Below, one piece after another: positions 1 through 64,000 of a DNA stretch of 64,000 nt. Made by a program: the position numbers and the translations under genes. The stretch lies in the NCBI GenBank assembly GCA_965655095.1, contig OZ296659.1, forward strand, positions 64,108,001 through 64,172,000, written 5' to 3'. Below the pieces are notes generated by a model. That model made no database searches. It was not told the DNA's origin and saw only the letters and a list, made by a program, of their open reading frames with translations. This DNA is from Haplodiscus bocki. Its lineage: Eukaryota. Position 1 is the first letter of the stretch. The number at the start of each line of letters is the position of its first letter.

Positions 1-3000
1 TCAAGCATTGGCTGTTTGCCGATGGAAATCTACAGAATTCAATTTCGCAGTTTACTGAACATCAATATGCCACACACACCGTGACATCAGCTGAATGTGA
101 ATTTTTGTCGAAGTTTTGCATAACTTTTTGGTGCTTTGATACGGTATAAAAACGAACCCGGAACCTTTCTCATTCGCAGTGGTACCTGCACTCGAGGGCT
201 AATTTGGCAAATTACGTCGCTCAAACCTCACAATTGAGATTTGACAGGTTGGGGTTGTCCTTTCTACAAGTGGCAGAACATGGTCAATATGCAGAGGCTT
301 CAAAATGTTTGAGAGTCTGGAAAGGCTCCCTTCTATATGTTTCACTGTTGTGCAACTCTTCTGCATAGGGCAAATGCGAACGCTCTCGGTAGCAGACCCT
401 CCTACTTCGCTAGAAGATGTAAGTTTTTGTCAGGGGAACAAACTTCTTCAGCCAGCATTGTGAACTAAGTGTTCGAGCACAATTAAAAACCAACGAGGAA
501 GTTAGGTACGAATTGTGGAGGACTTAACTTTGAGTCATTCCGAAGCTCAGATTTTTTTGGGGTTTTTTTTCTTGTGACCGTCTTTGAGACATTTCTCTCA
601 TTAATTTTGTTGCGCATTGTATCGTTAGTGATTGTTTTTCTCAAGGTTTTGACCATTTTCGAGGTTTCTATGTCTTCCTCAAGTCTTTTCTCCTGCTTAA
701 AACACTGAAATTACTCTTACAAAAGGCGAATGAAACGGTAACGAAGATTAATAGTTAGTCGGCACAAAGACTTCGATACCTATCATTTTCGTTGTTCAAC
801 GCATCGCTGACAAGCATGCAGGAACTCTTGGTTGAAAACATGTTTAGCTGTAGTAGACAACGTTTCAGTCTGAAAGCATCTTCAAAACTAGATGTCACTA
901 GTTCCATTGTCTGCAGGAAGTCATAAAAAATAAAGGGAGTTTCTGGAAGCTGCCCTGCAAGAATCCCTACGCCATCTGGATTTGCGTGGTTGAATGGCAA
1001 ATACTTCTTCGAGAGGATTTCCGATGCGTCGAGAAAATGGGTTTTGATACGGACAGCAACAACCATACGGTGTTTTTTTCGCTCCGTTTGATGGAATTTC
1101 AATGCAATGGGTCTCCTGGTAATATAGTTTTCCGTTTTTCAAAACAGGTTTTTCTGAAACATTTTTCCCAGCAAGATCGAAAGGTAGCTGTACTTTTCCC
1201 AGGGTGCCAAAGCTTGTGTTTTTCACTCGTCATCTGGTATGCTAGCTACCTCTATTGAACGTTCCAGGCCTGATTTAAGCATTGTCTGAGAATTTTCGAA
1301 AGACTCTGATGTCGATAGAGAGGAATTAATAAGCATTCCTCTAATGAGCTCTTCAATGATTCTTGGAAGATGTCAGTGTTTCTTGCTGGAATCTTTGAAA
1401 AAAGCTTCACTGCAACAATCTTTCGAGAGAAACAAGGTTCTTGAAATACTAGAAGAGTAATGCATTTTCTGGCGTGAAGTGCCAACTCTCAGTCTACGGT
1501 AAACCGACGTATCAAAAACGTCTCGCCGCTTTTTTCAGACCATGAATGTATATATGATTTCTTCAACTTTGGGCAATGAAATGGCGTTTCGTAAACCAAG
1601 CCGCGAACGGTTAAGTTGTCTCAAAATACTTGCAGGGGAGAGGCTTCGTTGTTTAGCAAATTTTTTGCTTCCGAAAAATTCGCTATTTCATCGTAATCGT
1701 GCAAATGAACTTTTAACTCGTAGTGCGGAAAGAATTCCTTTGAGGTATACTTGGCAATGTCATTAAGTCCGTAGTGATATGAATGGCAAGGTATGGTTTA
1801 GGTGGAATAGTGCGTGTGTTCGGAGTATCACTGAAAAATTAGAAAATATTCTGGTGGTGGAAAGTGTAAAATAATTTTTTTCGACCCAAGGGCCAAAACA
1901 ATTTGGCAAAAACTTCTTAATGGGGTGTTGCAGAAAATTGTTTTGACATCTTACGCCTTTTCGCACCCAAAACAAACTTTGCAGTCTTTATCCGAAATCC
2001 TAGTAATGGTTTTCGGACAGTAAGGCAGATTTCTGTTTTTTTCCATGTAAACGTTTGCACAGAAGTTTTCGTTTTGCTTTCGGCTGCTTCTAGCCGGTTT
2101 TTATGGTTACTATTGTTTCGGAAATCTGGCGGTTTTTTTTTCTAGCCTGGCGAAGTTATGCGCCCCCTCTATTTTAAATGCTTGCAAATGTTTGATTGGA
2201 GGAATGATGAATCGAACGCGATTGGGGTCGAGCTACCGATGGAACTAGTTATCAATATTTTTCGTAGTATCTTGGAGCTTCAAAAGTTAGTTACGAATTT
2301 TCTAGCGATTAGTTTTTTTTGGCATTTTTTTAATTGTTTTCAAATTATGAATGTGCGGAAAACAACTGATTTTCCGGACACATGTTATCAGTAGCAGTAT
2401 TTTTGACGTCTTTCTTTAGGATACCAAAGCGAGTTGATGAGTTGAGGTACTCTAAAATAGTGGACTTCAGTCATCTTTACCATCTAGTACCACTATGAAT
2501 GAGTTTTTCCTCGAGTATGAGCAAGAAGAGCGTCTGTAAACTTTTCTTCATTCCACTGCTCTGGAAGCTGGTGGTTTTCGAAACCGCTATTGATGGGTGT
2601 CTGGTTCTTTTCAAACTGCAGACACGTGTTTTTTTTGAAAGAATGCAGACGTACATTTCTCATTGCAAGCGTCATCTCTGTGACCAAATCCAGTGGACAA
2701 GTTGGTTTTGGAATTTTTTCGCTTTCGAAACAGTTTATTTTCTTTTTCGAGCTCTCGGGTGCCACTGAGAAACCAAGATTACATCTGATCATCTGAAGCA
2801 TTGGCTGTTTGCCGATGGAAATCTACAGAATTCAATTTCGCAGTTTACTGAACATCAATATGCCACACACACCGTGACATCAGCTGAATGTGAATTTTTG
2901 TCGAAGTTTTGCATAACTTTTTGGTGCTTTGATACGGTATAAAAACGAACCCGGAACCTTTCTCATTCGCAGTGGTACCTGCACTCGAGGTCTAATTTGG

Positions 3001-6000
3001 CAAATTACGTCGCTCAGACCTCACAATTGAGATTTGACAGGTTGGGGTTGTCCTTTCTACAAGTGGCAGAACATGGTCAATATGCAGAGGCTTCAAAATG
3101 TTTGAGAGTCTGGAAAGGCTCCCTTCTATATGTTTCACTGTTGTGCAACTCTTCTGCATAGGGCAAATGCGAACGCTCTCGGTAGCAGACCCTCCTACTT
3201 CGCTAGAAGATGTAAGTTTTTGTCAGGGGAACAAACTTCTTCAGCCAGCATTGTGAACTAAGTGTTCGAGCACAATTAAAAACCAACGAGGAAGTTAGGT
3301 ACGAATTGTGGAGGACTTAACTTTGAGTCATTCCGAAGCTCAGATTTTTTTGGGGTTTTTTTTCTTGTGACCGTCTTTGAGACATTTCTCTCATTAATTT
3401 TGTTGCGCATTGTATCGTTAGTGATTGTTTTTCTGAAGGTTTTGACCATTTTCGAGGTTTCTATGTCTTCCTCAAGTCTTTTCTCCTGCTTAAAACACTG
3501 AAATTACTCTTACAAAAGGCGAATGAAACGGTAACGAAGATTAATAGTTAGTCGGCACAAAGACTACGATACCTATCATTTTCGTTGTTCAACGCATCGC
3601 TGACAAGCATACAGGAACTCTTGGTTGAAAACATGTTTAGCTGTAGGAGACAACGTTTCAGTCTGAAAGCATCTTCAAAACTAGATGTCACTGGTTCCAT
3701 TTTCTGCAGGAAGTCATAAAAAATAAAGGGAGTTTCTGGAAGCTGACCTGCAAGAGTCCCTACGCCATCTGGATTTGCGTGGTTGAATGGCAAATACTTC
3801 TTCGAGAGGATTTCCGATGCGTCGAGAAAATGGGTTTTGATACGGACAGCAACAACCATACGGTGTTTTTTCCGCTCCGTTTGATGGAATTTCAATGCAA
3901 TGGGTCTCCTGGTAATATAGTTTTCCGTTTTTCAAAACAGGTTTTTCTGAAACATTTTTCCCAGCAAGATCGAAAGGTAGCTGTACTTTTCCCAGGGTGC
4001 CAAAGCTTGTGTTTTTCACTCGTCATCTGGTATGCTAGCTACCTCTATTGAACGTTCCAGGCCTGATTTAAGCATTGTCTGAGAATTTTCGAAAGACTCT
4101 GATGTCGATAGAGAGGAATTAATAAGCATTCCTCTAATGAGCTCTTCAATGATTCTTGGAAGATGTCAGTGTTTCTTGCTGGAATCTTTGAAAAAAGCTT
4201 CACTGCAACAATCTTTCGAGAGAAACAAGGTTCTTGAAATACTAGAAGAGTAATGCATTTTCTGGCGTGAAGTGCCAACTCTCAGTCTACGGTAAACCGA
4301 CGTATCAAAAACGTCTCGCCGCTTTTTTCAGACCATGAATGTATATATGATTTCTTCAACTTTGGGCAATGAAATGGCGTTTCGTAAACCAAGCCGCGAA
4401 CGGTTAAGTTGTCTCAAAATACTTGCAGGGGAGAGGCTTCGTTGTTTAGCAAATTTTCTGCTTCCGAAAAATTCGCTGTTTCATCGTAATCGTGCAAATG
4501 AACTTTTAACTCGTAGTGCGGAAAGAATTCCTTTGAGGTATACTTGGCAATGTCATTAAGTCCGTAGTGATCTGAATGGCAAGGTATGGTTTAGGTGGAA
4601 TAGTGCGTGTGTTCGGAGTATCACTGAAAAATTAGAAAATATTCTGGTGGTGGAAAGTGTAAAATAATTTTTTTCGACCCAAGGGCCAAAACAATTTGGC
4701 AAAAACTTCTTAATGGGGTGTTGCAGAAAATTGTTTTGACATCTTACGCCTTTTCGCACCAAAACAAACTTTGCAGTCTTTATCCGAAATCCTAGTAATG
4801 GTTTTCGGACAGTAAGGCAGATTTCTGTTTTTTTCCATGTAAACGTTTGCACAGAAGTTTTCGTTTTGCTTTCGACTGCTTCTAGCCGGTTTTTATGGTT
4901 ACTATTGTTTCGGAAATCTGGCGGTTTTTTTTCTAGCCTGGCGAAGTTATGCGCCCCCTCTATTTTAAATGCTTGCAAATGTTTGATTGGAGGAATGATG
5001 AATCGAACGCGATTGGGGTCGAGCTACCGATGGAACTAGTTATCAATATTTTTCGTAGTATCTTGGAGCTTCAAAAGTTAGTTACGAATTTTCTAGCGAT
5101 TAGTTTTTTTTGGCATTTTTTTAATTGTTTTCAAATTATGAATGTGCGGAAAACAACTGATTTTCCGGACACATGTTATCAGTAGCAGTATTTTTGACGT
5201 CTTTCTTTAGGATACCAAAGCGAGTTGATGAGTTGAGGTACTCTAAAATAGTGGACTTCAGTCATCTTTACCATCTAGTACCACTATGAATGAGTTTTTC
5301 CTCGAGTATGAGCAAGAAGAGCGTCTGTAAACTTTTCTTCATTCCACTGCTCTGGAAGCTGGTGGTTTTCGAAACCGCTATTGATGGGTGTCTGGTTCTT
5401 TTCAAACTGCAGACACGTGTTTTTTTTGAAAGAATGCAGACGTACATTTCTCATTGCAAGCGTCATCTCTGTGACCAAATCCAGTGGACAAGTTGGTTTT
5501 GGAATTTTTTCGCTTTCGAAACAGTTTATTTTCTTTTTCGAGCTCTCGGGTGCCACTGAGAAACCAAGATTACATCTGATCATCTGAAGCATTGGCTGTT
5601 TGCCGATGGAAATCTACAGAATTCAATTTCGCAGTTTACTGAACATCAATATGCCACACACACCGTGACATCAGCTGAATGTGAATTTTTGTCGAAGTTT
5701 TGCATAACTTTTTGGTGCTTTGATACGGTATAAAAACGAACCCGGAACCTTTCTCATTCGCAGTGGTACCTGCACTCGAGGTCTAATTTGGCAAATTACG
5801 TCGCTCAGACCTCACAATTGAGATTTGACAGGTTGGGGTTGTCCTTTCTACAAGTGGCAGAACATGGTCAATATGCAGAGGCTTCAAAATGTTTGAGAGT
5901 CTGGAAAGGCTCCCTTCTATATGTTTCACTGTTGTGCAACTCTTCTGCATAGGGCAAATGCGAACGCTCTCGGTAGCAGACCCTCCTACTTCGCTAGAAG

Positions 6001-9000
6001 ATGTAAGTTTTTGTCAGGGGAACAAACTTCTTCAGCCAGCATTGTGAACTAAGTGTTCGAGCACAATTAAAAACCAACGAGGAAGTTAGGTACGAATTGT
6101 GGAGGACTTAACTTTGAGTCATTCCGAAGCTCAGATTTTTTTGGGTTTTTTTTTCTTGTGACCGTCTTTGAGACATTTCTCTCATTAATTTTGTTGCGCA
6201 TTGTATCGTTAGTGATTGTTTTTCTGAAGGTTTTGACCATTTTCGAGGTTTCTATGTCTTCCTCAAGTCTTTTCTCCTGCTTAAAACACTGAAATTACTC
6301 TTACAAAAGGCGAATGAAACGGTAACGAAGATTAATAGTTAGTCGGCACAAAGACTTCGATACCTATCATTTTCGTTGTTCAACGCATCGCTGACAAGCA
6401 TACAGGAACTCTTGGTTGAAAACATGTTTAGCTGTAGGAGACAACGTTTCAGTCTGAAAGCATCTTCAAAACTAGATGTCACTGGTTCCATTTTCTGCAG
6501 GAAGTCATAAAAAATAAAGGGAGTTTCTGGAAGCTGACCTGCAAGAGTCCCTACGCCATCTGGATTTGCGTGGTTGAATGGCAAATACTTCTTCGAGAGG
6601 ATTTCCGATGCGTCGAGAAAATGGGTTTTGATACGGACAGCAACAACCATACGGTGTTTTTTTCGCTCCGTTTGATGGAATTTCAATGCAATGGGTCTCC
6701 TGGTAATATAGTTTTCCGTTTTTCAAAACAGGTTTTTCTGAAACATTTTTCCCAGCAAGATCGAAAGGTAGCTGTACTTTTCCCAGGGTGCCAAAGCTTG
6801 TGTTTTTCACTCGTCATCTGGTATGCTAGCTACCTCTATTGAACGTTCCAGGCCTGATTTAAGCATTGTCTGAGAATTTTCGAAAGACTCTGATGTCGAT
6901 AGAGAGGAATTAATAAGCGTTCCTCTAATGAGCTCTTCAATGATTCTTGGAAGATGTCAGTGTTTCTTGCTGGAATCTTTGAAAAAAGCTTCACTGCAAC
7001 AATCTTTCGAGAGAAACAAGGTTCTTGAAATACTAGAAGAGTAATGCATTTTCTGGCGTGAAGTGCCAACTCTCAGTCTACGGTAAACCGACGTATCAAA
7101 AACGTCTCGCCGCTTTTTTCAGACCATGAATGTATATATGATTTCTTCAACTTTGGGCAATGAAATGGCGTTTCGTAAACCAAGCCGCGAACGGTTAAGT
7201 TGTCTCAAAATACTTGCAGGGGAGAGGCTTCGTTGTTTAGCAAATTTTCTGCTTCCGAAAAATTCGCTGTTTCATCGTAATCGTGCAAATGAACTTTTAA
7301 CTCGTAGTGCGGAAAGAATTCCTTTGAGGTATACTTGGCAATGTCATTAAGTCCGTAGTGATCTGAATGGCAAGGTATGGTTTAGGTGGAATAGTGCGTG
7401 TGTTCGGAGTATCACTGAAAAATTAGAAAATATTCTGGTGGTGTAAAGTGTAAAATAAATTTTTTCGACCCAAGGGCCAAAACATTTTGGCAAAAACTTC
7501 TTAATGGGGTGTTGCAGAAAGTTGTTTTGACATCTTACGCCTTTTCGCACCCAAAACAAACTTTGCAGTCTTTATCCGAAATCTTAGTAATGGTTTTCGG
7601 ACAGTAAGGCAGATTTCTGTTTTTTTCCAGGCAAACGTTTGCACAGAAGTTTTCGTTTTGCTTTCGGCTGCTTCTAGCCGGTTTTTATGGTTACTATTGT
7701 TTCGGAAATCTGGCGGAATATTTTCTAGAGTGGCGAAGTTATGCACCGCCTCTGTTTCAAATGCTTGCAAGAGTTTGATTGGAGGAATGATGAATTGAAG
7801 GCGATTGGAGTCAAGCTACCAATAGAACTAGTTATCAGTAATTTTTGTAGTATCTTGGAGCTTCAAAAGTTAGTTACGAATTTTCTAGCGATTAGTTTTT
7901 TTTGGCATTTTTTTAATTGTTTTCAAATTATGAATGTGCGGAAAACAACTGATTTTCCGGACACATGTTATCAGTAGCAGTATTTTTGACGTCTTTCTTT
8001 AGGATACCAAAGCGAGTTGATGAGTTGAGGTACTCTAAAATAGTGGACTTCAGTCATCTTTACCATCTAGTACCACTATGAATGAGTTTTTCCTCGAGTA
8101 TGAGCAAGAAGAGCGTCTGTAAACTTTTCTTCATTCCACTGCTCTGGAAGCTGGTGGTTTTCGAAACCGCTATTGATGGGTGTCTGGTTCTTTTCAAACT
8201 GCAGACACGTGTTTTTTTTGAAAGAATGCAGACGTACATTTCTCATTGCAAGCGTCATCTCTGTGACCAAATCCAGTGGACAAGTTGGTTTTGGAATTTT
8301 TTCGCTTTCGAAACAGTTTATTTTCTTTTTCGAGCTCTCGGGTGCCACTGAGAAACCAAGATTACATCTGATCATCTGAAGCATTGGCTGTTTGCCGATG
8401 GAAATCTACAGAATTCAATTTCGCAGTTTACTGAACATCAATATGCCACACACACCGTGACATCAGCTGAATGTGAATTTTTGTCGAAGTTTTGCATAAC
8501 TTTTTGGTGCTTTGATACGGTATAAAAACGAACCCGGAACCTTTCTCATTCGCAGTGGTACCTGCACTCGAGGTCTAATTTGGCAAATTACGTCGCTCAG
8601 ACCTCACAATTGAGATTTGACAGGTTGGGGTTGTCCTTTCTACAAGTGGCAGAACATGGTCAATATGCAGAGGCTTCAAAATGTTTGAGAGTCTGGAAAG
8701 GCTCCCTTCTATATGTTTCACTGTTGTGCAACTCTTCTGCATAGGGCAAATGCGAACGCTCTCGGTAGCAGACCCTCCTACTTCGCTAGAAGATGTAAGT
8801 TTTTGTCAGGGGAACAAACTTCTTCAGCCAGCATTGTGAACTAAGTGTTCGAGCACAATTAAAAACCAACGAGGAAGTTAGGTACGAATTGTGGAAGACT
8901 TAACTTTGAGTCATTCCGAAGCCCGGATTTTTTAGGTTTTTCATCTTGTGACCGTCTTTGAGACTTTTCTCTGCCAGTAATTTTGTTGCACATTGTATCG

Positions 9001-12000
9001 TTAGTGATTGTTTTTCTGAAAGGTTTTGACCTTTTTCGAGGTTGCTATGTCTTCCTCAAGTCTTTTCTCCTGCTTAAAACACTGAAATTACTCTTAGAAA
9101 AGGCGAATGAAACGGTAACGAAGATTAATAGTTAGTCGGCACAAAGACTTCGATACCTATCATTTTCGTTGTTCAACGCATCGCTGACAAGCATGCAGGA
9201 ACTCTTGGTTGAAAACATGTTTGGCTGTAGTAGACAACGTTTCAGTCTGAAAGCATCTTCAAAACTAGATGTCACTGGTTCCATTGTCTGCAGGAAGTCA
9301 TAAAAAATAAAGGGAGTTTCTGGAAGCTGCCCTGCAAGAATCCCTACGCCATCTGGATTTGCGTGGTTGAATGACATATACTTCTTCGAGAGGATTTCCG
9401 ATGCGTCGAGAAAATGGGTTTTAATACGGACAGCAACAACCCTACGGTGTTTTTTTTTCGCTCCGTTTGATGGAATTTCAATGCAATGGGTCTCCTGTTA
9501 ATATAGTTTTCCGTTTTTCAAAACAGGTTTTTCTGAAACATTTTTCCCAAAAAGGTTGAAAGGTAGCTGTACTTTCCCCAGGGTGCAAAAGCTTGTGTTT
9601 TTCACTCGTCATCTGGTATGCTAGCTACCTTATTGAACGTTCCAGGCCTGATTTAAGCATTGTCTGAGAATTTTCGAAAGTTTCTGATGTCGATAGAGAG
9701 GAATTAATAAGCATTCCTCTAATGAGCTCTTCAATGATTCTTGGAAGATGTCAGTGTTTCTTGCTGGAATCTTTGAAAAAAGCTTCACTGCAACAATCTT
9801 TCGAGAGAAACAAGGTTCTTGAAATACTAGAAGAGTAATGCATTTTCTGGCGTGAAGTGCCAACTCTCAGTCTACGGTAAACCGACGTATCAAAAACGTC
9901 TCGCCGCTTTTTTCAGACCATGAATGTATATGTGGACTTCTTCAACTTTGGGCAATGAAATGGCGTTTTGTAAACCAAGTTGAGAACGGCTAACTTGTCT
10001 CAAAGTACTTGCAGGGGAGAGGCTTCGATGTTTAGCTAATTTTTTGCTTTCGAAATTATCGCTACTTCATCGTAATCATGCAAAGGAGTTTTTAACTCGT
10101 AGTGCGGAAAGAATTCCTTTGAGGTATACTTGGCAATGTCATTAAGTCCGTAGTGATCTGAATGGCAAGGTATGGTTTAGGTGGAATAGTGCGTGTGTTC
10201 GGAGTATCACTGAAAAATTAGAAAATATTCTGGTGGTGGAAAGTGTAAAATAAATTTTTTCGACCCAAGGGCCAAAACATTTTGGCAAAAACTTCTTAAT
10301 GGGGTGTTGCAGAAAGTTGTTTTGACATCTTACGCCTTTTCGCACCCAAAACAAACTTTGCAGTCTTTATCCGAAATCTTAGTAATGGTTTTCGGACAGT
10401 AAGGCAGATTTCTGTTTTTTTCCAGGCAAACGTTTGCACAGAAGTTTTCGTTTTGCTTTCGGCTGCTTCTAGCCGGTTTCTATGGTTACTATTGTTTTGG
10501 AAATCTGGTGGTTTTTTTCCTAGCCTGGCGAAGTTATGCGCCCCCTCTATTTTAAATGCTTGCAAAAGTTTGATTGGAGGAATGATGAATCGAACGCGAT
10601 TGGGGTCGAGCTACCGATGGAACTAGTTATCAATATTTTTCGTAGTATCTTGGAGCTTCAAAAATTAGTCACGAATTTTCTAGCGATTAGTTTCTTTTGG
10701 CATTTTTTTAATTGTTTCCAAATAATGAATGTGCGGAAAACAACTGATTTTCCGGACACATGTTATCAGTAGCAGTATTTTTGACGTCTTTCTTTAGGAT
10801 ACCAAAGCGAGTTGATGAGTTGAGGTACTCTAAAATAGTGGACTTTAGTCATCTTTACCATCTAGTAACTTTTTGAATCAGGTTTTCCTCGAGTATAAGC
10901 AAGGAGAGCGTACGTAGACTTTCTTTCTTCCTTCCACCGCTCTAAAAACTGGTTGTTTTCGAAACTGCTATTGAAGGGGCGTCTGGTTTGTTTTCAAAGT
11001 TTAGACACGTTTATTTTTAGAAAATGCAGTCATACGTTTCTCATTGCAAGTGTCATCTCTGTGACCAAATCCAGTGGACAAGTTGGTTCTGGAATTTTTT
11101 CGCCGTTTGCTTTCGAAACAGTTTAATATTTTCTTTTTCGAGCTCTCGGGTGCCACTGAAAAACCAAGATTACATCTAATTTTCTCAAGAAGCATTGGCT
11201 GTTTGCCGATGGAAATCTACGGAATTCAATTTCGCAGTTTACTGAACATCAATATGCCACACACACACAGTGACATCAGCTGAATGTGAACTTTTTGTCG
11301 AAGTTTTGCATAACTTTTTGGTGCTTTCATACGGTATAAAAACGAACCCGGAACCTGTCTCATTCGCAATGGTACCTGCACTCGAAGGCAAATTTGGCAA
11401 ATTACGTCGCTCAGACCTCACAATTGAACTTTCACAGGCTGGGTAGTCCTTTCTTCAAGTGGCAGAACATGATCTTTATGCATAGGCTTCAAAATGTTCG
11501 AGAAACTGGGAAGGCTCCCTTCTATATGCTTCACTGTTGTGTAACTCTTCTGCATAGGGCAAATGCGAACGCTCTCGGTAGCAGACCCTCCTACTTCGCT
11601 AGAAGATGTAAGTTTTTGTCAGGGGAACAAATTTCTTCAGCCAGCATTGTGAACTAAGTGTTCGAGCACAATTAAAAACCAACGAGGAAGTTAGGTACGA
11701 ATTGTGGAAGACTTAACTTTGAGTCATTCCGAAGCCCGGATTTTTTAGGTTTTTCATCTTGTGACCGTCTTTGAGACTTTTCTCTGCCAGTAATTTTGTT
11801 GCACATTGTATCGTTAGTGATTGTTTTTCTGAAAGGTTTTGACCTTTTTCGAGGTTGCTATGTCTTCCTCAAGTCTTTTCTCCTGCTTAAAACACTGAAA
11901 TTACTCTTAGAAAAGGCGAATGAAACGGTAACGAAGATTAATAGTTAGTCGGCACAAAGACTTCGATACCTATCATTTTCGTTGTTCAACGCATCGCTGA

Positions 12001-15000
12001 CAAGCATGCAGGAACTCTTGGTTGAAAACATGTTTGGCTGTAGTAGACGTTTCAGTCTGGAAGCATCTTCAAAACTAGATGTCACTGGTTCCATTTTCTG
12101 CAGGAAGTCATAGAAAATAAAGGGAGTTTTGGAAGCTGCCCTGCAAGAATCCCTACGCCATCTGGATTTGCGTGGTTGAATGGCATCCTTTTCCTTAAGA
12201 TGATTTCAATTACGTCGGGAAATTGGGTTTTAATACGGACAGCAACAACCCTACGGTGTTTTTTTTCGCTCCGTTTGATGGAATTTCAATGCAATGGGTC
12301 TCCTGGTAATATAGTTTTCCGTTTTTCAAAACAGGTTTTTCTGAAACATTTTTCCCAACAAGGTTGAAAGGTAGCTGTACTTTCCCCAGGGTGCAAAAGC
12401 TTGTGTTTTTCACTCGTCATCTGGTATGCTAGCTACCTTATTGAACGTTCCAGGCCTTATTTAAGCATTGTCTGAGAATTTTCGAAAGACTCTGATGTCG
12501 ATAGAGAGGAATTAATAAGCATTCCTCTAATGAGCTCTTCAATGATTCTTGGAAGTTGTCAGTGTTTCTTGCTAGAATCTTTGAAAAAAGCTTCACTGCT
12601 ACGATCCTTCGAGAGAAACAAGGTTCTTGAAATACTAGAAGAGTAATGCATTTTCTGGCGTGAAGTGCCAACTTTCAGTCTACGGTAAACCGACGTATCA
12701 AAAACGTCTCGCCGCTTTTTTCAGACCATGAATGTATATATGATTTCTTCAACTTTGGGCAATGAAATGGTGTTTTGTAAACCAAGTTCAGAACGGCTAA
12801 TTTGTCTCAAAGTACTTGCAGGGGAGAGGCTTCGATGTTTAGGAATTTTTTTGCTTCCGAAAAATTCGCTATTTCATCGTAATCCTGCAAAGGAATTTTT
12901 AACTCGTAGTGCGGAAAGAATTCCTTTGAGGTACACATGGCAATATCATTAAGTCCGTAGTGATCTGAATGGCAAGGTATGGTTTAGGTGGAATAGTGCG
13001 TGTGTTCGGAGTATCACTGAAAAATTAGAAAATATTCTGGTGTTGGAAAGTGTAAAATAATTTTTTTCGACCCAAGGGCCAAAACATTTTGGCAAAAACT
13101 TCTTAATGGGGTGTTGCAGAAAATTGTTTTGACATCTTACGCCTTTTCGCACCCAAAACAAACTTTGCAGTCTTTATCCGAAATCTTAGTAATGGTTTTC
13201 GGACAGTAAGGCAGATTTCTGTTTTTTTCTAGGCAAACGTTTGCACAGAAGTTTTCGTTTCGCTTTCGGCTGCTTCTAGCCGGTTTCTATGGTTACTATT
13301 GTTTTGGAAATCTGGTGGTTTTTTTCCTAGCCTGGCGAAGTTATGCGCCCCCTCTATTTTAAATGCTTGCAAAAGTTTGATTGGAGGAATGATGAATCGA
13401 ACGCGATTGGGGTCGAGCTACCGATGGAACTAGTTATCAATATTTTTCGTAGTATCTTGGAGCTTCAAAAATTGGTCACGCATTTTCTAGCGATTAGTTT
13501 ATTTTGGCACTTTTTTAATTGTTTCCAAATAATGAATGTGCGGAAAACAACTGATTTTCCGGACACATGTTATCAGTAGCAGTATTTTTGACGTCTTTCT
13601 TTAGGATACCAAAGCGAGTTGATGAGTTGAGGTACTCTAAAATAGTGGACTTTAGTCATCTTTACCATCTAGTAACTTTTTGAATCAGGTTTTCCTCGAG
13701 TATAAGCAAGGAGAGCGTACGTAGACTTTCTTTCTTCCTTCCACCGCTCTAAAAACTGGTTGTTTTCGAAACTGCCATTGAAGGGGCGTCTGGTTTGTTT
13801 TCAAAGTTTAGACACGTTTATATTTAGGAAAATACAGTCATACGTTTCTCATTGCAAGTGTCATCTCTGTGACCAAATCCAGTGGACAAGTTGGTTTTGG
13901 AATTTTTTCGACGTTTGCTTTCGAAACAGTTTAATATTTTCTTTTTCGAGCTCTCGGGTGCCACTGAAAAACCAAGATTACATCTAATTTTCTCAAGAAG
14001 CATTGGCTGTTTGCCGATGGAAATCTACGGAATTCAATTTCGCAGTTTACTGAACATCAATATGCCACACACACACAGTGACATCAGCTGAATGTGAACT
14101 TTTTGTCGAAGTTTTGCATAACTTTTTGGTGCTTTCATACGGTATAAGAACGAACCCGGAACCTGTCTCATTCGCAATGGTACCTGCACTCGAAGGCAAA
14201 TTTGGCAAATTACGTCGCTCAGACCTCACAATTGAGCTTTGACAGGTTGGGGTTGTCCTTTCTACAAGTGGCAGAACATGGTCAATATGCAGAGGCTTCA
14301 AAATGTTTGAGAGTCTGGAAAGGCTCCCTTCTATATGTTTCACTGTTGTGTAACTCTTCTGCATAGGGCAAATGCGAACGCTCTCGGTAGCAGACCCTCC
14401 TACTTCGCTAGAAGATGTAAGTTTTTGTCAGGGGAACAAACTTCTTCAGCCAGCATTGTGAACTAAGTGTTCGAGCACAATTCAAAACCAACGAGCAAGT
14501 TAGGTACGAATTGTGGAAGACTTAACTTTGAATCATTCCGGAGCCCGGATTTTTTTGGGGTTTTTTTTCTTGTGACCGTCTTTGAGACTTTTCTCTGCCA
14601 GTAATTTTGTTGCACATTGTATCGTTAGTGATTGTTTTTCTGAAAGGTTTTGACCATTTTCGAGGTTGCTATGTCTTCCTCAAGTCTTTTCTCCTGCTTA
14701 AAACACTGAAATTACTCCTACAAAAGGCGAATGAAACGGTAACGAAGATTATTAGTTCGTCGGCACAAAGACTTCGATACCTATCATTTTCGTTGTTCAA
14801 CGCATCGCTGACAAGCATGCAGGAACTCTTGGTTGAAAACATGTTTAGCTGTAGTAGACAACGTTTCAGTCTGAAAGCATCTTCAAAACTAGATGTCACT
14901 AGTTCCATTGTCTGCAGGAAGTCATAAAAAATAAAGGGAGTTTCTGGAAGCTGCCCTGCAAGAATCCCTACGCCATCTGGATTTGCGTGGTTGAATGGCA

Positions 15001-18000
15001 TATACTTCTTCGAGAGGATTTCCGATGCGTCGAGAAAATGGGTTTTGATACGGACAGCAACAACCATACGGTGTTTTTTTCGCTCCGTTTGATGGAATTT
15101 CAATGCAATGGGTCTCCTGGTAATATAGTTTTCCGTTTTTCAAAACAGGTTTTTCTGAAACCTTTTTCCCAGCAAGATAGAAAGGTAGCTGTACTTTCCC
15201 CAGGGTGCCAAAGCTTGTGTTTGGTGCCAAAGCTTGTGTTTTTCACTCGTCATCTGGTATGCTAGCTACCTTATTGAATGTTCCAGGCCTGATTTAAGCA
15301 TTGTCTGAGAGTTTTCGAAAGACTCTGATGTCGATAGAGAGGAATTAATAAGCATTCCTCTAATGAGCTCTTCAATGATTCTTGGAAGATGTCAGTGTTT
15401 CTTGCTAGAATCTTTGAAAATAGCTTCACTGCAACAATCTTTCGAGAGAAAGAAGGTTCTTGAAATACTAGAAGAATAATGCATTTTCTTGCGTGAAGTG
15501 CCAACTTTCAGTCTACGGTAAACCGACGTATCAAAAACGTCTCGCCGCTTTTTTCAGACCATGAATGTATATATGATTTCTTCAACTTTGGGCAATGAAA
15601 TGGCGTTTTGTAAACCAAGTTCAGAACGGCTAACTTGTCTCAAAGTACTTGCAGGGGAGAGGCTTCGATGTTTAGAAAATTTTTTGCTTCCGAAATATTC
15701 GCTATTTCATCGTAATCGTGCAAATGAACTTTTAACTCGTAGTGCGGAAAGAATTCCTTTGAGGTATACTTGGCAATGTCATTAAGTCCGTAGTGATCTG
15801 AATGGCAAGGTACGGTTTAGGTGGAATAGTGCGTGTGTTCGGAGTATCACTGAAAAATTAGAAAATATTCTGGTGGTGGAAAGTGTAAAATAAATTTTTT
15901 CGACCCAAGGGCCAAAACATTTTGGCAAAAACTTCTTAATGGGGTGTTGCAGAAAGTTGTTTTGACATCTTACGCCTTTTCGCACCCAAAACAAACTTTG
16001 CAGTCTTTATCCGAAATCTTAGTAATGGTTTTCGGACAGTGAGGCAGATTTCTGTTTTTTTCCAGGCAAACGTTTGCACAGAAGTTTTCGTTTTGCTTTC
16101 GGCTGCTTCTAGCCGGTTTCTATGGTTACTATTGTTTTGGAAATCTGGTGGTTTTTTTCCTAGCCTGGCGAAGTTATGCGCCCCCTCTATTTTAAATGCT
16201 TGCAAAAGTTTGATTGGAGGAATGATGAATCGAACGCGATTGAGGTCGAGCTACCGATGGAACTAGTTATCAATATTTTTCGTAGTATCTTGGAGCTTCA
16301 AAAATTAGTCACGCATTTTCTAGCGATTAGTTTATTTTGGCATTTTTTTAATTGTTTCCAAATAATGAATGTGCGGAAAACAACTGATTTTCCGGACACA
16401 TGTTATCAGTAGCAGTATTTTTGACGTCTTTCTTTAGGATACCAAAGCGAGTTGATGAGTTGAGGTACTCTAAAATAGTGGACTTTAGTCATCTTTACCA
16501 TCTAGTAACTTTTTGAATCAGGTTTTCCTCGAGTATAAGCAAGGAGAGCGTACGTAGACTTTCTTTCTTCCTTCCTTCCACCGCTCTAAAAACTGGTTGT
16601 TTTCGAAACTGCTATTGAAGGGGCGTCTGGTTTGTTTTCAAAGTTTAGACACGTTTATTTTTAGAAAATGCAGTCATACGTTTCTCATTGCAAGTGTCAT
16701 CTCTGTGACCAAATCCAGTGGACATGTTGGTTCTGGAATTTTTTCGCCGTTTGCTTTCGAAACAGTTTAATATTTTCTTTTTCGAGCTCTCGGGTGCCAC
16801 TGAAAAACCAAGATTACATCTAATTTTCTCAAGAAGCATTGGCTGTTTGCCGATGGAAATCTACGGAATTCAATTTCGCAGTTTACTGAACATCAATATG
16901 CCACACACACACAGTGACATCAGCTGAATGTGAACTTTTTGTCGAAGTTTTGCATAACTTTTTGGTGCTTTCATACGGTATAAAAACGAACCCGGAACCT
17001 GTCTCATTCGCAATGGTACCTGCACTCGAAGGTAAATTTGGCAAATTACGTCGCTCAGACCTCACAATTGAGCTTTGACAGGTTGGGGTTGTCCTTTCTA
17101 CAAGTGGCAGAACATGGTCAATATGCAGAGGCTTCAAAATGTTTGAGAGTCTGGGAAGGCTCCCTTCTATATGTTTCACTGTTGTGTAACTCTTCTGCAT
17201 AGGGCAAATGCGAACGCTCTCGGTAGCTGACCCTCCTACTTCGCTAGAAGATGTAAGTTTTTGTCAGGGGAACAAACTTCTTCAGCCAGCATTGTGAACT
17301 AAGTGTTCGAGCACAATTAAAAACCAACGAGGAAGTTAGGTACGAATTGTGGAAGACTTAACTTTGAGTCATTCCGAAGCCCGGATTTTTTTGGGTTTTT
17401 TTTTCTTGTGACCGTCTTTGAGACATTTCTCTGCCGGTAATTTTGTTGCTCATTGTATCGTTAGTGATTGTTTTTCTGAAAGGTTTTGACCATTTTCGAG
17501 GTTGCTATGTCTTCCTCAAGTCTTTTCTGCTGCTTAAAACACTGAAATTACTCTTACAAAAGGCGAATGAAACGGTAACGAAGATTAATAGTTAGTCGGC
17601 ACAAAGACTTCGATACCTATCATTTTCGTTGTTCAACGCATCGCTGACAAGCATGCAGGAACTCTTGGTTCAAAAAACATGTTTGGCTGTAGTAGACAAC
17701 GTTTCAGTCTGAAAGCATCTTCAAAACTGGATGTCACTGGTTCCATTGTCTGCAGGAAGTCATAAAAAATAAAGGGAGTTTCTGGAAGCTGCCCTGCAAG
17801 AATCCCTACGCCATCTGGATTTGCGTGGTTGAATGGCATATACTTCTTCGAGAGGATTTCCGATGCGTCGAGAAAATGGGTTTTAATACGGACAGCAACA
17901 ACCATACGGTGTTTTTTTTCGCTCCATTTGATGGAATTTCAATGCAATGGGTCTCCTGGTAATATAGTTTTCCGTTTTTCAAAACAGGTTTTTCTGAAAC

Positions 18001-21000
18001 ATTTTTCCCAACAAGATAGAAAGGTAGCTGTACTTTCCCCAGGGTGCCAAAGCTTGTGTTTTTCACTCGTCATCTGGTATGCTAGCTACCTTATTGAACG
18101 TGCCAGGCCTGATTTAAGCATTGTCTGAGAGTTTTCGAAAGACTCTGATGTCGATAGAGAGGAATTAATAAGCATTCCTCTAATGAGCTCTTCAATGATT
18201 CTTGGAAGATGTCAGTGTTTCTTGCTAGAATCTTTGAAAATAGCTTCACCGCAACAATCTTTCGAGAGAAAGAAGGTTCTTGAAATACTAGAAGAGTAAT
18301 GCATTTTCTTGCGTGAAGTGCCAACTTTCAGTCTACGGTAAACTGACGTATCAAAAACGTCTCGCCGCTTTTTTCAGACCATGAATGTATATATGATTTC
18401 TTCAACTTTGGGCAATGAAATGGCGTTTTGTAAACCAAGTTCAGAACGGCTAACTTGTCTCAAAGTACTTGCAGGGGAGAGGCTTCGATGTTTAGCAAAT
18501 TTTTTGCTTCCGAAAAATTCGCTATTTCATCGTAATCCTGCAAAGGAGTTTTTAACTCGTAGTGCGGAAAGAATTCCTTTGAGGTATACTTGGCAATGTC
18601 ATTAAGTCCGTAGTGATCTGAATGGCAAGGTATGGTTTAGGTGGAATAGTGCGTGTGTTCGGAGTATCACTGAAAAATTAGAAAATATTCTGGTGGTGGA
18701 AAGTGTAAAATAAATTTTTTCGACCCAAGGGCCAAAACATTTTGGCAAAAACTTCTTAATGGGGTGTTGCAGAAAGTTGTTTTGACATCTTACGCCTTTT
18801 CGCACCCAAAACAAACTTTGCAGTCTTTATCCGAAATCTTAGTAATGGTTTTCGGACAGTAAGGCAGATTTCTGTTTTTTTCCAGGCAAACGTTTGCACA
18901 GAAGTTTTCGTTTTGCTTTCGGCTGCTTCTAGCCGGTTTCTATGGTTACTATTGTTTTGGAAATCTGGTGGTTTTTTTCCTAGCCTGGCGAAGTTATGCG
19001 CCCCCTCTATTTTAAATGCTTGCAAAAGTTTGATTGGAGGAATGATGAATCGAACGCGATTGGGGTCGAGCTACCGATGGAACTAGTTATCAATATTTTT
19101 CGTAGTATCTTGGAGCTTCAAAAATTAGTCACGAATTTTCTAGCGATTAGTTTCTTTTGGCATTTTTTTAATTGTTTCCAAATAATGAATGTGCGGAAAA
19201 CAACTGATTTTCTGGACACATGTTATCAGTAGCAGTATTTTTGACGTCTTTCTTTAGGATACCAAAGCGAGTTGATGAGTTGAGGTACTCTAAAATAGTG
19301 GACTTTAGTCATCTTTACCATCTAGTAACTTTTTGAATCAGGTTTTCCTCGAGTATAAGCAAGGAGAGCGTACGTAGACTTTCTTTCTTCCTTCCACCGC
19401 TCTAAAAACTGGTTGTTTTCGAAACTGCCATTGAAGGGGCGTCTGGTTTGTTTTCAAAGTTTAGACACGTTTATATTTAGAAAAATACAGTCATACGTTT
19501 CTCATTGCAAGTGTCATCTCTGTGACCAAATCCAGTGGACAAGTTGGTTTTGGAATTTTTTCGACGTTTGCTTTCGAAACAGTTTAATATTTTCTTTTTC
19601 GAGCTCTCGGGTGCCACTGAAAAACCAAGATTACATCTAATTTTCTCAAGAAGCATTGGCTGTTTGCCGATGGAAATCTACGGAATTCAATTTCGCAGTT
19701 TACTGAACATCAATATGCCACACACACACAGTGACATCAGCTGAATGTGAACTTTTTGTCGAAGTTTTGCATAACTTTTTGGTGCTTTCATACGGTATAA
19801 AAACGAACCCGGAACCTGTCTCATTCGCAATGGTACCTGCACTCGAAGGCAAATTTGGCAAATTACGTCGCTCAGACCCCACAATTGAACTTTCACAGGC
19901 TGGGGTAGTCCTTTCTTCAAGTGGCAGAACATGATCTTTATGCATAGGCTTCAAAATGTTCGAGAAACTAGGAAGGCTCCCTTCTATATGTTTCACTGTT
20001 GTTTAACTCTTCTGCATAGGGCAAATGCGAACGCTCTCGGTAGCAGACCCTCCTACTTCGCTAGAAGATGTAAGTTTTTGTCAGGGGAACAAACTTCTTC
20101 AGCCAGCATTGTGAACTAAGTGTTCGAGCACAATTAAAAACCAACGAGGAAGTTAGGTACGAATTGTGGAAGACTTAACTTTGAGTCATTCCGAAGCCCG
20201 GATTTTTTTGGGTTTTTTTTTCTTGTGACCGTCTTTGAGACATTTCTCTGCCGGTAATTTTGTTGCACATTGATCGTTAGTGATTGTTTTTCTGAAAGGT
20301 TTTGACCATTTTCGAGGTTGCTATGTCTTCCTCAAGTCTTTTCTGCTTAAAACACTGAAGTTACTCTTACAAAAGGCGAATGAAACGGTAACGAAGATTA
20401 ATAGTTAGTCGGCACAAAGACTTCGATACCTATCATTTTCGTTGTTCAACGCATCGCTGACAAGCATGCAGGAACTCTTGGTTGAAAACATGCTTAGCTG
20501 TAGTAGACGTTTCAGTCTGGAAGCATCTTCAAAACTAGATGTCACTGGTTCCATTTTCTGCAGGAAGTCATAGAAAATAAAGGGAGTTTTGGAAGCTGCC
20601 CTGCAAGAATCCCTACGCCATCTGGATTTGCGTGGTTGAATGGCATCCTTTTCCTTAAGATGATTTCAATTACGTCGGGAAATTGGGTTTTGATATAGAC
20701 AGCAACAACCATACGGTGTTATTTTCGCTCCGTTTGATGGAATTTCAATGCAATGGGTCTCCTGGTAATATAGCTTTCCGTTTTTCAAAAAAAAGGGTTT
20801 TTTGAAACATTTTTGCCAACAAGGTTGAAAGGTAGCTGTACTTTCCCCAGGGTGCAAAAGCTTGTGTTTTTCACTCGTCATCTGGTATGCTAGCTACCTT
20901 ATTGAACGTTCTAGGCCTTATTTAAGCATTGTCTGAGAATTTTCGAAAGACTCTGATGTCGATAGAGAGGAATTAATAAGCATTCCTCTAATGAGCTCTT

Positions 21001-21945
21001 CAATGATTCTTGGAAGTTGTCAGTGTTTCTTGCTAGAATCTTTGAAAAAAGCTTCACTGCAACAATCCTTCGAGAGAAACAAGGTTCTTGAAATACTAGA
21101 AGAGTAATGCATTTTCTGGCGTGAAGTGCCAACTTTCAGTCTACGGTAAACCGACGTATCAAAAACGTCTCGCCGCTTTTTTCAGACCATGAATGTATAT
21201 ATGATTTCTTCAACTTTGGGCAATGAAATGGCGTTTTGTAAACCAAGTTCAGAACGGCTAATTTGTCTCAAAGTACTTGCAGGGGAGAGGCTTCGATGTT
21301 TAGCAATTTTTTTTGCTTCCGAAAAATTCGCTATTTCATCGTAATCCTGCAAAGGAATTTTTAACTCGTAGTGCGGAAAGAATTCCTTTGAGGTACACTT
21401 GGCAATGTCATTAAGTCCGTAGTGATCTGAATGGCAAGGTATGGTTTAGGTGGAATAGTGCGTGTGTTCGGAGTATCACTGAAAAATTAGAAAATATTCT
21501 GGTGTTGGAAAGTGTAAAATAATTTTTTTCGACCCAAGGGCCAAAACATTTTGGCAAAAACTTCTTGATGGGGTGTTGCAGAAAGTTGTTTTGACATCTT
21601 ACGCCTTTTCGCACCCAAAACAAACTTTGCAGTCTTTATCCGAAATCTTAGTAATGGTTTTCGGACAGTAAGGCAGATTTCTGTTTTTTTCCAGGCAAAC
21701 GTTTGCACAGAAGTTTTCGTTTTGCTTTCGGCTGCTTCTAGCCGGTTTCTATGGTTACTATTGTTTTGGAAATCTGGTGGTTTTTTTCCTAGCCTGGCGA
21801 AGTTATGCGCCCCCTCTATTTTAAATGCTTGCAAAAGTTTGATTGGAGGAATGATGAATCGAACGCGATTGGGGTCGAGCTACCGATGGAACTAGTTATC
21901 AATATTTTTCGTAGTATCTTGGAGCTTCAAAAATTAGTCACGAAA
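1..21945. repeat. Homogeneous short-monomer zone (~7.8 copies, period 2791-2833 bp)
   Basis: Landmark periods are 2793, 2791, 2794, 2808, 2833, 2820 and 2808. All copies share the junction TTTTGACA-TCT-TACGCC (first at 1941-1957) and lack the extra block found in distal copies. Confidence 0.95.
15204..15241. repeat. Copy-specific 19-bp tandem duplication (GGTGCCAAAGCTTGTGTTT x2)
   Basis: Read directly from the sequence and absent from the other monomers. It accounts for much of the longer 2833-bp period. Confidence 0.92.
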
Positions 21946-22830
21946 ATCTTTCTGGTGGTGAGAAGTGTAGAATAAACTTTTTTGGATCCAAGGGCCAAAT
22001 GTTTTTCCAAAAAGGTCGTAGGGGGTATTACAAAATTTTGTTTTGATAGCGCTGCTCGAAATTTTTTTTGAAATAAAATTGGGGTGTAACGTAGGTTTTC
22101 ATATTCTACTGGTTGGGAAAAGGGTTGAAAGGCGAAAAATTTCGTCAGTTCTAAGTCTTAAGTGTCGGCTAGTAAAAACGGTGATCACGGACCGATCTCT
22201 GACATTTTTTGGGAACAAATAAGTTTAACCATAGTTGGGCTGTGAAGCAAAGCGTTGGCCAACAACATGATTTACCGATCAAATAATTGAGTTAGAGACA
22301 CTGTGACAGATACTTGTCTCAATTCATCATTTTCGGGCAAACATTTCATTGACAAGTGGTTTTATGCCTTTTGGCACCGAAAACAAACTTTACAGTCTTA
22401 ATCTGAAATCCTAGTAATTGTTTTTGGACAATGAGGCAGATTTCAGGTTTTTTCCGAGTTAAACTTTTGCTCGGAAGTTTTCGTTTTGCTTTCGGCTGCT
22501 TCTACCCGGTTTTCATGGCTACTATTGTTTCGGAAATCTGGCGATTTCTTTCTAGCGTGGCGAAGTTGTGCGCCGCCTCTGCTTTGAATGCTTGCAAAAG
22601 TTTGATTGGAGGAATGATGAATTGAACACGATTGGGGTCGAACTACCGATGGAACTAGTTATCAATTTTTTTCGTAGTATCTTGGAGCTTCAAAAATTAG
22701 TTTCGAAATTTCTAGCGATTAATTTTTTCGGCGTTTTTTAATTGTTCCCAAATTATGAATGTACGGTAAACAACTGATTTTCCCTACACATGTTATCAGT
22801 AGCAGTTTTTTTTGGACGACTCTCTTTAAA

Positions 22831-23873
22831 TAATCGTAATCGTGCCGAGGAATTTTTGAATCGGAGTGCGGAAAGAATTCCTTTGTGGTACACTTAGCAA
22901 TGTCATTAAGTCCCTAGTGACCTGACTCGCAAGGTATGGGTTAGGTGGAATAGTGCGTGTATTCGGGGGTATCACGAAAAATTCGGAAATCTTTCTGGTG
23001 GTGAGAAGTGTAGAATAAACTTTTTTGGATCCAAGGGCCAAATGTTTTTCCAAAAAGGTCGTAGGGGGTATTACAAAATTTTGTTTTGATAGCGCTGCTC
23101 GAAATTTTTTTTGAAATAAAATTGGGGTGTAACGTAGGTTTTCATATTCTACTGGTTGGGAAAAGGGTTGAAAGGCGAAAAATTTCGTCAGTTCTAAGTC
23201 TTAAGTGTCGGCTAGTAAAAACGGTGATCACGGACCGATCTCTGACATTTTTTGGGAACAAATAAGTTTAACCATAGTTGGGCTGTGAAGCAAAGCGTTG
23301 GCCAACAACATGATTTACCGATCAAATAATTGAGTTAGAGACACTGTGACAGATACTTGTCTCAATTCATCATTTTCGGGCAAACATTTCATTGACAAGT
23401 GGTTTTATGCCTTTTGGCACCGAAAACAAACTTTACAGTCTTAATCTGAAATCCTAGTAATTGTTTTTGGACAATGAGGCAGATTTCAGGTTTTTTCCGA
23501 GTTAAACTTTTGCTCGGAAGTTTTCGTTTTGCTTTCGGCTGCTTCTACCCGGTTTTCATGGCTACTATTGTTTCGGAAATCTGGCGATTTCTTGCTAGCG
23601 TGGCGAAGTTGTGCGCCGCCTCTGCTTTGAATGCTTGCAAAGGTTTGATTGGAGGAATGATGAATTGAAACACGATTGGAGTCGAGCTACCAATGGAACT
23701 AGTTATCAGTATTTTTCGTAGTATGTTGGCGCTTCAAAAATCAGGTACAAAAGTTCTAGTGATTAATTTTTTTGGCGTTTTGTACTTGTTTCCAAATTAT
23801 GAATTTACGGGAAACAACTGTTTTTCCCTACAAATGTTATCAGTAGCAGTTTTTTTGGACGACTCTCTTTAGA
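22831..23873. repeat. 1,043-bp internal sub-duplication of the monomer
   Basis: Novel junction CTCTTTAAAT|AATCGTAATCGTGCC at ~22831. The MRQISG ORF repeats at 22431 and 23474. Confidence 0.9.
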
Positions 23874-26800
23874 TTACCGAAGCGAGTTGATGAGTTGAGG
23901 TACTGTAAAATAGTGGGCTTCGCTCATTTGTGCCATCTAGTACCACTCTGAATGAGTTTTTCCTCGAGTATAAGCAAGGAGAGCGTAGGTAGACTTTCTT
24001 TCTTCATTCCACTGCTCTACAAACTCGGGGTTTTTGGAAACTGTCATTGAAGGGCGTTTGGTTTTTTTCAAACTTCAGACTCATTTATATTGAAAAAATG
24101 CAGACGTACTTTTCTCATCGCAAGCGTCATCTCTGTGACCAAATCGAGTGAGCAAGTTGGTTTTGGAATTTTTCGCCGTTTGCTGTGGAAACAGTTTATT
24201 TTTTGTCGAGCTCTCGGGTACCACTGAAAAACCAAGTTTACATATCTTTTTCTGAAGAATTAGTGGCTGTTTGCCGATGAAAGTCTACAGAATTGATTCC
24301 GCAGTTTGCTGAACATCATTATGCCACACTCATCGTGTTATCAGCTGAATTTGAACTTTTTGTCGGAGTTTTGCAAAAATTTATGGCGCTTTGGTACGGT
24401 ATAAAAACGGATATGGAACCATTCTCAATCCGAATGGTACTCGCACTCGATGGCTGTTTTGGCTAATTACGTCGGTCGGATCTCACAATTGAACTTTCAC
24501 AGGCTGGGGTAGTCCTTTCTTCAAGTGGCAGAACATGATCTTTATGCATAGGCTTCAAAATGTTCGAGAAACTGGGAAGGCTCCCTTCTATATGTTTCAC
24601 TGTTGTGTAACTCTTCTGCATAGGGCAAATGCGAACGCTCTCGGTAGCAGACCCTCCTACTTCGCTAGAAGATGTAAGTTTTTGTCAGGGGAACAAACTT
24701 CTTCAGCCAGCATTGTGAACTAAGTTTTCGAGCACAATTAAAAACCAACGAGGAAGTTAGGTACGAATTGTGGAAGACTTAACTTTGAGTCATTCCGAAG
24801 CCCGGATTTTTTTGGGGTTTTTTTTCTTGTGACCGTCTTTGAGACATTTCTCTCATTAATTTTGTTGCGCATTGTATCGTTAGTGATTGTTTTTCTGAAG
24901 GTTTTGACCATTTTCGAGGTTTCTATGTCTTCCTCAAGTCTTTTCTCCTGCTTAAAACACTGAAGTTACTCTTACAAAAGGCGAATGAAACGGTAACGAA
25001 GATTATTAGTTAGTTGGCACAAAGACTTCGATACCTATCATTTTCGTTGTTCAACGCATCGCTGACAAGCATGCAGGAACTCTTGGTTGAAAACATGCTT
25101 AGCTGTAGTAGACGTTTCAGTCTGGAAGCATCTTCAAAACTAGATGTCACTGGTTCCATTTTCTGCAGGAAGTCATAGAAAATAAAGGGAGTTTTGGAAG
25201 CTGCCCTGCAAGAATCCCTACGCCATCTGGATTTGCGTGGTTGAATGACATATACTTCTTCGAGAGGATTTCCGATGCGTCGAGAAAATGGGTTTTAATA
25301 CGGACAGCAACAACCATACGGTGTTATTTTCGCTCCGTTTGATGGAATTTCAATGCAATGGGTCTCCTGGTAATATAGCTTTCCGTTTTTCAAAAAAGGG
25401 TTTTTTGAAACATTTTTGCCAACAAGGTTGAAAGGTAGCTGTACTTTCCCCAGGGTGCAAAAGCTTGTGTTTTTCACTCGTCATCTGGTATGCTAGCTAC
25501 CTTATTGAACGTTCTAGGCCTTATTTAAGCATTGTCTGAGAATTTTCGAAAGACTCTGATGTCGATAGAGAGGAATTAATAAGCATTCCTCTAATGAACT
25601 CTTCAATGATTCTTGGAAGTTGTCAGTGTTTCTTGCTAGAATCTTTGAAAAAAGCTTCACTGCAACAATCCTTCGAGAGAAACAAGGTTCTTGAAATACT
25701 AGAAGAGTAATGCATTTTCTGGCGTGAAGTGCCAACTTTCAGTCTACGGTAAACCGACGTATCAAAAACGTCTCGCCGCTTTTTTCAGACCATGAATGTA
25801 TATATGATTTCTTCAACTTTGGGCAATGAAATGGCGTTTTGTAAACCAAGTTCAGAACGGCTAATTTGTCTCAAAGTACTTGCAGGGGAGAGGCTTCGAT
25901 GTTTAGCAATTTTTTTTGCTTCCGAAAAATTCGCTATTTCATCGTAATCCTGCAAAGGAATTTTTAACTCGTAGTGCGGAAAGAATTCCTTTGAGGTACA
26001 CTTGGCAATGTAATTAAGTCCGTAGTGATCTGAATGGCAAGGTATGGTTTAGGTGGAATAGTGCGTGTGTTCGGAGTATCACTGAAAAATTAGAAAATAT
26101 TCTGGTGTTGGAAAGTGTAAAATAATTTTTTTCGACCCAAGGGCCAAAACATTTTGGCAAAAACTTCTTGATGGGGTGTTGCAGAAAGTTGTTTTGACAT
26201 CTTACGCCTTTTCGCACCCAAAACAAACTTTGCAGTCTTTATCCGAAATCTTAGTAATGGTTTTCGGACAGTAAGGCAGATTTCTGTTTTTTTCCAGGCA
26301 AACGTTTGCACAGAAGTTTTCGTTTTGCTTTCGGCTGCTTCTAGCCGGTTTCTATGGTTACTATTGTTTTGGAAATCTGGTGGTTTTTTTCCTAGCCTGG
26401 CGAAGTTATGCGCCCCCTCTATTTTAAATGCTTGCAAAAGTTTGATTGGAGGAATGATGAATCGAACGCGATTGGGGTCGAGCTACCGATGGAACTAGTT
26501 ATCAATATTTTTCGTAGTATCTTGGAGCTTCAAAAATTAGTCACGAAAATCTTTCTGGTGGTGAGAAGTGTAGAATAAACTTTTTTGGATCCAAGGGCCA
26601 AATGTTTTTCCAAAAAGGTCGTAGGGGGTATTACAAAATTTTGTTTTGATAGCGCTGCTCGAAATTTTTTTTGAAATAAAATTGGGGTGTAACGTAGGTT
26701 TTCATATTCTACTGGTTGGGAAAAGGGTTGAAAGGCGAAAAATTTCGTCAGTTCTAAGTCTTAAGTGTCGGCTAGTAAAAACGGTGATCACGGACCGATC

Positions 26801-29800
26801 TCTGACATTTTTTGGGAACAAATAAGTTTAACCATAGTTGGGCTGTGAAGTAAAGCGTTGGCCAACAACATGATTTACCGATCAAATAATTGAGTTAGAG
26901 ACACTGTGACAGATACTTGTCTCAATTCACCATTTTCGGGCAAACATTTCATTGACAAGTGGTTTTATGCCTTTTGGCACCGAAAACAAACTTTACAGTC
27001 TTAATCTGAAATCCTAGTAATTGTTTTTGGACAATGAGGCAGATTTCAGGTTTTTTCCGAGTTAAACTTTTGCTCGGAAGTTTTCGTTTTGCTTTCGGCT
27101 GCTTCTACCCGGTTTTCATGGCTACTATTGTTTCGGAAATCTGGCGATTTCTTGCTAGCGTGGCGAAGTTGTGCGCCGCCTCTGCTTTGAATGCTTGCAA
27201 AGGTTTGATTGGAGGAATGATGAATTGAAACACGATTGGAGTCGAGCTACCAATGGAACTAGTTATCAGTATTTTTCGTAGTATGTTGGCGCTTCAAAAA
27301 TCAGGTACAAAAGTTCTAGTGATTAATTTTTTTGGCGTTTTGTACTTGTTTCCAAATTATGAATTTACGGGAAACAACTGTTTTTCCCTACAAATGTTAT
27401 CAGTAGCAGTTTTTTTGGACGACTCTCTTTAGATTACCGAAGCGAGTTGATGAGTTGAGGTACTGTAAAATAGTGGGCTTCGCTCATTTGTGCCATCTAG
27501 TACCACTCTGAATGAGTTTTTCCTCGAGTATAAGCAAGGAGAGCGTAGGTAGACTTTCTTTCTTCATTCCACTGCTCTACAAACTCGGGGTTTTTGGAAA
27601 CTGTCATTGAAGGGCGTTTGGTTTTTTTTCAAACTTCAGACTCATTTATATTGAAGAAATGCAGACGTACTTTTCTCATCGCAAGCGTCATCTCTGTGAC
27701 CAAATCGAGTGAGCAAGTTGGTTTTGGAATTTTTCGCCGTTTGCTGTGGAAACAGTTTATTTTTTGTCGAGCTCTCGGGTACCACTGAAAAACCAAGTTT
27801 ACATATCTTTTTCTGAAGAATTAGTGGCTGTTTGCCGATGAAAGTCTACAGAATTGATTCCGCAGTTTGCTGAACATCATTATGCCACACTCATCGTGTT
27901 ATCAGCTGAATTTGAACTTTTTGTCGGAGTTTTGCAAAAATTTATGGCGCTTTGGTACGGTATAAAAACGGATATGGAACCATTCTCAATCCGAATGGTA
28001 CTCGCACTCGATGGCTGTTTTGGCTAATTACGTCGGTCGGATCTCGCAATTGAACTTTCACAGGCTGGGGTAGTCCTTTCTTCAAGTGGCAGAACATGAT
28101 CTTTATGCATAGGCTTCAAAATGTTCGAGAAACTGGGAAGGCTCCCTTCTATATGTTTCACTGTTGTGTAACTCTTCTGCATAGGGCAAATGCGAACGCT
28201 CTCGGTAGCAGACCCTCCTACTTCGCTAGAAGATGTAAGTTTTTGTCAGGGGAACAAACTTCTTCAGCCAGCATTGTGAACTAAGTTTTCGAGCACAATT
28301 AAAAACCAACGAGGAAGTTAGGTACGAATTGTGGAAGACTTAACTTTGAGTCATTCCGAAGCCCGGATTTTTCTGGGGTTTTTTTTCTTGTGACGGTCTT
28401 TGAGACATTTCTCTCATTAATTTTGTTGCGCATTGTATCGTTAGTGATTGTTTTTCTGAAGGTTTTGACCATTTTCGAGGTTTCTATGTCTTCCTCAAGT
28501 CTTTTCTCCTGCTTAAAACACTGAAGTTACTCTTACAAAAGGCGAATGAAACGGTAACGAAGATTATTAGTTAGTTGGCACAAAGACTTCGATACCTATC
28601 ATTTTCGTTGTTCAACGCATCGCTGACAAGCATGCAGGAACTCTTGGTTGAAAACATGCTTAGCTGTAGTAGACGTTTCAGTCTGGAAGCATCTTCAAAA
28701 CTAGATGTCACTGGTTCCATTTTCTGCAGGAAGTCATAGAAAATAAAGGGAGTTTTGGAAGCTGCCCTGCAAGAATCCCTACGCCATCTGGATTTGCGTG
28801 GTTGAATGGCATCCTTTTCCTTAAGATGATTTCAATTACGTCGGGAAATTGGGTTTTGATATAGACAGCAACAACCATACGGTGTTATTTTCGCTCCGTT
28901 TGATGGAATTTCAATGCAATGGGTCTCCTGATAATATAGCTTTCCGTTTTTCAAAAAAGGTTTTTTTGAAACATTTTTGCCAACAAGGTTGAAAGGTAGC
29001 TGTACTTTCCCCAGGGTGCAAAAGCTTGTGTTTTTCACTCGTCATCTGGTATGCTAGCTACCTTATTGAACGTTCCAGGCCTTATTTAAGCATTGTCTGA
29101 GAATTTTCGAAAGACTCTGATGTCGATAGAGAGGAATTAATAAGCATTCCTCTAATGAGCTCTTCAATGATTCTTGGAAGTTGTCAGTGTTTCTTGCTAG
29201 AATCTTTGAAAAAAGCTTCAGTGCTACGATCCTTCGAGAGAAACAAGGTTCTTGAAATACTAGAAGAGTAATGCATTTTGTGGCGTGAAGTGCCAACTTT
29301 CAGTCTACGGTAAACCGACGTATCAAAAACGTCTCGCCTCTTTTTTCAGACCATGAATGTATATATGATTTCTTCAACTTTGGGCAATGAAATGGTGTTT
29401 TGTAAACCAAGTTCAGAACGGCTAATTTGTCTCAAAGTACTTGCAGGGGAGAGGCTTCGATGTTTAGCAATTTTTTTGCTTCCGAAAAATTCGCTATTTC
29501 ATCGTAATCCTGCAAAAGAATTTTTAACTCGTAGTGCGGAAAGAATTCCTTTCAGGTACACATGGCAATGTCATTAAGTCCGTAGTGATCTGAATGGCAA
29601 GGTATGGTTTAGGTGGAATAGTGCGTGTGTTCGGAGTATCACTGAAAAATTAGAAAATATTCTGGTGTTGGAAAGTGTAAAATAATTTTTTTCGACCCAA
29701 GGGCCAAAACATTTTGGCAAAAACTTCTTGATGGGGTGTTGCCGAAAATTGTTTTGACATCTTACGCCGTTTCGCACCCAAAACAAACTTTGCAGTCTTT

Positions 29801-30230
29801 ATCCGAAATCCTAGTAATGGTTTTTGGACAGTAACGCAGATTTCTGTTTTTTTCGAGGTAAACGTTTGCTCGGAAGGTTTCGTTTTGCTTTTGGCTGCTT
29901 CTACCCGGTTTTCTATGGTTACTATTTTTTCGGAAATGTGGCGGTTTTTTTCTGGCGTGGCGAAGTTATGCGCCGCCTCTATTTTAAATGCTTGCAAAAG
30001 TTTGATTGGAGGAATGATGAATTGAACACGATTGGGGTCGAACTACCGATGGAACTAGTTATCAATTTTTTTCGTAGTATCTTGGAGCTTCAAAAATTAG
30101 TTTCGAAATTTCTAGCGATTAATTTTTTCGGCGTTTTTTAATTGTTCCCAAATTATGAATGTACGGTAAACAACTGATTTTCCCTACACATGTTATCAGT
30201 AGCAGTTTTTTTTGGACGACTCTCTTTAAA

Positions 30231-32314
30231 TAATCGTAATCGTGCCGAGGAATTTTTGAATCGGAGTGCGGAAAGAATTCCTTTGTGGTACACTTAGCAA
30301 TGTCATTAAGTCCCTAGTGACCTGACTCGCAAGGTATGGGTTAGGTGGAATAGTGCGTGTATTCGGGGGTATCACGAAAAATTCGGAAATCTTTCTGGTG
30401 GTGAGAAGTGTAGAATAAACTTTTTTGGATCCAAGGGCCAAATGTTTTTCCAAAAAGGTCGTAGGGGGTATTACAAAATTTTGTTTTGATAGCGCTGCTC
30501 GAAATTTTTTTTGAAATAAAATTGGGGTGTAACGTAGGTTTTCATATTCTACTGGTTGGGAAAAGGGTTGAAAGGCGAAAAATTTCGTCAGTTCTAAGTC
30601 TTAAGTGTCGGCTAGTAAAAACGGTGATCACGGACCGATCTCTGTCATTTTTTGGGAACAAATAAGTTTAACCATAGTTGGGCTGTGAAGTAAAGCGTTG
30701 GCCAACAACATGATTTACCGATCAAATAATTGAGTTAGAGACACTGTGACAGATACTTGTCTCAATTCATCATTTTCGGGCAAACATTTCATTGACAAGT
30801 GGTTTTATGCCTTTTGGCACCGAAAACAAACTTTACAGTCTTAATCTGAAATCCTAGTAATTGTTTTTGGACAATGAGGCAGATTTCAGGTTTTTTCCGT
30901 GTTAAACTTTCGCTCGGAAGTTTTCGTTTTGCTTTCGGCTGCTTCTACCCGGTTTTCATGGCTACTATTGTTTCGGAAATCTGGCGATTTCTTTCTAGCG
31001 TGGCGAAGTTGTGCGCCGCCTCTGCTTTGAATGCTTGCAAAGGTTTGATTGGAGGAATGATGAATTGAACACGATTGGGGTCGAACTACCGATGGAACTA
31101 GTTATCAATTTTTTTCGTAGTATCTTGGAGCTTCAAAAATTAGTTTCGAAATTTCTAGCGATTAATTTTTTCGGCGTTTTTTAATTGTTCCCAAATTATG
31201 AATGTACGGTAAACAACTGATTTTCCCTACACATGTTATCAGTAGCAGTTTTTTTGGACGACTCTCTTTAAATAATCGTAATCGTGCCGAGGAATTTTTG
31301 AATCGGAGTGCGGAAAGAATTCCTTTGTGGTACACTTAGCAATGTCATTAAGTCCCTAGTGACCTGACTCGCAAGGTATGGGTTAGGTGGAATAGTGCGT
31401 GTATTCGGGGGTATCACGAAAAATTCGGAAATCTTTCTGGTGGTGAGAAGTGTAGAATAAACTTTTTTGGATCCAAGGGCCAAATGTTTTTCCAAAAAGG
31501 TCGTAGGGGGTATTACAAAATTTTGTTTTGATAGCGCTGCTCGAAATTTTTTTTGAAATAAAATTGGGGTGTAACGTAGGTTTTCATATTCTACTGGTTG
31601 GGAAAAGGGTTGAAAGGCGAAAAATTTCGTCAGTTCTAAGTCTTAAGTGTCGGCTAGTAAAAACGGTGATCACGGACCGATCTCTGTCATTTTTTGGGAA
31701 CAAATAAGTTTAACCATAGTTGGGCTGTGAAGTAAAGCGTTGGCCAACAACATGATTTACCGATCAAATAATTGAGTTAGAGACACTGTGACAGATACTT
31801 GTCTCAATTCATCATTTTCGGGCAAACATTTCATTGACAAGTGGTTTTATGCCTTTTGGCACCGAAAACAAACTTTACAGTCTTAATCTGAAATCCTAGT
31901 AATTGTTTTTGGACAATGAGGCAGATTTCAGGTTTTTTCCGAGTTAAACTTTTGCTCGGAAGTTTTCGTTTTGCTTTCGGCTGCTTCTACCCGGTTTTCA
32001 TGGCTACTATTGTTTCGGAAATCTGGCGATTTCTTGCTAGCGTGGCGAAGTTGTGCGCCGCCTCTGCTTTGAATGCTTGCAAAGGTTTGATTGGAGGAAT
32101 GATGAATTGAAACACGATTGGAGTCGAGCTACCAATGGAACTAGTTATCAGTATTTTTCGTAGTATGTTGGCGCTTCAAAAATCAGGTACAAAAGTTCTA
32201 GTGATTAATTTTTTTGGCGTTTTGTACTTGTTTCCAAATTATGAATTTACGGGAAACAACTGTTTTTCCCTACAAATGTTATCAGTAGCAGTTTTTTTGG
32301 ACGACTCTCTTTAG
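30231..32314. repeat. Two tandem copies of the 1,042-bp sub-unit
   Basis: The same junction occurs at ~30231 and ~31273. ORF pairs 30226/31268 and 30874/31916 are 1042 bp apart. Confidence 0.9.
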
Positions 32315-35300
32315 ATTACCGAAGCGAGTTGATGAGTTGAGGTACTGTAAAATAGTGGGCTTCGCTCATTTGTGCCATCTAGTACCACTCTGAATGAGTT
32401 TTTCCTCGAGTATAAGCAAGGAGAGCGTAGGTAGACTTTCTTTCTTCATTCCACTGCTCTACAAACTCGGGGTTTTTGGAAACTGTCATTGAAGGGCGTT
32501 TGGTTTTTTTTCAAACTTCAGACTCATTTTTATTGAAAAAATGCAGACGTACTTTTCTCATCGCAAGCGTCATCTCTGTGACCAAATCGAGTGAGCAAGT
32601 TGGTTTTGGAATTTTTCGCCGTTTGCTGTGGAAACAGTTTATTTTTTGTCGAGCTCTCGGGTACCACTGAAAAACCAAGTTTACATATCTTTTTCTGAAG
32701 AATTAGTGGCTGTTTGCCGATGAAAGTCTACAGAATTGATTCCGCAGTTTGCTGAACATCATTATGCCACACTCATCGTGTTATCAGCTGAATTTGAACT
32801 TTTTGTCGGAGTTTTGCAAAAATTTATGGCGCTTTGGTACGGTATAAAAACGGATATGGAACCATTCTCAATCCGAATGGTACTCGCACTCGATGGCTGT
32901 TTTGGCTAATTACGTCGGTCGGATCTCACAATTGAACTTTCACAGGCTGGGGTAGTCCTTTCTTCAAGTGGCAGAACATGATCTTTATGCATAGGCTTCA
33001 AAATGTTCGAGAAACTGGGAAGGCTCCCTTCTATATGTTTCACTGTTGTGTAACTCTTCTGCATAGGGCAAATGCGAACGCTCTCGGTAGCAGACCCTCC
33101 TACTTCGCTAGAAGATGTAAGTTTTTGTCAGGGGAACAAACTTCTTCAGCCAGCATTGTGAACTAAGTGTTCGAGCACAATTAAAAACCAACGAGGAAGT
33201 TAGGTAGCAATTGTGGAAGACTTAACTTTGAGTCATTCCGGACCCCGGATTTTTTTGGGTTTTTTTTTCTTGTGACCGTCTTTGAGACTTTTCTCCGCCA
33301 GTAATTTTGTTGCACATTGTATCGTTAGTGATTGTTTTTCTGAAAGGTTTTGACCATTTTCGAGGTTGCTATGTCTTCCTCAAGTCTTTTCTCCTGCTTA
33401 AAACACTGAAATTACTCCTACAAAAGGCAAATGAAACGGTAACGAAGTTTAATAGTTAGTCGGCACAAAGACTTCGATACCTACATTTTCATTGTTCAAC
33501 GCATCGCTGACTATCATGCAGGAACTCGTGATTGAAAACCTGTTTAACTGTAGGATACAACGTTTCAGTCTCGAGCCTGTTCAAAACTAGGTGTCACTGG
33601 TTTCATTTTCTGCTGGACTTCATAAAGTGAATTGATTTTCTGTGAGCTGCCCTGCAAGAATCGCTTCGCCATCTAGAATAGCGTGGTTGAATGGCATCCT
33701 TTTCCTTGACAGGATTTCAAGTGCGTCGAGAAAATGGGTTTTGATACGGACAACAGCAACCGTACGGTGATTCTTCTGCTCCGTTTGAAGGAGTTTCAAT
33801 GCAATGGGTCTCCTGGTAATTTACTTTTCCGGTTTTCAAAAAAGTTTTTCTGAAACATTTTCCCAGCAAGATTAAAAGGTAGCTGTACTTTCCCTAGGGT
33901 GCCAAATCTTGTAATTTTCACTCGTTACCTGGTGTGATAGCTACGTTATTGAACGTTCCGGACCTGATTTGAGCATTGTCTGAGGATTTTTGAAAGATTC
34001 TGATGTCGATAGGGAAATTTCAATAACAATCATTCCTCTAAGCTCATCAATGATTCTTGGAAGATGTCAGTGATTCTGGCTAGAATCTTTGAAGAAATAA
34101 ATACTGCAAGAGTCTTACGAAAGAAAAAATGTTCCTGAAATATGAGTCGAAGAATAATGCATTGCCTTGCAAGCTCTTGCAAGACATCTGTGCAGATTCT
34201 TGCAAGAAGTGCCCACTTTTAAGTCTACGGTAAATCGACGTATCATTAACGTCTTTTTTTCAGACCATGAATGTATATGTGGATTTCTTCAACTTTGGGC
34301 AATGAAATGGCGTTTTGTAAACCCAGCCGGGAACGGCTAAGTCGTCTCAAAATACTTGCAGGGGAGAGGCTTGCTTGTATAGCAAGTTTTTTTGCTTTCG
34401 GAATATTCGCTACTTCATCGTAATCGTGCCGAAGAATTTTTGAATCGGAGTGCGGTAAGAATTCCTTTGTGGTACTCTTAGCAATGTCATTAAGTCCCTA
34501 GTTACCTGACTCGCAAGGTATGGGTTAGGTGGAATAGTGCGTGTATTCGGGGGTATCACGAAAAATTTGGAAATCTTTCTGGTGGTGAGAAGTGTAGAAT
34601 AAACTTTTTTGGATCCAAGGGCCAAATGTTTTTCCAAAAAGGTCGTAGGGGGTATTACAAAATTTTGTTTTGATAGCGCTGCTCGAAATTTTTTTTGAAA
34701 TAAAATTGGGGTGTAACGTAGGTTTTCATATTCTACTGGTTGGGAAAAGGGTTGAAAGGCGAAAAATTTCGTCAGTTCTAAGTCTTAAGTGTCGGCTAGT
34801 AAAAACGGTGATCACGGACCGATCTCTGACATTTTTTGGGAACAAATAAGTTTAACCATAGTTGGGCTGTGAAGTAAAGCGTTGGCCAACAACATGATTT
34901 ACCGATCAAATAATTGAGTTAGAGACACTGTGACAGATACTTGTCTCAATTCACCATTTTCGGGCAAACATTTCATTGACAAGTGGTTTTATGCCTTTTG
35001 GCACCGAAAACAAACTTTACTGTCTTAATCTGAAATCCTAGTAATTGTTTTTGGACAATGAGGCAGATTTCAGGTTTTTTCCGAGTTAAACTTTTGCTCG
35101 GAAGTTTTCGTTTTGCTTTCGGCTGCTTCTACCCGGTTTTCATGGCTACTATTGTTTCGGAAATCTGGCGATTTCTTGCTAGCGTGGCGAAGTTGTGCGC
35201 CGCCTCTGCTTTGAATGCTTGCAAAGGTTTGATTGGAGGAATGATGAATTGAAACACGATTGGAGTCGAGCTACCAATGGAACTAGTTATCAGTATTTTT

Positions 35301-38300
35301 CGTAGTATGTTGGCGCTTCAAAAATCAGGTACAAAAGTTCTAGTGATTAATTTTTTTGGCGTTTTGTACTTGTTTCCAAATTATGAATTTACGGGAAACA
35401 ACTGTTTTTCCCTACAAATGTTATCAGTAGCAGTTTTTTTGGACGACTCTCTTTAGATTACCGAAGGGAGTTGATGAGTTGAGGTACTGTAAAATAGTGG
35501 GCTTCACTCATCTGTGCCATCTAGTACCACTCCGAATGAGTTTTTCCTCGAGTATAAGCAAGGAGAGCGTACGTAGACTTTGTTTCTTCATTCCACTGCT
35601 CTACAAACGCGGGGTTTTTGGAAACTGTCATTGAAGGGCGTTTGGGTTTTTTTCAAACTTCAGACTCATTTATATTGAAAAAATGCAGACGTACGTTTCC
35701 CATTGCAAGCGTCATCTCTGTGACCAAATCCAGTGGACAAGTTGGTTTTGCAATTTTTCGCCGTTTGCTGTGGAAACAGTTTTTTTTTCGAGCTCTCGGG
35801 TACCACTGAAAAACCAAGAATACGTATTTTTTCTGAAGAAGTAATGGCTGTTTGCCGAGGAAAATCTACAGAATTCAATCTCGCAGTTTGCTGAACATCA
35901 ATATGCCACACTCATCGTGTTATCAGCTGAATTTGAACTTTTTGTCGGAGTTTTGCAAAAATTTATGGCGCTTTGATACGGTATAAAAACGGATATGGAA
36001 CCATTCTCAATCCGAATGGTACTCGCACTCGATGGCTGTTTTGGCTAATTACGTCGGTCGGATCTCACGATTGAACTTTCACAGGCTGGGGTAGTCCTTT
36101 CTTCAAGTGGCAGAACATGATCTTTATGCATAGGCTTCAAAATGTTCGAGAAACTGGGAAGGCTCCCGTCTATATGTTTCACTGTTGTGTAACTCTTCTG
36201 CATAGGGCAAATGCGAACGCTCTCGGTAGCAGACCCTCCTACTTCGCTAGAAGATGTAAGTTTTTGTCAGGGGAACAAACTTCTTCAGCCAGCATTGTGA
36301 ACTAAGTGTTCGAGCACAATTAAAAACCAACGAGGAAGTTAGGTAGCAATTGTGGAAGACTTAACTTTGAGTCATTCCGGACCCCGGATTTTTTTGGGTT
36401 TTTTTTTCTTGTGACCGTCTTTGAGACTTTTCTCCGCCAGTAATTTTGTTGCACATTGTATCGTTAGTGATTGTTTTTCTGAAAGGTTTTGACCATTTTC
36501 GAGGTTGCTATGTCTTCCTCAAGTCTTTTCTCCTGCTTAAAACACTGAAATTACTCCTACAAAAGGCAAATGAAACGGTAACGAAGTTTAATAGTTAGTC
36601 GGCACAAAGACTTCGATACCTACCATTTTCATTGTTCAACGCATCGCTGACTATCATGCAGGAACTCGTGATTGAAAACCTGTTTAACTGTAGGATACAA
36701 CGTTTCAGTCTCGAGCCTGTTCAAAACTAGGTGTCACTGGTTTCATTTTCTGCTGGACTTCATAAAGTGAATTGATTTTCTGTGAGCTGCCCTGCAAGAA
36801 TCGCTTCGCCATCTAGAATAGCGTGGTTGAATGGCATCCTTTTCCTTGACAGGATTTCAAGTGCGTCGAGAAAATGGGTTTTGATACGGACAACAGCAAC
36901 CGTACGGTGATTCTTCTGCTCCGTTTGAAGGAGTTTCAATGCAATGGGTCTCCTGGTAATTTACTTTTCCGGTTTTCAAAAAAGTTTTTCTGAAACATTT
37001 TCCCAGCAAGATTAAAAGGTAGCTGTACTTTCCCTAGGGTGCCAAATCTTGTAATTTTCACTCGTTACCTGGTGTGATAGCTACCTTATTGAACGTTCTA
37101 GGCCTTATTTAAGCATTGTCTGAGAATTTTCGAAAGACTCTGATGTCGATAGAGAGGAATTAATAAGCATTCCTCTAATGAGCTCTTCAATGATTCTTGG
37201 AAGTTGTCAGTGTTTCTTGCTAGAATCTTTGAAAAAAGCTTCACTGCAACAATCCTTCGAGAGAAACAAGGTTCTTGAAATACTAGAAGAGTAATGCATT
37301 TTCTGGCGTGAAGTGCCAACTTTCAGTCTACGGTAAACCGACGTATCAAAAACGTCTCGCCGCTTTTTTCAGACCATGAATGTATATGTGGACTTCTTCA
37401 ACTTTGGGCAATGAAATGGCGTTTTGTAAACCAAGTTGAGAACGGCTAACTTGTCTCAAAGTACTTGCAGGGGAGAGGCTTCGATGTTTAGCTAATTTTT
37501 TGCTTTCGAAATTATCGCTACTTCATCGTAATCATGCAAAGTAACTTTTAAATCGGAGTGCGTAAAGAATTCATTTGTGGTACACTTAGCAGTGTCATCA
37601 AGTCCGTAGTGATGAATCGCAAGGTATGGGTTATGTGGAATATTGCGTGTTTTGCGGGTATCACGGAAATTTTGAAAATCTTTCCGTTGGTGGGATAGAA
37701 TAAAGTTTTTTGGATCCAAGGGCCAAAACTATCTGCCAAGAACGTCCTAGGCGTGTTACAAAAAATTGTTTTGACATCTGTCTCCTCGAATTTTTACGAA
37801 TTGAAACGGGTGTCATGAGGTTTTTTGTATTCTACTGATTCGGACAGAGATTCAAAAGCAAAAATGTTCGATTTGGTATCTGCTATATGTTGAAAGTGGA
37901 TATGCTTTTCGAATTGTGTCTTGGAAGATTTGTGCTAAGTTCTAAGTATGAAGTGGCTGTTAGAAATAACGTTGATTACGGACCGATCTTTTTCATTATT
38001 TAAGAACAAATAAGTTTTACGATAGTTGGGCTTTGAAATAAAGCGACTACCAAAAACATGATTTGCCGATCAGATGTTTGAGTTGGAGACATTGTGACCG
38101 ATGCTTGTCTGAATTCATCATTTTCGGGCAAACATTTCATTGACAAGTGGTCTTATGCCTTTTGGCACCGAAAACAAACTTTGCAGTCTTAGGCCGAAAT
38201 CCTAATGGTTTTTGGACAATGAGGCAGATTTCAGGTTTTTTCCGAGTTAAACTTTTGCTCGGAAGTTTTCGTTTTGCTTTCGGCTGCTTCTACCCGGTTT

Positions 38301-41300
38301 TCATGGCTACTATTGTTTCGGAAATCTGGCGATTTCTTTCTAGCGTGGCGAAGTTATGCGCCGCCTCTGTTTTGAATGCTTGCAAAGGTTTGATTGGAGG
38401 AATGATGAATTGAAACACGATTGGAGTCGAGCTACCAATGGAACTAGTTATCAGTATTTTTCGTAGTATGTTGGCGCTTCAAAAATCAGTTACAAAAGTT
38501 CTAGTGATTAATTTTTTTGGCGTTTTGTACTTGTTTCCAAATTATGAATTTACGGGAAACAACTGTTTTTCCCTACAAATGTTATCAGTAGCAGTTTTTT
38601 TGGACGACTCTCTTTAGATTACCGAAGCGAGTTGATGAGTTGAGGTACTGTAAAATAGTGGGCTTCACTCATCTGTGCCATCTAGTACCACTCCGAATGA
38701 GTTTTTCCTCGAGTATAAGCAAGGAGAGCGTACGTAGACTTTGTTTCTTCATTCCACTGCTCTAAAAACGCGGGGTTTTTGGAAACTGTCATTGAAGGGC
38801 GTTTGGGTTTTTTTCAAACTTCAGACTCATTTATATTGAAAAAATGCAGACGTACATTTCTCATTGCAAGCGTCATCTCTGTGACCAAATCCAGTGGACA
38901 AGTTGGTTTTGCAATTTTTCGCCGTTTGCTGTGGAAACAGTTTTTTTTTCGAGCTCTCGGGTACCACTGAAAAACCAAGAATACGTATTTTTTCTGAAGA
39001 AGTAATGGCTGTTTGCCGAGGAAAATCTACAGAATTCAATTTCGCAGTTTGCTGAACATCAATATGCCACACTCATCGTGTTATCAGCTGAATTTGAACT
39101 TTTTGTCGGAGTTTTGCAAAAATTTATGGCGCTTTGATACGGTATAAAAACGGATATGGAACCATTCTCAATCCGAATGGTACTCGCACTCGATGGCTGT
39201 TTTGGCTAATTTACGTCGGTCGGATCTCACAATTGAACTTTCACAGGGTGGGGTTGTCCTTTCTTCAAGTGGCAGAACATGATCTTTATGCATAGGCTTC
39301 AAAATGTTCGAGAAACTGGGAAGGCTCCCATCTATATGTTTCACAGTTGTGCAACTCTTCTGCATAGGGCAAATGCGAACGCTCTCCGTTGCAGATCCCT
39401 CCTACTTCGCTAGAAATTGTGTGTTATTGTCAAGAGAACAAATTTCTTCAGCCAGCATTGTGAACTAAGTGTTCGAGCACAATTAAAAACCAACGAGGAA
39501 GTTAGGTACGAATCGTGTGAGGCTTAACTTTGAGTCTTTCCTAAACCGAGCCTTTTTGGGTTTTTTCTTGTGACCGTCTTTGAGACATATCTCAGAATTT
39601 TGTTACGCATTGTACCGTTAATGAATGTTTTTGTGGAAGGTTTTGACCAATTTCGAAGTTGCTATGTCCTCCTTAAGTCTTTTGTCCTGCCTAAAACACT
39701 GAAATTACTCTTACAAAACGCGAATGAAACGGTAACGAAGATTAATAGTCGGCACAAAGACTTCGATACCTATCATTTTCATTGTTCAACGCATCGCTGA
39801 CTAGCATGCAGGAAATCTTGATTGAAAACCTGTTTATCTGTAGGATAGAACGTTTCAGTCTCCAGCATGTTCAAAACTAGATATCACTGGTTTGATTTCC
39901 TGCAGGAATTCATGGAACGAAGTGATTTCGTGTGAGTTGCACTGCAAGAATCGCTACGCCATCTGGAATAGCGTGGTTGAATAGCATTGTTTTCCCTAAG
40001 AGGATTTCAGATGCGTCGAAAAAATGGGTTCTGATATTGACAGCAACAACCATACGGTGAGAATTTCGCTCCGTTTGAAGGAGTTTCAATGCAATGGGTC
40101 TCCGGGTAATTTAGTTTTCCGATTTTCAAAAAAGGTTTTTTCTAAAACATTTTTGCCAGCGAAATTGAAAGGTCGCTGTACTTTCCCCATGGTGCCAAAG
40201 CTTGTATTTTTCACTCGTCATCTGGTATGCTAAGTACCTTACTGAACGTTCCAGATCTGATTTAAGCATTGTCTGAGGATTTCCGAAAGGTTCTGATGAC
40301 GATAGAGAAGAATTAATGACAAGCTTTCCTCTAAGCTCTTCAGTGATTCTTGGAAGATGTCAGTGTTTCTTGCTGGAATCTTTGATAAAACCTTAACTGC
40401 AACAATCTTTCGGAAGGAACAAGGTTCTTGAAGTACGAGAAAAATATGCATTTCTTTGCGTGAAGTGCTAGCTTTTAAGTCTACGATAAACCCGACGTAT
40501 CAAAAACGTCTCGCTGCTTTTTTTCAGACCATGAATGTATATGTGGACTTCTTCAACTTTGGGCAATGAAATGGCGTTTTGTAAACCAAGTTGAGAACGG
40601 CTAACTTGTCTCAAAGTACTTGCAGGGGAGAGGCTTCGATGTTTAGCTAATTTTTTGCTTTCGAAATTATCGCTACTTCATCGTAATCATGCAAAGTAAC
40701 TTTTAAATCGGAGTGCGTAAAGAATTCATTTGTGGTACACTTAGCAGTGTCATCAAGTCCGTAGTGATGAATCGCAAGGTATGGGTTATGTGGAATATTG
40801 CGTGTTTTGCGGGTATCACGGAAATTTTGAAAATCTTTCCGTTGGTGGGATAGAATAAAGTTTTTTGGATCCAAGGGCCAAAACTATCTGCCAAGAACGT
40901 CCTAGGCGTGTTACAAAAAATTGTTTTGACATCTGTCTCCTCGAATTTTTACGAATTGAAACGGGTGTCATGAGGTTTTTTGTATTCTACTGATTCGGAC
41001 AGAGATTCAAAAGCAAAAATGTTCGATTTGGTATCTGCTATATGTTGAAAGTGGATATGCTTTTCGAATTGTGTCTTGGAAGATTTGTGCTAAGTTCTAA
41101 GTATGAAGTGGCTGTTAGAAATAACGTTGATTACGGACCGATCTTTTTCATTATTTAAGAACAAATAAGTTTTACGATAGTTGGGCTTTGAAATAAAGCG
41201 ACTACCAAAAACATGATTTGCCGATCAGATGTTTGAGTTGGAGACATTGTGACCGATGCTTGTCTGAATTCATCATTTTCGGGCAAACATTTCATTGACA

Positions 41301-41774
41301 AGTGGTCTTATGCCTTTTGGCACCGAAAACAAACTTTGCAGTCTTAGGCCGAAATCCTAATGGTTTTTGGACAATGAGGCAGGTTTCAGGTTTTTTCCGA
41401 GTTAAACTTTTGCTCGGAAGTTTTCGTTTTGCTTTCGGCTGCTTCTACCCGGTTTTCATGGCTACTATTGTTTCGGAAATCTGGCGATTTCTTTCTAGCG
41501 TGGCGAAGTTATGCGCCGCCTCTCCTTTGAATGCTTGCAAAGGTTTGATTGGAGGAATGATGAATTGAAACACGATTGGAGTCGAGCTACCAATGGAACT
41601 AGTTATCAGTATTTTTCGTAGTATGTTGGCGCTTCAAAAATCAGTTACAAAAGTTCTAGTGATTAATTTTTTTGGCGTTTTGTACTTGTTCCCAAATTAT
41701 GAATGTACGGTAAACAACTGATTTTCCCTACACATGTTATCAGTAGCAGTTTTTTTTGGACGACTCTCTTTAAA

Positions 41775-42816
41775 TAATCGTAATCGTGCCGAGGAGTTTT
41801 TGAATCGGAGTGCGGAAAGAATTCCTTTGTGGTACACTTAGCAATGTCATTAAGTCCCTAGTGACCTGACTCGCAAGGTATGGGTTAGGTGGAATAGTGC
41901 GTGTATTCGGGAGTATCACGAAAATTTTGGGAAATCTTTCTGGTGGTGAGAAGTGTAGAATAAACTTTTTTTGGATCCATGGGCCAAATTTTTTTCCAAA
42001 AGGTAGTAGGGGGTATTACAAAATTTTGTTTTGATAGCGCTGCTCGAAATTTTTTTTGAAATAAAATTGGGGTGTAACGTAGATTTTCATATTCTACTGG
42101 TTGGGAAAAGGGTTGAAAAGCGAAAAATTTCGTCAGTTCTAAGTCTAAAGTATCGGCTAGTAAAAACGGTGATCACGTACCGATCTCTGTCTTTTTTTGG
42201 GAACAAATAAGTTTAACCATAGTTGGGCTGTGAAGTAAAGCGACGGCCAACAACATGATTTTTCGATCAATTAATTGAGTTAGAGACACTGTGACAGATA
42301 CTTGTCTCAATTCATCATTTTCGGGCAAACATATCATTGACAAGTGGTCTTATGCCTTTTGGCACCGAAAACAAACTTTGCAGTCTTAGGCCGAAATCCT
42401 AATGGTTTTTGGACAATGAGGCAGGTTTCAGGTTTTTTCCGAGTTAAACTTTTGCTCGGAAGTTTTCGTTTTGCTTTCGGCTGCTTCTACCCGGTTTTCA
42501 TGGCTACTATTGTTTCGGAAATCTGGCGATTTCTTTCTAGCGTGGCGAAGTTATGCGCCGCCTCTGCTTTGAATGCTTGCAAAGGTTTGATTGGAGGAAT
42601 GATGAATTGAAACACGATTGGAGTCGAGCTACCAATGGAACTAGTTATCAGTATTTTTCGTAGTATGTTGGCGCTTCAAAAATCAGTTGCAAAAGTTCTA
42701 GTGATTAATTTTTTTGGCGTTTTGTACTTGTTTCCAAATTATGAATTTACGGGAAACAACTGTTTTTCCCTACAAATGTTATCAGTAGCAGTTTTTTTGG
42801 ACGACTCTCTTTAGAT
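41775..42816. repeat. 1,042-bp internal sub-duplication
   Basis: The same junction occurs at ~41775. ORFs 41302 and 42344 are 1042 bp apart. Confidence 0.88.
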
Positions 42817-45800
42817 TACCGAAGCGAGTTGATGAGTTGAGGTACTGTAAAATAGTGGGCTTCACTCATCTGTGCCATCTAGTACCACTCCGAATGAGTT
42901 TTTCCTCGAGTATAAGCAAGGAGAGCGTACTTAGACTTTGTTTCTTCATTCCACTGCTCTAAAAACGCGGGGTTTTTGGAAACTGTCATTGAAGGGCGTT
43001 TGGGTTTTTTTCAAACTTCAGACTCATTTATATTGAAAAAATGCAGACGTACATTTCTCATTGCAAGCGTCATCTCTGTGACCAAATCCAGTGGACAAGT
43101 TGGTTTTGCAATTTTTCGCCGTTTGCTGTGGAAACAGTTTTTTTTTCGAGCTCTCGGGTACCACTGAAAAACCAAGAATACGTAATTTTTCTGAAGAAGT
43201 AATGGCTGTTTGCCGAGGAAAATCTACAGAATTCAATTTCGCAGTTTGCTGAACATCAATATGCCACACTCATCGTGTTATCAGCTGAATTTGAACTTTT
43301 TGTCGGAGTTTTGCAAAAATTTATGGCGCTTTGATACGGTATAAAAACGGATATGGAACCATTCTCAATCCGAATGGTACTCGCACTCGATGGCTGTTTT
43401 GGCTAATTTACGTCGGTCGGATCTCACAATTGAACTTTCACAGGGTGGGGTTGTCCTTTCTTCAAGTGGCAGAACATGATCTTTATGCATAGGCTTCAAA
43501 ATGTTCGAGAAACTGGGAAGGCTCCCATCTATATGTTTCACAGTTGTGCAACTCTTCTGCATAGGGCAAATGCGAACGCTCTCCGTTGCAGATCCCTCCT
43601 ACTTCGCTAGAAATTGTGTGCTATTGTCAAGAGAACAAATTTCTTCAGCCAGCATTGTGAACTAAGTGTTCGAGCACAATTAAAAACCAACGAGGAAGTT
43701 AGGTACGAATTGTGTGAGGCTTAACTTTGAGTCTTTCCTAAACCGAGCCTTTTTGGGTTTTTTCTTGTGACTGTCTTTGAGACATATCTCAGAATTTTGT
43801 TACGCATTGTACCGTTAATGAATGTTTTTGTGGAAGGTTTTGACCAATTTCGAAGTTGCTGTCCTCCTTAAGTCCTTTGTCCTGCCTAAAACACTGAAAT
43901 TACTCTTACAAAACGCGAATGAAACGGTAACGAAGATTAATAGTCGGCACAAAGACTTCGATACCTATCATTTTCATTGTTCAACGCATCGCTGACTAGC
44001 ATGCAGGAAATCTTGATTGAAAACCTGTTTATCTGTAGGATAGAACGTTTCAGTCTCCAGCATGTTCAAAACTAGATATCACTGGTTTGATTTCCTGCAG
44101 GAATTCATGGAACGAAGTGATTTCGTGTGAGTTGCACTGCAAGAATCGCTACGCCATCTGGAATAGCGTGGTTGAATAGCATTGTTTTCCCTAAGAGGAT
44201 TTCAGATGCGTCGAAAAAATGGGTTCTGATATTGACAGCAACAACCATACGGTGAGAATTTCGCTCCGTTTGAAGGAGTTTCAATGCAATGGGTCTCCGG
44301 GTAATTTAGTTTTCCGATTTTCAAAAAAGGTTTTTTCTAAAACATTTTTGCCAGCGAAATTGAAAGGTCGCTGTACTTTCCCCATGGTGCCAAAGCTTGT
44401 ATTTTTCACTCGTCATCTGGTATGCTAAGTACCTTACTGAACGTTCCAGATCTGATTTAAGCATTGTCTGAGGATTTCCGAAAGGTTCTGATGACGATAG
44501 AGAAGAATTAATGACAAGCTTTCCTCTAAGCTCTTCAGTGATTCTTGGAAGATGTCAGTGTTTCTTGCTGGAATCTTTGATAAAACCTTAACTGCAACAA
44601 TCTTTCGGAAGGAACAAGGTTCTTGAAGTACGAGAAAAATATGCATTTCTTTGCGTGAAGTGCTAGCTTTTAAGTCTACGATAAACCCGACGTATCAAAA
44701 ACGTCTCGCCGCTTTTTTTCAGACCATGAATGTATATGTGGACTTCTTCAACTTTGGGCAATGAAATGGCGTTTTGTAAACCAAGTTGAGAACGGCTAAC
44801 TTGTCTCAAAGTACTTGCAGGGGAGAGGCTTCGATGTTTGGCTAATTTTTTGCTTTCGAAAATATCGCTACTTCATCGTAATCATGCAAAGTAACTTTTA
44901 AATCGGAGTGCGTAAAGAATTCATTTGTGGTACACTTAGCAATGTCTTTAAGTCCCTAGTGACCTGACTCGCAAGGTATGGGTTAGGTGGAATAGTGCGT
45001 GTATTCGGGGGTATCACGAAAAATTTGGAAATCTTTCTGGTGGTGAGAAGTGTAGAATAAACTTTTTTTGGATCCATGGGCCAAATTTTTTTCCAAAAGG
45101 TAGTAGGGGGTATTACAAAATTTTGTTTTGATAGCGCTGCTCGAATTTTTTTTTGAAATAAAATTGGGGTGTAACGTAGATTTTCATATTCTACTGGTTG
45201 GGAAAAGGGTTGAAAAGCGAAAATTTTCGTCAGTTCTAAGTCTAAAGTACCGGCTAGTAAAAACGGTGATCACGTACCGATCTCTGTCTTTTTTTGGGAA
45301 CAAATAAGTTTAACCATAGTTGGGCTGTGAAGTAAAGCGACGGCCAACAACATGATTTTTCGATCAATTAATTGAGTTAGAGACACTGTGACAGATACTT
45401 GTCTCAATTCATCATTTTCGGGCAAACTTTTCATTGACAAGTGGTCTTATGCCTTTTGGCACCGAAAACAAACTTTGCAGTCTTAGGCCGAAATCCTAAT
45501 GGTTTTTGGACAATGAGGCAGGTTTCAGGTTTTTTCCGAGTTAAACTTTTGCTCGGAAGTTTTCGTTTTGCTTTCGGCTGCTTCTACCCGGTTTTCATGG
45601 CTACTATTGTTTCGGAAATCTGGCGATTTCTTTCTAGCGTGGCGAAGTTATGCGCCGCCTCTGCTTTGAATGCTTGCAAAGGTTTGATTGGAGGAATGAT
45701 GAATTGAAACACGATTGGAGTCGAGCTACCAATGGAACTAGTTATCAGTATTTTTCGTAGTATGTTGGCGCTTCAAAAATCAGTTACAAAAGTTCTAGTG

Positions 45801-48800
45801 ATTAATTTTTTTGGCGTTTTGTACTTGTTTCCAAATTATGAATTTACGGGAAACAACTGTTTTTCCCTACAAATGTTATCAGTAGCAGTTTTTTTGGACG
45901 ACTCTCTTTAGATTACCGAAGCGAGTTGATGAGTTGAGGTACTGTAAAATAGTGGGCTTCACTCATCTGTGCCATCTAGTACCACTCCGAATGAGTTTTT
46001 CCTCGAGTATAAGCAAGGAGAGCGTACGTAGACTTTGTTTCTTCATTCCACTGCTCTAAAAACGCGGGGTTTTTGGAAACTGTCATTGAAGGGCGTTTGG
46101 GTTTTTTTCAAACTTCAGACTCATTTATATTGAAAAAATGCAGACGTACATTTCTCATTGCAAGCGTCATCTCTGTGACCAAATCCAGTGGACAAGTTGG
46201 TTTTGCAATTTTTCGCCGTTTGCTGTGGAAACAGTTTTTTTTTCGAGCTCTCGGGTACCACTGAAAAACCAAGAATACGTATTTTTTCTGAAGAAGTAAT
46301 GGCTGTTTGCCGAGGAAAATCTACAGAATTCAATTTCGCAGTTTGCTGAACATCAATATGCCACACTCATCGTGTTATCAGCTGAATTTGAACTTTTTGT
46401 CGGAGTTTTGCAAAAATTTATGGCGCTTTGATACGGTATAAAAACGGATATGGAACCATTCTCAATCCGAATGGTACTCGCACTCGATGGCTGTTTTGGC
46501 TAATTTACGTCGGTCGGATCTCACAATTGAACTTTCACAGGGTGGGGTTGTCCTTTCTTCAAGTGGCAGAACATGATCTTTATGCATAGGCTTCAAAATG
46601 TTCGAGAAACTGGGAAGGCTCCCATCTATATGTTTCACAGTTGTGCAACTCTTCTGCATAGGGCAAATGCGAACGCTCTCCGTTGCAGATCCCTCCTACT
46701 TCGCTAGAAATTGTGTGTTATTGTCAAGAGAACAAATTTCTTCAGCCAGCATTGTGAACTAAGTGTTCGAGCACAATTAAAAACCAACGAGGAAGTTAGG
46801 TACGAATTGTGTGAGGCTTAACTTTGAGTCTTTCCTAAACCGAGCCTTTTTGGGTTTTTTCTTGTGACTGTCTTTGAGACATATCTCAGAATTTTGTTAC
46901 GCATTGTACCGTTAATGAATGTTTTTGTGGAAGGTTTTGACCAATTTCGAAGTTGCTATGTCCTCCTTAAGTCTTTTGTCCTGCCTAAAACACTGAAATT
47001 ACTCTTACAAAACGCGAATGAAACGGTAACGAAGATTAATAGTCGGCACAAAGACTTCGATACCTATCATTTTCATTGTTCAACGCATCGCTGACTAGCA
47101 TGCAGGAAATCTTGATTGAAAACCTGTTTATCTGTAGGATAGAACGTTTCAGTCTCCAGCATGTTCAAAACTAGATATCACTGGTTTGATTTCCTGCAGG
47201 AATTCATGGAACGAAGTGATTTCGTGTGAGTTGCACTGCAAGAATCGCTACGCCATCTGGAATAGCGTGGTTGAATAGCATTGTTTTCCCTAAGAGGATT
47301 TCAGATGCGTCGAAAAAATGGGTTCTGATATTGACAGCAACAACCATACGGTGAGAATTTCGCTCCGTTTGAAGGAGTTTCAATGCAATGGGTCTCCGGG
47401 TAATTTAGTTTTCCGATTTTCAAAAAAGGTTTTTTCTAAAACATTTTTGCCAGCGAAATTGAAAGGTCGCTGTACTTTCCCCATGGTGCCAAAGCTTGTA
47501 TTTTTCACTCGTCATCTGGTATGCTAAGTACCTTACTGAACGTTCCAGATCTGATTTAAGCATTGTCTGAGGATTTCCGAAAGGTTCTGATGACGATAGA
47601 GAAGAATTAATGACAAGCTTTCCTCTAAGCTCTTCAGTGATTCTTGGAAGATGTCAGTGTTTCTTGCTGGAATCTTTGATAAAACCTTAACTGCAACAAT
47701 CTTTCGGAAGGAACAAGGTTCTTGAAGTACGAGAAAAATATGCATTTCTTTGCGTGAAGTGCTAGCTTTTAAGTCTACGATAAACCGACGTATCAAAAAC
47801 GTCTCGCCGCTTTTTTTCAGACCATGAATGTATATGTGGACTTCTTCAACTTTGGGCAATGAAATGGCGTTTTGTAAACCAAGTTGAGAACGGCTAACTT
47901 GTCTCAAAGTACTTGCAGGGGAGAGGCTTCGATGTTTAGCTAATTTTTTGCTTTCGAAATTATCGCTACTTCATCGTAATCATGCAAAGTAACTTTTAAA
48001 TCGGAGTGCGTAAAGAATTCATTTGTGGTACACTTAGCAGTGTCATCAAGTCCGTAGTGATGAATCGCAAGGTATGGGTTATGTGGAATATTGCGTGTTT
48101 TGCGGGTATCACGGAAATTTTGAAAATCTTTCCGTTGGTGGGATAGAATAAAGTTTTTTGGATCCAAGGGCCAAAACTATCTGCCAAGAACGTCCTAGGC
48201 GTGTTACAAAAAATTGTTTTGACATCTGTCTCCTCGAATTTTTACGAATTGAAACGGGTGTCATGAGGTTTTTTGTATTCTACTGATTCGGACAGAGATT
48301 CAAAAGCAAAAATGTTCGATTTGGTATCTGCTATATGTTGAAAGTGGATATGCTTTTCGAATTGTGTCTTGGAAGATTTGTGCTAAGTTCTAAGTATGAA
48401 GTGGCTGTTAGAAATAACGTTGATTACGGACCGATCTTTTTCATTATTTAAGAACAAATAAGTTTTACGATAGTTGGGCTTTGAAATAAAGCGACTACCA
48501 AAAACATGATTTGCCGATCAGATGTTTGAGTTGGAGACATTGTGACCGATGCTTGTCTGAATTCATCATTTTCGGGCAAACATTTCATTGACAAGTGGTC
48601 TTATGCCTTTTGGCACCGAAAACAAACTTTGCAGTCTTAGGCCGAAATCCTAATGGTTTTTGGACAATGAGGCAGATTTCAGGTTTTTTCCGAGTTAAAC
48701 TTTTGCTCGGAAGTTTTCGTTTTGCTTTCGGCTGCTTCTATCCGGTTTTCATAGCTACTATTGTTTCGGAAATCTGGTGATTTTTTCTACCGTTGCGAAG

Positions 48801-50194
48801 TTATGCGCCGCCTCAGTTTTAAATGCTTGCAAAAGTTTGATTGGAGGAATGATGAATTGAAACACGATTGGAGTCGAGCTACCAATGGAACTAGTTATCA
48901 GTATTTTTCGTAGTATCTTGGAGCTTCAGAAATCCGTTAGTTAAATTCTAGCGATTAAATTTTTTGGCGTTTTGTACTTGTTTCCAAATTTTGAATGTAC
49001 GGGAAACAACTGATTTTCCCTACACATGTTATCAGTAGCAGTTTTTTTGGACGACTATCTTTAAATTACCGAAGCGAGTTGATGAGTTGAGGTACTGTAA
49101 AGTAGTGAACTTCTCTCATTTTTTCCATCTAGTACCTTTCTGAATGAGATTCTCCTCGAGTATAAGCAAGGAGAGCGTATGTAGGCTTTCTTTCTTCATT
49201 CCACTGCCCTACAAACTGGGGTTTTGGAAACTGTCATTGAAGGGGCGTTTGGTTTTTTTTCAAACTTCAGACACATTTATATTGAAAAAATGTGGACGTA
49301 CGTTTCTCATTGCAAGCGTCATTTCTGTGACCAAGTCCAGTGGACAAGTTGGTTTTGGAATTTTTCGCCGTTTGCTTTGGTGACAGTTTATTGTTTTCTT
49401 TTTCGAGCTCTCAGGTACCACTGAAAAACCAAGATTACATATCTTTTTCTGTATAAGTAATGTCTGTTTGCCGAGGAAAATCTACAGAATTCAATTCCGC
49501 AGTTTATTGAACATCAATATGCCACACTCACCGTGATATCAGCTGAGTTTGAAGTTTTTGTCGAAGTTTCGCATAACTTCATGGTCCTTTGATACGGTAT
49601 AGAAACGGATCTGGAACCATTTTCGTTCTGAATGGTTATCGCACTGGAGGGCTAATTTGGCTAATTTTTTCGGTTGGACCTCACAATTAAACTTTCACAG
49701 CTTGGAGTTGTCCTTTCTACAAGTGGCAGAACATGATCAATATGCAGAGGCTTCAAAATGTTGGAGAATCTGGGAAGGCGCCTTTTTATATGTTTCACTG
49801 TTGTGCAGCTCTTCTGCATAGGGCAATTGCGAACGCTCTCGGTAGCAGACCCTTTCCACTTCGCCAGAGGATGTGTGTTATTGTCAAGGGAACAAACTTG
49901 TTTGCCAGCATTATCAACTAAGTGTTCGAGCACAATTATAAACCAACGAGGAATTTTGGTACGAATTGTGAAAGACTCAACTTCTACTCATTCGGAAACC
50001 GATTTTTTTGGGTTTTTTTGTCCGTCTTTGAGACGTTTCTCTGCCAGTAATTTTGTTGCGCATTGTGGTGAATGTTTTTCTGGGAAGTTTTGACCAGTTT
50101 TGAGACTGCTATGTCCTCCTTGAACCTTTTCTCCCGCCTTGAACACTGAATTACTCTTATAAAACGCGAATGAAACGGTAACGAGATTAATAGT

Positions 50195-51148
50195 TAGTCG
50201 GCACAAAGATTTCGATACCTATCATTTTCATTGTTCAACGCATCGCTGACTAACCTGCAGGAAATCTTGATTGAAAACCTGTTTAGCTGTAGGATACAAC
50301 GATTCAGTCTCGAGCATGTTCAATACTAGATGTCACTGGTTTCATTTTCTGCTGGAATTCATGAATTGAAGTGATTTTCTGTGAGCTGCCCTGCAAGAAT
50401 CGCTTCGCCATCTAGAATAGCGTGGTTGAATGGCATCCTTTTCCTTGACAGGATTTCAAGTGCGTCGAGAAAATGGGTTTTGATACGGACAACAGCAACC
50501 GTACGGTGATTCTTCTGCTCCGTTTGAAGGAGTTTCAATGCAATGGGTCTCCTGGTATTATAGTTTTCCGATTTTCAGAACAAGTTCTTTTGAAACATTT
50601 TTGTCAACAAGGTTGAAAGGTAGCTGTACTTTCCCCAGCGTGCCAAAGCTTGTGTTTTTCATTCGTCATCTGGTATGCTAGCTACATTATTGAACGTTCC
50701 AGATCTGATTTAAGCATTGTCTGAGGGTTTTCGAAAGGTTCTGATTTCGATAGAGAAGCATTCCTCTAAGCTCTTCAATGATTCTTGGTAGATGTCAGTG
50801 TTTCTGGCTAGAATCTTTGAAGAAATAAATACTGCGAGAGTCTTACGAGAGAAAAAATGTTCCTGAAAATTGAGTCGCAGAATAATGCATTGCCTTTCAA
50901 GCTCTTGCAAGACATCTGTGCAGATTCTTGCAAGAAGTGCCCACCTTTAAGTCTTCGATAAATCGACGTATCATTAACGTCTCGCCGCTTTTTTTCAGAC
51001 TATGAATGTATATGTGGATTTCTTCAACTTTGGGCATTGAAATGGCGTTTTGTAAACCAAGCCGGGAACGGCTAAGTCGTCTCAAAATACTTGCAGGGGA
51101 GAGGCTTGGTTGTATAGCAAGTTTTTTGCTTTCGGAATATTCGCTACT
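50195..51148 (-). pseudogene. Decayed protein-coding frame of unknown family inside the repeat monomer (best seen in the terminal copy)
   Basis: Manual translation gives ~69 stop-free codons (51148-50941), one frameshift, then 193 codons with only 3 stops (50940-50362). Other copies keep the downstream part open (755..1102, 14669..15103). No family recognised. Confidence 0.3.
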
Positions 51149-52152
51149 TCATCGTAATCGTGCCGACGAATTTTTGAATCGGAGTGCGGGAAGAATTCCT
51201 TTGTGGTACACTTAGCAATGTCATCAAGTCCCTAGTGACCTGACTCGCAAGGTATGGGTTAGGTGGAATAGTGCGTGTATTCGGGGGTATCACGGCAAGT
51301 TTCGAAAACTTTCCGGTGGTGGAAAGTGTAGAATAAAATGTTTTGGATCAAAACGCCAATTTTTTTTTCCAAAAACGTCTTGTCCAAAGACGTCTGGTCG
51401 AATTTTTTTGGAATTAAAATTAGGCTGTCACGTAGATTTTCGTGTTCTACTGATTCGGAAAGACGTTGAAAAGCGAAAAATTTCGATTTCGTATCTGCTA
51501 TATGTTGAAAGTGGATCTGCTTTTCGAATTGTGTCTGGGAAGGTTTCTGCTAACTTCTAAGTTTAAAGTGTCGGTTAGTGGAAATCTTGATTACAGACCG
51601 ATCTCTGTACTTTTTTAAAAAATTTAAGTTTACCGTATTTAGGCTTCAAAGTAAAGCGACGACCAAAAACATGATTTACTGATGAAATGTTTGAATTAGT
51701 GACACTGTGACAGGTACTTGTCTCAATGCGTATTTTCGAGCGAACATTTGATTGACAATTGGTGTAGCAGTTCTTGAAATTTCAATCAAACATGTAATCA
51801 ATTCAAGCTTTTCTCAGGATTTTTGATGTGTAATGTTTAGTTTTGATGTCGCCTGACAAGTCAATGTGTTGCGAAATTCCACTTCGTCTCTGTATAGTAT
51901 ATTTCAAGGTTATTGAAGCTGCCGAATTTACCATAACGCAATACGAAGTTAGGCGGTACACTATGTATGAGTAATGTTTTATCATTTTTTTCGATAGTTG
52001 AAAATGTCTTAAACACGAGGAAGCCCAGAAATCTGGCTATGAACGTCGTCTGATCTTAGCAAATTTATGGTCCAAAAAACGGCGATTTAGCTAATGCCAA
52101 TTGAACGATTGGCGGCTGATATTAGCGATGTCAACCCTGTTCGCTGTTGTAG

Positions 52153-52499
52153 GCTTCGGAACTTCGAAGAGCGTGAAAGCGACAGCTCTGGATGCAGCCA
52201 ATCACGGGTTTCGGACTGTTCTCGTTTCTGACGCTTGCTGCGAATTGGAAGATCAATCAAGAAGTCCCACAAAAAGACGAGTTAATGACGTCAGCGCAAA
52301 CGGAAACAGTGAGTGGCAAGAGCTACAGAAACGCGGAATTGCGATTGCTTCTACGGATGACGTTCAAAACATGCTCGCTTGTCGGGATAGAAGACCCGAG
52401 TTGGGCTACATCTCCGCACTGAATTACGCAATAAGTCTCAAGAAACTCACCACATTTGGCTCAGTGGCAAATGGGTCATTTAGACATATCATTGAATAG
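52153..52499 (+). CDS. Probable terminal exon of a nicotinamidase-like (isochorismatase/cysteine hydrolase superfamily, PncA/Naam-type) gene
   Basis: GFGTSKSVKATALDAANHGFRTVLVSDACC aligns with the PncA motif GLATDYCVKxTxLDAxxxGxxxxVxxDxC. The downstream V..M...RDRRPELGY matches my recollection of the C-terminus of invertebrate nicotinamidases (e.g. Drosophila Naam). In-frame phase-1 acceptors are at TGTTGTAG|52153 or ATATTAG|52126. Stop TAG is at 52497-52499. The N-terminal catalytic Asp/Lys region is absent. Confidence 0.85.
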
Positions 52500-52634
52500 A
52501 ACACTTTTGCAAACCGTCGAGCTCAAAACTTCTTATCTAACCTTCTTCAGCTAAGAAGATACTTAAAGCATGTATAATTAAACACACACAACCCTTTTTT
52601 GTGAGGTCAGTGAGAAAAACGAAGCAAAAAGCAA

Positions 52635-52640
52635 AATAAA
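52635..52640 (+). terminator. Candidate polyadenylation signal AATAAA
   Basis: Lies 136 nt downstream of the stop codon, with an ATTAAA at 52577-52582. Motif only, in AT-rich DNA. Confidence 0.3.
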
Positions 52641-52892
52641 CCATTACTAAAACAGTCCAGTTTTTCAAACCATTTCCACCGCTCGCTGTGCCTGAAATTT
52701 CTATCTTCTCCGTTGGAAGGCTAGTGATGCATGTTTTTATCATTTTTAAGACCGGAAAATTTTACGAAGTTCTTACAGTGTCACTCAGTTTCTTACGCTT
52801 TTTCGTACGACATTTTGCGACTTCGTGGGACAAGGATTTTCGTACGATATTTTAAAAATTTTTCCAAAACACGGTAAAGATGTGTGAGAGTA

Positions 52893-53031
52893 CAGCAGGG
52901 TCCTTATGGACCATGATAGCAGCGTTGAAAGGGCGCAAATAAAAAGTTTTTGTTCCTCAATTATATTTGAAAAATTTAAACTTCAGGACATTCATGGAAA
53001 AACGGAATAAAAGTTGAAAAGGACCCGACTG
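52893..53031. mobile_element. Possible tiny degenerate MITE
   Basis: Imperfect 13-bp inverted ends CAGCAGGGTCCTT ... AAGGACCCGACTG (11/13). The left flank is TA and the right flank is TT, so the TSD is not intact. Confidence 0.25.
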
Positions 53032-53953
53032 TTGTCCAATTTTTTTCGAAGTCCTATCAACCTCTGGCAGCTATATTTTCTAGGGCTTTTATTTAAATAC
53101 TTCCTTGAATAATTTTCATTAGTTTTCACTTGAAATTTCATAACTATATCATTTGAAGGATTCTGTTTAGTTGAAAATATATGAGTGTCATGTCAGATTT
53201 TTAGCCTTATTTGATGTCGAATCAACGCCAGATAACACATCGTTCTGAAAAGTTACTAATATTGTGATGAAAATTTTCATTCGGAATTACTGATAAAATT
53301 GGTTATAATATTAAATTTGAGTTTATCTCTTATTTGATTTACATACAACAAAATTATATATTTTCATAATTACACTTTCGCTAGCAAATGTTATACCACC
53401 GAATTTTGCTCTTTTTTCTCCCATCCGTTCACAACTCGCACAAGTTGACCAAAGAGGAGATGGACTGGTCAATGCTCGAACCAGTGATTTTTGCGGCGCA
53501 GCCAAATGCTCTACTGACTGCCATTGCCGCTTGAGAATCAGTGCTTTTCTTCAATACCGAGCAGATGAAATAGTTTGTGTTTATTGTCGCGTTAGACCTA
53601 ACGCTAAACATTAATTGAGGTAAAAATTTAAGCTAACATTCAAAAGTGTTGACGGTTGTAGGAATATATAAGGAATCTAAAAAGCTGACGGAATAATCGA
53701 AAGGATGGGATTGCACAAATTCTTCGAACAATAAATCTAATTGCATCGTAAAGTACCGTTCCCCCATTGGCCCCATCTGCTAACATGCTTGATATAAGCC
53801 ATTTTCCTATTCGTTGAATGATATGGCAGCACATTGTCATTTTGTAGTCGGTGTGCGCAATCAGCTTGATTATAATTTCCCTTTCCCGCTCAACAGACGG
53901 AACTCCTCACTGCTTTTCTAACTTGCTCTCCTCTCTTTTTGCTCTCCTCGTTA

Positions 53954-54200
53954 CTCTTCCTGGGCAGTTATTGTAAGTCCAACTTCGCTCTTCCTGGACA
54001 GATTTTAAGTCCATCTCAATTCCTCCCAATTTTTTTCACACGATTTATTTTCTTGTCGCAGCCGCAGTTTCACTTCATTTCCTCCAAAAAGTTATTCAAA
54101 ACGATTCAAATTCTTGTCTCAGTCGCATTTCCACTTCAGTCTCAGAAATTTTTTGAGACAATTTAATTGATTGTTTGAGCCGCAACTTGCTTCTATTTCT
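53954..54200. repeat. Degenerate local direct repeats (2 x ~34 bp, then 2-3 x ~60 bp)
   Basis: CTCTTCCTGG(G/A)CAG..TAAGTCCA occurs at 53954 and 53988. CGATT....TTCTTGTC(G/T)CAG(C/T)CGCA.TT.CACTTCA occurs at 54041 and 54102, with a weaker third copy near 54160. Confidence 0.6.
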
Positions 54201-54959
54201 TTCGCAAGTTAGAGAACAGCTTTCCCGAAACAAAATCATGCTAATCAATCGACTCTATCGACGGTAACCGTTTTTTGCAAGTATCGTTAGTCCCGAATGA
54301 GTTTGCCTCTCTGGTGAATTTTTTTCTCAATATAAACCCAGACGTGAAATACCCTTAGTTTTCCGACGAAATGTCCTAAACTGATAAACTCATGATTTTT
54401 CATCTTTTGCGGGTTAACTGACAAATCGTTTGTGATATCACAGGATGGGGTAATTATTCTCTCCGACCATAAAATCTACCCTGCACAAAATCCGCTAGAC
54501 CACCGTCTCTTGTAGAAAAAGGGAAGAATGTAAGAGACTTAAGCCAGTAGCATTTGTGTAGCATGGTTTTGGTGTTTAGATAAATCTTAAACAATGTAGA
54601 AGGGTAAAATTTATATAATCTCCCTTTTCGAACTCACAGCTTGATCTTGATACCTTGATTGCTGAACGAGTAACGGACCATAAGAGATCTGTCTCGGTAG
54701 ACTGAGAATTCTGTGATACCAGTGTATATTAGAGATGAAAACCGACATCACGGCTGCATCTCAATCGTTGAATGATCGCGAGAGAATCCAATGATCCTAA
54801 CCGGTTGATGGTGAACCGCCAGTAACCGCGTGTATACAAAAGGATAATATTTTTATCACATAAATAAAAGCAAAATGAAACTAACAAAACTGAAAAAGAA
54901 AGTGTTAGAAAAACGATTTTTCAATATTTCTTCGTGCCCAAATTTCCAGGAAACATCCG

Positions 54960-54993
54960 CCCACCCCCTCCCTCCCCCCCCCCCCCCCCCCCC
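54960..54993 (-). repeat. Poly-C tract (C20 plus interrupted C runs), potential G-quadruplex on the minus strand
   Basis: CCCACCCCCTCCCT followed by 20 C (54974-54993). Confidence 0.85.
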
Positions 54994-56748
54994 AAGAAAA
55001 CTCGTATTGACTTAAACAGCTTCCAGAAGTCTGTGGAAGGTACTTTTCAATTTTTTTATTTGAGTCAGATGCTGTTCTGATTCTGATAACTTTGTTGATT
55101 TTGTAACAGTGTTTATTTCGGCCAATTCGATTGTTTCTCATTTCAGAAAGAATCTTGGGACTATTCTAGACTCATTGCTTGTAAATTACACGATTGCTTA
55201 CTTTTGAAAATTACTTACTGAAAAACTGAAGAATAATATTCGCAAGTTTTTGCAAACGACTCGATGTGACTTTAAAGTAAGACCGGACGGTTGTATCCCT
55301 TGTTCCCCCTTCTCATTTTTTTCCCGCTGAATCGGTCCCCTCATTTTGCGCAGTTGCATTTCATTTCAAAGGTTTTCATTTTCAGACTCATTAATTGATT
55401 ATCTCATTTCTATTCCCATTTCTTCGCCCATAAGTTCTTGGCACTTGAATTCACGCAACATTTGTCCTCGCTACTTAGCAGGGCACTGAAAGTAGTAATG
55501 TAAAAGAGTAAGGTTCTCGAGATTTTCATCCTCTTTACACAAAACAATTGCCACATGGTCCCCGCTGAGTTAACTTAGACAGCAAACAGAAATAATAATG
55601 TGCCGTTCTGAGCGAGACTGAAAAAAAACTGAATGAAAGTTTCAATTCTTTTCGTTTTTCCATGCGTCGGGCGATAAATTGGTGCGAACTCTGCGGCTCA
55701 TTTTTCTTTGAAGGGTTTTCTTGCAAATTAAATATTCCTGCATTGGATTAGTTGCCAAAGTCTAGATGAAGCGGACAGTTTTGATTTTTTGTTGATTTTT
55801 CATCTATAATCGTAAAAATGATAAGTTTCAGTTCCATTAGACAGCAGTAAACTTCACAGATCTACAAAAACTTCTAAGCTGAATGGAGCGCCGAGGATGG
55901 AACGTTGTCATGAATCAATAAAAAGCATTAACGGGATAAATGATGAATAAATTGAAGTCTTTAAAACTACTCCTTTCGAAAACTATCAGGTTGTAATCCT
56001 ATTTTATAATTCCTGAGCTCAGTGGGAATAGCCTTTAAAAAGGCTCGATGAAATGTACTACAGATCACTTAGAAGATGTTGGTTTTCCTCGGAGATCGTC
56101 CAACTAAAGCTCCAGTTTGACATTATGTGCAAATTGCTTTCGCACCCTGTTGTCTGCTAAAGACAAACCAGTAACACCGGCAACCTCCAGTGGCCACATA
56201 GCAAATTAGACAAAGTCGATGGCGTCCTTTGTGCTCTTGGATGCCAAATTCCCTCCCGACTTCATCGTTTATTTTTTCTCCTTCGTTTTATTCATTGTCG
56301 AAGTTGATGATAAGGGGAAACACTGAGCAAGATTGAAATGGAATCATTGGCTCAGTTTCTTTCATGATTTAGGTGCCAGCAAGTGTGTGAACAAGTTCTC
56401 TCACCGCACAGTTTGCAGCTTAAAATTTCAATAATGAACTTTTCAACATAGATTGTCTATCGAATAAGAAATGCAGATCACTTTTTCAACGTTCGTGATA
56501 GCTGACATTACAGCAGCAGAATAACCATTTCACAAACTATAATACTTTTACAAATTATTAGTAAGCATAGTTCTTGAAATAAATATCCCTTTATCAGTCT
56601 TTCATTATGATTGTTTCTTTCATTTATAATTTTTGAAATTTCAGTATACTTTGGCCTAATTACTCTAATTGAGTAAGCGTAATAAATCCCCGCCGACGCT
56701 AATCCGTAAGTGGTGGAACTATTTTAACTCCTGGTCCAGCTAAGAAAA

Positions 56749-56830
56749 GCTGCCCTGGCGCCGCGGATACGACCGACGGCCGGATATATTTTGCACTCCG
56801 TTCGGGCAGGTTTGAATTCCGCTGACAGAC
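56749..56830 (+). pseudogene. Degenerate tRNA-like sequence / SINE head
   Basis: A-box-like TGGCGCCGCGG at 56756 and T-arm-like GCAGG-TTTGAAT-TCCGC (56806-56822) lie at tRNA spacing. The acceptor stem is poor and no anticodon arm is clear. Confidence 0.3.
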
Positions 56831-58821
56831 CTCGTCTTCTCCCCCACCCCGCCTCCCTCTTCTGCTGCCTTATATACTTCGCTAGATGTTTAGCTATTCG
56901 GCTGTGTCATTTCTCCACAACCTTCTTTTCCATTTTTTATCGCAGCACTGTATGCTGCTGTTTTGTAATTTATCTGAGAAGATACGCAGTTGTCGAAATT
57001 TTATCTTTAAAACACAATTTAATTTATGTAAAGAATTCTATAAATTTAACGCCAAAAAACAAGCGAGATTTTGATTTTTGTTGAGAAATATTTTAAACTG
57101 GGTGATATTGACAAAGGAATGTGAAAGTGGATCTTGGAGCTTCTCTGTTCATTCTCCCCTCTCCACTTGGAAACGGACTGATAGGCCGAACTTCACTTAT
57201 GTGTGAGTTAAACGATTAGGCCGCTTATTTATTCGGACATCCACAATTAACAGAAAAGATTTCGGAAGTAACTTTTACGGAAAGCGAATGCTGTAAAGCT
57301 CTTGTGGTTGTATTTTCTACTATTTGATTTTTGCTTTTCACGGCCCCAAGTTTATTCTGAAGGGTGTGCTAAATGTCAAATGCATTTGATTGATCCGTCT
57401 AATTGTGGTCAGAGTTTCGAATTGTATAGACAGCTCAATTGATTCAATTCAGTACCCACCAATCTTGTTGAATTACGAGTATATTCAAAAGTAATGCCAT
57501 TGTTTTTCCATTTTCGCAATTCGAGACGTATCAATGCAAGTTAGGCAGCAACGTTCCGTTGATGTCTTTGGTTCATTTTGATATCGATCATAATTTTGGT
57601 CAGAAATATCTATTCTGATAGAAAAAAATCTTTGCAAAAGTTCTGGTGCCTTTTCACCGTGGTCGGTGAACAGTTGTGCAGCAATATCGAATATAAATTG
57701 ACGAGATTTATGTGCGGCAATTCCGTAATGCAGTTTTTCAGATACTTGTAAACTTTGGATGTAGTGCAATATAGTATGTATATAAATATTAGTATTTTGA
57801 AATCTGAATAAATTAGATTTGTTTGTTCCGTTTTCTATCTAGATCAACCGAGTGATTGAAATTATTGAAATCTAAAACTTTGTTCTTGGTCGTCTCTGTC
57901 TGGCTTCTCGGAAAGTGTTTATATTGTGTTCAATCGTAGCCGTATTTTCCTCCAAACCTGACAATTATTTGAATAAATTTCTTCAAATTGTGCTCTAAGA
58001 ACAAAACTGAAGAAATTCTCAAAAGAATGACCGGGCCACATCATTTGCTCTTCGTTATAGGCTCTGGTCAGCGCAAGTACAGCCTGCCTTACTTGAGAAT
58101 ATGTATCGGCCTTTTCTGCACATTCTGATTGAAAGGAAGAATGTGCATTGAAACCGGCTTTTTTTATTGATGTTTTTTTTAATGATGTTTAAAAACGTGA
58201 CCGGTTGTCGGTAAAGATCTGTCAGAAATCTCGCAAATAATTCTAGATGGGAAGAGAATGCTAATGACACTTCAAATTCTTTTACTTACCCTTTTATAAT
58301 AATGGCTTCTACAGCAGTTTGAAAAGTTATCTCCCAAACAATTTGAAACAGAAAACGAAAGCAAAAATTGAAAGATTTATTTTTAAACATGTGTTTGCTA
58401 TTTTCGGTGTCAAAAACTCAACTTGTTTCCGTTTGCTTGTACAATGAAATGATACCATCATTCGAAAGATGTTGAAAGGCATCTTGTAAGCTTTTTTACT
58501 TAAAAAATACAATCAACCTCTACCAAAATGTTCAAAATGTCTAAAACACTAAATCCATTTTTTCGTTTTGGCCTGAAAATTTCCAAGGAAAAATTGTAAT
58601 CTACGTTGAATCTCAAGAATTTCCTGTTTGTTTTTACTTTCGTCAAACTAGTTCATTCCTTAATAAATCGTCAATTCCGAGTTATTCATTATGAAAGTTG
58701 AAGTGTAACAGTTTTGTCGCACTGTTTTAGAATGCGGCTATGTGCGGTGTAAATTGTTCATTTTTGCGGTAATTACACTGCAAATTTTTTAAGCCTTGGA
58801 CGGCAAAAATGGTGTAAGCTA

Positions 58822-59015
58822 AAAAACATGATTGATCACCGTTTCGAGTATGAGACACTGTGACAGGTACTTGTCTTAATTCATTTTTCCACAGTAAACT
58901 TTTGATTAACAGCCGGTTTTGTAGTTCTATAAGTGTCATTCTCATCTCCGACGATGATTTGAAATGTCTTTAATCTCAGCAGACAAGTCAGAATGTGTTC
59001 CAAAGTTCCGCTTCG
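58822..59015 (+). repeat. Diverged dispersed homolog of the array's right end and flank (51665-51886)
   Basis: There is a 23-nt exact match GACACTGTGACAGGTACTTGTCT (51701-51723 = 58854-58876), preceded by AAAAACATGATT in both. A second collinear block is GACAAGTCA..ATGTGTT....TTCC.CTTCG (51855-51886 vs 58982-59015). Confidence 0.75.
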
Positions 59016-59029
59016 CCAAGCTAACTATA

Positions 59030-59509
59030 CACCCAGTTCATTTTATAAACAACTTTACATCAGGTCTAGGGTAAACCGTGCCAGCAAATTGCTCGGATAA
59101 ACGCAATTCTAGGTAAATTTGTTGCTTAAGAATTGCTTAGAATTTCATAGAATCTAGGTTACGTTGCCTATTTTGGACAGAAAAATCCGCTCTATTCGAG
59201 ATTCGATCCAGGGTCCTAGGGGTCTAAAATAACATGTATTCAAGCTTAAACCACTGCGCCACCGGGATTCACGCATAGCTGTGTACGGACTGGACGCAGC
59301 GGGGATTTGAGCCCTTGTCTCTAATTGCGTGGTAAGCCCAGAACGCAGGAAAAATGGGCCAAAATTTGGTCAAAACGGGAAAAAGTTGACTCAACAGTGG
59401 TTTAATTTTGCCAAAGTTCCCTCCTGATTCTAGCCTACTCCTGTTGCTTCTGAATTGCTTAAAAAATGGGCCATTGCTAGGGTCTGTTGCTTATAAAATG
59501 AACTGGGTG
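59030..59509. mobile_element. 480-bp non-autonomous DNA transposon (MITE), TA target-site duplication, Tc1/mariner-superfamily-like
   Basis: 24-bp TIRs CACCCAGTTCATTTTATAAACAAC / GTTGCTTATAAAATGAACTGGGTG (23/24). TA flanks both ends (59028-59029, 59510-59511). No transposase ORF. Confidence 0.9.
59181..59268 (-). ncRNA. tRNA-derived Pol III cassette inside the MITE (not a functional tRNA)
   Basis: Minus strand shows a consensus A box TGGCGCAGTGG (59261-59251), a B box GGATCGAATCT (59209-59199) and TTTTT (59185-59181). The acceptor stem does not pair. Confidence 0.55.
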
Positions 59510-60479
59510 TATCACAATACAAAATTATTTTGGGAGTTACTTGTCCATTTTTGAATCGCCAGGTAGTTTTTATACTTTTGAGCTCTTCATAGTTTTAGCG
59601 AAATCGTAAAGCACTCTTTGTCGAGAAATAGAAAAGCTTCACGTAAAACAAACCAGTTAGGCATTGAAGCGCTGAGGTAAGTTAGCTATCAGGATATAAT
59701 GTGGGCAAAATTTAAAGGATCTTCTCATTTCGGATATTTTTGGTACACGCCACATTTTTGTATAAAATGTTTGCTTGACTCATTTATTAGGTTTTTCTGT
59801 GGTTCCTTCTTTCAAATCATGGGCAACAATTAATAGGTCCTCTGTGGCCCGTCTGTTGTCCAATCTATACTGACTGATTTTACCTGCTACTTAAAATGCA
59901 CAAATGAAAATATGTATTCTTCATTCGGCAAAGCGAGGGTCAAAGTTCTCTTGGGCAGAATGAAGCTAAAAACAAAAATTTCTGACAATGTTTTTGATTA
60001 ATCGATAACTTGCGTGACAGGTTGAACACAGATTAACTTTTGTATCTTTTGCTAACTTAACCGACTTTTTATGCTCGGTTTTACAATCTGAACAAAATAT
60101 CAGAAGGATATGCAAAGGCTTTCAAGTATTTTGTGCATTAATCATAACGAAATGTAGAAAGAGAAATGATTAAATTACGAGGTTCTGTTGACTAAATTGT
60201 CCTCGCTCGCATTTGCAGATTTGCAGCTGACCAATTATGATCAAGTTCCAATGACGAAGTATTAAAAAGTCATTTATGAGCTCAAAATTGCGATTTTACT
60301 CAAAAAAATATTATTTCATTGAAAATTATTTTATTTGGTGGTTAAAACTGTCATCTTTGATAATTAAATTATGCAATGATGTTGGCTAAATATAATATTT
60401 ACTTTGTATTTAATTTGGAAAACGAACTAAGAGAATTAAATTAAATGTAGAATGTGGAAAGTGGATAAATTGCGTCCAT

Positions 60480-60990
60480 GTTGCTTTGCTGGGATCCAGA
60501 GGATCAGTTTAGTAAAAGGGAAATCAACGGCGAATTTTGCTGTGTGGTGATTGGCTGAAATAGCAGTTGTAGTTGTGGTTGCAGTATTGGCGGTGTTTGT
60601 ACCGTGACTCGAATCTACATCAGTATTAATTCTGTCTTCGCTCCCTCGCTCTCTTTCTTTCCATTACTGGTGATAGGGCAACCAACAGCAAGTCAAGAGA
60701 GCGAAAGGAAAGGAAAGGCAACACAAACGAAGGCCTCTGTTGCTGGTGCTTTAGCTGTTTGATAATCCTGAAGACTTAGTGCAACTTTGTTACCTAACTG
60801 ATTCTGCTGCTGCAGCGATTGGCTTCTCAAAGCTTCTCAAGCAACTTTTCCCTTGAAAGCCGAGCAACGCAATTTGGGTTAGACGTTGGACCCTACCCTT
60901 ACTTTGTATTTTTTACAGCCTCCGCACCTCTGTTTATCTGAGCGAAGTATACCTCCTTGGCGAAAAAATTGTGCGTGTACTGCAACCGGT
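60480..60990. promoter_or_regulatory. Promoter/enhancer-like region with inverted CCAAT boxes and clustered RFX half-sites
   Basis: TGATTGGCTG at 60548-60557, ATTGG at 60586 and 60818, nine GCAAC/GTTGC pentamers in ~510 bp, locally higher GC and CT/GA tracts. Confidence 0.3.
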
Positions 60991-61882
60991 TAAATGGCAT
61001 ATTATCTTGCCGCGCGTTTTGATCTACCCCTGAAGTGAACAAGGCTCATCTCTTCTCTTGTTACTTTCTTGCTATTTGTGTTTTCACTTCTTTCTCTTTT
61101 CAACTATTTGTGCTAATACCTTTTTGTCTAAAATTACTAATTCTTCTCTCCAACTTTATAACATCCACAGTTGATGAAAGCGATTAATCTTAAGCCTCCC
61201 ATTTCGTACTTTATTCACGAGTCTTATTGTCTGTTTTTTTTTCATAAACCAACACTTTTTTGAAGGCTCCCTGTCCTGCTTGATACGTATTACTTTATAC
61301 CTACACACACTGGGCACTTGTTACGTATCACGGGAAACTTTTTTTAGTAAACACGCCCTTGACGAATTATCGAAATTGCAATTTAAAAAAGTATTATTAC
61401 AACCTTTCATTTTGAATCTGCATTTCTTTTCTACTTAACTTGACATTGCTCGATCTTCGCAACACATTCCAAGAAATGTTTGGCAAAAAAATCATGCAAG
61501 CAGCAACAATAATTGTCTAGTAATTGCTCCTTGTTAGATAAATTCCATTTCGGCTCAACTAACTGGAACAACTTTGCAATTCTCTGGCCTAACCTTACGT
61601 TACTAGTTCTTTTCAAAATAGACCCGTCTTTACCGCGAGAGCAGTTGACGCGATTTAGTGCAGCTTTTGTGTGAAGTGCTGATAAGTGTGTGTGCATCTA
61701 CAGAAAAATCCCCGAGGAACTATTGAGTGAGACATAAGCAGCACAATTCGGTATCTGAAACAGCTCCTTTCAAGAACTCTCTACCAAGAGGGGCCAGCTC
61801 TACTCCAAATATAAGACACCTTCGGACCAGGCCACGTGACAGTGTAGTGACATTTGAAAGTTATCTCTCTTTACTGATCGAA

Positions 61883-61964
61883 ATGCTTTCGACATTCTGC
61901 TTCCGCTTAGTCGTGGTAGCTCTGGCTGTAATAGAAACTCAGTGCCAGACACAGTCAAATAAAT
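61883..61964 (+). CDS. Possible first coding exon of a secreted or membrane protein (signal peptide)
   Basis: GAA-ATG start gives MLSTFCFRLVVVALAVIETQC-QTQSNK, with a hydrophobic core and a T-x-C cleavage pattern. It ends at a consensus donor T|GTGAGT (phase 1). A candidate upstream acceptor CATCTACAG lies at ~61703. No downstream exon was identified. Confidence 0.35.
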
Positions 61965-64000
61965 GTGAGTGCACCTAATTTAACCTGCATGTAGTTCGAC
62001 TTTTGTTTCTAGCGTTCTTCATCCTAAATTCAGTGATTTAAATTTCAAAATAGAAATGCAGATTTTTGTGGGCATTTCATGTGAACAAATGCATACGATG
62101 AACTTTACTGTGATAAATTTTTCAGTGAAAAGTTGTTAATTGAAAATTTTCCAAAACTATCAAGCCTCATTTATCATCTATCCGTTTTTTATATCAAGCT
62201 AAAATGGGGAATCTTCTAGAAGGTTTATGAAAATTTCATTGCAACCCCTTAAGCTGACTTTAATTTTTGCAATAAAAGTTTTGTGGTGTATTTTTCTACG
62301 ATCCTTTTTAGCACACATAAAAATACTTTTTTTTGCACAAATTTTGAATATGTGAAGCTATGTGTCAGCTACACTTTGAGAACAAATGTTTTGCGGAATG
62401 ATAAAATATTCAACACTGCAGGTAGAGCAGTAGTCAATATGGCAATCGTTTACACGCTCGAAATTTGAAGTGGTCATTGAAAAAAGAAAATATGCAGTAT
62501 CAGTGGTACCCATGGCTATCGGTATTCTCAAGAGTGCCATTATATCCTCGATCAAATTGGGATCCGTGTCTGAAACTTGCGCAAAAACAGTGCCATTTAC
62601 GGCTCTGACTGAATATAATTGCGCATGATGTCTCTCCAGAGACTTCATTGTGACCTGAGTGCCCAAATTTTAGTCTACTTCCACGGTGAATCGTGTGGAA
62701 AAAGTAATTGGATCGCGCTGGTGGCAGGGTCATCAAATTATCTATCGCCTTCCATCCTATCTATAGTAAGGGTTATCATGACTCGGTCATTACAAACTGT
62801 CCATTGCAAATGCGACAATTAGTTATTGGTGATGAGATCAGTGAATTAGTCAAATAGTTATAAGTTTCCATGGAATTTATGTGCGAAAAGGTGGCCATTA
62901 TTCAAATAATTGACGAGTCGAATGATTTAATGAATTGTGTGAAAAAAAATTGACCGAAAGAAAGGCATGAATTGTTTTCACTCTTGAATCATTCCGCTGC
63001 TGAAAAGGTTTGTTGAGCAATTAAAATTTTTAAACGATCAACAAAAATATGAAAATCGAGGAGCGTTAAAAAAAATCAGGATTGAAACATTTGACAACAA
63101 AACAGCATGAAAAATTTCATAATTTTAGGAACCGCGTCAAATGAAGTTGTCAACTCTGAAATACTTTTTACAAGTGTTAAAATTTAAGGTGATGGAAAAT
63201 ATTCCTGTTTCATTTTTGGCAAAACTCAATTCTTTCATCATTGTGGTAAGGTATCATTTGGAAAAATAATGTAAATTTTCTATCGAGTGTAATGAGATGC
63301 AGCTGTGAAAAATTGAAGTTGATGAAAATTGTATGTTCAGCTTTCGTCATTTTTTGCTCAATTTTTCTTTTAGCTATTTTCGGTAATATTCCAAAGTACT
63401 CAATAATTATTATCCATGGTAATTTTTAGTTTTTACTGCGTATCAATTTGAACAAGTACTCTTGAACAATACTTGATTGTATGCTCACTTATTACAAACT
63501 GCGGAAACTCAAACCAGATGCAGTTGCTCTAGTGTTTGAAGTCATCAATTGTGATCCTTCTCTAGTTTAATTTTGTCTTCAAAAAATTTGATGACAAAAT
63601 ATTACTAGTCTCGATCTTAATCATAGATGGAACTTTTTTTGAGGAGACAATATAGAATAAGGCTGTTTATTGTTATAATCGGTGTTTAAGTCCGCCGGAG
63701 CGTCAGGTCAGTTTTTAAGAAAGTAATGACAAAGTTTCTGCAATCAAATAAGAAGAACTCATTATGAGCAACTGCTAATTCCCTCCTTTAAGTAGAAGTT
63801 TCCTTTTTACACCTTTGATGAGTTGAAAAAATGTGACATATTTCCCGCAACAGGATTTAATGCAGGATGAAAAAGTGGATACGGTTTATAGTCAAAGATT
63901 AGCAGTCTTTGCCCGACATCTTGACGAAGGAGTGAGAAATCGACAAATTTGAGAGCTCAGGAATTCCGACTCTTTGCAAAGTCGGGCCATTGCTGATGAG

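What the first reader, a model, noticed from the sequence alone, without database searches (positions are those of the whole stretch)
1..52499. A >51-kb macrosatellite may fill the last intron of a nicotinamidase-like gene
Seen: only the C-terminal exon is present, ~390 bp downstream of the array, with intact in-frame splice acceptors and an uninterrupted 115-codon frame. No upstream nicotinamidase exon is recognisable in 51763-52150 or in the monomer. Known: the family needs N-terminal Asp/Lys and metal-binding residues, and satellite-filled giant introns exist in Drosophila Y-linked fertility genes. Inference: either the gene splices across a >52-kb, still-expanding satellite intron, making array length a possible regulator of expression, or the array orphaned the exon.
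Basis: partly seen in the sequence, partly recalled or inferred. Interest (0 to 1): 0.72.

Follow-up and report, generated by a model that had tools for sequence, protein, structure and literature searches.

The report
Home-grown 52-kb repeat inside gene intron
A 3-kb piece of one intron of a conserved nicotinamidase-like gene was copied head-to-tail into a 52-kb array, making that intron about 170 times longer than in a related species while the gene's exons stay intact; this is a clear, datable example of a known way introns grow, and it could not be checked against RNA.

Summary
The array is 52,482 nt long. It starts 718 nt left of the window and ends at 51763. It consists of 16 full units of 2.8 or 3.15 kb plus 6 internally deleted mini-units, tiled without gaps.

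The missing upstream exons exist 4.4 kb left of the array: an EF-hand exon and the N-terminal two thirds of the nicotinamidase-like domain. The exon starting at 52153 completes the domain. This last intron is 57,298 nt here, 332 nt in a related species and 6,867 nt in another.

Both array edges are in the same register, joined by a non-homologous junction, so a piece of the intron was duplicated in place. The unit is not a genome-wide satellite.

All three exons are open and under strong purifying selection (omega 0.01-0.15). Open frames would be unlikely (about 1e-4) if the gene had been neutral since the array's birth.

A second assembly of the same species has exactly one more unit (+2,807 nt).

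No RNA data were available, so splicing across the array is inferred. Any regulatory role of array length is untested. Arrays inside introns are already known in Drosophila and human. Other notes of this scan report other kb-unit arrays in this genome.

The parts
1..51763 (+). Part of the tandem array inside the window. The whole array is w -718..51763, 52,482 nt, and lies entirely within the last intron.
   Evidence: gapless tiling by one 3,155-nt unit; no N gap beside it.
1..1951 (+). Rest of the first, old edge unit. It starts at w -718, carries a 120-nt deletion, and is about 84-86% identical to the reference unit.
1949..21599 (+). Seven short-type units of 2.79-2.84 kb that lack unit positions 2784-3155. 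The three leftmost (anchor units U1-U3) are 99.1-99.6% identical to each other.
   Evidence: all share one secondary junction
21597..31845 (+). Mixed block: two short-type units (23405-26202, 26965-29762) and five internally deleted mini-units of 0.76 or 1.04 kb.
31847..51763 (+). Six long-type units of 3.1-3.2 kb plus one mini-unit (41306-42348). The last unit (48599-51763) is the most diverged, about 84-85% identical to the others.
48585..48615 (+). Example of the primary unit-end/unit-start junction. It is non-homologous, with one extra C between the two ends.
   Evidence: sequence up to 48599 aligns with the array end at 51763; sequence from 48601 aligns with the array start at w -718
51662..51898 (.). 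Copy of a dispersed repeat of about 235 nt (many genomic copies, 72-80% identical). The right breakpoint of the original duplication (51763/51764) falls inside it.
   Evidence: One search shows a depth spike at 51670-51937.
51764..52152 (+). Unique 3' end of the intron (389 nt), with the acceptor AG at 52151-52152.
52153..52499 (+). Last coding exon (phase 1). It holds the C-terminal third of the nicotinamidase-like domain plus a conserved tail. Stop at 52497-52499.
52500..52660 (+). Presumed 3' UTR, with AATAAA at 52635-52640. This is inferred only.
   Evidence: read from the sequence, no RNA support

Best explanation
The array is a locus-specific macrosatellite that arose inside the last intron of a live three-exon gene. 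The gene encodes an EF-hand plus nicotinamidase-like protein.

A piece of intron about 3.15 kb long, itself a patchwork of old transposon fragments, was duplicated in tandem once through a non-homologous junction. It then multiplied by unequal exchange or replication slippage. Along the way it produced a 2.8-kb deletion derivative that became the main amplifying form, and several mini-units.

The intron grew to 57.3 kb. It is 332 nt in one related species. The gene is still under selection, so the array is most likely transcribed as part of the pre-mRNA and removed by splicing from the donor at C12:64102855 to the acceptor at window 52152. The array itself has no function of its own.

Shown here: the anatomy, the origin in place, the intron location by orthology, selection on the exons, and a one-unit length difference between two assemblies. 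Inferred: transcription through the array, and splicing across it.
For: Exons and intron: map exons A and B 5.1-6.0 kb left of the window, with an exact phase-1 join to 52153. The same intron position is seen in four species, with intron lengths of 332 nt, more than 820 nt and 6,867 nt in the others.

Homology: exon-wise alignments to annotated animal nicotinamidases cover the whole domain across the split.

Origin in place: searches show both edges in the same register and a single shared junction. One search finds only short matches of 66-72% identity elsewhere in the 1.5-Gb genome.

History: neighbouring units are the most alike and edge units the most diverged. K2P distances run from 0.002 to 0.17.

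Selection: omega is 0.01-0.15 in all exons, and about 0.09 on this lineage's branch for the last exon. P(all frames open if neutral) is about 1e-4 since the array's birth, and 0.03 since it held at least about 7 unit lineages.

Reality of the array: a second assembly is colinear at 99.7-99.9% identity and has an intron of 60,105 nt, which is 2,807 nt longer.

No constraint within the unit: identity is flat at 80-94% along its length. There are no Rfam, tRNA or Pfam hits.
Against: There is no RNA evidence at all. The four public runs that hold the exon are genomic; their contigs run straight through the acceptor. No full-length spliced protein of this paralogue turned up among 1.84 billion cluster representatives or in the word searches.

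The donor (GTTTGT) and the acceptor tract are not strong by general consensus. On the sense strand the array offers 15 GTRAGT motifs and 73 acceptor-like sites that could act as decoys.

The last exon taken alone would stay open by chance with P about 0.06 over the array's age (scaled). The most recent expansions are too young to test. dS between species is saturated, so branch estimates are rough.
Confidence: 0.72

Rival explanations
1. The gene died recently. Once the array passed some length, splicing or elongation failed. The last exon, or the whole gene, is now a young pseudogene that has not yet picked up disabling mutations.
For: There is no transcript evidence. Splice signals are weak and many decoy sites lie on the sense strand. 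The youngest units differ by only 0.2-0.8%, too little time for decay to show. The catalytic Cys and two metal-binding His are already lost. A canonical paralogue exists at C2:11.25 Mb.
Against: The same active-site changes are conserved in a related species under strong selection, so they are much older than the array. All three exons and all four splice sites are intact in two haplotypes, with one conservative Val/Met difference. P(open frames) is 0.03 if the gene had been neutral since the array held about 7 unit lineages, roughly 20 kb.
Confidence: 0.16
2. The array itself is functional. It might be a length-dependent timer or damper of the host gene's expression (intron delay), a source of small RNAs, or a block of regulatory chromatin. 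Its copy number would then be under selection.
For: The second assembly differs from this one by one unit. Copy number of large tandem repeats is associated with local expression in humans (bioRxiv 10.1101/2020.12.16.423078; title and abstract only). Fifty-two kb adds many minutes of transcription time (my own knowledge of elongation rates).
Against: No conserved island lies within the unit. There are no Rfam or tRNA hits, and no ORF is conserved between old and young units. Three related species lack the array or have short introns. The internally deleted mini-units and the diverged edges look like neutral turnover.
Confidence: 0.08
3. The array is an assembly artefact: a smaller repeat that was wrongly expanded or mis-joined.
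For: Long arrays of near-identical units are hard to assemble. The two assemblies disagree by one unit.
Against: Two separately deposited assemblies are colinear at 99.7-99.9% over the 46 kb I could compare, including both array edges. Most units differ from each other by 2-15%, enough to place long reads. No N gap lies within 53 kb. Short-read contigs cover the last diverged unit and the junction to unique DNA at single-copy depth.
Confidence: 0.03

Closest known systems
Satellite-filled gigantic introns of Drosophila Y-linked fertility genes (kl-3, kl-5; Fingerhut et al. 2019, PMC6508621)
   Same: A tandem array makes up most of an intron of an intact protein-coding gene, so it must be transcribed and spliced out for the gene to work. 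Here the array is 92% of the intron.
   Different: In Drosophila the repeats are simple satellites of a few bases, reach megabases, lie on a heterochromatic Y, and need dedicated RNA-binding proteins, and transcription through them has been shown. Here the units are 2.8-3.2 kb of ordinary intron DNA, total 52 kb, sit in one intron of an otherwise compact gene, and have no RNA data.
Human megasatellites and macrosatellites made of interspersed-repeat-bearing units, some contained within an intron (Warburton et al. 2008, PMC2588610)
   Same: The unit is kilobases long and built from decayed transposon pieces. The array exceeds 10 kb, is specific to one locus, lies wholly inside an intron, and is a candidate copy-number polymorphism.
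   Different: Here both original breakpoints, the junction, and an orthologous pre-expansion state (332-nt intron) can be read directly, so the origin and the fold-expansion are documented. The host is an invertebrate (an acoel worm according to other notes of this scan; I did not test that).
Other kb-unit tandem arrays noted in this same genome (scan notes s1-366627 and s1-352214)
   Same: Arrays of 50-90 kb made of kb-sized units that arose by local head-to-tail copying.
   Different: Those are described as built from a hAT insertion or from dead gene copies, with no host gene. This one sits inside an intron of a conserved gene. I did not re-examine those loci.
Animal EF-hand nicotinamidase (Naam/PNC family, isochorismatase superfamily)
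   Same: The domain order is the same: N-terminal EF-hand pair, then a nicotinamidase-like domain, then a C-terminal RDRRPELGY-type tail. Exon B is 35-40% identical to annotated nicotinamidases.
   Different: Ser replaces the catalytic Cys. Two of the metal-binding His are replaced (DWHP to DSFP, HCVQ to TCVQ). There is a lineage-specific insert after DAC. A canonical copy with Cys lies elsewhere in the genome.

Membership tests
Tandem-repeat-filled large intron (intron gigantism by satellite DNA) | The array lies wholly between two exons of one protein-coding gene, on the gene's scaffold and strand | tested here: met
   Exon B ends at C12:64102854. The array spans C12:64107283-64159763. Exon C starts at C12:64160153. 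Exon order and phase match the orthologues.
Tandem-repeat-filled large intron (intron gigantism by satellite DNA) | Flanking exons are intact and under selection | tested here: met
   Frames are open and GT/AG sites are present. Omega is 0.01-0.15. The neutral-decay simulation gives P about 1e-4.
Tandem-repeat-filled large intron (intron gigantism by satellite DNA) | The intron with its repeats is transcribed and spliced out | not testable with these tools
   No RNA run holds the exon. The four runs laid are genomic contigs. No spliced full-length protein is in the libraries.
Tandem-repeat-filled large intron (intron gigantism by satellite DNA) | Simple short-unit satellite, hundreds of kb to Mb (Drosophila Y type) | tested here: not met
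   Units are 2.8-3.2 kb and the array is 52.5 kb.
Macrosatellite / megasatellite VNTR | Head-to-tail units of at least 1 kb forming an array of more than 10 kb | tested here: met
   There are 16 full and 6 partial units over 52,482 nt, tiled without gaps.
Macrosatellite / megasatellite VNTR | Specific to one locus, not a genome-wide satellite family | tested here: met
   Elsewhere in the genome there are only 130-430-nt matches at 66-72% identity. The tool notes that its counts are lower bounds.
Macrosatellite / megasatellite VNTR | Copy number varies between individuals or haplotypes | tested here: inconclusive
   The intron is 57,298 nt in this assembly and 60,105 nt in the second, a difference of 2,807 nt or one unit. 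The extra unit lies between w 15598 and 42102, but I could not retrieve that stretch. An assembly error in either assembly is not excluded.
Nicotinamidase (PncA/Pnc1/Naam) | Isochorismatase-fold domain homologous to known nicotinamidases | tested here: met
   Exon C scores 33 bits against Pfam PF00857, cut-off 27. The exon B frame matches annotated nicotinamidases at E 1e-24. Alignments A1 and A2 show the fit.
Nicotinamidase (PncA/Pnc1/Naam) | Catalytic triad Asp, Lys, Cys | tested here: not met
   Asp (VDVQND) and Lys (YKG) are kept. Cys is Ser in this species and in sp2, Cys in sp3 and Gly in sp4.
Nicotinamidase (PncA/Pnc1/Naam) | Metal-binding Asp/His/His | tested here: not met
   DWHP has become DSFP, and HCVQ has become TCVQ (KCVQ in sp2). 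Only the H of HxSF is kept. Which residues bind metal is my own knowledge of PncA/Pnc1 structures.

The most novel reading that the evidence does not exclude
Array copy number is a heritable, fast-mutating dial on the output of a conserved EF-hand nicotinamidase-like pseudoenzyme. Each 2.8-kb unit would add transcription time and decoy splice sites, so individuals with different unit numbers would express the gene differently or produce array-derived RNAs.
Probability: 0.08. Interest if true: 0.6.

Novelty: new member of a known kind. Interest (0 to 1): 0.4.

Why it matters
This locus shows how an intron can grow about 170-fold without transposon bursts, through one small duplication followed by unequal exchange, and every step can still be read. 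The two original breakpoints and the junction are visible. So are a deletion derivative that took over, mini-units, old edges with a young core, and an orthologous short intron for comparison.

It also gives a natural test case for how much repeated DNA an ordinary gene's splicing can tolerate, because the exons have stayed under selection while the array grew. The locus is easy to genotype for asking whether intron length affects expression.

It does not reveal a new kind of element. Arrays inside introns are known in Drosophila and humans.

Tried and rejected
1. TRF found nothing because its period limit is 500. I used the repeat finder and BLAST instead.

2. An upstream extension of the exon is rejected. 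The genome HMM match reaches 52080 through a TAA, but it adds no score over the exon alone and has no counterpart in sp2.

3. The acceptor at 52126 is in frame but would insert 9 residues that are absent from all homologues.

4. The monomer does not look like a gene or an RNA. Its ORFs have no Pfam hit and are not kept in old units. There are no Rfam or tRNA hits.

5. The monomer is not a genome-wide satellite.

6. A recombination origin between two copies of one repeat is rejected. Unit start and right flank are not homologous, although the right breakpoint lies inside a dispersed 235-nt repeat.

7. RNA evidence: the only runs holding the exon are genomic.

8. A spliced full-length protein in public libraries: none found. 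The word search could not see a 375-aa product from a 206-aa query because of its length limit.

9. Locating the extra unit of the second assembly: one look-up was a coordinate slip, one worked, and two ORFs were not on record.

All searches, alignments and dN/dS were done exon by exon.

Full report
**Coordinates.** The window is G000:C12:64108001-64172000, plus strand, in a 1.5-Gb genome. For positions left of the window I write w = C12 position minus 64108000. The 200 kb to the left were fetched as L007-L026.

**1. The array**

Direct-repeat families spaced 2.79-3.16 kb apart fill the window up to about 51.7 kb. TRF reports nothing because its longest period is 500. BLAST of one unit against the window plus its left flank shows that the array begins only 718 nt left of the window. 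It abuts unique sequence there; the nearest N run is 53 kb away.

I re-registered the unit on the array's own edges, taking window 45445-48599 (3,155 nt) as the reference. The tiling then runs from w -718 to 51763 without gaps, 52,482 nt in all. It comprises:

| Kind of unit | Number | Note |
|---|---|---|
| Full units | 16 | see the two types below |
| Short type, 2.79-2.84 kb | among the full units | lacks unit positions 2784-3155 |
| Long type, 3.1-3.2 kb | among the full units | complete |
| Mini-units, 0.76 or 1.04 kb | 6 | internally deleted |

The sequence of an internal junction up to 48599 aligns with the array's right end up to 51763. The sequence from 48601 aligns with the array's left start at -718. 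The join is non-homologous, with one extra C. Both edges are therefore in the same register. That is the signature of a tandem duplication of a resident segment, not of an imported satellite.

All short-type units share a second junction, unit position 2783 joined directly to the unit start. They therefore descend from one deletion derivative.

The unit is not a genome-wide repeat. Elsewhere there are only 130-430-nt matches at 66-72% identity, which look like old transposon fragments. The right breakpoint falls inside a copy of a dispersed repeat of about 235 nt, at 51662-51898 (depth spike).

Pairwise identities show that neighbours are the most alike:

- U1-U3: 99.1-99.6%.
- U13/U15: 99.8%.
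- Right edge unit: about 85% to everything else.

K2P distances range from about 0.002 to 0.17. Identity along the unit is flat at 80-94% in 150-nt windows, with no conserved island. There are no Rfam families or tRNAs. The unit's ORFs have no Pfam hit and are not kept in old units.

**2. The gene**

The exon at 52153-52499 scores 33 bits against Pfam Isochorismatase, profile positions 117-156. A word search with its open frame found the same ORF in a second assembly of this species (P0001). It also found orthologous ORFs at 73% and 66% identity in two other organisms. The exhaustive search added a fourth at 44%.

The contig of the 73% orthologue (L027) carries three exons:

- an EF-hand exon;
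- a 556-nt exon encoding profile positions 1-120 of the domain;
- after an intron of only 332 nt, the last exon.

L027:8821-9687 aligns to w -6006..-5143 of our genome, and L027:10015-10356 aligns to window 52151-52501.

Reading L007 gives exon A at L007 4006-4230 (ATG to a GTGAGT donor) and exon B at 4299-4854. Exon B ends with the first base of a Gly codon, and window 52153-52154 completes that codon. The join reads VFVT-G-FGTSKSV. It aligns with the VFVSGLATDYCV motif of annotated animal nicotinamidases.

The intron is C12:64102855-64160152, 57,298 nt, of which the array is 92%. The same phase-1 intron position is used in all four species:

| Species | Locus | Length of this intron |
|---|---|---|
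| This genome | C12 | 57,298 nt |
| sp2 | L027 | 332 nt |
| sp3 | L030 | more than 820 nt (contig ends) |
| sp4 | L031 | 6,867 nt, with an LTR-like pair of direct repeats 5.2 kb apart |

The 4.4 kb of unique intron left of the array contains copies of two dispersed repeat families. The intron had therefore already grown to roughly 8 kb by insertions before the duplication.

**3. Is the gene alive?**

- **Splice sites and frames.** All four splice sites are GT/AG and all three frames are open.
- **Pairwise omega.** Exon A is 0.013 (ML; NG86 could not be computed because dS is saturated). Exon B is 0.05. Exon C is 0.08-0.15.
- **Branch estimate.** Three-taxon arithmetic on the values gives omega of about 0.09 on this lineage for exon C, no higher than in the others. 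Because dS is saturated, this is rough.
- **Neutral-decay simulation.** I used the transition/transversion ratio (1.06) and the indel rate (0.08 per substitution) measured in the array itself.

| Neutral since | mu*t | P(all three exons stay open) |
|---|---|---|
| The first duplication | 0.085 | about 1e-4 |
| The array held at least about 7 distinct unit lineages (about 20 kb) | 0.03 | 0.03 |
| A recent stage of the array | 0.005 | 0.55 |

- **Exon C alone.** Its chance of staying open over the full age is only about 0.06, scaled.
- The total dN between species in exons A and B (0.04-0.09) is no larger than a neutral phase of 0.085 alone would produce. That also argues for continuous constraint.
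- **Conclusion.** Orphaning at the array's birth is rejected. A very recent death cannot be excluded.

**4. Is the array real and still changing?**

A second assembly (ENA ERZ26859043, contig ctg88492) is colinear with ours at 99.7-99.9% over w -11081..15598 and 42102..62499. It is a different haplotype: there is one Val/Met difference in exon B.

From the record coordinates of the exon B and exon C ORFs, its intron is 60,105 nt, which is 2,807 nt longer, or exactly one unit. The extra unit lies between w 15598 and 42102. I could not retrieve that stretch.

**5. RNA**

The only public runs that hold the exon are from one study and are genomic. Their contigs run uninterrupted from 51265 to 52817, across the acceptor. 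No full-length product of this paralogue exists among the 1.84 billion representatives.

Splicing across the array is therefore an inference from conservation. On the sense strand the array carries 15 GTRAGT motifs and 73 acceptor-like sites. The donor is GTTTGT. The whole intron, unique parts included, has T>A skew on the sense strand (-0.12), while the upstream intergenic DNA has none. This fits long residence in a transcribed intron, but it is weak evidence because the units are copies of one sequence.

**6. Comparison with what is known**

Tandem arrays in introns are known. In Drosophila Y-linked genes, megabase simple-satellite introns are transcribed and need special factors (PMC6508621). 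In the human genome, several arrays larger than 10 kb lie within an intron, and 'megasatellites' have units built of interspersed repeats (PMC2588610).

This locus belongs to the second kind and works, presumably, like a small version of the first. Other notes of this scan report further 50-90-kb kb-unit arrays in the same genome, and call the organism an acoel worm. I did not test either claim.

**7. Verdict**

The mechanism of origin is shown. Function of the array is unlikely. Expression across the array is untested. This is a new member of a known kind.

Noticed in passing
window 52161-52175; L007 4470-4520 and 4655-4670: The protein has Ser for the catalytic Cys (GTSKSV against ATDYCV). 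It has also lost two metal-binding His (DSFP for DWHP, TCVQ for HCVQ). The catalytic position is Ser in sp2 as well, Cys in sp3 and Gly in sp4. Even so, the gene is under strong purifying selection, so it is a candidate pseudoenzyme or an enzyme with altered chemistry. A canonical copy with Cys lies at C2:11.25 Mb (L001).
   Followed up: partly
L007 4855-4860; L027 9685-9690: The donor of the expanded intron is GTTTGT here and GTTCGC in sp2, with T at position +3 in both. This fits another note of this scan about GTT-type donors in this lineage.
   Followed up: no
window 52742-52875, 53412-53679, 54618-54751: Short stretches show 20-100-fold excess k-mer depth in all four genomic runs, so they are high-copy dispersed repeats. 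The loose ends at 53506 read like a tRNA-derived SINE head (CGAACCTGGGACC...).
   Followed up: no
L029 8-3086 (about 2.3-5.3 kb upstream of exon A, minus strand): Remains of a LINE lie just upstream of the gene: ORFs with reverse transcriptase and endonuclease/exonuclease/phosphatase domains.
   Followed up: no
L031 3678-4238 and 8893-9292: In the fourth species the orthologous intron (6,867 nt) holds a pair of direct repeats of about 600 nt, 5.2 kb apart and 88-98% identical. This looks like an LTR element insertion, an independent way in which the same intron grew.
   Followed up: partly
L007 5274-5545 and 6044-6606 (unique left part of the intron): There are copies of two dispersed repeat families, about 270 nt and about 560 nt long, up to 87% identical to copies on many chromosomes. 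These are relatively young insertions in the intron.
   Followed up: no
L027 5498-6025: About 3 kb upstream of the sp2 orthologue, an ORF gives a weak hit to the STIM1 Orai-activating region (SOAR, E 9e-4). The EF-hand exon also gave a faint STIM1 EF-hand hit. This may be a neighbouring STIM-like gene or chance.
   Followed up: no
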